NCBI GenBank assembly: GCA_963704645.1
Contig: OY969926.1
Span: forward strand, 512,001 to 576,000
From: an uncultured bacterium
GTDB lineage: Bacteria > Patescibacteriota > JACMRA01
DNA: 64,000 bases
Reading direction: 5' to 3'
This document shows, piece after piece, positions 1 to 64,000 of the stretch (within the stretch, counting starts at the first letter, position 1; each line of letters opens with the position of its first letter). The notes under the pieces were generated by a model, which was not told where the DNA came from, ran no database searches, and saw nothing but the letters and a program-made list of their open reading frames with translations. Made by a program: the position numbers and the translations under genes.

Positions 1-112
1 CCACTACCACTTTCTTTTTGTGATAATTTAACTCTACTTCCTCTCCTTTTAAAAGTAGTTCTATGAAATATCCCATTTGGCTGCGTAATTGTTTAGTAGT
101 AAAAGAAACCAT
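1..112 (-). CDS. Partial Phd/YefM-like antitoxin (runs off window start)
   Basis: Manual translation MVSFTTKQLRSQMGYFIELLLKGEEVELNYHKKKVV resembles the Phd/YefM N-terminal pattern; not in the ORF track. Confidence 0.45.
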   Translation of the reverse strand, partial: MVSFTTKQLRSQMGYFIELLLKGEEVELNYHKKKVVV

Positions 113-676
113 AAGTTCAACTTATTTATAATAAAAGGTTGAACTTATTTTGTATTTTGGTCAAAAATGGAGGTTTATTAGAGCAAAAACACCGTAAATC
201 TGCAGTGAGACTGACAAATTACTTGGGTTTTTGGGTTGGACAGCTAATTTTCTTGTGCAAAATTAATCTATTTTGGGTTAGACCTACCGTAGTCATAAAA
301 AATACAACCGTAACTCATGTTTAATTGTTCCAACAAGTTCTAAGCTTAAGGATAATAAATATTATTTTAAAATAAAATACAGTGGCCAAAATTATTCAGC
401 CTTAATTTCTCAAATACAGGTTGTGGATAGTAAAAGATTTAGAAAGAAAATTGCGGAACTTACTGAAAATGAGCTAATTAATTTAAAGCAATATATTGTT
501 TCACAAACTTTTTAGCAATAAATTGACCTCTGTTTCCAGAGGTGTGTGGGTAATCCCAATTTGTTATCTAATAGTAAATACTTTTTATTTTTGTGTCAAA
601 GTTGAGAGCTATTTATTAAAACGCCGTAAATTTGCAGTGGCATTGAGAAATTGCGTGGGTTTTTGGTTTTTGGATC

Positions 677-2347
677 TTAGTTTGGTAAAATTAATTTTGA
701 TAAGCTTTCGAAGTTTGTTTTGAAATCAGTTTCCGTAATATTTTTACCTGCATACTTTCCAAGCTTAACCTTAACTTCCTTATCATTCTTAGCAGAGCTT
801 GTATTTAGGTATGTCTTGAAAGGATGTTTTGTATTGGGATTGTCGACAAAGTGAAAATCGGATAAATTCAATTCTGAATTGAAATACTTGTTAATCAAAA
901 ACTCACCATATAGCGGTTCTACCTCATCTCTTTTTAAATTTATAATTTTATTTTTATTTTCGCCTAAATCTATAAATTGCTGAAATTTTTTACTTTTATT
1001 AATTTCATCATCTATAATTACTTTTATATTTTCTGTCATTCCTAAATATAAGAATGCATCGTTTCTTAATTTAATAACTTCTCTTGCCTTTGCTTCGTCT
1101 TGACCATTGTCACTAAGTATAAATGTAAACGGCCGTACTGTAAAATGTGGATTTTCTTTTAATCCTGCTAGAAATGCGCAAACACTTTTTTCTGCTAAGA
1201 AAGTTAGATTGCCAAAATAATCATTTATACTACTGCCCAACATTTCGTTTACTACATTTATACAATCACTGCCCAGATAACCATTTTCTCCCTCTCCCTT
1301 AATTCCAAAGACATCAACTGTCTGACCATTTTCTATCATGTAAACTTTTTGTGTGTCCTTAAACTTTCCAGCAGCACTAATAATAAATGGGCTATGGGTG
1401 GTTATTAGGAATTGAATGTTTAAGTTTTTTGCCAAATATTCTAAAATTCGTGCAAGATTTTTCTGTAATAATGGCTGCAAGTGTAACTCTGGTTCATCAA
1501 TCAGAATGAGTTTTTTATTCTTTATAGTTTTATTTTTCTGCAATAAACAATAATCAATTAGCTCAGATACTGACACCTCTCCTGAAGAAAGATGATTTGG
1601 TTCATATGTACTAGATAAATCTGAAATACCAAGGTCTAAGTAAACCTGTTTTCTATATTTGGCCAGGTCAGCTCTGCCTGTGTAAAATTCATGGAAGTAA
1701 TTATATGTGCCTCCTGCAACTTTTTCTCTTCCCGCCCCTAATACCCTAAACAAAACTCCATAATATCGAAACAATCTGGTAACAACATGTTTTTTTATAG
1801 ATGCTTTATGAATATTTCTTTGTTCTCCACTTTCAACCTCATGAGTTATTGTACCATCGCTTAAAAACTCTACTAGTTTGTCATCAACCCATAATAAATT
1901 ATCCGTAATGTAGTTGAATTCTAAATTATCGAAGTCAAACAATTCATGGAAACTATTAACCACGTGTTGATTATTTTCGAACCATGTTTTATACCAAATT
2001 GATGATAATAAAGACCTTTCTGTAGTAAATTCTAATTTTGCAAATTGATTATTACGACTTTTCATCTCAATTATTTTAGGTGTTAAGGTGTACATAAAAT
2101 TTCCTCTTAGATAATTTAGTATTTCTACACCCCTATCCAGACCAGCAATATTATCCTTAAAATTTGATAAAAACCAACATAGGTGGACAGCCTCTAACAC
2201 ACTACTCTTGCCACCACCATTTTCACCTACTAAATAATTTATTTGAGCTAAGTTTTTAAGTTCTAAAGGTTTTTTAACAGTGTTTCCATTCCCATCTTCT
2301 TCATCTTGAATTGCCTTAAAGTTCTGTATTTTTATGCTGTCCAACAT
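677..2347 (-). CDS. ABC-type ATPase (AAA_15/OLD-like) with possible degenerate TOPRIM C-terminus
   Basis: IQNFKAI start, Walker A GENGGGKS, signature LSSGE, Walker B LILIDEPELHLQP, H-loop ITTHSPF. Confidence 0.75.
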   Translation of the reverse strand: MLDSIKIQNFKAIQDEEDGNGNTVKKPLELKNLAQINYLVGENGGGKSSVLEAVHLCWFLSNFKDNIAGLDRGVEILNYLRGNFMYTLTPKIIEMKSRNNQFAKLEFTTERSLLSSIWYKTWFENNQHVVNSFHELFDFDNLEFNYITDNLLWVDDKLVEFLSDGTITHEVESGEQRNIHKASIKKHVVTRLFRYYGVLFRVLGAGREKVAGGTYNYFHEFYTGRADLAKYRKQVYLDLGISDLSSTYEPNHLSSGEVSVSELIDYCLLQKNKTIKNKKLILIDEPELHLQPLLQKNLARILEYLAKNLNIQFLITTHSPFIISAAGKFKDTQKVYMIENGQTVDVFGIKGEGENGYLGSDCINVVNEMLGSSINDYFGNLTFLAEKSVCAFLAGLKENPHFTVRPFTFILSDNGQDEAKAREVIKLRNDAFLYLGMTENIKVIIDDEINKSKKFQQFIDLGENKNKIINLKRDEVEPLYGEFLINKYFNSELNLSDFHFVDNPNTKHPFKTYLNTSSAKNDKEVKVKLGKYAGKNITETDFKTNFESLSKLILPN

Positions 2348-2445
2348 ATTTTGCCTAAAAATATAATTCTTAGGGTTTTATGTAAACCAAAAAATACTAA
2401 GTGTGTTTTATTTTTATGGCTTAGACCCTGAAACAAGTTCAGGGT

Positions 2446-3525
2446 TGTATATGTCATAAATTTCAGTGACAGAATTTAAATCTTCTTTTAGATTATTTCT
2501 GTTAAATTTTTAACAACATATATTCTAACATAATATGCGTTTAAACGATAATACTTTAACCAAGAATTACCTTAGACATATGAAACAATTAGTTCAAGAA
2601 TATGAATTAATTAAAACAAGGAAACATCCTAGATATGTATTTGTAAATGAATTCTACAAAGCAAATAATATAACTAGACAAAACTTCATCAAATATTACA
2701 ATAGGTATAAATTAGTTTCTATGGATAGTAGTTTAATTCCAAAGAAAAGAGGGAGAAAGTTTGGTAGTTTAAAAAGTATTCCTTTCATACAGAATAAGAT
2801 TATTGAACTTAGAAACCAAGGATTTGGTAGATATGAGATACACGATTTCCTTTTACCTAAGTATGGTAAATATACTCCTTCACCTACGACTATTTACAAT
2901 ATACTATTAAAGAAAGGATTGAATAGATTAGATCCAAGAGTAATTCAAACTAACAAAAGAAGAATCATTAAAGATAAAGCAGGAGAATTAGGCCATATGG
3001 ATTGCCACAGACTAGCTAAAGGAATACTGGAGGGTGAAAAGAATGAATACTTTCTACTAAGCTTAACAGATGACTTTACTAGAATAGTTATGACCATACT
3101 AATACCTAATCTGCAAGCTCTAACAGTTATGCTTTATACTCAAAGATTATTAGCAGTATTCAATAGATGTTACAACATAGATTTTCAAAGTATATTAACA
3201 GACAATGGACCCGAATTTGGAAGGAAAGAAACAAAAGAAGAAAACAAACAAAACCATCCATTTGAAAGATTACTGTTAGAATACAACATTAAGCATAAGT
3301 ACACTAGAGCCTACAGGCCACAAACCAATGGTAAAGTAGAAAGATTCTGGAGAAGTTTAGAGGAAGAATTACTTAGAGAGCAAGTATACCCAGATAAAGA
3401 AAGTTTAGAAGAAGAATTATTTGAATATTGTTGCTACTTCAACCATATTAGAAGACATCAAGGTATTGGTAATATTACTCCCTATGAGAAACTTAATTCT
3501 GTCACTGAATAAGTTGACATATACA
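2446..3525 (+). mobile_element. IS481-family insertion sequence, copy 1 (1080 bp)
   Basis: TGT...ACA ends; imperfect IRs TGTATATGTCATAAATTTCAGTGACAGAATT / AATTCTGTCACTGAATAAGTTGACATATACA; AGGGT direct repeats at 2441-2445 and 3526-3530. Confidence 0.93.
2535..3512 (+). CDS. IS481-family DDE transposase (integrase core)
   Basis: GHMD, TDNGPEF and PQTNGKVERF motifs; YFNHIRRHQGIG C-terminus. Confidence 0.93.
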   Translation: MRLNDNTLTKNYLRHMKQLVQEYELIKTRKHPRYVFVNEFYKANNITRQNFIKYYNRYKLVSMDSSLIPKKRGRKFGSLKSIPFIQNKIIELRNQGFGRYEIHDFLLPKYGKYTPSPTTIYNILLKKGLNRLDPRVIQTNKRRIIKDKAGELGHMDCHRLAKGILEGEKNEYFLLSLTDDFTRIVMTILIPNLQALTVMLYTQRLLAVFNRCYNIDFQSILTDNGPEFGRKETKEENKQNHPFERLLLEYNIKHKYTRAYRPQTNGKVERFWRSLEEELLREQVYPDKESLEEELFEYCCYFNHIRRHQGIGNITPYEKLNSVTE

Positions 3526-3601
3526 AGGGTGACATGGCTCGCTCGCAGATCTCAAACTTGTCTATTTACAAAGTGTAATTGGTGGGCTAAACTAAGCTAG
3601 A

Positions 3602-5575
3602 TTGGCTACAGATTTAAACAGTTTAAAAAGTAAGATAAGGGTTAAACATAGTGAGAAATTAACTTTGGGTGACCAGTTTAAAAAGGCTTTGAAATATAGG
3701 TTTTTTTTGTATGTAAACTTTATTTTAATTACAGCCGTTTTGTTTTTAAGCTTGGGTGTACGTTTGAATCAAACAGTTGTAAAAGCTAAAGATTTAAGCC
3801 CAGGCTGGTTTGAAGTTGCCAGAACATTTCTAGATTTAAACGAAAAAGATAGGCAAAATAGTGTTTTACAAATTAAGCAAGAAGCGCGAGATGCTTTAAA
3901 ACCCATTGGTAATTTTACGCTTACAAATGGTTTAATAGAAGCTCAAATTGATGAATTAGATGGTCTTTTCCAGGAATGGTTAACAACATTAAAGCCTTTG
4001 TTGGTATATAGATTTAGCCCAAACGGTTTAATTTCAAGTAAAAATAGTGAAGATTATTTCACTAACGATTTGGAAAAAATACTAAATAATTTGCCTCCGC
4101 TTTTATTAAAAACTGAACAAAAATGGGATTCGGTTAGTTTAGTGCGCTGGGCTTTAAAAAACTTTGGAACGGCAAGAATTAAATTTGCTTTGCAATTAGT
4201 TGATGATAGTTTTGCTTGGATTAAGAAAATTTATCCTAATCGTGATCAGATTCTACAAATTTTAGGCAATGACACCAGGCAGAGAATTTTAATTTTCAAC
4301 CAAAACATTGGGGAAGCAAGGCCAACCGGTGGTTTTATTGGTTCTTATATTCCAATTGAATTGTTTAAGGGTAGGCTGACCATTGGCGAAAGTCAGAGTA
4401 TTTACAATGTAGACGGCTCTAAGCCCAAACCGCTGCTTACACATCCTGCTAATTGGTATTACGCTTTAGACTATAATGGCTATGGTGAAAGTGGTATTAG
4501 AAACATTAATTATTTTCAGTGTTTTCCTTCAACTGCATCGGCTTTACAGCGTGAATTTGCAACTAGTTCGCAGGGTTTTTCAGCTGATATTATCGTATTT
4601 TTAAACCCGCAATTGCTGCAATCTTTGTGGCCAGACAATTTAACAATTCAAACCCAGACAGTGGGGGAAATAAATAGATTTAACTTTTTGGAGCAGGTGG
4701 AAAAACTTACTAGCCCTTCTCTTTTGGCTAAAGATGATAAAAATCCAAAGGCTGAAATAAGTGTTGTGGCCGAAGCTTTAATTAACAATTTTAGCAAAGT
4801 TTTAGATCAGCAAAGCAGCTCTGAACTGGCCACAATAATGGGAGTGAATTTGCTTGCTAGAAACTTACAAATTTGGTTCAAAAATAGTTTAATTCAAGGT
4901 TATTGGGAAGAAACTGGCTTGGCTTCCACACAAACTTGTGAAGGGAAAAGTTCTATTCCAACAGTATCTTTTTTGTTAGCTAATTTATCTAGTGATAAGC
5001 GTAATTTAATAAGTAAAAATCAGTTTAGTTTTTATTCTGAAAGTGTTCTTGGTGGTCATAATATTCACTTTACATACCAGCAAATTATTCCAGACTCTCC
5101 AGACTTGTTGCGCGGTTTTAATTCCGATACGCCATTAACTTTTGTAGGACTTCAAATTCCTAAAGATGCTACTAAATTAAATGTATCTGGAAATAATGTT
5201 TTGAAGTTGCCAGCCTTAAGGCAAAACTTTATGGCCTTAGCTAGCAGTCAAATTGGTAGTTCGCCAAAGTTGCTTGAAGAAGCTAAAATTGTTGAAGAAA
5301 GTATGTCAGATTTGGAAACTGGTTTTGTATATTTTCAACCAGATGGAAGTCAAGTTATAGGGGCTTATATTAGAGATACGCAAGCTAGCAAAACTAAGTT
5401 TTCGTTCTTTATTCCAAATCGTTCAGGCGCTATTAAATTTTATTCTCAGCCTGGCATGGTTAATACCAGTTTGTCTTTAGGGGAAGGTGTAGAATTTAAA
5501 GATTTTCCAAGCCAGAAGTATTTAACTAAGCAAGATAGTATTGCCATTGGAACCAGTTTAATTTTGACAAATTAA
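3602..5575 (+). CDS. DUF4012-like membrane-anchored protein
   Basis: N-terminal TM; QNIGEARPTGGFIGSY motif typical of DUF4012. Confidence 0.75.
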   Translation: MATDLNSLKSKIRVKHSEKLTLGDQFKKALKYRFFLYVNFILITAVLFLSLGVRLNQTVVKAKDLSPGWFEVARTFLDLNEKDRQNSVLQIKQEARDALKPIGNFTLTNGLIEAQIDELDGLFQEWLTTLKPLLVYRFSPNGLISSKNSEDYFTNDLEKILNNLPPLLLKTEQKWDSVSLVRWALKNFGTARIKFALQLVDDSFAWIKKIYPNRDQILQILGNDTRQRILIFNQNIGEARPTGGFIGSYIPIELFKGRLTIGESQSIYNVDGSKPKPLLTHPANWYYALDYNGYGESGIRNINYFQCFPSTASALQREFATSSQGFSADIIVFLNPQLLQSLWPDNLTIQTQTVGEINRFNFLEQVEKLTSPSLLAKDDKNPKAEISVVAEALINNFSKVLDQQSSSELATIMGVNLLARNLQIWFKNSLIQGYWEETGLASTQTCEGKSSIPTVSFLLANLSSDKRNLISKNQFSFYSESVLGGHNIHFTYQQIIPDSPDLLRGFNSDTPLTFVGLQIPKDATKLNVSGNNVLKLPALRQNFMALASSQIGSSPKLLEEAKIVEESMSDLETGFVYFQPDGSQVIGAYIRDTQASKTKFSFFIPNRSGAIKFYSQPGMVNTSLSLGEGVEFKDFPSQKYLTKQDSIAIGTSLILTN

Positions 5576-5598
5576 TTAGCCTGAAACAAGGTAAATAA

Positions 5599-6795
5599 GT
5601 GTTAAATATTGTAGTTTTAAGTTCTAATAAGAAAGGTAAGTGCGGAATTAAAGATTATACCGAGCGTGTTTTTGATGAAGAATATTATGCTGAAAATTCT
5701 GTTGAAATTTTACCAATTGGTTTAATAAATTGTTTAAAAATTCCATTTAATAAAGCAGATATTGTGCATTTGCAGCACGAGTTCTTTTTGTTTGATAAAT
5801 TAATTGGAATAACAGGATTATTATTTGTTTTTTACTTCGGAATTGTTTCTTTTTTTACTAAGAAAAAACTTATTACTACGGTTCATTCTATTCATAACCC
5901 AAACAATTTAGAATTGGCTTTGCCACATTTTGCAAAGTTCAAAATTTTGTTTCCACTATTATCATTTTATTTAAAAGTTTACTATAGGACTATTATTTTG
6001 TTTAGCCAAAAAACTGTTGTTTTAAGTAAATCTTCAGCCGATGTACTGTATTCACTCACCTCAAAGCCTACTCAAAATAAAAACAAAATTGTAGTTTTGC
6101 CCCACGGTGTTTTCCCAAGGCTGCTAGAAAATACCAATACCAACTTGCTACAAGAAAAATTTTCTGTTCCAGTTAATTCACAAATTTGGACATTGTTTGG
6201 ATTCGCTTTTGAAAACAAAGGTTATCATTTAGCCATACAAGCTTTATCTAAAATTTTAGAACAAAATTCGGCCTCAAACATCCACTTAGTAATTGTAAGT
6301 GGGGAAGGACAGGTGATGTCTGCAGATGGAAATTCTGGTGAATCTTATTTAAGTTATTTAAAAAGAATTACTAAAGAAAGTAATTTGGAAGATAGAGTTC
6401 ATTTTACAGGCTTTTTGGGATATGATGAACCAAATCAAAAAGCTTTGTTGGCAGAAATATTCACTAAAACTTTTGCATTTCTATTTCCTTATTTTAACAG
6501 AAGTAACGCTTCGGGGGCTATGGCCAGTATTTTAAGTTATCAAAAACCAGTACTAGTTTCAGATATTCAATATTTTCAGGAGTTTCCATTTTTGCCTACT
6601 TTTAAGGAGGGTAATGTTGAAGATTTAATTGAAAAAATGCTTAGTTTTTCTAGCTCAAATTACGCCGAAGAATTAGTAGAAAAAGTATCCAAATACGTTG
6701 CTGAAAATAATTTGCAACAAGTTTTTGTTCAGCATATAAATTTGTATAAGGAAGTTTTGTCACCAGAGCACTGGAACGGTGTCTTTAGTAATTAA
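5599..6795 (+). CDS. GT4 (GT-B) glycosyltransferase
   Basis: CGIKDYT, HLQHEF, FGFAFENKG, SGAMASILSYQKPVLVSD. Confidence 0.85.
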   Translation: MLNIVVLSSNKKGKCGIKDYTERVFDEEYYAENSVEILPIGLINCLKIPFNKADIVHLQHEFFLFDKLIGITGLLFVFYFGIVSFFTKKKLITTVHSIHNPNNLELALPHFAKFKILFPLLSFYLKVYYRTIILFSQKTVVLSKSSADVLYSLTSKPTQNKNKIVVLPHGVFPRLLENTNTNLLQEKFSVPVNSQIWTLFGFAFENKGYHLAIQALSKILEQNSASNIHLVIVSGEGQVMSADGNSGESYLSYLKRITKESNLEDRVHFTGFLGYDEPNQKALLAEIFTKTFAFLFPYFNRSNASGAMASILSYQKPVLVSDIQYFQEFPFLPTFKEGNVEDLIEKMLSFSSSNYAEELVEKVSKYVAENNLQQVFVQHINLYKEVLSPEHWNGVFSN

Positions 6796-6810
6796 TTAAA
6801 TAATTGAAAT

Positions 6811-7968
6811 ATGAATGAACTTAAAATTGCTTGTCATTTACCAAACAGAGAAAGGTGCGGAATTGCAACTTATGCTAAAAATTTATACGCTCAGGCCGAT
6901 AAATTAAACTCCATCATAAATAATGATGAGACTGCTAAGACTGAAATTAAACTCCAACCTTTTGATACAAAGTTGGCAGATTTGTTTAAGCTTCTTTTCA
7001 AAAAAGTTGATGTTATTCATTTTCAACATGAGTTTGGAATTTGGCCTTTGTTTGGCCTTAGTTTTTTAATATATTTATCATTTTTAAGTGCTATAAATCT
7101 CATTCAAAACAGAAAAATTGTTGTTACAATGCATACAGTTTGGGAGATAAATAAATTAGATAAAATTTTTGCTCATTACCCAAAATATTTACAATTTATT
7201 ATTAGCATTTATTTAAAAACAAGTTACTTTTTAATAACCAATTTAAGCCACAAAGTTTTAGTTTTAAATGAAAATTCGGTGGAAGTATTAAACCAATTTT
7301 CATCAAATAAAAAGAAGGTTGAATATTTGCCACATGGTTTATTTTTGCCAGAAAAAAATGAGGTTGGCTTTGAAGTTCTAAGTAAAAATTATAATTTAAA
7401 ATTAGAAGAAAAATTAATTGTAATGTTTGGCTTTGCTTACCCCAATAAAGGTTTTCATTTAGCTATAGAAGCACTTCCTGAAATTTTAAAAAAAGTGCCA
7501 GAGGCAAAAATTATTCTGGCTTGTTCAGCGCCTAGCGATGGAGGACAAAATTATATGGAAACTTTAGAAAATTTAGCAATAAAATTAAACATTCAAGATA
7601 AGGTAATTTTTACAGGTTTTTTGGAAGATAATGACCCCAAACTTCAGGCTATTTTTAAGTACGCAACTTGCTTTGTTTACCCATATTTTAACCGAAGTGG
7701 GGCTTCTGGTTCTGTTGCTACAGTGTTTGGATATGAAAAACCAATTTTAGTTAGCAATATTCAGTTTTTTGAAAACTTTAGTTTTTTGCCTAAATTTAAG
7801 GAAGGCGATGTACAAGACTTGACATTACAGATAGTTCAGCTACTGTTAGAAAATAGAGACAGCAAAGGATACGAAAATTATTTAAATAGTATAAAACAAT
7901 ATTTAGATAAGCACAGTATTCGCCAAAGTTTCCAATTACAAATTAAAACTTTCTTAAATCTTTTTTAA
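6811..7968 (+). CDS. GT4 glycosyltransferase, paralog of the upstream gene
   Basis: CGIATYA, HFQHEF, FGFAYPNKG, PYFNRSGASG. Confidence 0.85.
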   Translation: MNELKIACHLPNRERCGIATYAKNLYAQADKLNSIINNDETAKTEIKLQPFDTKLADLFKLLFKKVDVIHFQHEFGIWPLFGLSFLIYLSFLSAINLIQNRKIVVTMHTVWEINKLDKIFAHYPKYLQFIISIYLKTSYFLITNLSHKVLVLNENSVEVLNQFSSNKKKVEYLPHGLFLPEKNEVGFEVLSKNYNLKLEEKLIVMFGFAYPNKGFHLAIEALPEILKKVPEAKIILACSAPSDGGQNYMETLENLAIKLNIQDKVIFTGFLEDNDPKLQAIFKYATCFVYPYFNRSGASGSVATVFGYEKPILVSNIQFFENFSFLPKFKEGDVQDLTLQIVQLLLENRDSKGYENYLNSIKQYLDKHSIRQSFQLQIKTFLNLF

Positions 7969-7991
7969 AACTCCAAATATTACAAAACAAT

Positions 7992-8741
7992 ATGATCCAA
8001 CTTCGTGAAAAAATTGAACTTTCTCCATCTTTAATAGACTATAAGTTTAAAAATCCAACTTTAAATAATTTAACTTCTAGTTTCCCTTTTTATTATTTTA
8101 GAAGGTTTTTGTACTACTCAGGATTACAATCTTCCATTCAAAAAGAGTTAATTTATAACGAAAGAATTGCAGAATATCCTTATGTATTTAAGCAATTAGG
8201 AGCTTTTGGTGATAAAATTAAAACAGTAATGGATATTGGAAGTAACGATTCTATTTTGCCTTTGCAATTGGCTACTGTTGGTTATGAAGTTACAGCTTTG
8301 GATCAAATTAACACCGAAAATATTTATCATCCAAACATGAAATTTATTTGCCAAGATTTGTTTGATAACTCTTTTGAAGATAACACTTTTGATGCGATTG
8401 TTTCTGTTTCTGTTATTGAACACATGGGATTTGGTTTTTACGGAGACAAAGTAATGGAAGATGCAGATAAAAAGGCATTTGAAGAGGTTTACAGAATGTT
8501 AAAGCCAGGTGGAGTTGCTGTTATTACTATTCCATTATTTGAACACGGAAATTACTGGGACGATAAAATTACTAAATTTACAGAAGAAAGAATTGATTTA
8601 ATTTGTAAGCCGTTTAAAGTTTTAGATAAGCAACTTTCTTCTAAGCAAACAAAGCAGCATGGCAGCAAAACTTTCGAGTTCTTTGCTCCTGCTAAAAAAC
8701 CTACAGAATGGAATGTTTGGTTGTTAACTTTGCAAAAGTAA
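7992..8741 (+). CDS. Class I SAM-dependent methyltransferase
   Basis: VMDIGS, FDAIVSVSVIEH, RMLKPGG. Confidence 0.85.
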   Translation: MIQLREKIELSPSLIDYKFKNPTLNNLTSSFPFYYFRRFLYYSGLQSSIQKELIYNERIAEYPYVFKQLGAFGDKIKTVMDIGSNDSILPLQLATVGYEVTALDQINTENIYHPNMKFICQDLFDNSFEDNTFDAIVSVSVIEHMGFGFYGDKVMEDADKKAFEEVYRMLKPGGVAVITIPLFEHGNYWDDKITKFTEERIDLICKPFKVLDKQLSSKQTKQHGSKTFEFFAPAKKPTEWNVWLLTLQK

Positions 8742-8819
8742 TCTTTTAGTAGTCACCAAATTATTGTTTTAATTACTTTATTGAGATCACTCCAATCTTC
8801 CAACACCAATGTTAAATTT

Positions 8820-9416
8820 ATGAATAATCAAGAAATTTTAGAGGCAGCTTGGGGCTTCAAGCCTTGCATTAAAAAGCAATGGTTTTATAAAGAAAATGCT
8901 GTAAAAAAAGTTTTAGATTATGGTTGTGGTTTTGGTGTTTACGGGCAAAATTTAGCTAGTCACGGCTTTGATGTTTATTTTGCCGATGTTGATGATAAAT
9001 TTTTAGATGCAATTCCAACTTCCAAGGAAAAAAAGTTTAAAATTGAATTTGATGCTTTGCCTTTTGAAGATAACCAATTTGATACAATTATTTTAGGTGA
9101 TGTAATAGAGCATGTGCAAGATCTAGATAAATTTTGGGCTGAAGTACAACGTGTAACTTCTTCTAAAATTCTTGTTTCTGTTCCCCGCAGAGAAACACCT
9201 TTCTGGTTTAAACCTCTAAATATTACATGGAAAGCCTACGAAGACATTACCCATAAACGTTATTTTGAGGAAAAAGAATTGCAAAGTTTAGCCAATTCAA
9301 ATTGGTCAGTTTCTATTCAGAAATATTATCCAAGAGCTAAACTAAATTGGCTGTTTAATTTTTTGGAAAAAATTGGGTACTATCCTGGGTATTTGGCGGT
9401 TTTTAGTAGGGTTTAG
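8820..9416 (+). CDS. Class I SAM-dependent methyltransferase
   Basis: VLDYGCGFG, LPFEDNQFD, DVIEHV; ATG at 8820 preferred over TTG at 8781. Confidence 0.85.
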   Translation: MNNQEILEAAWGFKPCIKKQWFYKENAVKKVLDYGCGFGVYGQNLASHGFDVYFADVDDKFLDAIPTSKEKKFKIEFDALPFEDNQFDTIILGDVIEHVQDLDKFWAEVQRVTSSKILVSVPRRETPFWFKPLNITWKAYEDITHKRYFEEKELQSLANSNWSVSIQKYYPRAKLNWLFNFLEKIGYYPGYLAVFSRV

Positions 9417-9484
9417 TTGATAGTTCGAAATAATTTGTTGATGGCAATAAGTTAATTTTATTTAATCAGACTCACTTAAATTTT

Positions 9485-10021
9485 ATGTCACTTAAATTTC
9501 GAAAAGCTAGTTCTGAACAATTACCTATTGTTAAAGAAATGATTAAAAAGTATTGGACTGAGATTGAAGAAAAATATCCCGATCCTTCTACTTTGGAATT
9601 ATGCTTAGAAAATATTGATCACACTTTAGCATTTTATTATAAATTTTTTCAAGATGATTATGTTCTAAGTGAAGTGGATAATTTTTATTTTATTTATTTG
9701 GGCCAGGAAATTATCGGCTGTATTTCTTTAGAAAAGATTGAGGATATTTCGGAATTATATATTTGTGATTTGATGATTAAATCAGAATCTCAAGGTTTAG
9801 GATATGGTAAAATGACGCTGGACTTTGCTTTTGAAATGGCTAAAAAAAGTAGTTTAAAGCAAGTAGGTCTTTGGGTAGATAAAAAGAATATAGCTGCAAA
9901 AAACCTGTATCAAAAATCTGGCTTTGTTCTCGTTAAACCAGAGAAGCTAGACTGGATAAATGCTCAAGGTAAAGTGGTACTACAAACCGATAGTGAATAT
10001 TTAGTTAAAAAACTTACCTAA
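9485..10021 (+). CDS. GNAT acetyltransferase
   Basis: QGLGYG acetyl-CoA motif; N..A..LYQKSGF. Confidence 0.85.
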   Translation: MSLKFRKASSEQLPIVKEMIKKYWTEIEEKYPDPSTLELCLENIDHTLAFYYKFFQDDYVLSEVDNFYFIYLGQEIIGCISLEKIEDISELYICDLMIKSESQGLGYGKMTLDFAFEMAKKSSLKQVGLWVDKKNIAAKNLYQKSGFVLVKPEKLDWINAQGKVVLQTDSEYLVKKLT

Positions 10022-10114
10022 CTATTCACATTAGTTGTATTGTTAACTTAGCTAATTATATTTAGAAGCTAATATTCCATTCCTAGCCAATCAACAAGTT
10101 TATCCTAGATTAAA

Positions 10115-12676
10115 CTAATTATCTCTACTCCTAAACCAAATTAGCTTATCTGTGCCTACTGTTGTTCCATAAAGTTTGCCACCAAAAATGAAACTGTTTG
10201 GCTTAGCCAAGGTTGTAATTCCACTGTTTTCTAGCCAGCTACTCCAAGTTGTTCCGTTGGTTGAACTTCTTGTATAAAGCTTTGTATCTGTTCCACGGGT
10301 AGTTTGGAAAAGCTTACTGTTATAAACAATAACGTCGGGTGCATTTACAATATTAATTCCATTACCTTCCTGCCAAACACTCCAAACAACACCATCGGTA
10401 GAACTTCTGGTATAAAGTCTTCCGTCTGTACCAATTGTTACCTGGTAGATTTTAGATGAAAAAACTGTTGTGGTTGGTTTGGCTGAAATTGTTATGGCAT
10501 TTCCTTCCTGCCAAATACTCCAAACAACACCATCGGTAGAACTTCTTGTATAAAGTTTGTTATCTGAACCTCTGGCTGTCTGGTATAATTTTGAACTAAA
10601 AACTGCTAGGGAAGGTGTATTTTTTAATGTAATTCCAGCTCCTTCCTGCCAAACACTCCAAGTTGTACCATTTGAAGAGCTTCTGGTGTACATTCTGTTG
10701 TCCGTTCCAAATCCTGTTTGATATAATTTTGTATTAAAAACTATCATTTCTGGAGCATCTTTCAAAGTTATTCCAGCTCCTTCCTGCCAAACACTCCAAA
10801 CAATACCATCCGTAGAACTTCTAGTATAAAGTTTAGTATCCGATCCATAGGCAACTTGGTATAGTTTACCACTAAACTCAACCATTTTAGGAGTATCTTT
10901 CAAAGTTATTCCATTACCTTCCTGCCAAATTCCCCAGTTAAAAATATCTGTTGTTGAACGGGTGTATAGTTTGGTGTCATTTCCCATTATGCTTTGATAT
11001 AGTTTGTTATCTACACTAAAATTAATTTGTTCAGTTGGTTTTTCGGTAGTGGCGTTATTGCTTATTTGGTTCCAGTTTCGCCACATATTTGTTAATATCT
11101 GATCAGTTTTAGGAATGCCCCAGCCAGTGTTTACGTCGTAACCAGCACTTCCTAGATCGGTAGAATTTTCTTGAAGAATTTGCATTACATTACTAAAACT
11201 TAAACCAGGATCTAAACTTTTTAATAAGCCAATTACCGATACAAGTTGAGGAGCTGAGAAAGAAGTTCCAAACCATGTAGAGTCTGCTCCTAAAGCTTTG
11301 TTATTACATGGGTCAAAGTAATCTGGGTTTTGTGCAGCGCCGGGTGTGGGATTAAAACTTACAGCGTAAACTTTTCCACATTGTCCGTAAGCTCCTTCAG
11401 GTGAAGATGACCCTGTTCCACCACCTACAGGCATAACAAAATCTAAATAATTTCCAAAGCTTGAATAGCTAGACCTGGTAGTTGTGTTGGCAGCTGCACT
11501 AAAATTTGATGCTCCAACAGCAATTACACTATTTAAAGCAGCTGGATATATAAGTGGGTTTAATGTGTTTGGCAAGCTTGGGTCGCCAAAACAAACTCTT
11601 GTTGATACATCTCCACAATTTCCAGATGCAGCTACAGGTACAACACCCTTAGAAATAGCCCTGTTTAAAGAAGATCCTATAAGTCCGTAAACATCTTCCG
11701 AGCTTCCTAAAGAAAGGTTTATGGCTGCCACACCTTGATCTGTTGCATAATCTATTGCCTTAGAAATATAGTAAGTATTTAGGCTTTGGCCGTGTAATGC
11801 AATTGGCAATAAAGTTAAATTATAGCCTAAAGCTACACCCCCAGAAGTGTTATTTCCTGCAATAATTTGTTGTGCCACAATGCTTCCGTGCCCAACTTCA
11901 TCAAATTGGCTTCCAATACGCTTACAAAAAACTATGAAGTTGTCATTACTGTCTTGTAATGTAGTATCAAAATCACCAATATTATCGCATGTATTATCAT
12001 TTCTAGTGTAATATCTTACGCTGTTGGCAGTATCAATATTAGTATTAGCAAACTCTGGAACCTCCGTTGTGTTCGTGTTTACTCCACTGTCTATAACTGC
12101 TATTTTTGTTGAAGAAATTCCGCCGCACTGTTTGTTAACACCTGTGCTGTCACAACCAGATAAACCTAATCTAGCTTGCATAGCATCCCAAGCCGCAGGT
12201 GCGTTAACTGTACTAGGTCCAGCTTGCAAATACCATTGGTCTACAGAATTAAACTTAGGGTTTGCGGTTGGGTTGTATAGTAGTTTATACTTAAAATTAG
12301 GCTGAACAATTTCAACCGTAGGGTCTAATAAAGCAGTTTTTAAAGCAGTTTTTAAATTATCAATATTGTTAAAAGAAACTATAGAAGTTTGGGAGTTTTC
12401 AGACCTATAGCTGCTTATATTTTGCAATTGAACTTTGTTTAAATTAAGTTTTTGAATACTGTTTTGATTACTAAAACCTTCTTTATTCTTAATAATTAAA
12501 CCCAAACCAGAAAGTTTTTCTGGGTTCTGAGTCATTTTATTCGCTAAAATATTTACAGTGTCACTGCTATTGGCTAAAGTGGCTGAAACTTGGTTGGATT
12601 GGGCACTAACACTGCTTGTAAACAGTAGTGAGACTGCTAGTGATAGAGTAAAAAACAATTTAATGTTGGAATTCAT
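10115..12676 (-). CDS. Secreted S8 subtilisin-like protease with C-terminal Trp-rich ~46-aa repeats
   Basis: Signal peptide; triad VIDSG / GHGS / GTSFSAP; repeats G.D.KLYTRSS.DG..W..WQEG.GIT; ATG at 12676 follows TTGACA-N17-TACTAT. Confidence 0.88.
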   Translation of the reverse strand: MNSNIKLFFTLSLAVSLLFTSSVSAQSNQVSATLANSSDTVNILANKMTQNPEKLSGLGLIIKNKEGFSNQNSIQKLNLNKVQLQNISSYRSENSQTSIVSFNNIDNLKTALKTALLDPTVEIVQPNFKYKLLYNPTANPKFNSVDQWYLQAGPSTVNAPAAWDAMQARLGLSGCDSTGVNKQCGGISSTKIAVIDSGVNTNTTEVPEFANTNIDTANSVRYYTRNDNTCDNIGDFDTTLQDSNDNFIVFCKRIGSQFDEVGHGSIVAQQIIAGNNTSGGVALGYNLTLLPIALHGQSLNTYYISKAIDYATDQGVAAINLSLGSSEDVYGLIGSSLNRAISKGVVPVAASGNCGDVSTRVCFGDPSLPNTLNPLIYPAALNSVIAVGASNFSAAANTTTRSSYSSFGNYLDFVMPVGGGTGSSSPEGAYGQCGKVYAVSFNPTPGAAQNPDYFDPCNNKALGADSTWFGTSFSAPQLVSVIGLLKSLDPGLSFSNVMQILQENSTDLGSAGYDVNTGWGIPKTDQILTNMWRNWNQISNNATTEKPTEQINFSVDNKLYQSIMGNDTKLYTRSTTDIFNWGIWQEGNGITLKDTPKMVEFSGKLYQVAYGSDTKLYTRSSTDGIVWSVWQEGAGITLKDAPEMIVFNTKLYQTGFGTDNRMYTRSSSNGTTWSVWQEGAGITLKNTPSLAVFSSKLYQTARGSDNKLYTRSSTDGVVWSIWQEGNAITISAKPTTTVFSSKIYQVTIGTDGRLYTRSSTDGVVWSVWQEGNGINIVNAPDVIVYNSKLFQTTRGTDTKLYTRSSTNGTTWSSWLENSGITTLAKPNSFIFGGKLYGTTVGTDKLIWFRSRDN

Positions 12677-13008
12677 AATTGAATTTATAGTACAATAAGC
12701 CACTGGTCATGTCAATTTGAAAATTCAATACCAGATATCAACAATTATTTTAACTTGTTAGTTATTATGACAACCAGGAATAGGGGGTGGCCACTCCAAC
12801 ACGCACATATTACTTTGGGAAATAATAATTGCGATCATAATAAGTTTTCTAAACTATTATCCATAATTAAAACTAGCCTTTCATTAATTTGGAAGGTTTT
12901 TCATTTGTATCAGATAAGCGACTATAAAGTCATCTTTAGAACATCAAACTACTTCATCAAATAGATACTTTTGGGCTGGTGCGTGTTGCTATGGTATAAT
13001 TACAATTT

Positions 13009-13692
13009 TTAACCCAACAAAACACTAGCGGGCTGAACAACTTGACCGTCAATTTTATAACCCAAACCTGCAATTTTAGAAACTTTTGGATTTTCTTCAG
13101 AATCTGGGGCTACGTCTAAGGCTGACATAGTTTCAGGATTGAAATCATCTTGGGGTTTTGGTGAAATAATTTCTATGCCAGCTAAGTTTAAATCGTTAAT
13201 TACTTTTCCGAAGCTATTTTCTAAAGTAGCAATAAAACTTTTAATTTTAATATCATCAGATTGAGGGGCGAAAGAAAAAGCCAAGTTTAAAGTGTTTAAA
13301 AATACAATTAAATGTGAAGCCACAGTTTTCTTTCCAGATTTTTTTGCTCCTGCTAAATCAAGCTCTTGCTGCTTTTGCAAATTAGCAATTTCAGCCGAAA
13401 GCCTGGCTGTTCTTTGCTGCCAATCTTTTACTTCGGCTTTTAAGCTCTGAATTTTTACTTCTGTTTCAATTTCCTGAAAATTGCTAGAATCATTTTCTCC
13501 ATTACTGGAATTGCTACTTTCACTAGAAGTGTCCTGAGTACTAATTTCTTCATTTTGATTTAAATTTTCTTGAGAAATGGAACTAATATTTTCATTTGAA
13601 TCTTCATTCTGATCTAAATTAGAATTCAAGTTACTTTTTCCAGCTTTTCCACTGCGTTTCTTTAAAGAATCTAGTTTATCACTTTGGGACAT
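13009..13692 (-). CDS. grpE: Nucleotide exchange factor GrpE
   Basis: Coiled coil R..AE..N; FNPETMSA; GYKIDGQVVQPASV. Confidence 0.88.
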   Translation of the reverse strand: MSQSDKLDSLKKRSGKAGKSNLNSNLDQNEDSNENISSISQENLNQNEEISTQDTSSESSNSSNGENDSSNFQEIETEVKIQSLKAEVKDWQQRTARLSAEIANLQKQQELDLAGAKKSGKKTVASHLIVFLNTLNLAFSFAPQSDDIKIKSFIATLENSFGKVINDLNLAGIEIISPKPQDDFNPETMSALDVAPDSEENPKVSKIAGLGYKIDGQVVQPASVLLG

Positions 13693-13779
13693 ACATTAAT
13701 TTTATAAGAATATTCCTTTTTGGTGTCAATTTTAAAATGTTTTTAGTTTTTGTTTTAATACTTTTAAAAAGTAAATTGT

Positions 13780-13854
13780 TGGAGCGGGATAGGGGAATCG
13801 AACCCCTCTCATCAGCTTGGAAAGCTGAGGTAATAACCACTATACAAATCCCGC
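13780..13854 (-). tRNA. tRNA-Gly(TCC)
   Basis: Acceptor GCGGGAT/ATCCCGC-T-CCA, anticodon loop TT-TCC-AA, T-loop TTCGATT. Confidence 0.96.
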
Positions 13855-13970
13855 CCAGGTGTACCACTTCATTACTAGTCACTCGTGAACTTTATCCTGT
13901 GGTTAGGCCAATGATAAGATTTCGCGTGGTTAGACTAGCCAATCTGGAAGAAAGCTAGATGCGGTCCTGG
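13855..13970. ncRNA. Candidate structured ncRNA of unknown class
   Basis: GC-richer 116-nt segment closed by CCAGG/CCTGG with nested stems CTAGTC/GACTAG, CGTGAA/TTCGCG, TTTATC/GATAAG. Confidence 0.45.
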
Positions 13971-14078
13971 AGCCGATTTATGAAATTTAATTTTAATTAT
14001 TACTAATTAATTTAGCAATCATAAGGTAGCTACATTTCATACATATTCTGTAAGCTTATAGAAAAACTGGTTGTTTTA

Positions 14079-14164
14079 TGGTCCGGAGTCAAAGATTTGA
14101 ACTTTGGTAGGGAAAACCCGACAGATTTACAGTCTGCTGCCATTGACCGCTCGGCCAACTCCGG
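14079..14164 (-). tRNA. tRNA-Tyr(GTA) with C1-G72 pair
   Basis: CCGGAGT...ACTCCGG-A-CCA; anticodon arm GCAGA-CTGTAAA-TCTGT; short variable stem GGG-TTTT-CCC. Confidence 0.95.
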
Positions 14165-14286
14165 TTAGAACCAGCTAATCCATAAGATCATATAATGCTA
14201 AAAATTTTAATTGTTTGTCAAGGGTAAGGTAAGTGCTTTAAATTTTCCAAAATACAATTTGTTAGTTATAATGAAGTAAAAATAAG

Positions 14287-14991
14287 ATGTCTCTGCAAAT
14301 TTTACAAGTTAAACCTCCAACAGCCGAAGCGCTAAGAATTGCTGCAGAAAAAAAGTCGCAAACCTCGCAAAACGAAAATACCCAAGCAGAGCGTGTTAAG
14401 GAGATCAAGGAAGTTCTAAGTTCATATATCAGACTTTCTGAATATTTAGATGGAGTGTTTGATTCAAAAATGCCAACCACTAATGAAGACAAATATTCAT
14501 TTCTAAAAAACATTTTATCCTCAAGTATGTTTTTTGATTCAAAATTTAAAAAATATCAGCTTAATCACAAAGGACTTATTTTAGATGCTTTTGAAAACAA
14601 TAGTATCTTTTCTAAAGAGGAAATTAAGGAAGTTTTTGTTCTACTTGATGAAATGATTATATCTCAAAAGGAGCTCGGCTATACAGCCGAATTAAAAAGA
14701 AAGTTGCTAGACATGCCTAATCCTACACTAAGTTTTACGCAGCATATACTTTTAGGAATTTTATTTGTTGGATCTATAGACGCAGGAACTAGAAATGAAC
14801 ACCAATTCAATGATAGAACAGCATTAATTGAATCGAACGGTAGAAATTTTAGATTTGGAAGCCAACATATCACTGGACACAACCAGCCTGGTGAAAACGG
14901 TGTAAAGCAACCACACACACATCTAGAATTTTATGTGGATAGAGGTAATGAGAAGAAAGAATCTTTTTCCTTGCACGTTTTAATAAAATAG
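14287..14991 (+). CDS. Hypothetical protein with His-rich C-terminal domain
   Basis: 234-aa ORF; C-terminal HITGH...PHTH. Confidence 0.55.
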   Translation: MSLQILQVKPPTAEALRIAAEKKSQTSQNENTQAERVKEIKEVLSSYIRLSEYLDGVFDSKMPTTNEDKYSFLKNILSSSMFFDSKFKKYQLNHKGLILDAFENNSIFSKEEIKEVFVLLDEMIISQKELGYTAELKRKLLDMPNPTLSFTQHILLGILFVGSIDAGTRNEHQFNDRTALIESNGRNFRFGSQHITGHNQPGENGVKQPHTHLEFYVDRGNEKKESFSLHVLIK

Positions 14992-15027
14992 GTATTGGTA
15001 TTAAAGGAACTAAAATAAAGTGTTAAT

Positions 15028-15279
15028 ATGACAGAACAACAGAATAATTTGATGAGGTTAATTACAGTCAACTTAGATCTTGATATTAAGGTAATTAAGC
15101 TCGATTCAAATATTAGTAAGATATTTGTTAAGTCGGGACTAGAAGAGCAAGTTTTGGTTGTTTATTATAAAAATGCTGATATTAAGGAAATGTTTTGCAG
15201 CAATATTTTATCAGTCTGTAATGATATAATTGATGTCTTAAATTTAAGTGCATCAGATTTAAAAGTTGAACTTGAATAA
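15028..15279 (+). CDS. Small hypothetical protein
   Basis: 83-aa ATG ORF directly after 14287..14991. Confidence 0.5.
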   Translation: MTEQQNNLMRLITVNLDLDIKVIKLDSNISKIFVKSGLEEQVLVVYYKNADIKEMFCSNILSVCNDIIDVLNLSASDLKVELE

Positions 15280-15302
15280 ACATTTTCGCAAAAACTAAAA
15301 AT

Positions 15303-15330
15303 GCCCATTTCCAGGTTAGGATTGGGCATT
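15303..15330 (-). terminator. Repeated terminator-like hairpin, copy 1
   Basis: GCCCA...TGGGC stem with A/T tracts; 27/28 identical to 15802..15829. Confidence 0.6.
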
Positions 15331-15346
15331 ATTTTTTTTGGTCAGT

Positions 15347-15742
15347 TTATTGTAAAAGAACAATTTTAAACCTTACTTTTTCAATATATTCTGTTGTGGT
15401 AAACTGTAGAATATAAGTTTCATCTTGTGAAATTACACAAAGCGGATAATCCACTATAATAGTAAACTCAATATCATCCCAGGCACTTATATTTGTTAGC
15501 TCTAAATAATATACAAAGGTGTTTGAAATGTTATCTTTTCTAAAATAAATTTTTACTCCAAAGTGTGTTATAATTTCGTCTTCCAGTTCAATTTCGTAAA
15601 CTTGGCTTACACAACTTGCACTGCTTAATTGATCCAACTTTAACTCATAATTTATTAAACCACTTAAAACAACAAAACTGTAAATAAAACATTCAGCAAC
15701 GTTTAGCAAACCTAAGTCGCCCATTTTGTAAACCTGTAACAA
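15347..15742 (-). CDS. Orphan hypothetical protein
   Basis: 131-aa ORF followed by the repeated hairpin; start uncertain. Confidence 0.45.
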   Translation of the reverse strand: MLQVYKMGDLGLLNVAECFIYSFVVLSGLINYELKLDQLSSASCVSQVYEIELEDEIITHFGVKIYFRKDNISNTFVYYLELTNISAWDDIEFTIIVDYPLCVISQDETYILQFTTTEYIEKVRFKIVLLQ

Positions 15743-15801
15743 CTAATTTTGAAATAAAATGTTTTAAATTATTTGGTCAAAATATTTTTGAAATTAAAAA
15801 A

Positions 15802-15829
15802 GCCCAGTTCCAGGTTAGGATTGGGCATT
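15802..15829 (-). terminator. Repeated terminator-like hairpin, copy 2
   Basis: Near-identical to 15303..15330. Confidence 0.6.
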
Positions 15830-15846
15830 TATTTATTTATTTATTT

Positions 15847-16140
15847 TTAAATATTTTCCACTGATAATAATGCTATTGCTATATATTCTTTGGAGTATCC
15901 ATTGAATTTCTCTTGCACAATAGTATAACCTAATATTTTAAATGTGATATTGTAAGTTCCAAAAATTTTACCAAATCTATACCCTATAAGAGCATCGCAA
16001 AAGAAAACAGTTTGGTTTTTTGGAAGATTAAGCACATGTTCTGTAAATAAGGAAGGCTCGAAGCTGCCGTAATAGCTATGAGTTTCCGATGTGTATGCCA
16101 GCAAGGCCTTGGCACTATATACTTTATCTGTATCAAACAT
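15847..16140 (-). CDS. Orphan hypothetical protein
   Basis: 97-aa ATG ORF followed by the repeated hairpin. Confidence 0.5.
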   Translation of the reverse strand: MFDTDKVYSAKALLAYTSETHSYYGSFEPSLFTEHVLNLPKNQTVFFCDALIGYRFGKIFGTYNITFKILGYTIVQEKFNGYSKEYIAIALLSVENI

Positions 16141-16270
16141 TAATTTATTCTACTGATGAAGACTATTTACTATTAGCACACTTTTAAACTTATTTCAAGT
16201 ACAGTTACCAAGTCATCCAGCAGCCTTGACATTTCTTCCCTTCACATCAAGCATTATTAAACAATATACT

Positions 16271-16909
16271 ATGTCTAACCCAAATTTAAACCACCCAGTT
16301 ATTAAAGGTATTCGCTACCAAAGAACTTTTTGTATGATTAAACCAGATGGTGTAGCCAGAGGTTTAGTTGGAGAAATTATTAGAAGAATTGAAAATGCTG
16401 GATTGAAAGTTGTAGCCATGAAAATGCAAACACCTTCTGAAGAATTGGTAAAGAAGCATGTTCCTTTTGAAAACGCAGCTTGGGTTTCAAGATTAGGTGA
16501 CAAAAGTTTTAGCGGTTTTGAACCATTAAACCTAAACCCAGTAGAATTTTTGGGAACAGATGATAAGGCAGTAATTGGTAAAAATGTAGCCGATAACTTG
16601 GTTAAGTTCCTTTGTTCCGGCCCTGTAGTAGCTATGGTTGTTGAAGGTGTTCAAGCTATAGATATGATTAGAAAGTTAGCAGGACACACACTTCCTTTCA
16701 AAGCCGAAATGGGAACAATTAGAGGAGACTTTTCAGTAGATTCTCCTTCCATTGCCAACGTAGAAGGTAGAGCAATTCATAACTTATTCCACGCCAGTGA
16801 AACATTAGAAGAAGCAACAAACGAAATTGGCCTATGGTTCCCAGAAGCATCTGACCAACAAAGCTATTCCAGAACTGACGAAGACACAATGTACAGCAAG
16901 AATTATTAA
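16271..16909 (+). CDS. ndk: Nucleoside diphosphate kinase
   Basis: RTFCMIKPDGV, SGPVVAMV, GTIRGDF, NLFHAS; the track's TTG at 16226 is the -35 box. Confidence 0.95.
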   Translation: MSNPNLNHPVIKGIRYQRTFCMIKPDGVARGLVGEIIRRIENAGLKVVAMKMQTPSEELVKKHVPFENAAWVSRLGDKSFSGFEPLNLNPVEFLGTDDKAVIGKNVADNLVKFLCSGPVVAMVVEGVQAIDMIRKLAGHTLPFKAEMGTIRGDFSVDSPSIANVEGRAIHNLFHASETLEEATNEIGLWFPEASDQQSYSRTDEDTMYSKNY

Positions 16910-16913
16910 GAAT

Positions 16914-16936
16914 GTAGGGGAAGAATTTATCCTCCC
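16914..16936 (+). repeat. Degenerate GTAG-type REP
   Basis: GTAGGGGAAG...CCTCCC just after the ndk stop. Confidence 0.4.
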
Positions 16937-17031
16937 AGCTTAATAAAACATAGAAGGGGGGGTTATCCCTCCTTTTTTGTTGCATAATTTATTCCTCAAA
17001 TTAAATTGTTTGTATTATTTATAACATGTGA

Positions 17032-17055
17032 TGGCGACACAGTGGTGGTCGCTAC
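17032..17055 (-). repeat. GTAG-type REP
   Basis: Reverse complement GTAGCGACCACCACTGTGTCGCCA. Confidence 0.55.
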
Positions 17056-17100
17056 GGATTACCAATTGACATTATCTTACTTAAATAATAATCTTACTAT

Positions 17101-17358
17101 ATGTCATATACTACTACTGTTTCCAGTAAGGGGCAAGTTGTTATTCCTGAAGAAATAAGGAAGATATTGTCTATTAAACCCGGTTTAAAATTTAATTTAA
17201 CTATTCAAGATGGTAAAATTGTTATGGAGATAGATGATTATGAATTAAAAATGAAAAATTTTAGAGATAAAATAAAGAAACACATGGAAGATAATAATAT
17301 TGGCCCTGTGTCTAATGCGGATATAAAAAAAGCTAGAGAAGATACATGGTCAACGTAA
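17101..17358 (+). CDS. AbrB/MazE/SpoVT-family antitoxin (VapB-like)
   Basis: TVSSKGQVVIPEEIRKILSIKPG. Confidence 0.9.
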   Translation: MSYTTTVSSKGQVVIPEEIRKILSIKPGLKFNLTIQDGKIVMEIDDYELKMKNFRDKIKKHMEDNNIGPVSNADIKKAREDTWST

Positions 17359-17765
17359 TTGAAGGCTTACCGTTTTGTAGCATAGATACAAATGTATTGT
17401 TAAGATTTATTATTGGAGATGTTCCGAAGCATTTTGAACTAGTTAACAAAATATTAGAAAACCCCAATTTAAGAAAAATTTATATAAATGATCTTGCTAT
17501 TGTAGAAATGGTTTGGGTGATGGAGAAAGTTTATAAAATTGATCGTTACACTATTGTTACTGGTGTGGAGAATATACTCTCATATCCAAAATTTATAGTA
17601 AATAGAATTCTTTTTAAGGATATTGCTCCACTGTACTTATGTAACTCAAAGTTATCGTTTGCCGATTGTTACTTGGCTATAAGTGCTGAAAACCATACTA
17701 CAAGTTTACTTACTTTTGATAAAGATTTAGCTAAAAATGTTGAATCTGCTGTGCTTGTTGGGTAG
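17346..17765 (+). CDS. PIN-domain toxin (VapC-like)
   Basis: IDTNVLLR, E..WV, SFADC, LLTFDKDL; overlaps the antitoxin stop. Confidence 0.9.
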   Translation: MVNVIEGLPFCSIDTNVLLRFIIGDVPKHFELVNKILENPNLRKIYINDLAIVEMVWVMEKVYKIDRYTIVTGVENILSYPKFIVNRILFKDIAPLYLCNSKLSFADCYLAISAENHTTSLLTFDKDLAKNVESAVLVG

Positions 17766-18276
17766 GGGGAAGGAAGTGTTAAAACCCTTGACAAAAGCCT
17801 ATTTTTGGGGAATAAAGGGTGTATAGTTGCGTGTTAAATTATTGTTTTTAGGAGTTATGATTATGATATTTGCGTATCTAACGTTGATTTTTACGATTTT
17901 TGTATTAATGGAGTCGCTATTATATAGCCATTGGGTTAAGATTACGACTGGTACAAATCGAATTTTAAAATTTAATTTGCAGTCTATATTTTATGAAGCT
18001 ACTTTTATTTTTAAAAGATATTCAGAACTAAACTTTGGTTTTATAAGACTTTTTCAAGTTCGCAAACATTACCATTATTATTGTAATCGCCCAAGGCCAA
18101 TTAATACGTCTGCTGATTGTCTATTGTACATGCCTCAGATTAACTTTGATTTGGCAGAAAGGTGTTGATAAAAACTACATGATTTCAAAATGCCCCCAAG
18201 GTTGTCCAAGGGTGGTATTTTTTGTCTTAAAATTGTTTTTCGAATCAAGGCATTTGTTTTATTTACAAAGTGCAAT

Positions 18277-18298
18277 GGCGAGATGGGCTCGCCGCTAC
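18277..18298 (-). repeat. GTAG-type REP
   Basis: Reverse complement GTAGC-GGCGAG-CCCAT-CTCGCC. Confidence 0.65.
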
Positions 18299-18335
18299 TG
18301 TTGCCAAAATGCATCTCGCTAATTACAACTAAATT

Positions 18336-19349
18336 ATGAACTCGGAACTTCTTCCTAAGGCTGTTAAAAATATTCAAGATATCCTAAATTTATCTATAGA
18401 GTTTGATTCAACAAAAAACCAAGCTTTAGTAATTTATGACAATCAAGATGAATTAACTAAATTACTAACAAGTGCCTATAGGCAGGTTTTACCAGAGGCA
18501 AAGTTTGTGAATTTTGATGATGTTTCAAAAGAAGAAATTATTGCAGAATTTGATAATCTTTCGCCTAAAGATTTGGTTGTTTTGGTTCAATCAGCCAGTT
18601 TTAGGCTTGATGATTTTAGAATTAGAATATATTTATTCCAACAGAAATTAAAAACTATAGAGCATGTTCATCTTTATCGTAATAATAAAGACGTATGGGA
18701 TGTTTACATCAACTCTCTTGCTTATGATCAAAATTATTACAGAAGCCATGGCCTAGGTTTGCAAAAAAAATTATCAAAGAGCTCAGTTTTAAAAATAAAG
18801 TCTGGCGAAACTGAACTGGTTGTTAGCGGAAATTTAGAAATGCCGAAACTAAACATTGGCGATTATTCTGAAATGGATAATGTGGGTGGAACTTTTCCTA
18901 TTGGTGAAGTTTTTACAGAAGCTGTAGATTTAGAAAATATGAATGGCAGTTTTATGGTTTACGCTTTTGCAAATCAGAAGTTTGAAATTATTACACCAGA
19001 AAAATTTAGAGTAGATATTACTAAAGGTTTAGTAACTGGCTGGTCTGATAATGCTCCGAAAGAATTTCTATCTGTTCTTGAGGCTATAAAAGAATTAGAA
19101 AGACCTGTAATTAGAGAAATTGGTTTTGGTTTGAACAGGGCAATTTCTAAAACCAGAATTATTGGAGATATAACCGCTTTTGAAAGAATTGTTGGTGTCC
19201 ATTTATCTTTGGGTGAAAAGCATACAGTATACAAAAAACAAGGAATACAAGCCCATAAAGCTAGATTTCATGTAGATTTCTTTTTACAGGTAGAAAAAGT
19301 TGAGGTTGACGATGAAATAATTTTTGATGGAGAAAAGTATTTTGTTTAG
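18336..19349 (+). CDS. M29-like (thermophilic metallo-aminopeptidase fold) protein
   Basis: FPIGEVFT, REIGFGLN, ERIVGVHLSLG, HVDF. Confidence 0.7.
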   Translation: MNSELLPKAVKNIQDILNLSIEFDSTKNQALVIYDNQDELTKLLTSAYRQVLPEAKFVNFDDVSKEEIIAEFDNLSPKDLVVLVQSASFRLDDFRIRIYLFQQKLKTIEHVHLYRNNKDVWDVYINSLAYDQNYYRSHGLGLQKKLSKSSVLKIKSGETELVVSGNLEMPKLNIGDYSEMDNVGGTFPIGEVFTEAVDLENMNGSFMVYAFANQKFEIITPEKFRVDITKGLVTGWSDNAPKEFLSVLEAIKELERPVIREIGFGLNRAISKTRIIGDITAFERIVGVHLSLGEKHTVYKKQGIQAHKARFHVDFFLQVEKVEVDDEIIFDGEKYFV

Positions 19350-19556
19350 AAAATTCCAGCTAATCGTAGCTCATGATAGTTTTGTAAAAGAGTATGCTTA
19401 TTGTGCAATTGTCAGTAAACATTCACTCCTAAAATTAATCTAGTAAGAAGTCTAAGAGGCTAGTTTATAGAAAAGCTTCTAACACTACGGATAAAGTACA
19501 TTTTACTGTTTGGGCTATATCGGCTTAAATTAGTAAAAGCTTTAATAACAAATCTA

Positions 19557-20063
19557 TTAGCTAAACAAATTAACAACTTTGGCGTTTTCTATTCCACCAA
19601 TTCCTGTGTCAGAGGTTGGCATTACTAATAATTTACGGTTCTGTGGTTCTCCAACGCTGGTAGTTTGCAAACCTTTAATTTCTGCTAAAATACCGTGAAC
19701 TAACTTTCTTTCGTAGCCACTTAACCCTGTTAAAATAATTGTTGTTCCTTGCTTTAATACTATTTCTTCAGCTAAAACAGGTACGCGTTCGCCAATTAGT
19801 TTTTCTCTAGATTTTTTGGCACCGGCAACATCAAGCAAGAAATGTTCTTTTTCTTCTGGAAAAGTGTGGTGAACAATTACTCTTGCAATATGTTGTAAGC
19901 TGAAGATGAAGTTTGGATCGGTTGGAATTGGGTTTGTTTTGGAATTAATAGTAATTCTATACTGCTGACTTTCTTTTTCAACTAAATATTCTGGGTCAAT
20001 ACCCATAGGTTGCAATAGACTGCCAATAACTTCCAATAAAAAACTTTGGTAGTCTGGATTCAT
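19557..20063 (-). CDS. Jag/KhpB-like KH-R3H RNA-binding protein
   Basis: LSGYERKLVH (R3H), TTSVGEPQNR, SLQHI. Confidence 0.8.
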   Translation of the reverse strand: MNPDYQSFLLEVIGSLLQPMGIDPEYLVEKESQQYRITINSKTNPIPTDPNFIFSLQHIARVIVHHTFPEEKEHFLLDVAGAKKSREKLIGERVPVLAEEIVLKQGTTIILTGLSGYERKLVHGILAEIKGLQTTSVGEPQNRKLLVMPTSDTGIGGIENAKVVNLFS

Positions 20064-20227
20064 ACTGAAGTATAGGAATAGTTACTATGCTATTTGTCAA
20101 GGAAATATAGATAAATAGAGTTATTAAAGTTAAAAACATCTTCACGGCATGTTCCACGAAAAATGTAACAAAAAATTCTTCGTTTTACCGTTATTCAATG
20201 ACCTATACCCTGAAACAAGTTCAGGGT

Positions 20228-21307
20228 TGTATATGTCAACTTATTCAGTGACAGAATTAAGTTTCTCATAGGGAGTAATATTACCAATACCTTGATGTCT
20301 TCTAATATGGTTGAAGTAGCAACAATATTCAAATAATTCTTCTTCTAAACTTTCTTTATCTGGGTATACTTGCTCTCTAAGTAATTCTTCCTCTAAACTT
20401 CTCCAGAATCTTTCTACTTTACCATTGGTTTGTGGCCTGTAGGCTCTAGTGTACTTATGCTTAATGTTGTATTCTAACAGTAATCTTTCAAATGGATGGT
20501 TTTGTTTGTTTTCTTCTTTTGTTTCTTTCCTTCCAAATTCGGGTCCATTGTCTGTTAATATACTTTGAAAATCTATGTTGTAACATCTATTGAATACTGC
20601 TAATAATCTTTGAGTATAAAGCATAACTGTTAGAGCTTGCAGATTAGGTATTAGTATGGTCATAACTATTCTAGTAAAGTCATCTGTTAAGCTTAGTAGA
20701 AAGTATTCATTCTTTTCACCCTCCAGTATTCCTTTAGCTAGTCTGTGGCAATCCATATGGCCTAATTCTCCTGCTTTATCTTTAATGATTCTTCTTTTGT
20801 TAGTTTGAATTACTCTTGGATCTAATCTATTCAATCCTTTCTTTAATAGTATATTGTAAATAGTCGTAGGTGAAGGAGTATATTTACCATACTTAGGTAA
20901 AAGGAAATCGTGTATCTCATATCTACCAAATCCTTGGTTTCTAAGTTCAATAATCTTATTCTGTATGAAAGGAATACTTTTTAAACTACCAAACTTTCTC
21001 CCTCTTTTCTTTGGAATTAAACTACTATCCATAGAAACTAATTTATACCTATTGTAATATTTGATGAAGTTTTGTCTAGTTATATTATTTGCTTTGTAGA
21101 ATTCATTTACAAATACATATCTAGGATGTTTCCTTGTTTTAATTAATTCATATTCTTGAACTAATTGTTTCATATGTCTAAGGTAATTCTTGGTTAAAGT
21201 ATTATCATTTAAACGCATATTATGTTAGAATATATGTTGTTAAAAATTTAACAGAAATAATCTAAAAGAAGATTTAAATTCTGTCACTGAAATTTATGAC
21301 ATATACA
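20228..21307 (-). mobile_element. IS481-family insertion sequence, copy 2 (1080 bp)
   Basis: Same IRs as copy 1; AGGGT direct repeats at 20223-20227 and 21308-21312. Confidence 0.93.
20241..21218 (-). CDS. IS481-family transposase
   Basis: Protein identical to 2535..3512; one synonymous AAC/AAT difference seen at codon 4. Confidence 0.93.
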   Translation of the reverse strand: MRLNDNTLTKNYLRHMKQLVQEYELIKTRKHPRYVFVNEFYKANNITRQNFIKYYNRYKLVSMDSSLIPKKRGRKFGSLKSIPFIQNKIIELRNQGFGRYEIHDFLLPKYGKYTPSPTTIYNILLKKGLNRLDPRVIQTNKRRIIKDKAGELGHMDCHRLAKGILEGEKNEYFLLSLTDDFTRIVMTILIPNLQALTVMLYTQRLLAVFNRCYNIDFQSILTDNGPEFGRKETKEENKQNHPFERLLLEYNIKHKYTRAYRPQTNGKVERFWRSLEEELLREQVYPDKESLEEELFEYCCYFNHIRRHQGIGNITPYEKLNSVTE

Positions 21308-21332
21308 AGGGTGACAGCTTGCTACAACATCA

Positions 21333-22715
21333 CTACCAAAGACTTAGGTTTTTATATGTAATTAACTTACTATCTTTTGTACAAAATTGGTATCTGTCTA
21401 CAATTCTATTATAACAATTTGCTTCATTTATCCATTCAACGGTGTAATATCCCAAAATATTTTTGTTGTAGATTTCTTTATCAAACCAGATTGCAATAAC
21501 TTTATTGGGGGTGTGAACAAAAATTCTATTCCAGCTGGAATAATAACTTAGTTTAACATTTTCTAAGTTTTCATCAAGTTTTAAAGTGGCTATAGTGTTC
21601 CACTCTTTTAAATATAAATTGTAAGTGTGAACTATTTTTTGATCGTCTATCCAAAATAAAGAATTGCCAGATGTTTCATACACTTGGGCGTTGTTAGCTA
21701 GTTTAATCCATTCATTTGGTTCATAATCTGGTATGTAGTATAAATTTTGTTCAATTTGAACCAATAAACCTTGATTCAGACTTTCTAAAGTCATTCTTTT
21801 CCATGCAGGCACAGTTTTTGGTATAAGGCTTATTTCTTCAGGGAAAACCGAATATATTTTGTCTGTTAAAATAAAGTTGTTAACGTCTTGAATTCCTCTG
21901 TTTAATCGTATTAAATTGTTATCTTTTCTTAACCAAACGTTATTTGGAGTTTGGGTTGAAGTTAAGTTCTGAATATTATCTTCTAGGTAAATAAAACTCT
22001 CAACTTCTAAATTTAATTGCCACAACAAATTATTTGTATCTAAAGCCAAAAAAGTTGATTGCTCCAAAACCACAAGAGAAGAAAAACTGTTGGGGAAAAT
22101 GGCCAAGTTTGTTAAAGTCCAAGTCGATTCATTTTTATTTAAAACTAAGTTGTCTTTAGGGTTCCAAAAAGCATTCTGTCCTAAATTAACCCAGTTGTTG
22201 GAGGTTATTTCAGTAACTATGCCAGTTAATTTTACTTCCTCTAAATTGCCTTGGGCTCCTGTAAAAGCATATTGCTGAACAAAAAATTTATTATCTCTCT
22301 GTGCCAGAAGATATGAATCTGAAAGAAAAGTTAGGTTTTTAACATTTTCAAACTTTGCAATTTCATCATTTTTTTGTGGGAGCAAAGATAATTTGGTAAT
22401 TCTGGCTGAAGTGTTTTGATCTGGTGAAGCCCAAACTAAAAAGTTTTCGGGTTGGTACCCATCCAGTTTTATTTCTATAGGAATTGTTTGATTATCTTTG
22501 GCTTTAAGTTCCTGCGGAGTTTCTAAAATTTTCTTCCCCTGATTAATAATATCTGCTCCTCGGGGTAAAGTTTCAATATTAATAGAAATTGTATTGTTTA
22601 GCTTTCTGTTAGCCAAGTTTAAATCAAAACCTAGGGAGTATATAACAATGAACGGAACTGCTATTACAAAAAAAATAGCAAAGATTCTAGAAAAGTTGTG
22701 CCTGTAGTTTGGCAT
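21333..22715 (-). CDS. PEGA-domain membrane-anchored protein
   Basis: N-terminal TM, then INIETLPRGADI...TP...IKLDGY. Confidence 0.7.
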   Translation of the reverse strand: MPNYRHNFSRIFAIFFVIAVPFIVIYSLGFDLNLANRKLNNTISINIETLPRGADIINQGKKILETPQELKAKDNQTIPIEIKLDGYQPENFLVWASPDQNTSARITKLSLLPQKNDEIAKFENVKNLTFLSDSYLLAQRDNKFFVQQYAFTGAQGNLEEVKLTGIVTEITSNNWVNLGQNAFWNPKDNLVLNKNESTWTLTNLAIFPNSFSSLVVLEQSTFLALDTNNLLWQLNLEVESFIYLEDNIQNLTSTQTPNNVWLRKDNNLIRLNRGIQDVNNFILTDKIYSVFPEEISLIPKTVPAWKRMTLESLNQGLLVQIEQNLYYIPDYEPNEWIKLANNAQVYETSGNSLFWIDDQKIVHTYNLYLKEWNTIATLKLDENLENVKLSYYSSWNRIFVHTPNKVIAIWFDKEIYNKNILGYYTVEWINEANCYNRIVDRYQFCTKDSKLITYKNLSLW

Positions 22716-22811
22716 ATTATATATAATATTTTAGCCTAAAATAGCTTATTGTCAAAAAATGCACATACTAAATTGACAAAAGAAACTGATGAAACAATGT
22801 TTTAAGGTACC

Positions 22812-22937
22812 ATGGATCAATTATTCGAAAAATACAAATTGCTTTGGCTAGCCTTAATTGGTTTGGTTGTTTGTGCTTTTGTAGTAAGTATGTTAATTGG
22901 CGTAAACTGGATACTAATATTTTTAAAGAAGTTATAG
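22812..22937 (+). CDS. Small single-TM protein upstream of mraY
   Basis: MDQLFEKYKLLWLALIGLVVCAFVVSMLIGVNWILIFLKKL; stop 4 nt before the mraY ATG; TTGACA upstream. Confidence 0.5.
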   Translation: MDQLFEKYKLLWLALIGLVVCAFVVSMLIGVNWILIFLKKL

Positions 22938-22941
22938 CATT

Positions 22942-24087
22942 ATGAAAGAATTACTTGTTGATCAAATACTTATTGAAGCAGCCAAGCTGTTTACTTTTAC
23001 GGCTGTATCTTATTTAATTGCAATTTGGTGGGCTCCTTACTTAATAAAATTGTTAGTATTCCTTAAATTTTGGAAGAAAAAAAGCAGATCTGCAACCATG
23101 ACAGGTGAAGAATTGACTGTAACCAAAGATTTTTATAAACAGGATGAAGCTAAGTTGCAGGTACCAAGAGCTGGAGGGCTTTTAATTTGGATTACCACTA
23201 TTTCTTTTGCTATTTTTTTGTGGCTTTTACTTAAAATTGAACCAACTGTTTTAATAGGAACAGAGCCAGATAACAAAACTTTTGAATTTCTAAATTTTAT
23301 TTCTAGAAGACAAACTTTTATTCCTATTGCAACATTGTTTTTTGCTTCGGTTCTTGGTTTTATAGACGATGCTTTGGCTGTAATGCAAAGCGGTGGAAAC
23401 TATTTTGCGGGTGGTTTAAAACTAAACTACAGAGTTTTTGCTATGCTTGCTTTAAGTGTTGGAGTTGGGCTTTGGTTTCATTTAAGGCTAGGGCTAAACC
23501 AAATTAGCATTTTTGGTTACCATTTGCAATTTTCAGACATTCCACTTCCTTTTGGTATAAACAGTGGTTGGTTAATTGTGCTGGTTACTATTGGGGTGTT
23601 AATGGGGTTGTGGGGAAGCTCTATGATAGATGGTTTTGATGGAATGAGTGCTGGAGTTTTTATTCCTATTTATTTGTGCTTTGCCGCAATTTCTTTTGCT
23701 AAAGGTTTTTACGATATTTCTACTTTCTTAATGGTTATGGTTGGAGCAATGGCTGCTTATTTATGGTATAATATTCCACCAGCTAAGTTTTACATGGGTG
23801 ACACAGGAACTATGGGAATTTTAGCAACTCTGGGCGTTGTAGCAATAATGACAGATACAATTTATATTTTACCAATTGCAGGCTTCATTTTGCTACTTAC
23901 AGAAGGTTCGGTTATAATTCAAACGCTATCAAAGAAAATTTTTAAAAGAAAAGTGTTTTTAGCTGCTCCTCTTCATCACCATTTAGAAGCAATTGGCTGG
24001 ACAAAAAGCCAGGTTACTATGAGGTATTGGTTAATTTCAATTATGTCCTCGGTGTTGGCGTTGGCTATTGGCTTATTGTATAAGTAG
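22942..24087 (+). CDS. mraY: Phospho-N-acetylmuramoyl-pentapeptide transferase
   Basis: GFIDD, DGFDG, PAKFYMGDTG, APLHHHLE. Confidence 0.92.
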   Translation: MKELLVDQILIEAAKLFTFTAVSYLIAIWWAPYLIKLLVFLKFWKKKSRSATMTGEELTVTKDFYKQDEAKLQVPRAGGLLIWITTISFAIFLWLLLKIEPTVLIGTEPDNKTFEFLNFISRRQTFIPIATLFFASVLGFIDDALAVMQSGGNYFAGGLKLNYRVFAMLALSVGVGLWFHLRLGLNQISIFGYHLQFSDIPLPFGINSGWLIVLVTIGVLMGLWGSSMIDGFDGMSAGVFIPIYLCFAAISFAKGFYDISTFLMVMVGAMAAYLWYNIPPAKFYMGDTGTMGILATLGVVAIMTDTIYILPIAGFILLLTEGSVIIQTLSKKIFKRKVFLAAPLHHHLEAIGWTKSQVTMRYWLISIMSSVLALAIGLLYK

Positions 24088-24214
24088 GGGGAAAGCTTCA
24101 GAGATTATGTTACCTTTCTCTGATTATTTTTTGACCATAAAAAAAGCCCCTGTCGTTTAATTTGCTACTAGATGTAGCATAACGAACAAGGGTGTTTTGG
24201 TTTTTTGAATTAAA

Positions 24215-25888
24215 CTACTGCTGCTGAGGTGGACGTGGGGGTGTCGCTGGTGCTTGTGCATTTAAACTTGTAGCTACGGGGTTTGGTGAAACGGCGGTTT
24301 GAATACCAGGACTCGGAGCAGCTGCTCCGCCAACAACTTGTGTTTTTTGAGGTGTAGCTTGTGCAGGTGAAGTATTAGGGTTGGCATTGTTAGATGCTTG
24401 TCCGTACTCTTTTTCTTTCGCAGCTTTTTCAAAAACATAGTAATTTTGGCTAATCCATTTTCGATTTCCTTCTATAGCTTTTTGATGAAACTCAGTGCCT
24501 AGTTTTAGTATCTCAGCTTTAGTTGCGGTACAGAACTGTCCACTTTTAGCTCCATGACGAGCAAGGGTGGACTTCTTTTCATACTTCTCTTTTTCAGAGT
24601 TGTACTGTTCTTCTGTAATAGCACCTAAAAAGTGTTTTACGTTGAGACAGCAATGTATATGAATCCAGTCACCTAAAGATACTCCAGTGTGAACATATTT
24701 TTTCTTGCCGTACTCTTCAGCAATTTCTTTTACTTGCTTCTGTTTTTTAGCTGTGAGTTCTTTACGTAAAGTTTCTTGTTTAGTTAGAACATCTTCCTGT
24801 ATTTGAGTGGGTATAAAACCACACCAAGTCCAAGCTGCTAAAAAGGCTGCGTGCATTATAATAGAGGTAAACACATCGGATTTATTCAATACCATTGACT
24901 CAGCTGAGGTAATTACGTTGTAAGAAGCCAATAACCCAAATATAAAATATTTAAGGTATGGACCAATCTCTCTTACAACAACTAATTTACCATTTTTTGT
25001 AACAACTTTCTCAGGTCTATCGATTCTGGGAGATAGAGGTATATTTAGTAATTCTCCTTCCCAAAACGTACAACTATAAAGAAAGAAGGCTACGATGAAG
25101 GGTATGTTAATTTTAGGTTCTGTTCTGAATTTAGGGCCGTTATATTTTGCTGCTGGAATTGGCGTTGTGTTTATGTCATTATGACAAAAACGCTGACTGC
25201 TAGGATTTTTTGGGTCTGCAAAATTACATTCACCCTTAACAAAACCATAACGAGAAACTTCAATAATTAAATTAGAAGCTGCTTGAGTTGGGTTGCCTGA
25301 TGGAAAGAATTTTTCCATAAAGTTACCTGAAGTTCCAGCAAGAACGAAAGCTAAAAAACACTGCATAGCAAACTTTTTTGGATCTATACCTACATTACTT
25401 ATTTGAGTGAGTAGATTGTAAGTATTTAGATTGTAATAAGTTTTCTTATCTGGCTTTATTCTTCCCTTTAAAAAAGGTACGAACATAGGACCAAGAGCAC
25501 TGCTTGTTAAAGCTTTTTCAAATTCAACATATTGCTCGTGGGTAAATAAACACCCGGCTGCTTGTCTGCTTGTTTCAAAATAAGATGAAACAAGAAAGAA
25601 TGTTAGTTGAAGGAGAATTGCTGGCTTGCCACCGTCGAATCCTTGAAATAAGGGAATGACTAGAAGCCATCCAGAAATTTGGCTAAACATTCCAAATATA
25701 AATTGCATTGGGATGGATAGAATAGGCTCCACAGAGTGAAACAAACTATTTATGCCAACGCAAAAAACTAAAGGAACTAAACCAAACATTTGCGGACTTT
25801 CCAGAAGTTTCTGAAAAAATTCAGCCGTGTACTTGCCATTACCTCCACTGTTGTTGTGACTCGGTGAAGTTGGACTACTTGCCACCAT
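24215..25888 (-). CDS. Orphan multi-TM protein with P/Q/A-rich C-tail
   Basis: 557-aa ORF with hydrophobic segments; no family recognised. Confidence 0.6.
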   Translation of the reverse strand: MVASSPTSPSHNNSGGNGKYTAEFFQKLLESPQMFGLVPLVFCVGINSLFHSVEPILSIPMQFIFGMFSQISGWLLVIPLFQGFDGGKPAILLQLTFFLVSSYFETSRQAAGCLFTHEQYVEFEKALTSSALGPMFVPFLKGRIKPDKKTYYNLNTYNLLTQISNVGIDPKKFAMQCFLAFVLAGTSGNFMEKFFPSGNPTQAASNLIIEVSRYGFVKGECNFADPKNPSSQRFCHNDINTTPIPAAKYNGPKFRTEPKINIPFIVAFFLYSCTFWEGELLNIPLSPRIDRPEKVVTKNGKLVVVREIGPYLKYFIFGLLASYNVITSAESMVLNKSDVFTSIIMHAAFLAAWTWCGFIPTQIQEDVLTKQETLRKELTAKKQKQVKEIAEEYGKKKYVHTGVSLGDWIHIHCCLNVKHFLGAITEEQYNSEKEKYEKKSTLARHGAKSGQFCTATKAEILKLGTEFHQKAIEGNRKWISQNYYVFEKAAKEKEYGQASNNANPNTSPAQATPQKTQVVGGAAAPSPGIQTAVSPNPVATSLNAQAPATPPRPPQQQ

Positions 25889-26069
25889 CTCTTTTCCTCA
25901 CTTTAATTCAAAATGTTAATTTGGTAATTTGTAACAAAAACAAATACCATTTAAATTCTAAGCATGAAAAAATGCTTTGGTCAAAAAATTTTTGGGTTGG
26001 TTGGGAATGTTGTTTTAATGAAGGTTTTTGTGGGTTGGGTATTAGTTATTCTCTGTGTAACTTGGAACA

Positions 26070-26092
26070 GGAGAATCAAGATTCTCCCCTAC
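26070..26092 (-). repeat. GTAG-type REP
   Basis: Reverse complement GTAGG-GGAGAAT-CTTG-ATTCTCC. Confidence 0.65.
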
Positions 26093-26209
26093 GAAAGTTA
26101 CACATTATAAATTTAAACTGCTGTAATTGACATGTTTAAATGAATACGGTTCTTGGTAATGTAATACATTAGCTAATTTAAGCCAATTAATTATTAGTGC
26201 AAACATAAT

Positions 26210-28036
26210 ATGCTCTCCCAAATTCCCAATTCCCCACAAACAATAATTGCCATTTATGCCAGTGAAAATATGGGTGTAACCATGGTGTATTTGGGTTGGG
26301 TAGATTCTGTAGAAAATAGTTCAATCTCAACCGAGCAGCAAGCAAGCATTGATTTAAATACAGAAGAAGAATTGTCAGAATTTCAAAATTGGGTTTCTTC
26401 CCAAAGCTCTAAATTATTATTTTTATATGTTAAAACTTTTGCACATCAAATTGGTTTATTTGGTAATTTCCCTAAAAATTGTTTTGATATTTCTTTAGGT
26501 TTAGAATTGGGAAATTTTAATATTTCCAAAACTACCCCGATTGCTATGCAATCACCCCTTACCAAGGGTACTGATGTTGCTAAAGAAGATGCACATCCCG
26601 AGGCTTCTGCTCAGTCCTTTTTTGAGGGGGCATTGCCTTCTAATAATAATTCTAAACCGGAGTATTTAATTCAAACTTATTTGTTTTTGCAGCAAAATTT
26701 GCCTTCCCAAATATTTAAATTGTGGCAGGAAATTGAATCACCTTTAAGTTTTGTTCTAGCTAAAATTGAAAAAGATGGAGCATACATTAACAAGCAATCT
26801 TTGCAAGAAACAGACACACAACTAACTTTAAAAGCCAACCAGTTGCAACAAGAAATATTGCAAAAATTTAATCAAATTTTAGGTAGCAGTGAAGCTGACC
26901 CAACCCAAAAAACTATTAATTTAAATAGTCCTGCTCAATTAGGCCAAGCTTTAAAACAAGGTGGATATTTATTAAAAGAAACAAAAACTGGTAAAATTTC
27001 TACAGATAGAGCGGTGTTGGAAGAGCTTCTTTTAACTGATGAAAATAATTTAATTCAACCCATTTTAGATTACCGCACAGTTGCCAAATTAAGTTCAACT
27101 TATACCCAAACCTTTTTGCAGGTGCTAGATGAAAACAGTAGGATTCACACCCAGTATAACCAGCTAGGTTCGGCTACTGGTAGAATTTCTAGTAACAACC
27201 CTAATTTGCAAAATATTCCAATTCGCAATCCAGAATATGGTCCGTTAATACGTTCTTGTTTTGCAGCTGAAAAAGGAAATAGCTTAATTTGTGCAGATTA
27301 TTCCCAAATAGAATTACGTTTGCTGGCTCATTTTTGCGGGGACGAAGTTTTAACCGAAGCTTTTGCTTTGAACCAAGATATTCACCAAAGAACGGCCTCG
27401 GAAATTTTTGATGTGCCTTTAGTTAGTGTTACTAAACAGCAACGCAGATTGGGTAAAACCTTGAATTTTGCTTTGGTTTACCAACAAGGAAGCTTTGCCA
27501 CAGCAGTACAACTTGGAATTTCCCAGAAAGAAGCAGCAGCATTTATTAACAAGTATTTTGATAAATTTAGTAAGGTAAAACCTTTTATTGAAAGCACAAT
27601 TACAAAAGCTAAAGAAACAGGCTTCGTAGAAACTTTGTTTGGTCGCAGAAGGCATTTTCAGAACTTAAATTCAAGCATGGTAATGTTACGTAAAATAGAC
27701 GAACGGGCAGCATTTAACGCCGTTTTACAAGGTAGCAACGCCGATTTAATTAAAAAAGCCATGGTGCAATTACACCAAATTTTTGAAACAGGGGAAACCT
27801 CCAGCCTGCAAACTTTAAGCAAAGAAGATAAGCAGGTTTTGTCAGGCTCAAAAATACTTAATCAAGCTAAAATGATATTACAAGTACACGATGAATTGAT
27901 TATAGAAGCGCCAACCCAAATTGCTAAACAAGTAGCTAAAATTGTTGAAGAAGTAATGCAATTAAACCAACCCTTAAAAGTTCCAATTTTAGTTGAGGCA
28001 GGAATTGGGGCTAATTGGAGAGATGGGAAGGAGTAG
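26210..28036 (+). CDS. polA: Family A DNA polymerase lacking the 5'-3' exonuclease domain
   Basis: ATGRISSNNPNLQNIP, motif A DYSQIELR, motif B R..GKTLNFALVY, motif C QVHDEL. Confidence 0.93.
   Translation: MLSQIPNSPQTIIAIYASENMGVTMVYLGWVDSVENSSISTEQQASIDLNTEEELSEFQNWVSSQSSKLLFLYVKTFAHQIGLFGNFPKNCFDISLGLELGNFNISKTTPIAMQSPLTKGTDVAKEDAHPEASAQSFFEGALPSNNNSKPEYLIQTYLFLQQNLPSQIFKLWQEIESPLSFVLAKIEKDGAYINKQSLQETDTQLTLKANQLQQEILQKFNQILGSSEADPTQKTINLNSPAQLGQALKQGGYLLKETKTGKISTDRAVLEELLLTDENNLIQPILDYRTVAKLSSTYTQTFLQVLDENSRIHTQYNQLGSATGRISSNNPNLQNIPIRNPEYGPLIRSCFAAEKGNSLICADYSQIELRLLAHFCGDEVLTEAFALNQDIHQRTASEIFDVPLVSVTKQQRRLGKTLNFALVYQQGSFATAVQLGISQKEAAAFINKYFDKFSKVKPFIESTITKAKETGFVETLFGRRRHFQNLNSSMVMLRKIDERAAFNAVLQGSNADLIKKAMVQLHQIFETGETSSLQTLSKEDKQVLSGSKILNQAKMILQVHDELIIEAPTQIAKQVAKIVEEVMQLNQPLKVPILVEAGIGANWRDGKE
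26528..26572 (+). repeat. 45-bp double-hairpin element in frame within polA
   Basis: AAAACTACCCC-GATTGC-TAT-GCAATC-ACCCCTTACC-AAGGGTACT; homologous to 28901..28945. Confidence 0.75.
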
Positions 28037-28106
28037 GGGAAAATTACTGACAAAAAAAACGCCTAGCTAGTGCATTTGGCGTTTATAAAATTTATTTGTA
28101 TGGCCT

Positions 28107-28535
28107 TTAGTAGTAGATAGACTGCTGTCTTCTAGCTAACTCGGCCTGAATCATTGGGTACTGTTCGTTACTCGAGAAGGCTCTGAGCACTATGAAAAGC
28201 ATTTCTTCAGCCAAGTTATATAGGCTGAATTGATACATCAAGTACAAATTTCCTGTTGAATAATTTAGTTGCAACAACAAACTTTGTACCTCGGCGAATG
28301 TCAGCAACTCGATTTTAAAATGGTTGCTGAATTTTTCCCATTTGTCTGGCTCTGGAGGATTATTGTCTAACCATTCCAAGCACCAGTCGAAGAAAGTTTC
28401 AGCAGATATTTGTTGCAAAATCTCACCTTCCATACTGTTAGCGTATGTTCGGTATGTATTTGAACAAACAGTGCTTTTAAACTTTTCATCCTCTTCTGTT
28501 AGGACTCTAATTGTTTTTGCTCCTTTGCTTAACAA
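28107..28535 (-). CDS. Orphan hypothetical protein
   Basis: 142-aa ORF converging on polA with a shared hairpin near 28058-28082. Confidence 0.5.
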   Translation of the reverse strand: MLSKGAKTIRVLTEEDEKFKSTVCSNTYRTYANSMEGEILQQISAETFFDWCLEWLDNNPPEPDKWEKFSNHFKIELLTFAEVQSLLLQLNYSTGNLYLMYQFSLYNLAEEMLFIVLRAFSSNEQYPMIQAELARRQQSIYY

Positions 28536-28662
28536 TACTTAATTACAGCATATAAAATATGTTTTGGGAAGAGGAAAAATTACTTACAATAAGAAATGCT
28601 GCTTGACATTTTTGTTTTTTGGAAAAATATTTAGTTGGAAAAATAATAATTAAAGAAACTAT

Positions 28663-28815
28663 ATGTCAAATGCTGTTGGAAGAGATTTTATGCGTGAGTT
28701 TGAACAAGCTAACGCAAAAGGAAAGAGCGCTGAGTTCCTACAGGAACAAGGTCATTTAATGACCTCGGCAGAGAAGGAGCGAATCAATATTTTGACTCAG
28801 AAATCTGCTGCATAA
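28663..28815 (+). CDS. Small protein (50 aa)
   Basis: MSNAVGRDFMREFEQANAKGKSAEFLQEQGHLMTSAEKERINILTQKSAA; TTGACA upstream; hairpin plus T-tract downstream. Confidence 0.55.
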   Translation: MSNAVGRDFMREFEQANAKGKSAEFLQEQGHLMTSAEKERINILTQKSAA

Positions 28816-28900
28816 TTCAATTTTTCTCCCATCGTATTCTGGTTATTTCGCTCTCATTACAAGTTAATTGTGAAGAGGGCTTTTTTATTGGGCGAAAAAT

Positions 28901-28945
28901 AAAACTACCCCCAAGCCTAGGGCTTGACCCCTTACCAGGGGTACT
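28901..28945 (+). repeat. 45-bp double-hairpin element, intergenic copy
   Basis: AAAACTACCCC-CAAGCC-TAG-GGCTTG-ACCCCTTACC-AGGGGTACT. Confidence 0.75.
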
Positions 28946-29045
28946 TACTCTAATTGTATTTATTGAAATGTTTTTAAACTTAACGATTTTTTAACCAAAG
29001 AAAAAACCGTCCATATTTCGAACGATTTTTAAAAGTTCTTTGCTT

Positions 29046-29441
29046 TTATAACCTAATTGGTGGACATACTTTTTTTATAGCCATATCACCAAAGTGTATT
29101 GCTAAAGCTGCTAAGTATTGCTGGGCAACTTTAAAAATACTATCACAGTCTTCTTCAAGGCCGTACTCCCTTCTTCCCAAAAAGTTTTGCACTTCAATGG
29201 TATTTAGCAAGTAGCTATAAAAGTCGTTGACGTACTCTTCCCACTCGTACCTAATTTCAGGATAAGTAGTAAGAAAGTCATATGTATAGATTGTTAAGCT
29301 AAGGCTTGAAGCATATACAACAAGCTCGTTGTTATAATTTCTCAGCCAAAGATAACTTGCTAATTGTTCCGCAATTTCTTTGTCCTCACTACTGTTATAA
29401 TTAGTTTGTATAATTTTGCTCCATTGCTTTACGGCTTCTAA
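29046..29441 (-). CDS. Open frame of 131 codons with no early canonical start (orphan or pseudogene)
   Basis: Manual translation LEAVKQWSKIIQTNYNSSEDKEIAEQLASYLW...CPPIRL*; missed by the ORF track. Confidence 0.4.
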   Translation of the reverse strand, partial: LEAVKQWSKIIQTNYNSSEDKEIAEQLASYLWLRNYNNELVVYASSLSLTIYTYDFLTTYPEIRYEWEEYVNDFYSYLLNTIEVQNFLGRREYGLEEDCDSIFKVAQQYLAALAIHFGDMAIKKVCPPIRL

Positions 29442-29556
29442 TTAATACACATAATTTTAAGGTTGTGAAGAGTGCTTTGGGTTTTTGAATATTGACAAAA
29501 TGAATTTTAAGTGACTCTCTAAAATAGATTTAGTATAGTAAGAGGTAGCCTTTATT

Positions 29557-29751
29557 ATGGCTTTAAGTGAGAAACAAATTCAGGAGACAGGAGCTGTACT
29601 TGATAATTTGCCAGAAGTCACATTATCACAGCCTAATATAGACAAAACCGCATGGATTAAAGCACAAGCTTCAGTTGCTAGGCTTAATCCTGATGTAAGG
29701 CAAGTACTTGACAGTGCCGAGTTGAGAGCAGGTGTCAACGTCCAATCCTAA
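29557..29751 (+). CDS. Small protein (64 aa)
   Basis: ATG with AGAGG upstream, TTGACA promoter and downstream terminator. Confidence 0.55.
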   Translation: MALSEKQIQETGAVLDNLPEVTLSQPNIDKTAWIKAQASVARLNPDVRQVLDSAELRAGVNVQS

Positions 29752-29847
29752 ATTTCAAATTTTCAAACTCCACAAGTTCCCAGTCCGTCGCTTTTTAGTA
29801 ACGGCTTTTTTATTGGTTTAAAATCTCCCATAATTAAGTGCCCAAAT

Positions 29848-29871
29848 GGCGATAGTAAATATCGCCGCTAC
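29848..29871 (-). repeat. GTAG-type REP
   Basis: Reverse complement GTAGC-GGCGATA-TTTAC-TATCGCC. Confidence 0.65.
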
Positions 29872-29964
29872 ACGGTTTTATTAAATACAAAGAAAACGCC
29901 CGAAGGCGTAATCAATTTGTTTTATAGTAAATCTTACGTTTGTGGCTCGTAAACTGCTCCACTA

Positions 29965-30390
29965 CTAGGCTTCTACTGTAACTCCCATGCTGCGGCATGT
30001 TCCTTCTACCATTTTCATGGCTTGGTCTACATCGTAGCAGTTTAAATCTTCCATCTTTCTTTCGGCAATGGTTCTTATTTGAGCTTTAGTAATTTTTCCT
30101 ACCTTCTTTCTTAATTGGTCTGAAGCGCCAGAAGTTATACTAATAGCTTGCTTTACTAATTCTGAAACAGCTGGAGTTTTAAGAACGAATTCGAAACTTC
30201 TGTCATCGTATACAGTAATTAAGGCTGGAATGCCACCTACCATGTTGGCGGTTTGAGTGTTAAAATCTTTAACAAACTGCATTAGGTTAATACCTAAAGG
30301 TCCTAATGTTGAACCTACCGGAGGCCCTGCTTGAGCTTTCGCTGCTGGAATTACTATTTTTACAACTGCCTTAATCTTTTTGTTGGCCAT
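29965..30390 (-). CDS. rplK: 50S ribosomal protein L11
   Basis: AGPPVGSTLGPLGINLMQFVKDFN, VYDDRSFEF..KTP, GTCRSMG; true start MANKKIK. Confidence 0.97.
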   Translation of the reverse strand: MANKKIKAVVKIVIPAAKAQAGPPVGSTLGPLGINLMQFVKDFNTQTANMVGGIPALITVYDDRSFEFVLKTPAVSELVKQAISITSGASDQLRKKVGKITKAQIRTIAERKMEDLNCYDVDQAMKMVEGTCRSMGVTVEA

Positions 30391-30437
30391 ATATTTAACA
30401 ATTGAAAGGAAATAGGCCTTAATTGTCAAGAAAAAAG

Positions 30438-31106
30438 CTAGTCTTCAACTGTAAATTCTAGTCTTTTTAGACCTTGGCCAATAGACTTTTGTTTCAAAAT
30501 TACAAATTTACCAATTTCTTTGGAATTACTAATATGCGGTCCTCCACAAAACTCGCGTGAGTAAACTGTGCCTTGGCCATCTTTTAAGGTATAAATACTA
30601 ACAATGTCGCCGTATTTTTCGCCGAACAAACCAATTGCACCAAGTTTCGCAGCCTCTTCTTGTTTCATTTCTAATTTTTCCATCTCCAAATGTCTATCAA
30701 TAATTGCTTGAACCTTGTCTTGGATAGAGTTAATTTCCTCGGTGCTTAAACTATTGGTAAGTGTAAAATCGAATCTGGCTTTTTCGTTGGTTATAGCCGA
30801 ACCTTTTTGTTTAACATCTGTGCCAAAAGTGTCTCGTAAAACTGAGTGTAAAATATGAGTAGAAGTGTGTAACTTCCTTGTTTTTTCTGAATCTTGATCT
30901 AGACCAGATTTAAATTGTCCAGCTGAAGTTGTTTGAGATAGTTTTTGATGTTCAGAAATTAAACTATTTAGCAATTCAGAGTCTAGTTTTAAGCCGTGAC
31001 TTTCTAAAATATCTTCTGAAATTTCAATTGGTACGCCAAAAGTTTGATATAAATCCCAAGTTTTTTCGGCTAGAAATTGTGGAGTAATTTGTTCATTTTT
31101 GTTCAT
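30438..31106 (-). CDS. alaS: Alanyl-tRNA synthetase C-terminal fragment (end of helical region plus editing domain)
   Basis: DLYQTFGVP, HQKLSQTTSAGQFKSGL, HTSTHILH, QKGS, RFDF, EFCGGPH. Confidence 0.88.
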   Translation of the reverse strand: MNKNEQITPQFLAEKTWDLYQTFGVPIEISEDILESHGLKLDSELLNSLISEHQKLSQTTSAGQFKSGLDQDSEKTRKLHTSTHILHSVLRDTFGTDVKQKGSAITNEKARFDFTLTNSLSTEEINSIQDKVQAIIDRHLEMEKLEMKQEEAAKLGAIGLFGEKYGDIVSIYTLKDGQGTVYSREFCGGPHISNSKEIGKFVILKQKSIGQGLKRLEFTVED

Positions 31107-31174
31107 AAATAATTCTTAATAAATCACTAATAATGGTCTAGTTAAATTTCTAAATACTTCTAAATTTTTCCAAA

Positions 31175-32215
31175 TTAAATCTTTAACCCGAAGATTCCTG
31201 CTAAATTCTTAACTGTTTCTAAGTTGCTAACAGTACTGCTAACTCCGTTAAAAATAGAGGAAATAGTTTCCAAGGCTGTTTGAATAATACCAGTTTTTTT
31301 ATCATCTAAATTAGCGTTGTGTTCAGAGTTTTCTGTAATATGGTTAACTGCTTTAATGGCTACTTCCTTTTGAATTTCGGGAATTTCTTGGTTGGTAGTA
31401 ATTAATTCTAAAATTTCAAGCAAATAGCCTTGAATTTGAATAAGTTTATCTTCGCTATCGTCTGTTGGCTTTACCATTTCTACAATTTTTTGCCTAGAAT
31501 TACTAACCATTTCACTATAATTTTGGCCGAAATTCATGTTGCCTGAATTATTAATATTGCTGTTTTGGAAGTTTTGTTGAGTCATACTGCTTGTGTTAAT
31601 GTTGTTTTGCTGGCTAATTTTTTGAGAAATTAAGCTAATATTTTGGTTGGAAAAGTTTTTTATAATTTCCTGAAAATATTGCTTATCTTTTGTTAAAATT
31701 TCAGTTTCGGTCAAGCTGGTTAAAATTTTGTTTTTTAAACTTTTAATTTCCTCTTTCAAAACTTTTGGATCTTCATTCTGACTGGGATCGTTTGCACTAT
31801 TAGAAAGACTGTTCTGCAAACTTTTAATTTCCCGCTTCATTTTTATTAATTTGTGCATAAACTCTTCAGCAATCAAACCTTCCTCTGAGTGTTCAGCAGA
31901 GCTAGATTTTAAGTTGGAAATAATTTTATTTAGCAAAGCTGGCTCGGCAAAAAAACTGATGTATTCTTGGTACTTTTGATCAACTTCATTTTCAGAAAAA
32001 TCTATCGAAACAACCTGAATGTCTAAGCCTTCATTGGTTGATATTAGGTTAATTGCCGCTTCCTTTGTAACTGCCTTATCTTGCCAGGTAAGTTCATTTA
32101 AATAGTATTCAAAAAAAACTAAAAATTGGGTGATATCTATTTTGTATTCACGAATTTCTTGGTCTAATTCAATTGACCTAGTCCAAATTGGATATTCAAA
32201 ATAATTATCGCTCAT
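31175..32215 (-). CDS. Hypothetical coiled-coil protein between the alaS fragments
   Basis: 346-aa ORF with an N/Q-rich linker. Confidence 0.65.
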   Translation of the reverse strand: MSDNYFEYPIWTRSIELDQEIREYKIDITQFLVFFEYYLNELTWQDKAVTKEAAINLISTNEGLDIQVVSIDFSENEVDQKYQEYISFFAEPALLNKIISNLKSSSAEHSEEGLIAEEFMHKLIKMKREIKSLQNSLSNSANDPSQNEDPKVLKEEIKSLKNKILTSLTETEILTKDKQYFQEIIKNFSNQNISLISQKISQQNNINTSSMTQQNFQNSNINNSGNMNFGQNYSEMVSNSRQKIVEMVKPTDDSEDKLIQIQGYLLEILELITTNQEIPEIQKEVAIKAVNHITENSEHNANLDDKKTGIIQTALETISSIFNGVSSTVSNLETVKNLAGIFGLKI

Positions 32216-32226
32216 CTAATATTATT

Positions 32227-33081
32227 TTAGGGCAAAAATATAATATAGTAAAGAATTAAACAGGCTAGCATTACTACCGGAGTGAAAATAGTGACGTATT
32301 TATATCTAGAATTTACTAATTTGGAAGAAATTAAATATTTCTGTGTATCTTGGTCTTCCTCCTTTTTGTCTCCAAACTTATCTACAATTTGCCAAGTATC
32401 GTTTTTGTTACTACTTATAATTTTCTTAAGTAGTTCTGGTTGGTTAATCCAAACTAGGTTAGGGTACTTTCTTAGCCAAAAACCAATAATTTGAGTACAT
32501 AAACTAATTCCTGCATAAATTAACACACCTCTTAACAAGCTATTTACCCAAAGTTTAGCCCAGCTTTCTTCTACAAAAATAGACATGAATACCAAACCAA
32601 AAATTACCAAGGAAGAAATATTAATTAATTTATATAAACTATTGTATATTGTGTATAATTTAGTGTTGCTAAATTTTGTGGCTTCAATTACTTCTTCAGC
32701 TAAATTTTGAACATTGTTACCAGTAGCAATATTTCTATACATTTCTTCTATACTTTTATAATCGCTTAATTTGGTTAAAACCAAAGTTTTTTTCTTTGGG
32801 AAATTTTCGTAAATTAAAGTGTATTTCGGGTTTACAGCATCGGTAATTTCCATTCGAATTAGCTTGTTTTCTGAACTAATTTTGGTAAAATATTCTTTCC
32901 AGTCTTCAGTCTTTTTAACTTTTAAAATATTTTTTTCCAGTTTTTTTCCAGAAAATTTAACGGTTACATATACATCTTCAGAAAATTTAGATTTTGCCAG
33001 CTTTGCCAGCTTTTCAGTATTTATAAAACCAAATTGTTTGGCCAATATGCTGCCCGAAGTTAGTAATGTTAAAATATTCAT
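32227..33081 (-). CDS. Hypothetical membrane protein between the alaS fragments
   Basis: 284-aa ORF with about 3 C-terminal TM segments. Confidence 0.65.
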   Translation of the reverse strand: MNILTLLTSGSILAKQFGFINTEKLAKLAKSKFSEDVYVTVKFSGKKLEKNILKVKKTEDWKEYFTKISSENKLIRMEITDAVNPKYTLIYENFPKKKTLVLTKLSDYKSIEEMYRNIATGNNVQNLAEEVIEATKFSNTKLYTIYNSLYKLINISSLVIFGLVFMSIFVEESWAKLWVNSLLRGVLIYAGISLCTQIIGFWLRKYPNLVWINQPELLKKIISSNKNDTWQIVDKFGDKKEEDQDTQKYLISSKLVNSRYKYVTIFTPVVMLACLILYYIIFLP

Positions 33082-33103
33082 AAATGTAAGCTGAAATGTT
33101 AAA

Positions 33104-33442
33104 CTAAGCTAAAATTTTTGACCATTGTTTTTGTCCAACTTCAATGGCCTTTTGGTATTTTTGGGCTTCTGTAATTAATGTGGAAACAATTGTTTCTTTA
33201 TTTTCTTCTATTTCTGGATAAACACCACTGTAAATATTAACAACAGATTGAACCAGTTCTTCAAAATATGCTGGCTGACTTATATCTATTTTTAGTTTTA
33301 AACTTGCTGAAAGTGATCTTCTAATAAGCCTTCTTAATACGTAACCACGCTGTTTACCACTTGGTAGAACACCATCGGCAATAATAAAACAACTAGTTCT
33401 AATGTGATCAGCTATAATATCTTGAGGTAAAATGTTGGTCAT
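33104..33442 (-). CDS. alaS: Alanyl-tRNA synthetase helical tRNA-recognition fragment
   Basis: IIADHIRTSCFIIADGVLPS..RGYVLRRLIRR...YPEI; ATG at 33442. Confidence 0.88.
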   Translation of the reverse strand: MTNILPQDIIADHIRTSCFIIADGVLPSGKQRGYVLRRLIRRSLSASLKLKIDISQPAYFEELVQSVVNIYSGVYPEIEENKETIVSTLITEAQKYQKAIEVGQKQWSKILA

Positions 33443-33735
33443 ACTGCTTATATTAGGCAAGAATTATTTAGCAAATTTAAAAAACTTCTTAACCATTCTT
33501 CTTATTTTTGAATATAAAGATTGGTTTTTTCTGAAATTGTTATAGATTTTTTTAAACATAGAATGAAATTGGTTGGCCTAATAACTTTGGTCAAGTTAAT
33601 TCACCTTTGAAATTTAAATTATTTTTTTGGAACCTGACCATCACTCCCTCTTACTATTGGTGTAAGAGAAAGCTTTGCAATCTCTTTGAGTGAATGCTAG
33701 ACCAATTAAGAACTAACGGTTATAATAAGGTTATC

Positions 33736-34764
33736 ATGCAAATTAGTTATCAGTCGTTTCACGGAGATTTGTACAAGGCAATTAACCAAAAAGTGGAAGC
33801 TTATTTTGTGGAAAATAAATTACAGAAAACGGGAAATTCAAAGTTGCATTATTTTACTTTAACGGTTTTTATTTTAGTTTTGTGTAGCTACTTTAGTTGG
33901 CTATTTCTAGGAAGCAACATTTGGTTTAATGTACTATTTGCTTTTTTTCTAGGAATTTTTGTAGCAATTTTAGGCTCTATAAGTCATGAAGCAACTCATA
34001 GAGCCTTTAGTAAAAAAAGTTGGCAGAACAGTCTGTTGCTTTTATTCAGTGATTTAATTGGAAAAAGTTCAGATAAATATCAACAAGTTCATGCTTTCCA
34101 CCACACACTTACAAATATAGATGGCCAAGATCCGGACATTGGTTTGGAGCCAATTTTAAGGTTGAGCCCTTTGCAGTTAAAAAAACCTTGGCATAGGTAT
34201 CAACATATTTACGCTTTGTTAATTTATAGTTTAGCAGCTTTTTATACAGTTTTTAGCCTCCATACTTTTAACAAATATTTTAGTGGCCATCCTTTTAAAG
34301 CCAAATTAATTTATTGGCTGGGGAAAGTTAGCCATATTTTAATATTTATTGCCGTTCCCACTTTAATTCTTGGCTTTTACAATGCTTTGCTGGGATACAT
34401 AATTTTTATGGTTGTAGCCGGGCTTTATATTTCTTTCATAATTCAACCTTCTCATTTATTTGATGGAAGTGAATTTGTTACGCCTAACTCTGATAATAAA
34501 ATTAATGAAGAATGGACCGAACACATGATTAAGGTTACATCAAACTATTCAAACGGAAATCAATTATTAAGTTTTTTGTACGCGGGAATGGATTACCATA
34601 TTGTGCATCAAGTTTATCCACATATTAGTATGGTCCATTTTCCTCCTCTAAATAAAATTATTAAGCGGGTAGTTGTGGAGCAGGGTTTAAGTTACAAAGA
34701 ATTTCCAAACTTGTATATTGCTTTGAGCAACCATTTTATTCACCTCTATAATTTAGGTAGATAA
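33736..34764 (+). CDS. Membrane fatty-acid/acyl-CoA desaturase
   Basis: His boxes HEATH, HAFHH, HIVHQ; TNIDGQDPDI; PWHRYQHIY. Confidence 0.85.
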   Translation: MQISYQSFHGDLYKAINQKVEAYFVENKLQKTGNSKLHYFTLTVFILVLCSYFSWLFLGSNIWFNVLFAFFLGIFVAILGSISHEATHRAFSKKSWQNSLLLLFSDLIGKSSDKYQQVHAFHHTLTNIDGQDPDIGLEPILRLSPLQLKKPWHRYQHIYALLIYSLAAFYTVFSLHTFNKYFSGHPFKAKLIYWLGKVSHILIFIAVPTLILGFYNALLGYIIFMVVAGLYISFIIQPSHLFDGSEFVTPNSDNKINEEWTEHMIKVTSNYSNGNQLLSFLYAGMDYHIVHQVYPHISMVHFPPLNKIIKRVVVEQGLSYKEFPNLYIALSNHFIHLYNLGR

Positions 34765-34877
34765 AGATATAATTATATTTTAACAATATCTAAACTCATT
34801 CCAATAGCTATAGGGCAAAAAGAAGTTTATAATTACTTATTGTAATGCCAAACAGATACTCAAAGTAGTTTTAAAGC

Positions 34878-35141
34878 TTAATCTAGCTTAAAAATAATGT
34901 TTAAAGCCTCATCTAATTCGGTAAGTGAATATTTATCTAGCTGACTTAACACCCCTTTGGAAATTATATCTTTACAAATTTTGCTAACCCCTCCCTTTGC
35001 GGCTAAAAGTTGAGTAAATGTTTGACCTTTTACTTGGTTGTTCTCAATAACCATAGATACAGACTGTAACTGTCCAACAATTTTTTTGATAGATATTGTT
35101 ATATCTTTTATATCTTTTTGGGATAGTTGTATTTCAGGCAT
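34878..35141 (-). CDS. CsoR/RcnR/FrmR-family repressor
   Basis: IKKIVGQLQSV...FTQLLAAKGG pattern. Confidence 0.7.
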   Translation of the reverse strand: MPEIQLSQKDIKDITISIKKIVGQLQSVSMVIENNQVKGQTFTQLLAAKGGVSKICKDIISKGVLSQLDKYSLTELDEALNIIFKLD

Positions 35142-35260
35142 ATTGTGTTTGTTTTTTGGAAGAAATTAATTTATTATTATAATATTAGTGCATAAATATT
35201 TGTAATTGTCAAAAAAATATAACTAAATATCCCTTTAAAGTAAGGATTGTGGCTATGCCT

Positions 35261-35279
35261 ATACCCCTAGGGGTTGACA
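35261..35279 (+). promoter_or_regulatory. CsoR-like operator palindrome overlapping a -35 box
   Basis: ACCCCTAGGGGT (35263-35274) overlapping TTGACA (35274-35279). Confidence 0.6.
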
Positions 35280-35325
35280 AGAGCATAAAAATGTTTTAAC
35301 CCCAAATGGAATAAAGTTTTATTCT

Positions 35326-36414
35326 ATGTCATCCGATAACAACAACTCTAAAAACAATTCAATAGTTATTGCACTTGGTGTAATTGCTGTTGTAGCCATT
35401 GCTGGCACAGCCATTTATTTTGGCACAATGAAAAAAGATGATAACAAAGACAATAAAATGTCTAGTGACACATCCATGACCAAAGATGAAAAGACAGTAT
35501 CTGTTGGTGGAGCTGCAATGTTTGCTAACAAGGATATTATTTCCAACGTAGTAAACGCTCCTAATTTAACAACTCTAGTTGCCGCTGTTAAAGCTGCTGA
35601 CTTAGTTGCTACATTACAAGGACCAGGACCTTTCACAGTATTCGGACCAGATAACGCTGCTTTTGCAAAATTACCTGCTGGAACTGTAGAAACTCTTGTT
35701 AAACCAGAAAACAAAGCTACTTTAACTAACATTTTAACTTATCACGTAGTAGCTGGAAAGTTACTAAGTACCGATCTAAAAGATGGTCAAAAGTTAAAGA
35801 CTGTTCAAGGACAAGAATTAACAATTAAAAAGAGTGGTAATTCCGTAATGATTATGGATAACTCTGGAAACACTTCAAACGTAACTACTGCTGATGTTTT
35901 ACAAAGCAACGGTGTAGCTCACGTTATTGACACTGTCTTAATTCCAGCTGCCGAAACTAAAGTAGGTGGAGCTGCAATGTTTGCTAACAAGGATATTATT
36001 TCCAACGTAGTAAACGCTCCTAATTTAACAACTCTAGTTGCCGCTGTTAAAGCTGCTGACTTAGTTGCTACATTACAAGGACCAGGACCTTTCACAGTAT
36101 TCGGACCAGATAACGCTGCTTTTGCAAAATTACCTGCTGGAACTGTAGAAACTCTTGTTAAACCAGAAAACAAAGCTACTTTAACAAAAATCTTAACTTA
36201 TCATGCTGTTTCAGGAAAATTCCTAGCTGCAGATTTGAAAGATGGTCAAAAGTTAAAGACTGTTCAAGGACAAGAATTAACAGTTAGAAAAACTGCTAGC
36301 TCAACTCAACTTATTGATGCTTCAGGATTTACTTCCACAATAATCACTGCTGATGTTTTACAAAGCAACGGTGTAGCTCACGTTATTGACACTGTCTTAA
36401 CTCCAAAAGCTTAA
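35326..36414 (+). CDS. Membrane-anchored protein with two fasciclin (FAS1) domains
   Basis: Two copies of TLVAAVKAADLV.TLQGPGPFTVF.P.NAAF...ILTYH...SNGVAHVIDTVL. Confidence 0.93.
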   Translation: MSSDNNNSKNNSIVIALGVIAVVAIAGTAIYFGTMKKDDNKDNKMSSDTSMTKDEKTVSVGGAAMFANKDIISNVVNAPNLTTLVAAVKAADLVATLQGPGPFTVFGPDNAAFAKLPAGTVETLVKPENKATLTNILTYHVVAGKLLSTDLKDGQKLKTVQGQELTIKKSGNSVMIMDNSGNTSNVTTADVLQSNGVAHVIDTVLIPAAETKVGGAAMFANKDIISNVVNAPNLTTLVAAVKAADLVATLQGPGPFTVFGPDNAAFAKLPAGTVETLVKPENKATLTKILTYHAVSGKFLAADLKDGQKLKTVQGQELTVRKTASSTQLIDASGFTSTIITADVLQSNGVAHVIDTVLTPKA

Positions 36415-36479
36415 TCTAACAAATATATAAACTAAAACCGGGCGGCTTAGGTCGCCCATTCCTATTCAAATTTTTTTCT

Positions 36480-38165
36480 ATGTCATTATTATTAGTATCA
36501 TTCTTTGCTGGAATACTTACTGTTCTTGCTCCATGTGTTCTGCCACTTTTACCGGTAATTCTTGGGGGAACAGCTTCCAACAAAAACAAATGGTACCCTT
36601 ACATTGTTATTGCTTCTTTAGGCGTATCAATATTTCTTTTCACGCTTTTACTAAAAGCTACATCACTTCTTATTAATATTCCACCAGAATTTTGGACTTC
36701 GGTTTCTGGTATTATTTTAGTATTCTTTGGTTTTATTACTTTATTTCCAAGAACATGGGATGCTTTTAATGTTAAACTTGGTTTAAGCCAAAACTCTGAT
36801 AAATTATTGGAGCAGGCTAGCGAAGTAAAAAGTGGTATTTGGCAGCCCGTTCTTCTTGGCGCTGCTTTAGGGCCAGTGTTTAGTAGTTGCAGTTTTACTT
36901 ATGCTTTACTTTTAGCTACAGTTTTACCGGCAGACTTTTGGTGGGGCGTTACTAATATGTTAGTTTACATTGCTGGTTTAACATTAATTCTATTATTAAT
37001 TTCTGTATTAGGGTCTAGATTAATTAAAAAACTTAAATTTGCTTCCAATCCAGACGGAATTTTTAAACGCGGTTTAGGACTTTTGTTCTTAATTGTTGGA
37101 GTATTAATTATTACTGGTTACGATAAAAAGTTCCAAGTTTTTGTAGCTGATACAACCAAATTTGATATTACAAATATTGAAAAAAGTGTTCTCCAACAAA
37201 ATAATATAACTAAAGACAATTCCGTAAGCTTAGATTCTAAAGGTGTTAAAGCTGAAGAATTTGTAGGATTACAGAACTGGATTAACAGCTCTCCAACAAC
37301 ACTTGCTTCTTTGAAAGGAAAAGTTGTTTTGGTAGATTTTTGGACTTACAGTTGCATTAATTGTATTCGAACCCAGCCATATTTAAACACCTGGTACGAT
37401 ACTTATAAAGACAAAAACTTTGTAATTATTGGAATTCATACTCCAGAGTTTTCTTTCGAAAAGAAATTAGAAAATTTGGAAAAAGCAGTTAAAGAAGCAA
37501 AAATTCAATATCCTGTTGCATCAGACAATGACTATGATACTTGGAATACTTACAAAAATAGCTTCTGGCCTGCTAAATATTTAATAGATAAAGAAGGGCA
37601 AATTAGATATACTCACTTCGGTGAAGGTGCATATGAAGAAACTGAAAAAGCTATTCAAACACTTATTGCTGAAACCGGAACCAAAGTTGATGGTGAGTTA
37701 AAATCTAGTAAAATTGGTTCTGAAGACAACAAAATGGCTTTAACCCCAGAAACATATCTTGGTTGGTCTCGATCTACTGCAAATTTCCTAAACATAAAAA
37801 ATATAGAATACAATGTACCATCTAATTATATTTTGAACACAGATTTGAAAACTGATAATTGGAGTCTTGGTGGGAACTGGCAAATTAACAATGAAAACAT
37901 AATTGCCAAGCAATCTGGTAACAAACTTAGAATTAGTTACAAAGCTAAAGATGTATTTTTAGTTATGGGTAATACTAGTGGTGGAAAAGTTAAAATTGCT
38001 GTTGATGGTAATAGTAAACTAGGAAGTGATGTTTCTAATAACGAAATAAACGTTACAGATTACAGATTATACAAGCTTGTTCAAAATAATGAATATAATT
38101 CAAACGGCTTTATAGAATTAGAATTTCCAGAAGGTGTTGAAGCAAACGCATTTACATTTGGATAA
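36480..38165 (+). CDS. dipZ: DipZ-like CcdA/DsbD-thioredoxin fusion
   Basis: LAPCVLPLLP, FSSCS, DFWTYSCINC, HTPEF, HFGEGAY, TPETYLG. Confidence 0.88.
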   Translation: MSLLLVSFFAGILTVLAPCVLPLLPVILGGTASNKNKWYPYIVIASLGVSIFLFTLLLKATSLLINIPPEFWTSVSGIILVFFGFITLFPRTWDAFNVKLGLSQNSDKLLEQASEVKSGIWQPVLLGAALGPVFSSCSFTYALLLATVLPADFWWGVTNMLVYIAGLTLILLLISVLGSRLIKKLKFASNPDGIFKRGLGLLFLIVGVLIITGYDKKFQVFVADTTKFDITNIEKSVLQQNNITKDNSVSLDSKGVKAEEFVGLQNWINSSPTTLASLKGKVVLVDFWTYSCINCIRTQPYLNTWYDTYKDKNFVIIGIHTPEFSFEKKLENLEKAVKEAKIQYPVASDNDYDTWNTYKNSFWPAKYLIDKEGQIRYTHFGEGAYEETEKAIQTLIAETGTKVDGELKSSKIGSEDNKMALTPETYLGWSRSTANFLNIKNIEYNVPSNYILNTDLKTDNWSLGGNWQINNENIIAKQSGNKLRISYKAKDVFLVMGNTSGGKVKIAVDGNSKLGSDVSNNEINVTDYRLYKLVQNNEYNSNGFIELEFPEGVEANAFTFG

Positions 38166-38452
38166 AACCTGGTTGAGCTAACCTTATAATTCAGATTTTA
38201 CCATGGCCTCTCTTTTATTTGGAGAGGCTTAGTTTTTGCTTAAACATTGGCTGGAAAATTGTTATCAGTAATCTTGCTAAATCTAAAAATTGCCCTCAAT
38301 AATGATGTTGGAAATTCATAGAATTTGATGGGGTGTTTTCTTAGGAAATACATTTTCACGACAAGCCCAGTATATTGCCACTGTTTTTTTAATAGAATTA
38401 TCTCCAGAACCCCAATTGACATATTAGCCTATTTTCAATTACATTCATACTA

Positions 38453-39349
38453 ATGTTTCAAAAAGCTATATTGGAAGGATTTAAAAATTTAGTTAGGTCG
38501 TTTTGGCTTTCTGCTACTGCAGTTGCAGTGCTTACAGTTAGCTTAGCTTCTTTTGCTTTGGCTGCTAGTGTTTCTACAATTGCTGGTTTTACTTTAAGGC
38601 AATTAGATAACCAAATTTCTATTTTAGTATATTTTAAAGACGATGTAGATGCTAGTGTAATTCAAAAATTTCAAGATGAAGTAAAAGCTAGACCTGAAGT
38701 AAAGCAAATAAGTTTTACAAATAGGGAAGAAGCTAAGAAAAAATTAAGTGAAAGCAATAGAGTTTCTAGTAGTTTAGTTGAAACTCTAAAAACTTCAAAT
38801 GTGAATCTGGTGTTGGAATACGTAAGTGTTGTTCCAAAAAATTCTGATAGTTATAATAGTTTAGAAAACTTTATTAAAGAACCAAAATTTTCAAGTATAA
38901 TTGACGAAGTAAAAGGGAGTAGGGATATAATATCTAATTTACAAAGTGTATACTACTGGACTAATTTAGTTGGAGCTATAACTGTAATTATTTTTGGTTT
39001 AGTTTCCATTTTGGTTATGGTAAATATATTAAGAATAGCCATTTATAATCATAGAAGTGAGATTGAAGTTATGAGACTGGTTGGAGCAACAAATAACTAC
39101 ATTAGAGGGCCTTTTATTGCGGAAGGTGCAATGTTTAACATCATTGCTGCACTAATTGTTTTAGTGCTATTTGTGCCTACTTTAAATATTATCGTACCTT
39201 ATTTAACAAGCGTATTTAATGTTGATATAGCATTGTCTTCTGAATTACTATTACAAGTCTATCTAAGCTTAGCTTTAACTATAAGTTTAGGGGTTGTAGT
39301 TGGTATTGTAACATCATACTTAGCAACCCAAAAATACTTACAACAATAA
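38453..39349 (+). CDS. ftsX: Cell-division permease FtsX
   Basis: EIEVMRLVGATNNYIRGPFIAEG; 4-TM layout. Confidence 0.9.
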   Translation: MFQKAILEGFKNLVRSFWLSATAVAVLTVSLASFALAASVSTIAGFTLRQLDNQISILVYFKDDVDASVIQKFQDEVKARPEVKQISFTNREEAKKKLSESNRVSSSLVETLKTSNVNLVLEYVSVVPKNSDSYNSLENFIKEPKFSSIIDEVKGSRDIISNLQSVYYWTNLVGAITVIIFGLVSILVMVNILRIAIYNHRSEIEVMRLVGATNNYIRGPFIAEGAMFNIIAALIVLVLFVPTLNIIVPYLTSVFNVDIALSSELLLQVYLSLALTISLGVVVGIVTSYLATQKYLQQ

Positions 39350-39486
39350 GATAGATTTGTTTGCATTTAATTTGTACACCTCTCAATTAAGTAAGTATAA
39401 AACTTCTTAAGGTTAATTTTTAGCCGGAACGAGATATTCTATAAAATTGCCTTGCTGGTTTTGCAAGGCTTAAGTCTATATTTCAT

Positions 39487-39798
39487 TCAATTAAATTGTT
39501 CTGGATGTGCGGTAATTGTGTAGCCATACTTGTCAATTATGTATTCGGCACGATTCAAGGTGATTCCTATTAAGGATTTCCAATGTGAGACTTCTTCTGA
39601 TAACATTATGGTTATCTTCAGCAAACAACTTGATATTTCTACATTGGAAAAACAAGGTCCGCGATGCCTAGTTATTCGAACATCTTTAAGATCTTGAACC
39701 AATATTAAGTCTTCTGTAGTAATAAGTTGGTGAAAGTAAATAACAAAATACTTTCCTCCCCCTTCTTCATAAAATCTAATCTCACAACTATTCCCCAT
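39487..39798 (-). CDS. Orphan hypothetical protein
   Basis: 103-aa ATG ORF with TATAAT upstream. Confidence 0.45.
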   Translation of the reverse strand: MGNSCEIRFYEEGGGKYFVIYFHQLITTEDLILVQDLKDVRITRHRGPCFSNVEISSCLLKITIMLSEEVSHWKSLIGITLNRAEYIIDKYGYTITAHPEQFN

Positions 39799-39971
39799 TT
39801 AAATTTGTCTCTGAAATAAGTTCAAATTATAATTAAGAATAAATTAAATAAAGACAAGTAAAAAATAAACAGTAATTAACTAGGTAATTAATCCCATAAC
39901 AGCACGTCTCAACTTAAGAGCCTTCATTTCGTAAGACAGCTTTACTTGTTATGAAGTATACTCACCATTAA

Positions 39972-40448
39972 CTAAACCTGAATTCCTACAAAAACAATAA
40001 GTAAAGAAATTACTAAACCAAAAATAGAAAAAGATTCAATTAAAGAAGCTAAAACAATAGCTTGAGAAAAGTTTTCTGGTTTAGATGCTAAAATTTTAAT
40101 ACCAGCAGCCCCAGCAAAACCTTGCGTTATACCAGAGAATAGTGCAGCAAAAGCAACTGGCAAGGAAGACAGTAAAAATGCCAAGCCTATTTCGTTACTG
40201 AATACCAACGGAGTTCCTCCTAGTAAGCCAATTCTAATAAGTACAATAAAACCAAAAAGTAAGCCGTACAAAGCCTGAGTTGATGGCAGTGCACATAATG
40301 CTAAAACTTGTGGAAATCTCGATGGTTCTTTAGCAAGTAATCCTGCTCCTGTGGTGGCAACACTGCTTACTCCAAAACAAGATCCAATAGCTCCGAAAAC
40401 CGAGGCTATAGCCACTCCGATAATTGCAAAAATTGTGGCTGTTGTCAT
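39972..40448 (-). CDS. ntpK: V/A-type ATPase proteolipid subunit K (4-TM, Na+-type motif)
   Basis: LPSTQALYG, ITQG, LIES; matches the E. hirae NtpK Na+ ligand pattern. Confidence 0.9.
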   Translation of the reverse strand: MTTATIFAIIGVAIASVFGAIGSCFGVSSVATTGAGLLAKEPSRFPQVLALCALPSTQALYGLLFGFIVLIRIGLLGGTPLVFSNEIGLAFLLSSLPVAFAALFSGITQGFAGAAGIKILASKPENFSQAIVLASLIESFSIFGLVISLLIVFVGIQV

Positions 40449-40450
40449 AC

Positions 40451-41263
40451 TTAGATAATTTTAAAGTATGGCTGCTGGTTTATCTTGTCAAGCAAGTTAA
40501 GCCTTGGTTCAGTGAAACCACTTACCAGTATTTTTCGCCTATACTCAGAACTTAGCTTTAGTAAAAAGTTTGCTATTTCTTCGGTTAAAGTTGCTCTGTC
40601 TAGTTCTTTATTGGTGTTGCTTGCAATAGGGCAAATTATTAGGGGATTTTCTTCTGTAATTAATTCACCAAAACCGTGTTCGTTGTTTAGTATCATTTTG
40701 ACACATATTTTAAGTTCTTCTAAGGCTTCTTTTTTATCTGATAAACCACGACTAACTTCAAAACCTGGAGGGAAACAATCGGCTAAAATGTAATTAAAAT
40801 GGTTTGTTGCGTCGTAGTAAATAATTCTGGCAATATGGAATTGCTCTGGTCTATTCATTTTTTCAGTTCCTAGGTGTTCCCATTTTAAACCTAGTTCTTC
40901 TGCTAAATTTTTAGCAAATTGAATGGCGTATTCATCACTTTTATTTTCGTCTAAATTGTATTTCTGAGCATAAAGTTTAGCCGCTCCACAGTTTTGATGA
41001 CTAATAATTTTTTTAATTTTTGCCTTCTTAATGCATCTTTTAAGTTTTTCTCTATCTTCCCATAAAATACCTGCCCCCGCCAAATGTTCCTGGCCGAATG
41101 TACCTTCGTCTATACAACACAAGCATCCATCATTGCACACAAAGGCCTTTTTAGAATTGTGCCTATTTTTAAGATAATCTACCATACCATTTTGGTATAT
41201 TTGTTTGTAAATCTGCTGTTGTTGATTCCAGTATTTCAATTTTATTTCGGCTGTTGCAGACAT
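40451..41263 (-). CDS. Beta-carbonic-anhydrase-like Cys/His metalloprotein
   Basis: CCIDEG...HLAGAG...SHQNCGAA matches a CxD/HxxC Zn-ligand pattern. Confidence 0.55.
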   Translation of the reverse strand: MSATAEIKLKYWNQQQQIYKQIYQNGMVDYLKNRHNSKKAFVCNDGCLCCIDEGTFGQEHLAGAGILWEDREKLKRCIKKAKIKKIISHQNCGAAKLYAQKYNLDENKSDEYAIQFAKNLAEELGLKWEHLGTEKMNRPEQFHIARIIYYDATNHFNYILADCFPPGFEVSRGLSDKKEALEELKICVKMILNNEHGFGELITEENPLIICPIASNTNKELDRATLTEEIANFLLKLSSEYRRKILVSGFTEPRLNLLDKINQQPYFKII

Positions 41264-41283
41264 GTTTGTACTAAAATTTTGTA

Positions 41284-43266
41284 TTAATCCAGATAAACAT
41301 ATTTTAGCTCTGATTGCAAGGGGTTGAAAGCTCTGGCTCTAGCTTGAAAGAATTTTGGTAGAAATTCTACATAATGTAAACGTAATGGGTTAATATATGC
41401 TCCGAACAATCCCACCACTAAGTTGAATAAATGTCCTATTATTAAAATTATTCCTGCTAGTATGAAGCCGATAAATGGGCTGGAAGATTCAAAAACCAAA
41501 TCTGCTAATATATTTATAACTTCAGCTATAATTGCACCAGTTAAACCTATGGCAATTAATCGGGTGTACGAAAGGATGTCGGCGAAGAAAGCAATTAGCT
41601 CGTAAACTTTTACAAGTCCTGAAAGTAATTTACCCCCAATACCTTTTCCATGGTTAAAAACAAACATTCCTAAAAGGCCAAATGTGGTAACTATAGCAGC
41701 TAGAATAGCTAAATTGGATGATGCAACATTCAAGGCAATTAGAACAATTCCTGAATACACAAATACAACCCAACTTATTTCAGAAAGTGCATCAATTCTA
41801 TCATTTTGCTTGAAAGCGTTGGTAATTTTAAGTAAGTATCCAACTGTAATTTGTAATAATCCAATTACAGCCGCAAACCCTAGTAAGACAACAATAGGGC
41901 TAACTCCACCCAGGTTAATTAAAATTTGGTTAATTGGAGCTTGACTTTCTAATTTAAGAGGATTAATAAGTTGAAACATTTCCAAGAAATTGTTTAAAGG
42001 TGTTTTTTCAAACAAATTTCCTGCCCAGCTGTTGCTTAATGCTCCCCAACCTATACTTCCAATTCCAGCTAAAAAGAATAGATTAAATATGCTTTTCCAG
42101 TTAGATTTTAACTTGGTGAAGTATAGAAAATAGCCTGTAAATAAAAATATAAACAAACCATATAAGGCGTCGTTTAATGCTATAGAGAAGAATAGTATGA
42201 AAAAGAAGCCAATATAGTTACTTGGATCTACCTCATTTTTACTAACAGTACCCATGCTTTGGGCAATGTTTTGAAAAGGCTTTATTTCGTATGAGTTTTG
42301 CCAGTCAATAATTTCCTGATTCCAGTCGATATGTTGATAAACCAGTTTGTTGTTGTTAAATATTTTTTCTAATTTTTCAGTAAACTGTTCAGGCGTATTA
42401 ATAAAAATAAATTTGGCTGTAGATTCTTTTGTGGGACTAAAAATATAATTTTCAAAATGTTCGTTTTTGTCTTCAATTTCCATTGTTGCATATAAACCCT
42501 TTATGCTTTTTATTAATTCATCCAGATTTTGTTGATCTGTAACTTTCAGTTCTTCTTTTAAGCTTTGAATAGTATTTTCTAAATTATTCACAAAAGTTTT
42601 TTGATCACAAAAACTAAGATTTTCTTGTAAATCTTCTTGGGAAACAAATTCTTGAAAGAAAAACTGAATGTCGTTTGTAACAGTAACTATAGTATGAAGA
42701 TCTAAATGATTAATTTGCAGACTTGGTTTTGTTATTTCCAGCTCTTCATCGGCTGGATATACTGAAAATTTTTCTATCGATTCATTTATAAAGCTTGAAA
42801 ACAGATATTCAATATTGTCTGTTCTTTTACCAATCCAAACTTGTTGGTTTTCTTTCACTTTGTTTTTATTAATAGCCTTTAACTCTTTTTCTAGCTGGTT
42901 AACATGGTATAATTTTCTAGCTAATTCCATTAAGTGCTTTTTATTGCTAATAATTTGTCTAAATTCCTCTGGTTTCAAATAAATTCTTTTATCAGTAAGA
43001 AAACTTAAAAATCCAGGTTTTTCGTACTTTTGTAGTAAAAGGTTAATTAATTCCTTGTCTTCCAAATTTTGTTTTTGAATCTCATTTTTAGCATGGTTTG
43101 TATCTGTTAAATTTGTTTGCATTTCTACTTCCAGCCATTGTCCGCCTAGTTCAGCTGGATTAAGTAATTCCAAGGGAATGCTGCTATTAATTAATTGCTG
43201 AAAAACTTTGTTGCTGTCTGCTCTAGTTAAGTTTACCAAAAATGATTGTGTAGATGAAACAGCCAT
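41284..43266 (-). CDS. ntpI: V/A-type ATPase subunit I (a)
   Basis: EVDPS, DALYG, DILSYTRLIAIGL (essential Arg), LRLHYVEF. Confidence 0.92.
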   Translation of the reverse strand: MAVSSTQSFLVNLTRADSNKVFQQLINSSIPLELLNPAELGGQWLEVEMQTNLTDTNHAKNEIQKQNLEDKELINLLLQKYEKPGFLSFLTDKRIYLKPEEFRQIISNKKHLMELARKLYHVNQLEKELKAINKNKVKENQQVWIGKRTDNIEYLFSSFINESIEKFSVYPADEELEITKPSLQINHLDLHTIVTVTNDIQFFFQEFVSQEDLQENLSFCDQKTFVNNLENTIQSLKEELKVTDQQNLDELIKSIKGLYATMEIEDKNEHFENYIFSPTKESTAKFIFINTPEQFTEKLEKIFNNNKLVYQHIDWNQEIIDWQNSYEIKPFQNIAQSMGTVSKNEVDPSNYIGFFFILFFSIALNDALYGLFIFLFTGYFLYFTKLKSNWKSIFNLFFLAGIGSIGWGALSNSWAGNLFEKTPLNNFLEMFQLINPLKLESQAPINQILINLGGVSPIVVLLGFAAVIGLLQITVGYLLKITNAFKQNDRIDALSEISWVVFVYSGIVLIALNVASSNLAILAAIVTTFGLLGMFVFNHGKGIGGKLLSGLVKVYELIAFFADILSYTRLIAIGLTGAIIAEVINILADLVFESSSPFIGFILAGIILIIGHLFNLVVGLFGAYINPLRLHYVEFLPKFFQARARAFNPLQSELKYVYLD

Positions 43267-43270
43267 ATTT

Positions 43271-43543
43271 TTATATTTGAAAACTGTTTTTTAATTGTGT
43301 TTGAATTTGTTCGGCTGTGATTTCCTCTGTTTTGAAAGTGTTTTGCATCACTTCATTATTTTTGTTGTTTTCAAGGTGTTTTACTTCTTCCTCGGCTTGA
43401 ATTTGCTTGGATAAATTAATTATATCCATTTGATTTGATAAGTTTACTTCCTTAATTTCCTCCTCAATTTTTAGAATATCAAGTTTAAGTTGTTCTGTTT
43501 TTTGCTCTAAATTTGCAATTGAATTTAGAATATCTGTGCTCAT
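43271..43543 (-). CDS. Small coiled-coil protein, possible V/A-ATPase subunit G/H
   Basis: Position directly before subunit I; helical E/K/Q-rich sequence. Confidence 0.45.
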   Translation of the reverse strand: MSTDILNSIANLEQKTEQLKLDILKIEEEIKEVNLSNQMDIINLSKQIQAEEEVKHLENNKNNEVMQNTFKTEEITAEQIQTQLKNSFQI

Positions 43544-43633
43544 ATTTTTTTATTAATTATTGATGTTTTTTTCAGGAAGGGTTTAAGCTAGAAGTACAAA
43601 GTTACTATACTAAGTTTTTGCATTTATAACAAT

Positions 43634-44212
43634 TTATGAAAATATTTTAATTAAAGTGGCTTTTTCCAAGTTAGATTTTTCATCTAAGTTTTGTTTCATA
43701 TATTTTAAATCTGCTTTAGTTGAATTAATTTTTTGTTCTAAATTGCTAATTTGTCTGTTCACTTTTTTTATTTCTAAAGATAAGTTTTGGCAGTTAATTT
43801 TAATTTGACTTAGCTTTATTAATTCTGGGAAAAGTATATTAAATTTGTTTAAACTTGTGGCAATATTGAATTTTAAATTATTTGGCTGATCAATATTAAT
43901 TACGGCTTCAAAATTGGCAACTGAAACACCAGAAAGTTTTTTCTTTGTAGGTTTAAGTTGAATATTAGATCTTACATTTAAATGTTGGTTTAAAGCAGTT
44001 AAGCTAATTAAATTTACACTGTTCAAGTAATAATTTACTATGTTTTGCCTTTCTATAAAGACTTTACTTTCCAGCTCTTTACCATTTTTAGCTAGCTGTA
44101 AAAAAACTAAAATTAAACCAGATCTTTTTTCTTTAAGCAGTCTGTGCCCATTTTCTTGAGACTTTAGAGTTGCTTTTAACAGTAACAGATTCTGTTTATT
44201 TGGAGCAAGCAT
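43634..44212 (-). CDS. ntpD: V/A-type ATPase subunit D
   Basis: PNKQNLLLLK...GHRLLKEKR; EIKKVNRQISNLE. Confidence 0.85.
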   Translation of the reverse strand: MLAPNKQNLLLLKATLKSQENGHRLLKEKRSGLILVFLQLAKNGKELESKVFIERQNIVNYYLNSVNLISLTALNQHLNVRSNIQLKPTKKKLSGVSVANFEAVINIDQPNNLKFNIATSLNKFNILFPELIKLSQIKINCQNLSLEIKKVNRQISNLEQKINSTKADLKYMKQNLDEKSNLEKATLIKIFS

Positions 44213-44427
44213 TAATTCTATTGGGGTGAATATTTTTTCACCTGTCAATGGATTTGTTTACTCTGAAAATGTATGCAGTTATATTACCCTTAGTATATTT
44301 GTATTTTATAATTGGCATTCTCCCATTTAGACCTGTTAGGTTGAAACTAAGGTTGAGCCAAACCAGCTTGTGAAATCAGTGTGACAGTGTTCTCAAAAGT
44401 CTTGCTAATTATCCTGCTCAATACAAA

Positions 44428-45261
44428 CTATCTACTAAAGATTTCCTTAATTGCAGTTGTAAAAATTGTGTACCGTCTTGGTTTAATTTTTTTGCTTAAA
44501 ACTTGAATAGGGTCTTTCTGAATTTTTAATGCAGTCCATTTATACATTTCGGATGCTGTTTTAATTGGAATTAAATAGCGTTTGGGAATATACTTAAAAC
44601 TTTGTTCAGCCTCTTCTTGCCATGCGAAATATCTTTCTAGTTGAATATTGATAAACTTTTTAAAGTTATCTTGATTGACTTGGTTTTCAAAAATATATTC
44701 TGGGTTCAAGCTTTTTAGGTTGCACAACAAAAAATCGGATTTCGGAAAATATGATCGATTTAATAAATTATCTTCAGCAATATCTCTAATAAAATTAATG
44801 TATTGCATGGCCTTGCCAAGTCTCATAGCTCCATGCATAGACTCTTCAGGTAAATTTAGAATTTTAGAGACGTATAAGCCTATTACTTCAGCTGAACCGT
44901 AAATGTAGGTTTCTATATCTTCCAACAAAGTGTACTTCTTCTCTTCCAAATCCATATTCATAGAATCAAAAAAAGCTTCTGTCCATTTTTCTTCAAAATT
45001 TAATTCTTTATGCAAATTGTAGAAAGCTTGAATTATAAAATTGTCACTTTTTTCAGTTATCAATGTTGTTTCCCAGTCTTTTCTAAAGTTATAAAAATCT
45101 TCTTTTTGAGACGGAATTGCATCAATTAAATCGTCAGCGGTTCTTACAAATGAGTATAAAATTAAAATCTTTTCTCTAATTTTTGGTGGGAAAAAATAGC
45201 TGCTATTATAATATGTTTTTGAACCTTTTTTAAAAATACTTTTAAATCTATCGTCTATCAT
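44428..45261 (-). CDS. crtB: Phytoene synthase
   Basis: KGSKTYY, YSFVRTADDLID, YIYGSAEVIG, QYINFIRDIAED. Confidence 0.92.
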   Translation of the reverse strand: MIDDRFKSIFKKGSKTYYNSSYFFPPKIREKILILYSFVRTADDLIDAIPSQKEDFYNFRKDWETTLITEKSDNFIIQAFYNLHKELNFEEKWTEAFFDSMNMDLEEKKYTLLEDIETYIYGSAEVIGLYVSKILNLPEESMHGAMRLGKAMQYINFIRDIAEDNLLNRSYFPKSDFLLCNLKSLNPEYIFENQVNQDNFKKFINIQLERYFAWQEEAEQSFKYIPKRYLIPIKTASEMYKWTALKIQKDPIQVLSKKIKPRRYTIFTTAIKEIFSR

Positions 45262-45265
45262 AAAA

Positions 45266-46771
45266 TTATTTAATTTTGCTTAAGTACTCAGCTGCCAACT
45301 GACCAGAAATTAAACTAGGTGGCATTCCTGGGCCCGGAACAGTTAGTTGCCCGGCAAAAGCTAGGTTAGAAATTTTTGGGTGTGCTAGTCTTGGCTTAAA
45401 AATTGCAGTTTGGGCAAGTGTATTTGCTAAACCATAAGCATTACCTTTTAAAGCATGATAGTCTGCTTCGAAATCTGTTCTACAATATGTTCTTTCTAAA
45501 ACTATTCTTTCTGCCAAATCTTGACCAGTTATTTCTTTAATTTTATTTAAAACAATTTGTTTATACTTTTCTCTTAATTCTTTGCTGTCTTCTAGACTAG
45601 TTGCAATTGGAATTAGTACAAACATATTTTCATAGCCGTCTGGGGCTACAGATGAATCGGTTTTACTAGGAACGCTTACATAGAATAAAGGCTTTTCTGG
45701 CCATTTTGGATTGGTGTAAATTTCGTCAGCATGCTTTCCAAATTCCTCGTGGAAAAACAAGTTATGGTGTGTGAAATTATCTACTTTACCCTTAATTCCC
45801 CAGTAGAATAATAAAGAAGATGGGGCAAGTGTTCTTTTATCCCAATATTTCTGGGTGTATATATGATGTTCTGGAGCTAGCAATTTTTGCTCCATATGTG
45901 CGTAATCACCCGCTGCTACAATTTTGTCTGCTTTGTATTCTTTAGTTTTGGTAGAAACTGAAACAGCCAAATTATTTTCTATTTTAATGCTAGTTACTTC
46001 AGCTTCGGTAATAATTCCAACTTCAAGCTTCTTAGCTATAGCCGTTATGGCTTCAATTATTTTATGCATTCCGCCCATTGGGTACCATGTTTTACCAACA
46101 ATAGCAGCGTGTAACATCATGCTATATAAATAGGGAGTTTTGTTTGGAGTGGCTCCTAGAAATAAAGTGGGAAAGTTAAGTATATCCTTCAATTCTTGGG
46201 TTTTAAATAGCCTATTTATTTCTTTTCCATAAGATTTCAAAATACCCGCGGATAGAACTCCTTTAATAAATTTAAAGTCTATAAACTCTGTAATTTTTAA
46301 AGACGGTCTGTGCATGTAATCATTTACACCATTGAAGTAAGTAAAACTTGCATGTTCTAGCAATTTTTTAACTTTTGGGGAACTTCCTGGCTCTATATTC
46401 TCGCATAAATTTAAAAATTCATTTAAGTCTGCAGGTATATCTAAGCTTGGATAGTTGGTTGTAAAAAACTTTTTATCTAAATTAGAATTTTTAGAAAACC
46501 ACATTTTAAAACAAGGGTCCAGCAGTTCTAAATTGTAAAAATCTGAAACTTTATATCCAAAATCCGAAAAGAATTTTTCAAATACATCTGGCATCCAATA
46601 CCAGCTTGGGCCTAAATCAAAGTTAAATCCGTTAATTTCCCAATGTCTTGCTCTCCCGCCAATATCTTTGTTTTTTTCTAAAACTGTAACTTTGTAACCA
46701 TCTTTTGCTAAATAACAGGCTGCACTTAAACCTGCAAACCCCGAGCCAATAACTATAGCTTGTTTAATCAT
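45266..46771 (-). CDS. crtI: Phytoene desaturase
   Basis: VIGSGFAGL, FDLGPSWYWMPD, YPMGGM, GQLTVPGPGMPPSLISG. Confidence 0.92.
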   Translation of the reverse strand: MIKQAIVIGSGFAGLSAACYLAKDGYKVTVLEKNKDIGGRARHWEINGFNFDLGPSWYWMPDVFEKFFSDFGYKVSDFYNLELLDPCFKMWFSKNSNLDKKFFTTNYPSLDIPADLNEFLNLCENIEPGSSPKVKKLLEHASFTYFNGVNDYMHRPSLKITEFIDFKFIKGVLSAGILKSYGKEINRLFKTQELKDILNFPTLFLGATPNKTPYLYSMMLHAAIVGKTWYPMGGMHKIIEAITAIAKKLEVGIITEAEVTSIKIENNLAVSVSTKTKEYKADKIVAAGDYAHMEQKLLAPEHHIYTQKYWDKRTLAPSSLLFYWGIKGKVDNFTHHNLFFHEEFGKHADEIYTNPKWPEKPLFYVSVPSKTDSSVAPDGYENMFVLIPIATSLEDSKELREKYKQIVLNKIKEITGQDLAERIVLERTYCRTDFEADYHALKGNAYGLANTLAQTAIFKPRLAHPKISNLAFAGQLTVPGPGMPPSLISGQLAAEYLSKIK

Positions 46772-46860
46772 ATTCTAAGTAAATTTATTTTTTAATTTTG
46801 TGGCAAATTTCATATAAAAAATGGAACCCTAGGGCTCCATCTCATTTCAACAGTTTTTAA

Positions 46861-47778
46861 TTATTGTGGACTATTTGTTTGTTGAGTTTGTGTCTGATTT
46901 CCAGCTTCTTTCTTAGCAGCATCTAAACCTGGATTATCAAGAAGTTGACTTATAACCCATTTATTACCTTTTTTCTTGAAAACCATTTTCTTGTATCCAA
47001 AAATTCCTTCTACATTGTTAAGTTTTGGCTCAGATTTTAAAGTTACTGTAAATGAATCATTGTCTTTTGAAATTTCTTTGTTATCAAATATTTTCCATCC
47101 ATCATCTGCACTATAAGGCAATATTTTGGTTAAATTTTCTGAATCAATATATTGGTAGAAAGTATATTCCAAAGTTCCTTTAATGCTAAATTTAGCTTGA
47201 ATATCATTAATATTATTTTGCTTTAAATAATCAGATTCTTGCTTAACTAAATCTTCTGCGGTGGCATTCGTGTCTATAAATTCTACAAATTTATCGAAGT
47301 TTTTTTCTTTAGCAGCAGAGTACATTTTGTAATAAGCATATTCTGGTGTTCCTAAAACCCAAATCCAAGTTCCACCAAGAACAATTACAATTAATGTTGC
47401 AAGAGAAGTAAGTGCTAATAAAACTTTTTTGGCAGAAAATTTAATTTTGTTAGATTTCTTATTTGCTTCAGCTTGATTTTCTAATTTACTTGAATGTTTT
47501 GTTTTAGAGTGATGTACAGTCTCCTTTTCAGTTTTATCTGCAACGTCATTTGTCTTATCAATTACTTCCATTTTTTCTAACTCCATTTCGGCCATTTCAC
47601 CTGCGGCCTTGGCAGATATAATTTTTTTAGCAGAAATTTTTGTTGTTGTCTCTGTCATTATTTCTGGCTTTGGGCTAACAACTTTTTTGTCTACAACTAC
47701 TTCTTTAGCCAACTCTTTTTTAGTTGTGGTTTTGGCGGTGCTTACTTTTTTAGGATCTTTTTTCACAGATTTAGTCAT
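46861..47778 (-). CDS. Single-TM protein with K/T-rich N-terminus
   Basis: Low-complexity N-terminus, TM, TPEYAYYKM...FID; start MTKSVKK preferred. Confidence 0.6.
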   Translation of the reverse strand: MTKSVKKDPKKVSTAKTTTKKELAKEVVVDKKVVSPKPEIMTETTTKISAKKIISAKAAGEMAEMELEKMEVIDKTNDVADKTEKETVHHSKTKHSSKLENQAEANKKSNKIKFSAKKVLLALTSLATLIVIVLGGTWIWVLGTPEYAYYKMYSAAKEKNFDKFVEFIDTNATAEDLVKQESDYLKQNNINDIQAKFSIKGTLEYTFYQYIDSENLTKILPYSADDGWKIFDNKEISKDNDSFTVTLKSEPKLNNVEGIFGYKKMVFKKKGNKWVISQLLDNPGLDAAKKEAGNQTQTQQTNSPQ

Positions 47779-47915
47779 GTTGCCAAACAAACTTAATAGC
47801 CCATGTATGTCAAATTGCTTATGTTCAAGATATACAGAATAAATCACTAAGGTGATACTGTAAAACAAGCAAAAGGAGTTTTTCTTTACTTATTTACATG
47901 ATATAAAATGGGAAA

Positions 47916-48278
47916 TTATCTGTCCAACGATGTTTTATAGTTTCTATCTTTGCTACTCTTCTTATTGTCTGAATTGCGCAACAGAACCTCCAGAATAATA
48001 ATATTCAACCAGATAAGTCCAATTCCAAAAAAATAATTTTCTAAAGGAGTGTGCCAAATTTTTATTCCAGAAAACTGATTTAAATCGTAATTTGTAACAA
48101 TTCCATCTCCAGCCAGCCAGCGACCATTTAAATAATTATCTACAATGGTTTGAGCAATTATTGTAATTAAAATTAGTGACCAAAATTTTTTATTAAAAAC
48201 TAGAAAGGTCTTAGCGTAAATATCAATTAAAAATATAATTAATAAACTAAATATAACGGCTATTGTGTATTCAAACAT
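47916..48278 (-). CDS. Lycopene cyclase domain protein (CrtYd-like)
   Basis: VDNYL, SGIKIWHTPLENYFF. Confidence 0.8.
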   Translation of the reverse strand: MFEYTIAVIFSLLIIFLIDIYAKTFLVFNKKFWSLILITIIAQTIVDNYLNGRWLAGDGIVTNYDLNQFSGIKIWHTPLENYFFGIGLIWLNIIILEVLLRNSDNKKSSKDRNYKTSLDR

Positions 48279-48309
48279 ATTTTATTAAGAGTAATGATTT
48301 TCTAAATAT

Positions 48310-48651
48310 TTAAAAAGTAAGCATTTTTTTATACAAATCTTTCCAAGAATTATATTTGCGTAATAGCGACCATACAAAAATTATACAGAAGGGAATTACA
48401 ACAAAAAATAAAACTTCTTCCAATGGTAAATTATAAATAAAAATATTGGAATGATACTTTGCATTAAAAGACCAATGCTTATTATAAGTTGCCCAAACAT
48501 CCCAAAGTATATAAGGTATAGCTGAAATAATTATGCTTGCAAAAACAAATTTCATTTTGCCTTTAAGTGGATAATTTGGGTGAAAGTATAGCAGGGCTGG
48601 AATTGTAATGCAGCATAGCAAAACTAAGGCATATTCAAATTGGGAATTCAT
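48310..48651 (-). CDS. Lycopene cyclase domain protein (CrtYc-like)
   Basis: PYILWD...HWSFN...LPLEEVLFF..IPF. Confidence 0.85.
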   Translation of the reverse strand: MNSQFEYALVLLCCITIPALLYFHPNYPLKGKMKFVFASIIISAIPYILWDVWATYNKHWSFNAKYHSNIFIYNLPLEEVLFFVVIPFCIIFVWSLLRKYNSWKDLYKKMLTF

Positions 48652-48700
48652 ACTTATTTTGACATTTAAACAAGTAGAGCTAAAAGTCAATTAAGTTATT

Positions 48701-49534
48701 ATGATAAACAAATACAAAGTTAATCAAATTGTACTTTCTACAAATTTACTATGTTTTTTTATACTTCAGTTTTGGTTGTATTCTAAGGAAAGTTTGTTAG
48801 ACTGGTACACTGTTCCTGCCTTATTTGTTATAGTAATTAATTTACATTATTTTTTAAATGTTTTGCATTTGGCTACTCATAATTTAATGTCTAAAAAACG
48901 CTGGGCTAATAATTATATGGGAAGAATAAGTGCAATTCTAGGCGGACTTACTTTTGCTGAATTTTCTAAAACTCATTTACAGCACCATCTACATCCAGCA
49001 GACTCTTCAAAAGACCCGGACTATTTGCTTACTAAATCGGGTAGTTTACTAACTTTGCCTTTTAGAATTTGGGTTAAAGATATTTATTTTTGGAAGACAA
49101 AATTTCTTTCTACTCCCAGCTATTCCAAAATGTATATTCAAGATAGATTAGTTCAAATTATTATTTTAGTTTCAATATTATTTTTTGGAAAAATATCTCA
49201 TTTTTTGTTTTTTTGGTCTTTGCCTTCACTGTTGGTTGGTTTTAGTTATGGTTTTTATTTATTCTATTTCCCTCACTATATTTCTAAATGGGAGAAGAGG
49301 GCTAGGTTAGTTGAAGTATCTCAATTACAAAATTCAAGCTTGGCTGGTAAATTCATTTTTGATAAAATTATTTTATGGAGTATTGATTTATCTAGGTTTT
49401 ATCACGCTCAGCATCACTTTAAAATTCAGGATAACTTAAATTACTACCCTTTGTTAGCTTATATAAAAGATGTTTTAAGTAATAAATTGTCGCCCAAGTT
49501 TGCCACAGAAAAAACTTTTACGGTAGAGAAATAA
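48701..49534 (+). CDS. CrtR-like carotene hydroxylase (desaturase superfamily)
   Basis: His boxes HLATH, HLQHH...DPD, HAQHH; divergent from the crtY genes. Confidence 0.7.
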   Translation: MINKYKVNQIVLSTNLLCFFILQFWLYSKESLLDWYTVPALFVIVINLHYFLNVLHLATHNLMSKKRWANNYMGRISAILGGLTFAEFSKTHLQHHLHPADSSKDPDYLLTKSGSLLTLPFRIWVKDIYFWKTKFLSTPSYSKMYIQDRLVQIIILVSILFFGKISHFLFFWSLPSLLVGFSYGFYLFYFPHYISKWEKRARLVEVSQLQNSSLAGKFIFDKIILWSIDLSRFYHAQHHFKIQDNLNYYPLLAYIKDVLSNKLSPKFATEKTFTVEK

Positions 49535-49613
49535 TACTAGGAAATATAAAAACCACCCGTAGGTGGTATGTTTTGTTTTGAATTTTGAAATCGGATGATT
49601 AATAAATTACAAA

Positions 49614-49636
49614 GGCGACGCGGGGATTGCCCCTAC
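49614..49636 (-). repeat. GTAG-type REP
   Basis: Reverse complement GTAGGGGCAATCCCCGCGTCGCC. Confidence 0.65.
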
Positions 49637-49644
49637 GACCTTAA

Positions 49645-52251
49645 TTAACTTCTGCTTCTTGTCCACAGTTTGTTGTCGCTTCCACGTACAAATTGGTATT
49701 GTTTGTTGTTGAAAGCTATAGATGTTGGAGCATCTTTAATGGTAATATTATTACCTTGCATCCAATCTGAAGATAGAGAATAGTAATTATCTACGTTTAC
49801 ATTTCGGTGATATAATCTTCCATCAACTCCGTACCCTGCTTCTACTAAAGCTGAAGCGAAAACACTAAAGTTTGTTGGTAGATTGCTGTCTAACGATCTA
49901 GATAAGTATGGGTATTGGCCAGTAAAATCTGTAGTAGAGTATGTATTATTTATACCTTTTGAACTAGCTGAAATTGCTAATTTTGATGCATTTACAACTG
50001 GCTTAGAAAGCTTATTATATTCGAATGAGTCGAATCTGCTCCAAGCGCCAAATACTTCGCTGTTATCGGCTGATCTTGTGTATAAACCGTTGTCAGTACC
50101 AATGGCAATTTGGTAAATTCTAGAGTTTAATACAGCTACGTGAACTTCTGTGTTAACTGTAATATTTCCAGCTTTAACCCAAGCAGGGTTTGTGTAAGAT
50201 GTTGCAGAAAAGCTGCTGAATTTGGCAACATAAGAACCGTTATCTGTTCCTGTGGCGTATAACCAATATTTTCCGTTAAAAATTTGTAAGTTTACTTTGT
50301 CTTTTAAGGTAATAGCTCCAGATCTTCTCCATCTTTCTCCTCCTACTTCACCAGATTTCCAAAAGTATAAACCATTGTCTGTTCCGTGAGCGAATACATA
50401 TAAATCTCCGTTAGGATCTACGCTTAAAGTAGGTGTACCTTTAATCGTAATAGAACCTAATCTGCTCCAGTTACCAAAGTTTCCAGTGGTGTCCATGCTT
50501 CTTAAGTATAAACCATTGTCTGTTCCCCAGCCAGCTTGATATAATTTGCTACCCACAACTAACTCTTCAGTTTTACCAGCTAAAGTAATAGAGTTGGGCG
50601 ACCAAGAGCCAAAAGGCTGCCATGAAATTACAGTTGTTACTGTAGAATAACTTCCACCATTAATACTAACCTGAACATTTTTAGATGTGGTTGTATTAAT
50701 TCCAGTTAACGGTATTGAAGGGCAAGATAACAAGTTTAAGTTAAATACATAACAACCTAGGTAACTTGAACTAGAACCACTAATTTGAATTCTCAGTTCT
50801 GTTGGCATAACAAAACTTAGTCCTTTCTGTAGAGTAAATCCACAATAATATGTGCTAGATTCTGCTAAGCCAGTTGAATTTTGAACACAATATGGGAAAT
50901 CTGAACTAATATTAGCAATACCAATTGTTGTTGGTGTGTATGGTGTTGCACAGTCTAATTTGTAAATCTCGCCATTGCCTATTCCAAAAATTATCTGGTT
51001 AGAACTATTTCTGGCTAAATTTGAAGTTCCAAATGGATTTGTATATGGAACAACATATTCTACTGTAGAATTGGAGGTTTTTAATTTTCTTAGTTCTCCA
51101 TCAACTTGAAAATATATATTGCTGTTATCAGATTCAGTAATAATTTCGTTGGTATAATAAACATTTGTTGACCCAATTGCAGTATATGTTGGAGTTGTAG
51201 AAATTGGAGCATTATCTGTATCTAAAATTCTCTTGAAAAGCAAATTACCATTGCTTCGTAGATAGTAAGAAACGTATACACCACCACCCGCTACAGAACT
51301 TGGAAGAGCAGTTATTGCAGTATATGTTGTAGGATTGACATCGCTACTATATTGATAATCAGCTTTCTTGGTTCCATTTGTATTTAAGATTAGAACACTT
51401 AAGTTGTTAATCGAAGGTGTGTAACTTACTACAGGAACGAACATTAATCCAGCTGGAGAAACTGTTAAATCATTTAAATTAAAATATCTATCAGTGCCAT
51501 AAGTGGTTATACTTGGTAAAGTGTAGGTGCTTAATAAGGTTCCTGTAGAAGATATTTTTTCAATTTTTGCAATAGTTCCTAAATTTGTTTCATAGCCAAT
51601 GTATAAATTACCAGAACTATCTATTTCTAAGCCGTTAGATTGTACAAATTTATCACCGCTTAATGTGTAAATTAGTGTATAATTACTTGTTCCTGCTGAA
51701 ACCTTAGAAATTTTATAATTACCGGCTCCAATACTGTTGTCGTAGGCAATTTGAAAAGCGTCTCCTGCAGAATTAGCAACAATGTTACCAAGAAAATAAT
51801 CTGATGAAACATTAATAGTTGTAACAGTTCCGCCCGAATTAATTCGTGAGAATTTATTAATGTTGTTTTCATTATCATATCCTGATGAATAGGTGTTGCC
51901 AACTCCGTCTGTTGCTAGACCATTTAAATATGATATAGGTGAACTTGCAAAATAGTTGGCTGAACAAGTGTAATTATTAGTTACAGCTTGTAATTTGGCT
52001 GAGCTTAATGAAGAACTAGTCCTAGTTGAATCGGATGTTAATAAACTTTGGCTAGGTTGTGTACCCCATCCATTCTTTGTAAGTTCGGCAGATAAAGTTG
52101 GTCTTCCTGAATTTTGAGAAGCTGTGTAAATGCTATTTCTAAAGCTATCTTCCGCACTTGAAGTATTAGCAAGGGTTGTTACAGTTGGAGCTAGTGTTAA
52201 AGCTAAGCCCATAACCAAAAACGAGCTAAGTAATTTGTATGTAAATGACAT
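49645..52251 (-). CDS. Secreted beta-propeller protein with C-terminal Trp-rich lectin-like repeats (paralog 1)
   Basis: Signal peptide; NHL/SBBP-like repeats; GTDNGLY..W repeats. Confidence 0.75.
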   Translation of the reverse strand: MSFTYKLLSSFLVMGLALTLAPTVTTLANTSSAEDSFRNSIYTASQNSGRPTLSAELTKNGWGTQPSQSLLTSDSTRTSSSLSSAKLQAVTNNYTCSANYFASSPISYLNGLATDGVGNTYSSGYDNENNINKFSRINSGGTVTTINVSSDYFLGNIVANSAGDAFQIAYDNSIGAGNYKISKVSAGTSNYTLIYTLSGDKFVQSNGLEIDSSGNLYIGYETNLGTIAKIEKISSTGTLLSTYTLPSITTYGTDRYFNLNDLTVSPAGLMFVPVVSYTPSINNLSVLILNTNGTKKADYQYSSDVNPTTYTAITALPSSVAGGGVYVSYYLRSNGNLLFKRILDTDNAPISTTPTYTAIGSTNVYYTNEIITESDNSNIYFQVDGELRKLKTSNSTVEYVVPYTNPFGTSNLARNSSNQIIFGIGNGEIYKLDCATPYTPTTIGIANISSDFPYCVQNSTGLAESSTYYCGFTLQKGLSFVMPTELRIQISGSSSSYLGCYVFNLNLLSCPSIPLTGINTTTSKNVQVSINGGSYSTVTTVISWQPFGSWSPNSITLAGKTEELVVGSKLYQAGWGTDNGLYLRSMDTTGNFGNWSRLGSITIKGTPTLSVDPNGDLYVFAHGTDNGLYFWKSGEVGGERWRRSGAITLKDKVNLQIFNGKYWLYATGTDNGSYVAKFSSFSATSYTNPAWVKAGNITVNTEVHVAVLNSRIYQIAIGTDNGLYTRSADNSEVFGAWSRFDSFEYNKLSKPVVNASKLAISASSKGINNTYSTTDFTGQYPYLSRSLDSNLPTNFSVFASALVEAGYGVDGRLYHRNVNVDNYYSLSSDWMQGNNITIKDAPTSIAFNNKQYQFVRGSDNKLWTRSRS

Positions 52252-52430
52252 AATATTTAGCTCTCATAAAATAAGTAGTTTGTCCAGTATATTTTTGCAT
52301 TATTTATTTAATGAAGTTTTCTAGTATAAACACAACATTTCACTTTGTGAATAAAAACAATAAATAGAAAAACCACCCGAAGTTGAGGGGTGGAATGTTT
52401 TTGTGTTTAGTATTAAACTTAAATTGAGAA

Positions 52431-52454
52431 GGGCGAAACGGGGATCGCCCCTAC
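52431..52454 (-). repeat. GTAG-type REP
   Basis: Reverse complement GTAG-GGGCGA-TCCCCGTT-TCGCCC. Confidence 0.7.
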
Positions 52455-52462
52455 GAAGTAAA

Positions 52463-55060
52463 TTAACTTCTGCTTCTTGTCCAAAGTTTGTCGTCTGTTC
52501 CGCGGGCAAATTGGTATTGTCTGTTATTGAAAGTAAATTGGGTAGGGATGTCTTTTATAGTAATTCCGTTTCCTTGCATCCACCTAAAGCTGTTCAATTT
52601 ATTAGTCTGGTCAGCGTTTCTATAGTAAAGCCTTCCATCTACTCCGTAACCAACTTCTGTAAATATTCCATTAAATAAACTAACATTTGTTGAAGATTCA
52701 GAATTTAATGAGTATTGGAAAAACCCACCGTTTATAAACTCTGTATTAACGAAGGCGTAACTAAGAATTTTGTCAGATGAAGATATAGCCAATTCAGATC
52801 CGTCTATGACTGGTTTAGAAAGTTGATCGTAAGTATAAACATCAAATCTTCCCCAACTTCCCCAAACTTCATCAATTCCCTGTGATCTAAAGTACAACCC
52901 AAAATCAGTACCAATAGCAATTTGATACAACTTAGAATTTAAAGCTGCACCTTGAACAGTTTGGTTAACAGTAATGTCTCCAGCCTTAGTCCAGTTAGGT
53001 AAAGCATAACTAGTAGCAGAGAAAGAAGTATATTTAGAAACATATAATCCATTATCTGTACCAGTAGCATATAACCAATACTTTCCATTAAAACTATGTA
53101 AGGTAACAGCATCTTTAATTGTAATACTTCCAATTCTTCTCCATCTTTCTCCTCCTACTTCACCAACTTTCCAATAGTATAATCCGTTATCTGTTCCATG
53201 AGCGAATACATATAAGTCTCCATTAGGATCTACACTTAAAGTAGGAGTTCCCTTAGCTGTAATAGAACTTAATCTTTGCCAGTTGCTAAATACATTACTA
53301 GTATCCATACTTCTTAAATATAATCCTGAATCTGTTCCAAAAGCAGCTTGATACATTTTAGAGTTATATAGTATTTCTTCTGTTTTTCCTGCTAGAGTTA
53401 TTGAGTTTGGAGACCAGGTGTTGAAGGGTTGCCAGGTGGTTATTGAATCAATAGTTAAAGGGCCAGTGTTATTTACATAAATCTGCATGTCATGACTAGA
53501 GCTGGTTGTTATACTTCCCATTTGGTTCTGAACGTTACAGTATAAATAATCGCCATTTATAGAATTAGTTAGTTCGCATGCACTTGCTGTTAAACCGGAG
53601 CCAACAATGTTTGCACTAAACTGAGTTGGCTCGTTAAATGTTAAACCTTTACTCATAAGTAAGTAGCACTCATTTCCCAATTCAGATGTACCAGAAATAT
53701 TAGTGTTATATTCACAATAAGAGTTACTTAGGTCAATATTATCAACAGTTAAGTTTGTGGAAGAATAAGTGGTGGAGCAATCTAGTTTAAATAGATCTGA
53801 GCCATTGGCTAGAGCAAAGACAACTTGGTTAGTAGAATTTACACCAGCTTCAATTCCAAAAGCTAGAGGTAACGCATCCTCCATTACTGATGTTGCAATA
53901 TTAAGTCTTTTTAAACTATATGCAGGTGAGTAAAAATACAAATATGTATTATCGTTATTTATAAATGATTGATTAATAAAGGTGGCGAAGGATATGTCTG
54001 TAGAAGAAAAATCTGGAGTTGTTGCAATTGGTAATATATCTGTATCTCTAATTCTTTTTACTTGAAGTGTTCCTTCAGAATTGGTGTAGCTAGCGTAAAC
54101 ACCACCACCAGTTATCCCGTCAGGTAATTTGGCTATAGAGTTAAAGGTGTTAGGTGTTTCAAGGCTGCTAGAGCTATACTCGAATGTGCCTTTTTGAGTT
54201 CCATCACTGTTTAAAACTAAAATAGAGTAGGGAGTGAAAGATGAAGTAATGTATGGTACAATTGGAATATAAATTAATCCAGATTCAGAGACTGTAATAT
54301 TACCAAGATTATATTCGTGAGAGAGACCAAAGCTGGTTATATTTGGTAATGTAATTGTACTTAGTAAAGTTCCTGTATTTGTTATTTTTTCAATTTTGGT
54401 TTCAACCGGATTAAAATTATTATCAAGTAAGTTATAGGAAGCATGTAAATTACCAGAACTATCTATTTTTAAACTTTCTGGAGATGTGTATTTTTCAGTA
54501 GTTAAAGTGTAAATTAAATTAAACTGTGTAGTGCCATTTGGTATTTTATATACTTTAGTATCAAGAGTGGCTGTGTCAAAAGTTAATTGGTAAACATCTC
54601 CGTTTGCAGTTCCAATTAAATCACCTGCTAGTAAATTGCTAGAAAGAGGAATTGTGCCACTTATAGCTCCGCTGGAATTGATTCTGTAAACAGGTGAATT
54701 GCTATAGCCAACTGTGTAAGTATTACCAAGACCGTCAGTAGTTAAATATCTAGTTGTAGGTGTGGATACAGTGCCAAAGTAATTAGCATTACAAGTAGCA
54801 GTAGGTACGCCTCCTTGCAATTTTGCATTTTGCAATTTACCAGTATTTCCCTGAGTTTTATCTGAATTGGAATTAACTTCTAAATTTTCTCCCCAACCAT
54901 TTTTCTTAAAACCTTCTGGTAAGTTTAGACTTGTTTGTGTAGAAGAAATTCTTGCTTTTTCAACATTAGCTGGCAAAGCCTTAGCTGAAATTGACGGTAA
55001 CGAGGTTATGGCTAAACCTGCTATTGTTACAAAAGTAATAATTTTGTTAATTGAATGCAT
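52463..55060 (-). CDS. Secreted beta-propeller/lectin-like protein (paralog 2)
   Basis: Same architecture as paralog 1. Confidence 0.75.
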   Translation of the reverse strand: MHSINKIITFVTIAGLAITSLPSISAKALPANVEKARISSTQTSLNLPEGFKKNGWGENLEVNSNSDKTQGNTGKLQNAKLQGGVPTATCNANYFGTVSTPTTRYLTTDGLGNTYTVGYSNSPVYRINSSGAISGTIPLSSNLLAGDLIGTANGDVYQLTFDTATLDTKVYKIPNGTTQFNLIYTLTTEKYTSPESLKIDSSGNLHASYNLLDNNFNPVETKIEKITNTGTLLSTITLPNITSFGLSHEYNLGNITVSESGLIYIPIVPYITSSFTPYSILVLNSDGTQKGTFEYSSSSLETPNTFNSIAKLPDGITGGGVYASYTNSEGTLQVKRIRDTDILPIATTPDFSSTDISFATFINQSFINNDNTYLYFYSPAYSLKRLNIATSVMEDALPLAFGIEAGVNSTNQVVFALANGSDLFKLDCSTTYSSTNLTVDNIDLSNSYCEYNTNISGTSELGNECYLLMSKGLTFNEPTQFSANIVGSGLTASACELTNSINGDYLYCNVQNQMGSITTSSSHDMQIYVNNTGPLTIDSITTWQPFNTWSPNSITLAGKTEEILYNSKMYQAAFGTDSGLYLRSMDTSNVFSNWQRLSSITAKGTPTLSVDPNGDLYVFAHGTDNGLYYWKVGEVGGERWRRIGSITIKDAVTLHSFNGKYWLYATGTDNGLYVSKYTSFSATSYALPNWTKAGDITVNQTVQGAALNSKLYQIAIGTDFGLYFRSQGIDEVWGSWGRFDVYTYDQLSKPVIDGSELAISSSDKILSYAFVNTEFINGGFFQYSLNSESSTNVSLFNGIFTEVGYGVDGRLYYRNADQTNKLNSFRWMQGNGITIKDIPTQFTFNNRQYQFARGTDDKLWTRSRS

Positions 55061-55294
55061 ATTGGTTAGTAAATTACTATGCTGTACAAATTTGTTAAAT
55101 TAGGCAGGATGTCAACAAATTCATCAATCACACCATTCCTCAATAATTAGTAACAAGAATCTTATCTAAGAAATAGAAAAATCACCCAAAGCTTGTATCA
55201 TGTTTTTAGCTTTAGTTCAGACTTCTTAAATTATAATATTATCAAGATGGTGAATCTTCCAAACGGAATCGAGTCATATTAGCTACTACCAAGA

Positions 55295-57895
55295 TTAATT
55301 TCTGCTTCTAGTCCAAAGTTTGTTGTCAGTTCCGCGGGCAAATTGGTATTGTCTGTTATTGAAAGTAAATTGGGTGGGTGTTTCTTTTACAGTTATTCCA
55401 TTTCCATTTATCCAACCTGAAGTAACATATGATAAATTATTTTCTCTTATATTTCGGTAGTATAATTTATTATCAATTCCATAACTTGCTTCAGTAAACT
55501 GACCATTAAACACGCTAATATTTGTTGCGGAATCAGAGTCTATTGAACCTTGAAAATAACTATTCGTATTCATGAAATCTGTGTTAATATAGGCATAGCT
55601 AAAGTTTTGAGCTGATATAGATATAGCCAATTTACCATTATTTACAACTGGTTTAGAAAGCTGATCATAGGTATATAAAAGATCATACCTCTTCCAAGCA
55701 CCAAACACATCACTACTATCAGCCGATCTAAAGTACAACCCAAAATCAGTACCAATAGCAATTTGATACAACTTAGAATTTAAAGCTGCACCTTGAACAG
55801 TTTGGTTAACAGTAATGTCTCCAGCCTTAGTCCAGTTAGGTAAAGCATAACTAGTAGCAGAGAAAGAAGTATATTTAGAAACATATAATCCATTATCTGT
55901 ACCAGTAGCATATAACCAATACTTTCCATTAAAACTATGTAAGGTAACAGCATCTTTAATTGTAATACTTCCAATTCTTCTCCATCTTTCTCCTCCTACT
56001 TCACCAACTTTCCAATAGTATAATCCGTTATCTGTTCCATGAGCGAATACATATAAGTCTCCATTAGGATCTACACTTAAAGTAGGAGTTCCCTTAGCTG
56101 TAATAGAACTTAATCTTTGCCAGTTACTAAATACATTACTAGTATCCATACTTCTTAAATACAACCCACTATCCGTTCCAAAAGCAGCTTGATACATTTT
56201 AGAGTTATATAGTATTTCTTCTGTTTTTCCTGCTAGAGTTATTGAGTTTGGAGACCAGGTGTTGAAGGGTTGCCAGGTGGTTATTGAATCTACTGTAAGT
56301 GGTCCTGTATTGTTTATGTAAAACTGTATATCGTGAGTAGAGCTTGTAGTTATGCTTCCCATTTGGTTTTTAATACTGCAATATAAATTACCAAAAGTTA
56401 TTCTTAGTTCACAATCTGTGGGCGCAAGGCCTGATCCAACAATGTTGGCACTAAGTTGGGTGGGAGTGCTAAATGTTAAGCCTTTGGTTAAGTATATTTC
56501 GCACATATCTCCTAATTCTGAAGTGTTAGAAAAATTTGTAGTGTAGTAGCAGAAAGACTTACTTACATCTATATTATCTACTGTTATGTTGGTAGAAGAA
56601 TATGGAGTTGAACAATCTAGTTTAAACAAATCTGAATAGCTACTTTGAGCAAAAACAATTTGGTTAGACGAATTTATTGCAACTTCAATTCCATAATTAT
56701 AAGCGGCAAGCGGCAAAACATCTTCCATTGCGGATGTTGAAAGATTAACTCTCTTTAAATTGTAGTAAGGAGAATAAAAATACAAGAAACTATTATCATG
56801 GTTGGTAAATGATTTATTTACACTAGTGTTGTAGTGCGTTCCAGAAAAAGAAAATTCTGGTGTGTTAGAAACAGGCAAAGTATCAGTATCTCTAATTCTT
56901 TTTATTAAAAGTGTGCCATCTGGAGTAGTGTAGCTAATGTATACTCCTCCTCCAGTTACTCCATCTGGTACTTTTGCTATGTCATTAAGTTGATTACGTG
57001 TATCTAAACTTGCAGAACTATATTCAAAAGTTTGGAATCCGCTGTTGGTTTTAATTAAAATATTGTAAGTAATGCCATTTTCATTTCCTGTTGAAATAAT
57101 TGGAATATATATTCTTCCACTTTCGGATACGGCAAATTTACCAATGTCATACATGTAGGGTGGGCTTTGAATTGGTAAGGCGAAACCCTCAATATATGTT
57201 CCACTGCCAGATATTTTTATTACAGAGTCTGTCATATCCGAGTAATAAATTATATGAATGTCTCCCGCACCATCAATTTGTAAACCATCAGGACTACTAT
57301 ACTCATATGATTGAAGTGTATAAATTAAATTATACTGAGTTGTACCTGCAGGTATTTTATAAATTTTAGTAATGGCTCCAGATGAAGAGATGGTATCCAA
57401 AGTTATTTGATAAACATCTCCAGTTGCATTAGCAACTATTTTGCCTGCAAGTAGGTTGCTTGGCAAAGAAATTGTGCTAGTTATAGTTCCAGTAGAATTC
57501 GTTCTAAAAACTTGGTTAGTTTGTAACGTGCTGTTGTACCCAACAGTGTAAGTATTGCCCATTCCATCTGTGGTTAAGTATGAAGTTGTTGGTGTAGGTT
57601 GTGTGCTGAAATAATTAGCATTGCAAACATAGTTGGCAGGTGTGCTAGCCGCTAATTTTGTATTTTGTAGTTTAGTATCTCCTCCTTTCGTCTTTTCTAA
57701 GCTAGAATTAGTTTTTAAATTTTCTCCCCAACCATTTTTCTTAAAAGCTTCTGGTAAGTTTCGGCTTATTTGTGTGGAAGAAGTTCGTGTTTTTTCAGTA
57801 TTGGCAGGCTGAGCTTGAGTAGAAATTAATGGTAGCGAAGTTATAACTAAACCTGCTATAGCTACAAAAGTAACAATTTTTTTTAGTGAAATCAT
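55295..57895 (-). CDS. Secreted beta-propeller/lectin-like protein (paralog 3)
   Basis: Same architecture; 566-bp near-identical block shared with paralog 2. Confidence 0.75.
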   Translation of the reverse strand: MISLKKIVTFVAIAGLVITSLPLISTQAQPANTEKTRTSSTQISRNLPEAFKKNGWGENLKTNSSLEKTKGGDTKLQNTKLAASTPANYVCNANYFSTQPTPTTSYLTTDGMGNTYTVGYNSTLQTNQVFRTNSTGTITSTISLPSNLLAGKIVANATGDVYQITLDTISSSGAITKIYKIPAGTTQYNLIYTLQSYEYSSPDGLQIDGAGDIHIIYYSDMTDSVIKISGSGTYIEGFALPIQSPPYMYDIGKFAVSESGRIYIPIISTGNENGITYNILIKTNSGFQTFEYSSASLDTRNQLNDIAKVPDGVTGGGVYISYTTPDGTLLIKRIRDTDTLPVSNTPEFSFSGTHYNTSVNKSFTNHDNSFLYFYSPYYNLKRVNLSTSAMEDVLPLAAYNYGIEVAINSSNQIVFAQSSYSDLFKLDCSTPYSSTNITVDNIDVSKSFCYYTTNFSNTSELGDMCEIYLTKGLTFSTPTQLSANIVGSGLAPTDCELRITFGNLYCSIKNQMGSITTSSTHDIQFYINNTGPLTVDSITTWQPFNTWSPNSITLAGKTEEILYNSKMYQAAFGTDSGLYLRSMDTSNVFSNWQRLSSITAKGTPTLSVDPNGDLYVFAHGTDNGLYYWKVGEVGGERWRRIGSITIKDAVTLHSFNGKYWLYATGTDNGLYVSKYTSFSATSYALPNWTKAGDITVNQTVQGAALNSKLYQIAIGTDFGLYFRSADSSDVFGAWKRYDLLYTYDQLSKPVVNNGKLAISISAQNFSYAYINTDFMNTNSYFQGSIDSDSATNISVFNGQFTEASYGIDNKLYYRNIRENNLSYVTSGWINGNGITVKETPTQFTFNNRQYQFARGTDNKLWTRSRN

Positions 57896-57995
57896 ATTTA
57901 TTGGTAAATTACTATATTCTACCCATTTGTTAAGTTGGTTCAGATGTCAACAAATTTTCTTGACCAGACTATCCCTGAATAATAGGTTTAATAAG

Positions 57996-59630
57996 ATGAA
58001 TATAAACTTAGAGTGGGCAACTTTTTTAATATCTGTTGTAGCAGTTGCTTTTTTTGCGGCAATACTTATTTTGGGTATAATTTGGATGTACAAAAAATCT
58101 AAAATAATTTGGCTTAACTACACCAGCCTGGCCATAATTTTTTGTTTGCCTTTTGAAAGAATTCCTAGTTTAGATATTGCTGGCTTAACTTTTCGTTTTT
58201 CTCAGTTTTTCACTTTGATTTCGGTGTTTATTTTTATAATTTTGTTTTTAAAAGGGCAACTCAAAAACTTTAAATGGAACCCTATTAATTATTGGCTTTT
58301 AGGTTTATTGTTAGTAACAATTCCAAGTATATTTTTTGTGGAAAATTGGTCTCGCTGGTTTATAACAACTTTTGCTACGCTTATAGTTTTTGCGGCAACT
58401 TTTATAATTGCGAATTTTTTGCAAAGCAGAATTGTGGCAGTTGTCGGCTTGATTCTAAGTTTAACTTTAGTTGGCCTGTTTGGCTATTTTCAATTTTTTG
58501 GAGATCTTATTGGCTTACCAACAAACATTACTTTTTTAAAAGAAACTTATACTAAAAAAGTCTTTGGCTTTCCACGGGTTCAGGGTACGGCTGCAGAACC
58601 GCTTTATTTTGCAGGAATGTTATTCTTACCAATTTATCTTTTCTTAATTTTGTATTTAAAAAACATTTCCAAACAAACCAGCCAACTTGCTTCTAAATTT
58701 AGTGAAATTAAAAGTCGTTTCAAAGACTTTAAAACTTTAAGTATTGTTGAATCTGTTTTCAAAAAATATCTTTGGTTTGGTAAAATTTATACGCTTCTAG
58801 AATTTGCAATATCTAAAATTTATTCATTATTTTTCGGTAAAATTGCTTCCAATATATTTTTATCCTTAATTATTTTCTTTTCAGTTTTATTCGCAATAAC
58901 AATTGCCAAAAGTGCTTGGTTAGCTTTATTTTTAACTTTACCAGTATTATTAATTTATACTTTTAAAATATTTAATTGGAAGAAAATATTAGCCCAAATT
59001 ATTATATTTTTGTCTATTCTTACACCAATTTTATATTTTAGTTACTTATCATTTAAGCCCGTTAAATATAGTGCAGATAAAGTAATTGAAAATTTTAGTG
59101 AAACTATTTTAGGTGTTTCTTCTACATCAACTGAGCGGGAAAGTTTTCAAAGTGTTGCTACATCTTTATTGCCTTATTCTGGTTTGGTTGGTATTGGAAA
59201 TGGGCAATACGGTATTCAATCTGAGAGGGTTTTGCGTTCTTTGAAAACAGACAGTAATCAGTTTTTTATAGTTAATAATGTTTATTTAGAAATTTGGTTA
59301 GAGCTTGGAATAGTGTTTCTAATAATTTTTATTTTAATGTGGATTTGGGTTTTGTTCAGCGGTTTCAAGACTATTAATAATTCCTTTAAACTTACCAGTA
59401 AGCCAACGCTAAATTCAAGTTTAAATAAATACAAATTAAATTTGGGCATTCAACAAATTATGCATCTGGCTATTTTATTAAGCATAATTAGTTACTTAAT
59501 TCAGTGGCAAACTTTTTCTCCAATTTACATTATGCCAATTTTTATTTTACTTGGTGTAGCTGTTAATTTCAACCAAAGCAAACCAATTTCTTCCTCTGAA
59601 AATTTAGTAATCGAAAATAAACCATTGTAG
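57996..59630 (+). CDS. O-antigen ligase/Wzy-like membrane protein
   Basis: Many TMs; RVQGTAAEPLYFA; GIGNGQY; NNVYLEIWLELG. Confidence 0.8.
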   Translation: MNINLEWATFLISVVAVAFFAAILILGIIWMYKKSKIIWLNYTSLAIIFCLPFERIPSLDIAGLTFRFSQFFTLISVFIFIILFLKGQLKNFKWNPINYWLLGLLLVTIPSIFFVENWSRWFITTFATLIVFAATFIIANFLQSRIVAVVGLILSLTLVGLFGYFQFFGDLIGLPTNITFLKETYTKKVFGFPRVQGTAAEPLYFAGMLFLPIYLFLILYLKNISKQTSQLASKFSEIKSRFKDFKTLSIVESVFKKYLWFGKIYTLLEFAISKIYSLFFGKIASNIFLSLIIFFSVLFAITIAKSAWLALFLTLPVLLIYTFKIFNWKKILAQIIIFLSILTPILYFSYLSFKPVKYSADKVIENFSETILGVSSTSTERESFQSVATSLLPYSGLVGIGNGQYGIQSERVLRSLKTDSNQFFIVNNVYLEIWLELGIVFLIIFILMWIWVLFSGFKTINNSFKLTSKPTLNSSLNKYKLNLGIQQIMHLAILLSIISYLIQWQTFSPIYIMPIFILLGVAVNFNQSKPISSSENLVIENKPL

Positions 59631-59644
59631 CCGCAAATATTTGT

Positions 59645-60307
59645 ATGAACAAAAAACAATATCTTCTTCGTAGTTATCTTGTAGCTAATCTTGTAAAATT
59701 AGGCATTGTAATATATTGGGAAAATGACGAACCAGATAACAATTTAGAAATAAATAGTTGGCTACAATTAAATTGGGGTTTGGGCAGGTTAGAGCTAGAA
59801 AATGTAGTAGACGGTCTAGGCAAATTAAAAAGTTTGTTTGCTAAACTAAGTCAGGATTTAGTAAAAATAGAAGGTGATATTGCCTTGCCCGGTGATTCCA
59901 GAAATAATTTAAATAAGTTAAAATTAGAATGGAACTATTTAGGTAATTCTGTTGATAGGGAAAATTATTTGTTGGAACTTACCAATTTCTTTTGGCAAAG
60001 TCAGAACGAAGAGCTTGTTCTTGGTCATAGTCAGTTTGTAAATTGGATGGAAGAACCTTGGCAAATTATTAATTTTGCAGAAGAGCTTGGTTTAAATTTA
60101 CCTTTGGCAGCTAATCAATTTAGCCAAAATAGTTTAAACTTATTTGATAACCTAGAAAAAAACTTAGACGGATGTACTTTTCAGCCATATTTAATTGTGT
60201 CAGCTCAGTCTAGTTTTCAGTTCAAAATTTCTTTAGAAAACAAGTCGGTTTTGTCTGGTGTAATTATTCCAGCTGGTGATATTGCTTATCTAGAACTTTA
60301 TTTATAA
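59645..60307 (+). CDS. Hypothetical protein
   Basis: 220-aa ATG ORF upstream of rnc. Confidence 0.6.
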   Translation: MNKKQYLLRSYLVANLVKLGIVIYWENDEPDNNLEINSWLQLNWGLGRLELENVVDGLGKLKSLFAKLSQDLVKIEGDIALPGDSRNNLNKLKLEWNYLGNSVDRENYLLELTNFFWQSQNEELVLGHSQFVNWMEEPWQIINFAEELGLNLPLAANQFSQNSLNLFDNLEKNLDGCTFQPYLIVSAQSSFQFKISLENKSVLSGVIIPAGDIAYLELYL

Positions 60308-60351
60308 ATAATTAGTTTGACTTTAGAACACAATAAACCTATATTTAATTT

Positions 60352-61080
60352 ATGAATTTAGAAAATTTGGAAAAATCTTTAGGATATACCTTTCAAAATA
60401 AAAAGTTGTTGCTTCAAGCCTTGGTGCATAAAAGTTATTTAAACGACAGATTCCATAATAAAGATATTACAGAGCACAACGAACGTTTAGAGTTTTTAGG
60501 CGACGCCATACTAGAAGTAATTGTAACTGATTATTTGTACAAAAATATTCCAGAACAAGAAGGGGTTTTAACAGCATTAAGAGCGGCATTGGTTAACTAC
60601 AAAACTATGGGTGAAGTTGGGGTGAAGTTAGGTTTAGAAGATTTAATTTTACTTTCTAAAGGTGAGCGGGAAGAGCTTGGAAAGGCCAGACTAAGTATTG
60701 TTGCAGATACCTCTGAGGCTATAATTGGAGCTATGTATCTAGACGGTGGAATGGTCCCTTGCATTAGTTTAATTCAAAAAGAGTTATTGATTTATTTACC
60801 AAATATTATTGCTACTGAAAGTTGGAAAGATGCCAAAACTATAATGCAAGAATACTGCCAGAAACATACTAGAATAACTCCAAGATATAAGTTAATTTCC
60901 AGTGAAGGGAAAGATCATGTAAAACTTTTTACAATTGGAGTTTGGGTTGGAACTGAAAAAATGGGAGAAGGGCAGGGTAAAAGTAAGCAAGATGCTGAAA
61001 CTGAAGCGGCTAAAGAAGCTTTGCTAAACCTAAAAAAGCAATACGAGGTTGAAGAGTTTCAAACAACTGTGGAAATCTAA
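60352..61080 (+). CDS. rnc: Ribonuclease III
   Basis: HNERLEFLGDAIL; dsRBD GEGQGKSKQDAETEAA. Confidence 0.97.
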   Translation: MNLENLEKSLGYTFQNKKLLLQALVHKSYLNDRFHNKDITEHNERLEFLGDAILEVIVTDYLYKNIPEQEGVLTALRAALVNYKTMGEVGVKLGLEDLILLSKGEREELGKARLSIVADTSEAIIGAMYLDGGMVPCISLIQKELLIYLPNIIATESWKDAKTIMQEYCQKHTRITPRYKLISSEGKDHVKLFTIGVWVGTEKMGEGQGKSKQDAETEAAKEALLNLKKQYEVEEFQTTVEI

Positions 61081-61177
61081 AAGTTGTAGAATTTAATACT
61101 GCCTATTGTACGGGAGTATAGTTTTTGCCAGAATGTAGTTTGTAAACTATAATTAAAAAAACAAAAATAAAATAATT

Positions 61178-62902
61178 ATGAATCAAGTTAAACCCGATGA
61201 AGTTTATAAAAGTGTTGTTGGTAGAAAAGATCCAATTGTAAAATTAGATCAAGCTCCAAAAGGCCCTAATTCTGGTCTATTTTTAGATTTAAAAAGAAAC
61301 AAAGTAACAAAATATTTACTGGCTAGTTTGCTTGTGGCATTTAGTTTTGCAGCAATAGGTTTTGGGTTTGCAAATAGTTCCTTAAACCCTGAATTAGCCA
61401 AAGCTACATCGCTGCCTCAACCCTATGCACAAATTACTTCAATTAATGTTGTTGGTTTAAATTATTCAGTAAATTTTACCACAGATGGTTATACAAATGT
61501 ACAAGGTGGCATGCATACTCACTTTTATTTTAATAACGAAGATAGTACCGTAATGAATAAAATGTATACTGGAGCTTCTCCATATATTTTACCAATTGGT
61601 CTTGAAATATTGAATGGTGCGACCGAGTTGTGTGTAGTAGCTAGTAACCCCGATCATTCTATAATTTTAAACTCTGGAAACTGTGTAAGTATAACAGATT
61701 CAATTGTAAGAACCGGGGGCGATGTACTTGCAGCCAATGGAGTTACTAATTTACAAGCAGCCACTACAGAAAGTGGTGTAAATATAACATACAACACAGC
61801 TGTTGCCACTACTCAAACCATTAGTGTTGGTTTAACTGCTTCTACAACTGCCCCTGTAACTATTTCTAACGAAATTAGTCCAACAACAAATCATACTATT
61901 TCCCTAAGTAATTTACTTCCTTGTACCAATTATTACTTTACTTTAACAGTTAATGTAAGCGGACAAAATATTGTGTTGCCTGCACAAGAATTTAATTCTG
62001 GTGGTTGCGAAGGAGACATTAATCCAGAAAGAACCCTTACTGATCAAGTGATAACCACAGCGGCTAAGGTATTGTCAGAATTAGATACAAATTCCAAGGG
62101 TATTATTTTAAATATTCCTGCAGGTACTTTTACTGAAAATAGAATTGTGCAAATTTCCAAACTTGAACAAGCTGTAAACGAAGTAACAAATGGTTTAACC
62201 ACCGCTCCTACCTTGCCAGATGGTTTGAAACCAATTGAAAGCCATGTTTATGAAATTAAAAACTATGTAAATGGTTTACTTGCACCTTCCACAGATTTTA
62301 ATTTACCAATTAACTTCACTATTAATTATAGTCCGTCAGATATTGCAGGTGTAGACCCTGAGAGTTTAACAGTAAAAAGTTGGGATGGCGTGGTTTGGAA
62401 GAATCACGTTTGTACAAACGACCTAGCTTTAGGCCAGTTAACTTGTTCAACAAATCACTTCACTACTTTCGTATTAGCAGGAAGCCCTTCTGCACCAAAC
62501 ACTATTGTTTGTACCCAAACAGATCCTTGTGCCTTTTTTGAATCTAACTTAACTTTTAGTCCATTACAATCGGCTGCTAAAAGATATGGTGCTAGCGGAA
62601 CTGCAAATACAGGTAATTTAACTTTAACAATAAATGATGGTCGTTTAGAAAGCACTTCTTTGTGTACATTCAAATACAAATTCAGAACAGATACCACTTG
62701 GCGTACTTTAGCTACAGACGTTGCTTACAATACTACTTCTGGTTGTTCAGCTACATTGCTTCCTGCAGATCAACTTTTGTTTAACGTAGACTTTGAAATT
62801 ACAGCTAGAACAGACACTACAAACTACTTCTTGATGTATTCAAACTACGATTTTAAAGCAGGATCTATTGGAGTAACAAGTATTGGTGGAACTGGTTTAT
62901 AG
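61178..62902 (+). CDS. Membrane-anchored Thr-rich surface protein with FN3/Ig-like modules
   Basis: TM near the N-terminus; HTISLSNLLPCTNYYF; TNHFTTF. Confidence 0.65.
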   Translation: MNQVKPDEVYKSVVGRKDPIVKLDQAPKGPNSGLFLDLKRNKVTKYLLASLLVAFSFAAIGFGFANSSLNPELAKATSLPQPYAQITSINVVGLNYSVNFTTDGYTNVQGGMHTHFYFNNEDSTVMNKMYTGASPYILPIGLEILNGATELCVVASNPDHSIILNSGNCVSITDSIVRTGGDVLAANGVTNLQAATTESGVNITYNTAVATTQTISVGLTASTTAPVTISNEISPTTNHTISLSNLLPCTNYYFTLTVNVSGQNIVLPAQEFNSGGCEGDINPERTLTDQVITTAAKVLSELDTNSKGIILNIPAGTFTENRIVQISKLEQAVNEVTNGLTTAPTLPDGLKPIESHVYEIKNYVNGLLAPSTDFNLPINFTINYSPSDIAGVDPESLTVKSWDGVVWKNHVCTNDLALGQLTCSTNHFTTFVLAGSPSAPNTIVCTQTDPCAFFESNLTFSPLQSAAKRYGASGTANTGNLTLTINDGRLESTSLCTFKYKFRTDTTWRTLATDVAYNTTSGCSATLLPADQLLFNVDFEITARTDTTNYFLMYSNYDFKAGSIGVTSIGGTGL

Positions 62903-62932
62903 AATATAAAAGAAATATCGATATTGTAATTT

Positions 62933-62953
62933 CCACCCTTCGGGGTGGTTTTT
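62933..62953 (+). terminator. Rho-independent terminator
   Basis: CCACCC-TTCG-GGGTGG followed by a T-tract. Confidence 0.8.
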
Positions 62954-63390
62954 ATTAATTTAAATTGGAACAATTCTACAACTATAAAGCAAAAATGTTA
63001 CTCACATTAAACTTCTTTAGAGTTAAATAATTTAGTGCGTTTTAAGTTTTTATAAAATGCTTAAAATAGTGTTTCTAATTTCTCGAAATAATGCTTAACA
63101 AGTTTACGATAATTTTTAATATAAATAGGAAGTTAAAAAACTTCAGTTACCTAGATGGTGGCAAGTTGTACCATTTTGAAAAAATTGTTTCCTTAAAAAT
63201 ATTAAACTGTAACTTAAATTTTTATGGATTTACGCATCCATTAATACAATATTTGTACTACATTTTCTTACTGTTTTTTATTGCAAATATTTTGCATTAA
63301 GCAACCGTAAATCTTGACAATTTCAAGAATTTATGAAAGCTTGGCTTCATGTAATACCTTTAGTATTGCAATTTAAATTTTTTACAGCAT

Positions 63391-63636
63391 ATGTCATCAC
63401 TTATAGTTTCATTAATCATTGGAGGACTAGCCGGTTGGTTAGCTGGAATAATTAGAAAAGGAAGTGGCTTTGGCCTGCTGACCAACATTGGTGTTGGAAT
63501 TTTAGGAGGGTTTTTAGGAAACATACTTTTTGGCTTCCTAGGAATTCAAGGCGATGGTTTTATTGCCAGTCTTATTATTTCTACCCTTGGTGCTGTGGTC
63601 TTATTAGCAATTCTAAGTTTCTTCCAAAAAAATTAA
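63391..63636 (+). CDS. GlsB/YeaQ/YmgE (transglycosylase-associated) membrane protein
   Basis: IIGGLAGWLAG...G.G...NI.VGILGG. Confidence 0.9.
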   Translation: MSSLIVSLIIGGLAGWLAGIIRKGSGFGLLTNIGVGILGGFLGNILFGFLGIQGDGFIASLIISTLGAVVLLAILSFFQKN

Positions 63637-63686
63637 CTTGTTTCTTGCAATAGATTCCTGCCCAAAAATATTAAATTTTATATACT

Positions 63687-64000
63687 ATGACATCAAATCT
63701 AACAGAAAACCTTGTTAAAGCTACTAACGTAATTGGTTTAAAAGTACTTTCGAAAGAAAATGGTTTGCAGTTCTCAAAAGTTAAAGACATAATATACGAT
63801 CCACAAACTCAGACAGTTGCTTATTTAGTAACTAACGAAGGTGGTTGGTTCTCGGAAGCTAAGGTAATCCCTTTTTCTTCAATAGATATTATTGGTCCTG
63901 ACAGAGTTATGGTGCCAAACGAGTTCGTTGAGGTAAAAGCTTCTATGTCTGGATACGACTTAAACACGCTAATTCAGAACGACGATATAATAAAAAACCT
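63687..64000 (+). CDS. PRC-barrel domain protein (partial)
   Basis: Manual translation ...VIGLKVLSKENG..VKDIIYDP...GGWFSEAKVIPFSSIDIIGPD. Confidence 0.75.
   Translation, partial: MTSNLTENLVKATNVIGLKVLSKENGLQFSKVKDIIYDPQTQTVAYLVTNEGGWFSEAKVIPFSSIDIIGPDRVMVPNEFVEVKASMSGYDLNTLIQNDDIIKN

Follow-up and report, generated by a model that had tools for sequence, protein, structure and literature searches.

We conclude with good confidence that the genome containing the window (the whole stretch of DNA analysed, 64,000 nucleotides) hosts an active, sequence-specific insertion sequence (IS), distantly related to the IS481 family, that finds its safe harbour in copies of a dispersed extragenic repeat. 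The evidence consists of static genomes, and transposition is read from their sequences.

All full copies occupy one position of a dispersed repeat

Eight full copies of the 1080-bp IS are present in the 1.27-Mb genome (identity at least 99.35%), and all eight are inserted at one phosphodiester of a ~30-bp repeat, TTAG-ACCCTGAA-ACAAG-TTC[AGGGT]^GACAG, where they are flanked by a 5-bp AGGGT duplication. One of the eight target sites is degenerate, and three of the eight duplications (those of the copies at genome positions 431237, 1097142 and 1132980) have at least one mismatch, which needs a secondary explanation, either point mutation or exchange between copies. Solo remnants of IS ends also adjoin the same target in four of five cases.

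Two of the full copies lie in the window (Table 1). The first-pass annotation had described them as standing directly after an identical hairpin with an AGGGT duplication, and its coordinates were borne out: the hairpin at 20207-20227 is identical to that of copy 1, positions 3526-3534 and 21308-21316 both read AGGGTGACA, and the two IS copies differ by a single base, at IS position 101. Its question of whether other copies sit in unrelated sequence was also settled, the remaining six genomic copies being at the same base of the same repeat.

Table 1 Features of the two IS copies and their host repeats in the window
Feature	Position	Strand	Detail
Host repeat copy 1, left part	2421-2445	+	TTAG + hairpin ACCCTGAA-ACAAG-TTCAGGGT
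Left target-site duplication of IS copy 1	2441-2445		AGGGT
IS copy 1, 1080 bp	2446-3525	+	Termini TGT...ACA
IRL of IS copy 1	2446-2476		26/31 positions match IRR
IRR of IS copy 1	3495-3525		26/31 positions match IRL
Transposase ORF of IS copy 1, 325 aa	2535-3512	+	Stop codon within IRR
Right duplication of copy 1 and repeat remainder	3526-3535	+	AGGGT (3526-3530), then GACAT
Host repeat copy 2, left part	20203-20227	+	CTAT + hairpin
Left target-site duplication of IS copy 2	20223-20227
IS copy 2, 1080 bp	20228-21307	-	ORF 20241-21218, minus strand
Right duplication of copy 2 and repeat remainder	21308-21317	+	AGGGT (21308-21312), then GACAG

IS copy 2 is inverted relative to copy 1, with the place and orientation of the host repeat unchanged. 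Insertion in either orientation, as proposed earlier, does occur, and in relatives the two orientations are about equally used, but the eight copies here divide 7:1, copy 1 being the sole one among the eight whose transposase gene runs from the hairpin towards GACA. A fully symmetric mechanism does not predict such a split, and the departure is not significant (binomial two-sided p about 0.07). The inverted pair in the window is a ready substrate for inverting the intervening 16.7 kb.

Random insertion, with survivors only in harmless repeats, might be invoked for a genome with ~85% coding sequence, where most random insertions would be lost. Selection cannot, however, account for one shared phosphodiester and one shared duplicated 5-mer in eight of eight copies, and of the ~185 kb of non-ORF DNA the repeats make up roughly 1.5 kb. 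Moreover, a second IS481-like element in the genome (1139 bp, four identical copies with 5-bp duplications) persists in four unrelated sites, none of them in the repeat. The identical insertion points and the location of this second IS already contradict random insertion followed by selection, to which we give practically no chance.

The repeat is a host element between genes

The repeat forms a hairpin with an 8-bp stem and a 5-nt loop, and has the conserved flanks TTAG and GACAG, one at each side. The 30-nt sequence has 50 matches in the genome at up to eight mismatches, compared with none in each of three shuffled genomes, and 48 of the 50 lie outside ORFs of at least 100 aa, which occupy 85% of the genome. 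As many as 42 copies are uninterrupted and free of IS, so that the hairpin does occur on its own, and they agree with the site rebuilt from the IS flanks. The empty site that had been predicted is present as well, with the exact 12-mer TTCAGGGTGACA occurring 13 times. These empty copies have one AGGGT only, which is a naive target and not a footprint.

TCNNNNTGAC occurs 215 times in the genome and AGGNTGACA 38 times, the latter adjoining the IS in 10 cases, lying in empty repeats in 15 and elsewhere in 13, with no IS at any of those 13. The simple core alone is insufficient as a target; the 13 unused sites may be empty only since insertion there would be lethal.

The first-pass annotation had called the hairpin REP-like, and this description stands for its form and extragenic location only. 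It is a short imperfect palindrome, extragenic and present in many copies, with a copy number that is low compared with that of classic REPs. Strict REPs have a conserved 5' tetranucleotide of the GTAG type, which this repeat does not carry. Nor does it form BIME-like clusters of the kind described for REPs (PMC3333891): the copies stand singly, the nearest pairs being about 0.8-1.1 kb apart, and no clusters were seen among the ~50 copies in the genome. Because no Y1/RAYT gene was found (PF01797 had 0 matches in the closed genome, with the same search positive in 6 of 14 control genomes), we consider the repeat to be REP-like in form only.

The repeat, which lies between genes, belongs to the host or represents an older non-autonomous element. 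Could the hairpin instead have been made or be owned by the IS, whether as an IS-derived MITE, a footprint or a portion of the IS itself? In one sister genome (G016), a MITE-like repeat of ~130 bp has the hairpin at its centre, and a MITE with IS ends from the sister genus G003 has internal hairpins, both of which would suit such an origin. Against it, the repeat and the IS termini have no sequence in common, the IS stands in both orientations relative to the repeat, the empty copies are naive targets, and genomes in which no transposase could be detected have the repeat in abundance. Its core was found in 13 of the 26 genomes of the family (0 matches for the reversed control), with 87 matches in G016 and 24 in G022; the transposase had no match in these two genomes, which is not proof of absence since MAGs can lose IS contigs. 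An origin of the hairpin from the IS is thus highly improbable, and the earlier assignment of the hairpin to the host is upheld by its IS-free copies here and in the sister genomes.

The transposase as a probable, distant IS481 relative

The IS has one 325-aa ORF, without a frameshift, that encodes an rve-type DDE transposase matching Pfam rve, rve_2 and rve_3. Its putative catalytic residues, D156, D223 and E269, are invariant in 14 relatives, and the structure model has an RNase-H-like core preceded by two N-terminal helical domains, with the IS21 transposase IstA as its best PDB match. The top family model was NCBIfam IS481 (NF033577; E 1.1e-45, 156 bits, below the cut-off of 224), with residues 38-319 aligned to model positions 17-283 of 284, followed by IS3 with 60 bits. 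Among the best 15 plasmid tblastn matches listed, 13 were annotated 'IS481 family transposase' (25-28% identity, 85-93% of the query).

Elements of the IS481 family are about 1 kb long, end in inverted repeats and generate short target duplications. The 1080 bp of the present element, its inverted repeats (26/31) ending TGT...ACA and its 5-bp duplication fall within the ranges of that family. The earlier IS481 label agrees with the best model, but needs qualifying by the low score and the low identity of the nearest annotated homologues: judged from its sequence, the transposase appears to be a remote relative within the IS481 group of DDE enzymes that resemble retroviral integrases, with a score below the curated cut-off. 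Seven ORF positions vary among the eight copies, all synonymously, and all eight proteins are identical; the transposase is intact and under purifying selection.

Relatives insert at equivalent sites

Related elements in sister genera, as well as a MITE, were found at the same spot in both orientations. In the sister genus G009, 15 of 19 IS-contig junctions could be read as N5-GAC (eight), N4-GAC (two) or the hairpin side (five), the other four being unclear, while G003 has one full copy and a 146-bp MITE with IS ends at the same spot, and its left ends all follow ...TTCAGGRT (6/6). We also analysed 30 metagenomic loci (39-51% identity), 26 of which had usable ends; N5-GAC was present on one side in 18 of the 26, and a perfect 5-bp duplication in 13. 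One of these loci has the same hairpin family as this genome, and the metagenomic relatives insert at ...TC[N4T]^GAC in other repeats, for example ...CTC[GCAAT]GACG. Farther relatives (33-37% identity) are found in the centre of GGGGAC-N-GTCCCC palindromes.

Copies at equivalent sites might also spread by homologous recombination or gene conversion from filled hairpins to empty ones, and not by transposition. The flanks do consist of repeats, of 25 bp and 10 bp, the three mismatched duplications could mean exchange between copies, and four metagenomic loci (L067, L083, L084 and L090) have the hairpin side on both flanks and a recombined look. Recombination cannot flip the IS relative to the repeat, however, yet both orientations exist, and the homology is very short, above all the 10 bp on the GACA side. 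An intact transposase under purifying selection, and a MITE with only IS ends that behaves alike, also argue against recombination, which we regard as a very unlikely route compared with transposition.

Recognition of sequence or structure

The first-pass annotation had proposed a sequence- or structure-specific DDE transposase, and the evidence now leans to sequence. A structure-specific enzyme would recognise the extruded hairpin or cruciform, or an ssDNA hairpin at the fork, and would cut at the base of the 3' arm by GAC, whatever the sequence of the stem. The repeat of this genome does fold well as ssDNA (-7.7 kcal/mol, a value reached by 0 of 200 shuffles), and the palindrome centres used by the farther relatives fit the same idea. 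So do four target types in which the sequence of the duplicated 5-mer varies but its complementarity to a 5-mer upstream is kept (ACCCT/AGGGT, ATCCT/AGGAT, ATTGC/GCAAT and ATCGC/GCGAT). This complementarity leaves room for a role of pairing, but may be a mere property of host repeats. Several occupied sites, moreover, fit a hairpin poorly: the copy at genome position 676197 occupies a long form of the repeat, which has its 5' arm ~50 bp off and no significant fold (z 0.2), the copy at 431237 has a target site without the loop and inner stem, and six GCAAT-type targets of relatives show no folding advantage over shuffles (z -0.9 to +1.7). Mismatches in the occupied stems point the same way. Recognition of structure with any stem sequence is accordingly unlikely, and recognition of sequence, rather than of an extruded hairpin, is the likely mode.

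The transposase itself probably reads the target site, through its N-terminal helical domains. It would pick one site in double-stranded DNA, namely the 3' arm of the repeat and its base (...AAGTTC[AGGGT]^GACAG), and would cut the target strands 5 bp apart, so that AGGGT would be duplicated; either orientation would be possible because the IS ends are near-equivalent. By analogy with IS3-type elements, movement may be replicative (copy-out/paste-in). Insertion between genes would spare the genes, hence the safe harbour, and site-specific insertion of this kind would explain how eight intact copies of an active IS are carried in a genome so densely coding with its genes undamaged.

The targeting habit is common to relatives in several genera and to metagenomic relatives with different repeats, which provides a natural series of transposase/target pairs from which to learn how a DDE transposase reads its target. 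A broader and rather doubtful proposal, which we put forward tentatively, is that an entire and very extensive clade of IS481-like transposases, widespread among uncultured bacteria with small genomes, has come to target short dispersed repeats obligatorily. Its members would follow one rule, cutting at the 3' base of an element able to pair, so that the 5-mer directly 5' of GAC, which ends in T, is duplicated, and their N-terminal domains would co-diverge with host repeat families. If true, such clade-wide targeting would account for the persistence of ISs in 1-Mb genomes; and if the signal includes pairing between the duplicated 5-mer and its complement upstream, the choice of target would be assisted by structure, in a way that is not known for DDE ISs.

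Comparison with known systems

REP targeting has been reported for the IS3, IS110, IS4, IS256 and IS5 families, according to PMC1525189, and our literature search brought up no case of repeat or REP targeting among IS481-family elements; with the present element, the IS481 group would join the families for which targeting of extragenic repeats is known. In the 'type 1 association' defined in that paper (Tobes and Pareja 2006), every copy of an IS interrupts an extragenic palindromic repeat at one fixed position and has a short direct repeat, and here all eight copies lie at the same repeat position, one site being degenerate.

The IS3-family elements ISPsy8, IS1397 and ISKpn1 are likewise of the rve-type DDE, with all copies at one position of an extragenic palindromic repeat, and target choice by the REP-targeting IS3 elements is ascribed to the transposase (same excerpts of PMC1525189). 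IS3 elements, however, have two ORFs and a frameshift, whereas the present element has one ORF and is IS481-like; ISPsy8 generates a 3-bp repeat, compared with 5 bp here; and unlike the REPs of these three elements, the present host repeat has no RAYT partner and only about 50 copies.

All copies of ISRm22 (IS4 family) of Sinorhizobium are likewise in a REP, and some have imperfect direct repeats, explained by the authors as recombination between IS copies (excerpts of PMC1525189), a parallel to the three imperfect duplications of the present IS. ISRm22 nevertheless has a transposase of another family and a 6-bp repeat, and is inserted on the palindrome axis and not at the base of the 3' arm.

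In the IS110 family, IS621, ISPpu9, ISPpu10 and ISPa11 also have all copies at one REP position (excerpts of PMC1525189; PMC12288879). These elements carry a recombinase of the DEDD type, usually lack terminal inverted repeats and make repeats of 0-2 bp, in contrast to the 31-bp inverted repeats, DDE core and 5-bp duplications of the present element. Target choice in the IS110 family is now credited to a guide ('bridge') RNA.

IS481 and IS1002 of Bordetella, together with other members of the IS481 family, have in common with the present element a single ORF, a length of about 1 kb and TGT...ACA ends, the present transposase differing in being 25-28% identical and scoring below the curated cut-off. 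The preferred target of IS481 is the short palindrome NCTAGN, with a duplication of 6 bp.

Anatomy of the element and its transposase

The window derives from a closed genome (1,272,640 bp, 33.4% G+C) and carries two copies of the insertion sequence (IS), which differ at one base. On the + strand both are preceded by ACCCTGAA-ACAAG-TTCAGGGT and followed by AGGGTGACA, exactly the flanks reported for them in the first-pass annotation. The terminal inverted repeats are imperfect (26 of 31 positions identical, termini TGT...ACA), and the coding content consists of a single open reading frame (ORF) of 325 aa, which ends at a stop codon within the right inverted repeat. This inverted repeat also contains an outward-directed TTGACA (window 3510-3525), 6 nt from the IS end, which could provide the -35 box of a hybrid or circle-junction promoter.

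The transposase matches the Pfam families rve, rve_2 and rve_3, and among NCBIfam models IS481 scores highest, at 156 bits and over almost the whole length of the model, with IS3 far below at 60 bits. The assignment to IS481 made from sequence alone is therefore backed by the best model and by 13 of the 15 best annotated plasmid homologues listed, which are named IS481 family transposases, but the score lies under the curated cut-off of 224 bits and the best plasmid homologues are 25-28% identical. The AlphaFold prediction from a 14-sequence alignment (mean pLDDT 79.6) has two N-terminal helical domains with a basic linker between them, then an RNase-H-like core; compared with the PDB over its whole length, this model is closest to IstA of IS21, with retroviral integrases next. 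The alignment shows no variation at residues D156, D223 and E269, which presumably form the catalytic triad. Pfam, searched at thresholds up to E<=10, returned nothing for the N-terminal 156 aa, and a PDB sequence search returned a marginal integrase match only.

Coordinates of the IS copies, long-form repeats and neighbouring features
Feature	Position	Strand	Length	Locus
IS copy 1	window 2446-3525	+	1080 bp	
IS copy 2	window 20228-21307	-	1080 bp	
ORF beside IS copy 1	window 677-2347	-	556 aa	
Long-form repeat copies	genome 32272, 90554, 348913, 351846, 359614, 389907, 667770, 676150, 971610			L023-L025
45-bp sequence within very long ORF	genome 768554, 1248724		45 bp	L026, L027
Second IS481-like element	G000:C1:464062-465200; more copies at genome 817337, 652069, 864542		1139 bp	L161

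All full copies occupy one position of a dispersed repeat

When the source genome was searched by blastn, 8 full copies (at least 99.35% identity) and 5 short end fragments of the IS were obtained. All eight full copies lie at the identical position of the identical repeat, ...GAAAYAARTTC[AGGGT] / IS / [AGGGT]GACAG. The first-pass annotation had described, from the two window copies, an IS481 element that targets a REP-like hairpin; that observation is confirmed by the remaining copies, and its interpretation is supported. The AGGGT duplication is perfect in five copies and has at least one mismatch in three, including the copy at genome 431237, whose degenerate site lacks the loop and inner stem; the copy at genome 676197 sits in a long-form repeat. 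Of the five end fragments, all but a decayed one at 642156 also adjoin the target. The seven variable ORF positions among the eight copies are all synonymous and the eight proteins are identical, which indicates purifying selection on the transposase during the slight divergence of the copies.

Relative to the repeat, seven full copies point one way and window copy 1 alone the other; with fragments the ratio is 10:2 (two-sided binomial p ~0.07 for full copies, ~0.04 with fragments included). This orientation bias is unproven, the copies possibly not being independent.

Among public sequencing runs, a sediment run (X1) contained the IS at 99% identity or more, with a junction resembling that of the genomic copy at 1132980, and three freshwater or lake runs contained short, diverged IS pieces only. 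These data are contigs, and the absence from them of empty-site bridges and circle junctions is uninformative either way.

The two window copies form inverted repeats 16.7 kb apart (window 2446-21307) and could flip the intervening segment, which contains glycosyltransferase-like genes, a subtilisin-like protease and two tRNAs. The counterpart of this region in G001, a genome of the same genus, is split over two contigs, with the break near window 19350-19532. The ORF beside IS copy 1 shows a weak likeness to defence-type AAA ATPases (PtuA, E 5.6e-17, far below the cut-off). In the 832 ORFs longer than 150 aa the stop codons are TGA in 35, TAA in 477 and TAG in 320, and reading through TGA barely altered ORF coverage (85.5% vs 87.0%).

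The target is an extragenic repeat of REP-like shape

Copies of the repeat were counted by Hamming distance to its 30-nt consensus, TTAGACCCTGAAACAAGTTCAGGGTGACAG, allowing up to 8 mismatches, which gave 50 in the genome and 0, 0 and 0 in three shuffled genomes. Forty-two are uninterrupted and the other eight are halves adjoining the IS or an IS fragment; 48 of the 50 lie outside ORFs of at least 100 aa, which cover 85% of the genome. Conservation extends over ~35 bp only, and as single-stranded DNA the repeat forms a stable hairpin (-7.7 kcal/mol, z -3.95). It is found in spacers between divergent, convergent and tandem genes, pointing with or against the neighbouring gene (empty copies: 24 same, 19 opposite, no bias), and no T run lies 3' of the stem. 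Since it has neither an orientation or spacer bias nor a T run, we rejected the possibility that it is an ordinary terminator.

Rfam searches at E<=1 of three long-form and two short-form repeat loci, together with two ORF loci carrying a 45-bp insert, found no family for the repeat, their sole match being a neighbouring tRNA; at the gathering threshold, the whole window yielded two tRNAs only. In the long form, present in nine copies, an insert of 45-48 bp separates TTAGACCCT from GAAACAAG, and no significant fold was obtained. The insert contains a small palindrome of its own, and a near-identical 45 bp occurs at two places inside a very long ORF. No Y1/RAYT gene (PF01797) was found in the closed genome, the same search being positive in 6 of 14 control genomes. 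The earlier description of the repeat as REP-like therefore applies to its shape and extragenic location, but not to membership of a REP/RAYT system.

Within the family of the source genome, 13 of 26 genomes (8 of 18 genera) carry the 17-nt repeat core, at 1-112 matches each, and the reversed core gave 0 matches in the 26 genomes. Among the 13 are G016 (87 matches) and G022 (24 matches), in which the transposase search gave no match, an observation whose reading is limited by the incompleteness of metagenome-assembled genomes (MAGs). In G016 the uninterrupted hairpin lies in the middle of a longer, MITE-like unit of ~130 bp, a site of many contig breaks (L142-L160), which points to the 'host' repeat as a present or former small mobile element. 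Neither hairpin nor IS is present in G001 at the place orthologous to window copy 2, compatible with a repeat that is itself mobile, and with 64-84% identity this place is too diverged to serve as a clean empty site. Another locus of this genome, L061 (G001:C1:8000-8700), has a hairpin, then a decayed left IS end of ~31 nt, then 13 nt that repeat the right half of the hairpin; it is what remains of an IS, and its junction is unusual.

Repeat association is a property of the element

The short core TCNNNNTGAC occurs 215 times in the genome, and of the 38 occurrences of AGGNTGACA ten adjoin the IS, 15 lie in empty repeats and 13 are elsewhere without the IS; the short core alone is thus insufficient to account for the pattern. 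The genome also contains a second IS481-like element, with four identical copies, a 353-aa ORF and 130 bits on the IS481 model. Its 5-bp duplications (TAAAA, TGTAG, ACCAC and ATGTT) mark four unrelated sites, none of the four in the hairpin repeat, which shows that the association belongs to the 1080-bp IS and not to the genome.

Insertion points of relatives in the same and in other repeats

A transposase search of the reference genome contigs found no relatives; those in sister genomes were obtained by a separate genome search with the transposase. In G009, from a sister genus, assembly contigs end at a related IS whose C-terminus is 84-89% identical, and the 19 contig-end junctions comprise 8 N5-GAC (such as AGGATGACA), 2 N4-GAC, 5 on the hairpin side (such as ACCCTGAACTTGTTTCAGGATC) and 4 unclear. 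Each IS end occurs on either side, so both orientations are used there, and insertion in either orientation, as claimed from the window copies, thus holds in G009 as in the source genome (7:1). In G003 a full copy (67% identical) has AGGATGACA at its right end, and a 146-bp MITE with the IS ends (L054-L060) uses the same insertion spot: all six left ends follow ...TTCAGGRT, and the right ends either are followed by GGGATGACA or AGGGTGACA or are flipped. This MITE (full example L058) contains two internal hairpin copies, one of them struck by another MITE copy in a nested insertion. An IS remnant in G017 adjoins ATCCTGAA.

The metagenomic protein family is very large, 6312 of 8000 scored candidates matching at E<=0.001, and a 52%-identical protein carries a Patescibacteria MAG label. 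The source organism probably belongs to an uncultured lineage of small genomes, since each of the 15 same-phylum genomes sampled beyond the family and order of the window measures 0.7-1.2 Mb. We covered 45 of 80 metagenome loci (L062-L091 and L093-L107; the remaining 35, L092 and L108-L141, are partial or only 24-40% identical), and tabulated IS ends excluding L062, L073, L080 and L103 (inverted-repeat score <14) and L069 (ends not found). Usable ends were present in 26 of the 30 loci at 39-51% identity; 18 of these have N5-GAC on one side and 13 a perfect 5-bp duplication. Their main target is a different repeat, ...GGATTGCTTCG...CTC[GCAAT]^GACG, with the variants GCGAT and AGGAT, one locus lies in the same hairpin family as the repeat described here, and the IS orientations relative to the target are 11 to 7. 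Four loci (L067, L083, L084 and L090) have the hairpin-side half on both flanks in inverted orientation, and L076 likewise has the GAC side on both, consistent either with inversion between two copies of opposite orientation or with insertion at the axis of a longer palindrome. The inverted pair in the window is exactly the arrangement whose inversion would give such flanks. More distant relatives (33-37% identity; L093-L106) lie at the centre of AAATAGGGGAC-N-GTCCCCTATTT palindromes, with a clean 5-bp duplication in 4 of the 15. At L093 and L106 the flanks repeat each other exactly in inverted, not direct, orientation.

Sequence or structure as the recognised feature

In the different target types, the duplicated 5-mer has a complementary 5-mer upstream of it, which keeps alive the idea that the transposase recognises a pairing-capable target. 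Against this idea stand the long-form and loop-less insertions without a local hairpin in the source genome, the mismatches within occupied stems, and six GCAAT-type targets that fold no better than shuffled sequence, and we regard it as rather unlikely. What is constant everywhere is ...TC[N4T]GAC within a host-specific repeat, and together with these points it argues that the transposase probably reads the sequence of duplex DNA at the target.

A likeness between the inverted-repeat interior (TTCAGTGACAG) and the target (TTCAGGGTGACAG) was at chance level, since as high a score was reached by 121 of 3000 shuffled targets and by 514 of 3000 random 44-mers from the genome. It was dropped as evidence, and with it the idea of one transposase surface reading both the target and the element's own ends.

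Comparison with known repeat-associated elements

Literature searches for IS481-family targeting of repeats, REPs or palindromes (supplements, ISfinder and TnPedia outside their scope) found no report, and searches with the target strings returned unrelated primer matches only. The available text of Tobes and Pareja 2006 (PMC1525189) defines a 'type 1' association, in which all copies of an IS lie at one REP position, and names for it the families IS3, IS110, IS4, IS256 and IS5, IS481 being absent from that part of the article. The same text ascribes imperfect direct repeats to recombination between copies, an account that fits the three imperfect duplications of the present IS. We conclude that the IS is a distant IS481-family element with strict repeat-site specificity, and apparently one of a whole metagenomic clade of such IS481-like elements.

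What the first reader, a model, noticed from the sequence alone, without database searches (positions are those of the whole stretch)
30438..33442. Alanyl-tRNA synthetase split into separate genes with two unrelated ORFs between the pieces
Seen: 33104..33442 encodes only the IIADH...RGYVLRRLIRR helical segment and stops at KQWSKILA. 30438..31106 resumes about where a contiguous AlaRS would (..DLYQTFG..) and includes an intact editing site (HxxxH, CGGPH). Each piece has its own ATG and stop, and two full ORFs (~2 kb) lie between them. The catalytic N-terminal domain is absent from the window, implying at least three pieces. The two residues aligned to the G3:U70 readers (E. coli N303 in PSN, D400 in LYD) read PSG and LYQ and lie on different chains. 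Known: a two-chain AlaRS exists in Nanoarchaeum equitans. Inference: a three-chain bacterial AlaRS, possibly with altered tRNA identity.
Basis: partly seen in the sequence, partly recalled or inferred. Interest (0 to 1): 0.78.

Follow-up and report, generated by a model that had tools for sequence, protein, structure and literature searches.

The report
Three-gene alanyl-tRNA synthetase in bacteria
This small-genome bacterium and its whole class encode the essential enzyme alanyl-tRNA synthetase as two or three separate, well-conserved genes, which is a new way of building an enzyme previously thought almost always to be a single chain.

Summary
On the minus strand, window 33104..33442 encodes a 112-aa helical piece of AlaRS (M). 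[quoted passage not shown] Two orphan ORFs lie between them. The missing catalytic piece (N, 303 aa) lies 563,848 bp away in the same 1.27-Mb single-contig genome, and there is no full-length alaS.

The three pieces tile a roughly 600-aa one-piece AlaRS without overlap. They evolve at dN/dS of about 0.08-0.10, like rplK.

In the 27 species genomes of this class, 26 have the N|rest split and 10 also have the M|C split. Public metagenomes hold many further stand-alone pieces. A complex model supports assembly, with a score of 0.86 against a best control of 0.37.

The suggestion of altered tRNA identity is not supported. All tRNA-Ala genes examined keep G3:U70 and A73. However, the Asn "reader" residue is lost throughout the split clade.

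The M|C break lies in the same region as the Nanoarchaeota alpha|beta split. The N|M break appears to be new. Six literature searches found no description of this arrangement.

Verdict: a real and probably functional heterotrimeric bacterial AlaRS, and a new variant of a known kind.

The parts
33104..33442 (-). AlaRS piece M: 112 aa, the helical first half of the tRNA-recognition domain (IIADH...RGYVLRRLIRR). It carries Gly at the conserved Asn (U70-reader) position.
   Evidence: ORF. PF01411 positions 274-371, E 1.8e-27. Best solved relatives are bacterial AlaRS, including E. coli 3hxu residues 281-374. The ATG start is shared with G001.
33463..33492 (-). Promoter-like site just upstream of piece M. 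It lies in the 230-bp gap to the divergent gene at 33694.
   Evidence: Consensus scan, 9 of 12 matches. The number of such sites in the region is no higher than in shuffles, so this is weak evidence.
32227..33081 (-). Intervening ORF of 284 aa. It is a genus-specific orphan with a hydrophobic C-terminal half.
   Evidence: No Pfam or PHROGs family. Found in 2 of 27 class genomes, both in genus g1. It is 41% identical to the G001 copy, dN/dS 0.30.
31175..32215 (-). Intervening ORF of 346 aa. It is a genus-specific orphan, low-complexity and rich in Asn, Ser and Gln.
   Evidence: No Pfam or PHROGs family. The Atlas best score was 0.83, against unnamed clusters only. Found in 2 of 27 class genomes. 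dN/dS 0.17.
30438..31106 (-). AlaRS piece C: 222 aa, the second half of the tRNA-recognition domain (WDLYQTFGVP, with Gln at the Asp/G3-reader position) plus an editing domain with HxxxH and CxxxH.
   Evidence: PF01411 positions 381-454 and tRNA_SAD. Aligned to A. fulgidus AlaRS 446-507 and 585-735. H80, H84, C187 and H191 are invariant. It is the only tRNA_SAD match in the genome.
29965..30429 (-). rplK (ribosomal protein L11), lying 8 nt after piece C on the same strand.
   Evidence: Pfam Ribosomal_L11 and L11_N. The adjacency is conserved in G001 only.
29896..29909 (-). Terminator-like hairpin after rplK. It is the only such site on the minus strand between 34000 and 29400.
   Evidence: Consensus scan. 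That M, orf284, orf346, C and rplK are co-transcribed is an inference from this scan and from intergenic gaps of 8 to 68 nt.

Best explanation
The organism makes its only alanyl-tRNA synthetase from three separately translated polypeptides. N is the class II catalytic core plus the first helix of the next domain, and its gene lies 564 kb away between a cyclophilin gene and an RNase HII gene. M is the helical first half of the tRNA-recognition domain. C is the second half of that domain plus the editing domain. The three chains assemble non-covalently into the usual AlaRS fold. The C-terminal helix of N packs into the helical bundle of M, and the first ~40 residues of C pack onto M. The assembled enzyme charges canonical G3:U70 tRNA-Ala and edits mischarged tRNA. 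Shown here: the three genes, their tiling, their conservation, the absence of any other alaS, and the canonical tRNA-Ala. Inferred: assembly, activity and co-transcription. The N|rest fission is ancestral to the class. The M|C fission is a later event at a permissive loop that changed state at least three times.
For: The PF01411 search of the whole genome gives exactly three matches, at profile positions 2-259, 273-375 and 379-454. tblastn with two one-piece AlaRS proteins gives exactly three collinear hits covering 1-256, 282-388 and 388-595 of a 599-aa enzyme. Between G000 and G001, dN/dS is 0.084 for N and 0.096 for C, against 0.089 for rplK. For M, dN is 0.163 and dS is saturated. All invariant columns are kept, including motif residues in N (R68, D266, G268, G270, E272, R273), D12, H13, Y34, R37 and R41 in M, and the zinc and editing residues in C. 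In the class census, 26 of 27 genomes are split at N|M and 10 of 27 also at M|C. In G037 the M and C genes are adjacent, separated by a 44-nt spacer and in different frames. In six other genera (G003, G007/G032, G009, G010, G012, G014) M and C lie on different contigs. In the 5.8-billion protein set there are 69 further clusters of stand-alone M pieces (54-83% identical, 104-180 aa). All 120 listed clusters of N pieces are 293-350 aa. The complex model scored ipSAE 0.86 (three runs: 0.85, 0.86, 0.87) against a best control of 0.37. Partner pLDDT was at least 87 and contact agreement at least 87%. That mark was reached by 58 of 80 solved complexes and 2 of 110 mismatched pairs. tRNA-Ala is canonical. 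IleRS, LeuRS, ValRS and MetRS are each in one open frame, so the assembly does not generally fragment genes.
Against: There is no biochemical, proteomic or transcript evidence. The complex model may pass from memory of solved one-chain AlaRS structures, so it shows likeness rather than binding (the caveat printed). Both canonical G3:U70 reader residues are replaced (Gly and Gln), so efficiency or mode of recognition could differ. One class genome (G006) has a one-piece AlaRS. Marker-based completeness of G000 is 87% even though it is a single contig.
Confidence: 0.85

Rival explanations
1. The pieces do not form one stable enzyme. N, or N plus M, does the charging on its own. C acts as a free-standing trans-editing and specificity factor, similar to AlaX or to the N. 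equitans beta subunit added in trans.
For: C holds the only AlaRS/ThrRS-type editing domain in the genome. Its best solved matches include free-standing AlaX-like proteins 2e1b and 9iuw. N. equitans alpha alone charges weakly and without G:U specificity (PMC11392972 and PMC10036535, passages). In most three-piece genomes the genes are dispersed.
Against: C also carries the second half of the tRNA-recognition domain (PF01411 381-454), with a strongly conserved WDLYQ(T/S)xGVP block. E. coli 368N, which lacks that part, cannot charge tRNA (PMC11392972 passages). The model places C residues 7-39 and 54 against M with low expected error.
Confidence: 0.09
2. The pieces are decaying remnants of alaS. 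Ala-tRNA would then be supplied another way, for example by a host.
For: The genome is small (1.27 Mb) and the lineage is probably host-dependent; that it belongs to Patescibacteria is an inference from the NCBI name on hit P0143. NCBI labels such pieces 'alanine--tRNA ligase-related protein'.
Against: dN/dS is about 0.08-0.10, equal to rplK. Identity across genera is 55-86%. All invariant catalytic and editing residues are kept. The same breakpoints occur in 26 of 27 genomes. tRNA-Ala genes are retained with G3:U70.
Confidence: 0.02
3. The chains are joined after transcription or translation, by split inteins, trans-splicing introns or read-through, to give a normal single chain.
For: Split genes joined by inteins are known for other enzymes (from general knowledge, not tested here).
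Against: The three ORFs sum to 637-643 aa, against 599-647 aa for one-piece relatives, which leaves no room for intein halves. Pfam finds no Hint or intein domain. Rfam finds nothing in 10,443 bases around all three genes at E up to 0.1. In G037, M and C are in different frames with a TAA stop between them.
Confidence: 0.02
4. The split is an assembly or sequencing artefact.
For: Metagenome-derived genomes can contain frameshifts and chimeras.
Against: The same breaks occur in 26 independently assembled genomes and in dozens of metagenome contigs up to 1.16 Mb long. Each piece has its own start and stop. N lies 564 kb from M.
Confidence: 0.01

Closest known systems
Split AlaRS of Nanoarchaeum equitans and other Nanoarchaeota (AlaRS-alpha and AlaRS-beta)
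   Same: In both cases an essential AlaRS is encoded by separate, distant genes and works as a non-covalent complex. The alpha subunit corresponds almost entirely to E. coli 368N (PMC11392972 passages). The Nanoarchaeota break therefore lies in the same region as the M|C break here, which falls at about E. coli 382-387 by extrapolating the 3hxu alignment. The Asp reader is also replaced in N. equitans (by Ile), yet G3:U70 specificity is kept.
   Different: The case here is bacterial, with bacterial enzymes as its best solved relatives. It has three chains rather than two. It has an additional break between the catalytic core and the recognition domain, at about E. coli 268-278. It has no C-Ala domain. 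The Asn reader is lost here, whereas N. equitans keeps it. The N|rest split is found in 26 of 27 species of the class, with the second break variable. N. equitans sequences were not aligned here.
One-piece short AlaRS (~590-650 aa, no C-Ala) of other Patescibacteria, DPANN archaea and some other bacteria
   Same: The domain content is the same, and identity to the pieces is 35-47%. These are the evident ancestors of the split form.
   Different: They are a single ORF in 59 of 65 loci from the genome-contig scan and in all 11 genomes from other families of the same phylum. Asn is kept in 11 of 12.
AlaX free-standing editing proteins
   Same: Piece C ends in an AlaX-like editing core with HxxxH and CxxxH. 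Its solved matches include 2e1b and 9iuw.
   Different: Piece C additionally carries the second half of the tRNA-recognition domain (PF01411 381-454). It is also orthologous to the C-terminal part of the fused M+C genes of sister genera.
Naturally occurring mini-AlaRS (PMC10036535)
   Same: Both are departures from the 'prototype' AlaRS architecture that still use G3:U70 (abstract and passages).
   Different: [quoted passage not shown] Here the editing domain is kept and the chain is cut twice.

Membership tests
Alanyl-tRNA synthetase (class IIc, PF01411 + tRNA_SAD) | Class II catalytic core with motifs 1-3 | tested here: met
   Piece N matches PF01411 positions 2-259, E 1.3e-72. There are 32 invariant columns across 37 sequences, including the DxGxGxER block.
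Alanyl-tRNA synthetase (class IIc, PF01411 + tRNA_SAD) | tRNA-recognition domain following the core | tested here: met
   PF01411 positions 274-371 lie on M and 381-454 on C. The domain is therefore present but divided between two chains.
Alanyl-tRNA synthetase (class IIc, PF01411 + tRNA_SAD) | Editing domain with HxxxH and CxxxH | tested here: met
   tRNA_SAD E 7.7e-13. H80, H84, C187 and H191 are invariant.
Alanyl-tRNA synthetase (class IIc, PF01411 + tRNA_SAD) | Single polypeptide 'prototype' architecture including C-Ala | tested here: not met
   There are three ORFs. No C-Ala is attached. The only DHHA1 match in the genome lies in an unrelated 387-aa frame and was not followed. One-piece relatives in the phylum also end at the editing domain.
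Alanyl-tRNA synthetase (class IIc, PF01411 + tRNA_SAD) | Cognate tRNA-Ala with G3:U70 | tested here: met
   Both tRNA-Ala genes of G000 have it, and none of the other 39 tRNAs does. It is present in 19 of 19 tRNA-Ala genes in 14 class genomes.
Alanyl-tRNA synthetase (class IIc, PF01411 + tRNA_SAD) | Asn and Asp readers of G3:U70 (E. coli N303 and D400) | tested here: not met
   Gly29 of M and Gln21 of C occupy these positions. Asn is absent in 25 of 25 split rows (G 21, A 2, P 2). Gln is present in 24 of 24 split rows.
Alanyl-tRNA synthetase (class IIc, PF01411 + tRNA_SAD) | Alanylation of tRNA-Ala | not testable with these tools
   This needs an aminoacylation assay.
Nanoarchaeota-type split AlaRS (alpha/beta) | Two subunits, with the break near E. 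coli residue 368 | tested here: inconclusive
   The M|C break lies about 15-20 residues downstream of E. coli 368 by extrapolation and the passage. N. equitans sequences were not aligned. There are three chains here, not two.
Nanoarchaeota-type split AlaRS (alpha/beta) | Catalytic core and first half of the recognition domain on one chain (alpha) | tested here: not met
   Here the core (N) and that half-domain (M) are separate genes 563,848 bp apart.
AlaX trans-editing proteins | Editing domain alone, with no aminoacylation or recognition part | tested here: not met
   Piece C carries PF01411 positions 381-454 in front of the editing core.
Split-intein-joined proteins | Hint/intein halves at the broken ends | tested here: not met
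   Pfam finds no such domain. The pieces tile the one-piece enzyme with only short tails.

The most novel reading that the evidence does not exclude
In this bacterial class, AlaRS is an obligate heterotrimer whose two classical G3:U70 reader positions are both replaced (Asn to Gly on M, Asp to Gln on C) and sit on different subunits. G3:U70 would then be read by a different set of contacts. The active enzyme may only be completed when M and C close on the acceptor stem, so that subunit assembly itself becomes part of tRNA selection. The M|C fission would have arisen repeatedly, at the same loop that was broken independently in Nanoarchaeota.
Probability: 0.2. Interest if true: 0.85.

Novelty: new variant of a known kind. 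Interest (0 to 1): 0.7.

Why it matters
A 2023 paper describes AlaRS as the only aaRS that keeps a prototype structure throughout biology, with the two-piece Nanoarchaeum enzyme as the exception (PMC10036535, passage). This finding is a bacterial, class-wide case. The class II catalytic core stands alone as a 300-aa protein, and the tRNA-recognition domain is itself cut in two.

Sister genera carry two-piece and three-piece forms, and related families carry one-piece forms. Together they form a natural series for testing three questions: how modular AlaRS really is, which contacts hold the domains together, and how G3:U70 is read when the Asn reader is missing.

There is also a practical consequence. 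AlaRS (COG0013) is used as a phylogenetic marker with split genes excluded (PMC11740963, passage), so this class would be missed or mis-scored. NCBI names the pieces 'alanine--tRNA ligase-related protein'.

Tried and rejected
Pseudogene decay, intein or RNA joining, and misassembly were considered and rejected. The reasons are given under the rival explanations.

Altered tRNA identity was rejected on the tRNA evidence.

The intervening ORFs were tested as possible AlaRS partners or as a mobile element. They match no Pfam or PHROGs family. The Atlas returned only unnamed clusters, best score 0.83. They occur in only 2 of 27 class genomes. They were therefore rejected as general partners, and their function remains unknown.

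A fourth, C-Ala piece was considered. The only DHHA1 match lies in a 387-aa frame 13 kb outside the window. It was not followed, because one-piece relatives also lack C-Ala.

PolA was tried as an independent species marker but matched in only 13 of 27 genomes at E 1e-40. It was dropped in favour of RpoB.

Monophyly of the three-piece forms is only marginally rejected by the AU test on the AlaRS tree (p 0.037). The number of fission events therefore remains open. The RpoB tree forces at least three changes of state.

For the look-up of sequencing runs, no RNA holder is listed. Two DNA runs from one study hold 0.05-0.06 of the sampled words. Read laying was not used, so there is no read-level or expression evidence either way.

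On print status, searches listed no paper that describes a bacterial split AlaRS. I read passages only of PMC11392972, PMC10036535, PMC6349945, PMC11740963 and bioRxiv 10.64898/2026.05.13.725050. All other papers were seen only as search listings. Supplements are closed, and the N. equitans alignment in Fig. S1 of PMC11392972 could refine the comparison of break points. Subscription journals are not covered by the library.

The Mid1/Mid2 subdomain names, the AlaX classes and the FAS1 label are recalled and come from no call.
Full report
OBSERVATION. The window is G000:C1:512001-576000 of a 1,272,640-bp single-contig genome with about 31% G+C. One search lists five ORFs in a row on the minus strand: 33104..33460 (118 aa from TTG), 32227..33081 (284 aa), 31175..32215 (346 aa), 30438..31106 (222 aa) and 29965..30429. 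The ATG at 33442 in the first ORF gives 112 aa, and the congener G001 starts at the same place. In Pfam, the first ORF matches PF01411 positions 274-371 of 552 (E 1.8e-27). The 222-aa ORF matches PF01411 positions 381-454 (E 1e-7) and tRNA_SAD (E 7.7e-13). The last ORF is ribosomal protein L11. The two ORFs in the middle match no family.

THE THIRD PIECE, AND NO WHOLE GENE. A PF01411 search of the whole genome gives exactly three matches. Two are the pieces above. The third covers positions 2-259 (E 1.3e-72) at G000:C1:1109290-1110201, minus strand. It is a 303-aa ORF (piece N) lying between a cyclophilin-type isomerase gene and an RNase HII gene. It is 563,848 bp from piece M. tblastn with two one-piece AlaRS proteins from the same phylum finds only these three places. 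The hits are collinear and cover residues 1-256, 282-388 and 388-595 of a 599-aa enzyme. The pieces sum to 637-643 aa, while one-piece relatives are 599-647 aa. They therefore tile the enzyme with no overlap and no surplus. IleRS, LeuRS, ValRS and MetRS each lie in one open frame, so the genome is not generally fragmented.

RELATIVES. The class that holds this genome consists of one order, two families, 19 genera and 27 species genomes.
- One genome (G006) has a one-piece gene.
- Sixteen genomes have two pieces: N of about 300 aa, plus a fused M+C of about 330-350 aa.
- Ten genomes (G000, G001, G003, G007, G032, G009, G010, G012, G014, G037) have three pieces.
- All 11 genomes sampled from 11 other families of the same phylum have one gene of 599-633 aa by my ORF calls.

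The N|M break falls in the same variable loop in all 19 split genomes aligned. The M|C break falls in one loop in all eight three-piece genomes aligned there, and G037 and G032 fit the same pattern.

The position of M relative to C differs among the three-piece genomes. In G037 they are adjacent, separated by a TAA stop and a 44-nt A+T-rich spacer, and they are in different frames. In G000 and G001 two ORFs lie between them. In the other six genera they are on different contigs.

Public protein collections add many further cases. Beyond the window's own M piece there are 69 more 90%-identity clusters of stand-alone M pieces. They are 54-83% identical and 104-180 aa long, and by my reading of the table about 25 of them sit on contigs longer than 10 kb, the longest being 1.16 Mb. 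All 120 listed clusters of N pieces are 293-350 aa, at least 59% identical and cover at least 96% of the query. NCBI names two of them 'alanine--tRNA ligase-related protein', one from a 'Patescibacteria group bacterium'. That name is my only tool-based ground for naming the phylum.

The genome-contig scan returned 65 loci. Five are split, and all five belong to this class. Fifty-nine carry M in one ORF together with N and/or C; some of those ORFs are cut by contig ends, and one complete ORF (L115) lacks the editing domain. One Woesearchaeota locus (L118) shows two overlapping ORFs.

SELECTION AND INTEGRITY. Between G000 and G001, dN/dS is 0.084 for N and 0.096 for C, against 0.089 for rplK. 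The two intervening ORFs give 0.30 and 0.17. For M, dN is 0.163 and dS is saturated; dS is above 0.9 for every gene, so these ratios are rough. Across genera the pieces are 51-86% identical. In alignments with one-piece enzymes, every invariant column is kept in the pieces. These include 32 columns in N, among them the DxGxGxER block. They also include D12, H13, P27, Y34, R37, R41 and E92 in M, and H80, H84, C187 and H191 in C. These are working genes, not remnants.

ANATOMY AND ASSEMBLY. The first break comes one helix after the catalytic core. N ends with the helix that, in the model, packs into M. A three-chain model was built from my own alignments, with M as the scored partner. It gave ipSAE 0.86 (runs 0.85, 0.86, 0.87) against a best control of 0.37. 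Partner pLDDT was at least 87 and contact agreement at least 87%. That mark was reached by 58 of 80 solved complexes and 2 of 110 mismatched pairs. Confident contacts involve N residues 65-83 and 283-303, M residues 4-16 and 59-70, and C residues 7-39 and 54. One-chain AlaRS structures are solved, so this pass may come from memory. It shows that the pieces still fit the AlaRS fold, not that they bind. There are no intein halves and no Rfam element within 10,443 bases around the three genes.

tRNA IDENTITY. Aragorn finds 41 tRNA genes in G000. The two tRNA-Ala genes (GGC and UGC anticodons) have G1:C72, G2:C71, G3:U70 and A73, and no other tRNA has G:U at position 3:70. In 14 genomes of the class, all 19 tRNA-Ala genes recovered have G3:U70 and A73.

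On the enzyme side, the Asn position (E. coli N303) is Gly in G000. It is never Asn in the 25 split rows examined (G 21, A 2, P 2; the partial G035 gene was left out). It is Asn in 11 of 12 one-piece rows. The Asp position aligns with A. fulgidus D450. It is Gln in 24 of 24 split rows (the partial G003 C piece and the partial G035 gene were left out). Among the 12 one-piece rows it is Gln 5, Glu 2, Asp 2, Ser 2 and Ala 1.

The Gln is therefore a feature of the phylum, while loss of the Asn is specific to the split clade. N. equitans has Ile at the Asp position, yet its alpha+beta enzyme is G3:U70-specific (PMC11392972, passages). I conclude that tRNA identity is unchanged, but the way U70 is read may differ.

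THE TWO ORFs BETWEEN M AND C. They occur only in genus g1, which is 2 of 27 genomes. They diverge much faster than their neighbours (41% and 54% identity). They match nothing in Pfam, PHROGs or the Atlas. The gaps between the five genes are 8-68 nt. The only terminator-like site on that strand follows rplK, and a promoter-like site precedes M, although such consensus matches are no more frequent here than in shuffled sequence. I read the two ORFs as lineage-specific genes inserted between once-adjacent M and C genes, probably co-transcribed with them. They are not AlaRS subunits.

HISTORY. In an AlaRS tree of 38 rows, the 26 split enzymes form one side of a branch with SH-aLRT 100. G006 falls among the one-piece enzymes of other families. 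On that tree the three-piece state needs 4 changes, of which starred branches force at least 2. Holding the ten three-piece rows together costs 49.8 log-likelihood units (p-AU 0.037).

An independent RpoB tree was built from 26 genomes and 983 columns; G004 has no match, and the G015 and G016 genes are partial. It also needs 4 changes, of which starred branches force at least 3. G037 (three pieces) is sister to G002 (two pieces) with support 99. With G019 as outgroup, G006 branches at the base of family f1. All of these are 'quick' trees.

The N|M fission therefore happened once, at or near the base of the class. The M|C state changed several times. Whether by repeated fission or by re-fusion is not settled. 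A short motif at the start of C (L-T/N/D-P-x-F/W-L-A) is shared by the three-piece forms and remains unexplained. G006's one-piece gene sits on a 3.5-kb contig, so transfer or binning error cannot be told apart.

COMPARISON WITH WHAT IS KNOWN. The known precedent is the two-subunit AlaRS of Nanoarchaeota. Its alpha subunit corresponds almost entirely to E. coli 368N, and beta carries the rest (PMC11392972 and PMC10036535, passages). By the E. coli alignment, in which M residues 14-110 of the 118-aa form align with 3hxu residues 281-374, M ends near E. coli 382. The M|C break therefore lies in the same inter-subdomain region as the Nanoarchaeota break, within about 15-20 residues. The exact residue was not compared.

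I did not find the N|M break, at about E. coli 268-278, described anywhere. Searches listed no paper on a bacterial split AlaRS. The library lacks most subscription journals, and supplements were closed.

CAVEATS. There is no expression or biochemical evidence. The complex model is supportive only. dS is saturated. The trees are quick searches on single genes.

Noticed in passing
L026 780..3704 (G012:C72, the N piece of a three-piece relative): The catalytic-core ORF is 974 aa with no stop codon. About 660 aa are inserted in frame in a surface loop (between G000 N residues ~161 and ~172). The insert carries Guanylate_kin (E 3.4e-45), Ham1p_like and Ser_hydrolase domains. It could be a real multi-enzyme insertion or an assembly chimera; this was not resolved.
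   Followed up: partly
L015 (G006:C27, 3.5-kb contig): This is the only one-piece AlaRS in the class. It groups with enzymes of other families, whereas G006's RpoB branches at the base of family f1. Its G+C of 0.356 does not differ from other G006 loci. Transfer, ancestral retention and binning error were not separated.
   Followed up: partly
L058 1630..2669 (G037:C13): M and C are adjacent, with a 44-nt A+T-rich spacer, and are in different frames. Its sister G002 has them fused. The two genomes share only 65-68% amino-acid identity, so this is not a recent event.
   Followed up: yes
window 26210..28036 (+): The DNA polymerase I-like ORF is only 608 aa and, from its translation, appears to lack a 5'-3' exonuclease part. 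Relatives show open frames of 331-897 aa, and the query matched in only 13 of 27 class genomes at E 1e-40. No Pfam scan was run on it.
   Followed up: no
window 35326..36414 (+): This 362-aa secreted-looking protein consists of two nearly identical halves (the repeated GGAAMFANKDIISNVVNAPNLTTLVAAVKAADLV... block is visible). It is fasciclin-like by recall and was not scanned.
   Followed up: no
G000 whole genome: The C piece is the only tRNA_SAD match in the genome, so ThrRS apparently lacks that editing-associated domain and there is no separate AlaX. All 41 tRNA genes encode their CCA end.
   Followed up: no
G013:C4:85563-86495, G005:C44:15073-15522, G036:C44:3104-3502, G005:C35:60049-60258: Some relatives have additional weak PF01411 matches (E 2.4e-12 to 1.2e-6) in frames of 282-373 aa. 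These may be AlaRS-like paralogues. None is present in G000.
   Followed up: no
L118 (Woesearchaeota MAG contig) and L115 (Paceibacterota MAG contig): In L118, AlaRS appears as two overlapping ORFs (232 aa N part, 451 aa M+C part), which could be a frameshift or another split. L115 has a complete 473-aa ORF with N and M parts but no editing domain, resembling a mini-AlaRS.
   Followed up: no
record titles: NCBI titles for members of this one class are inconsistent: 'Bdellovibrionales bacterium', 'bacterium', 'Candidatus Saccharibacteria' and 'Candidatus Paceibacterota'. The lineage therefore has no stable public name.
   Followed up: no
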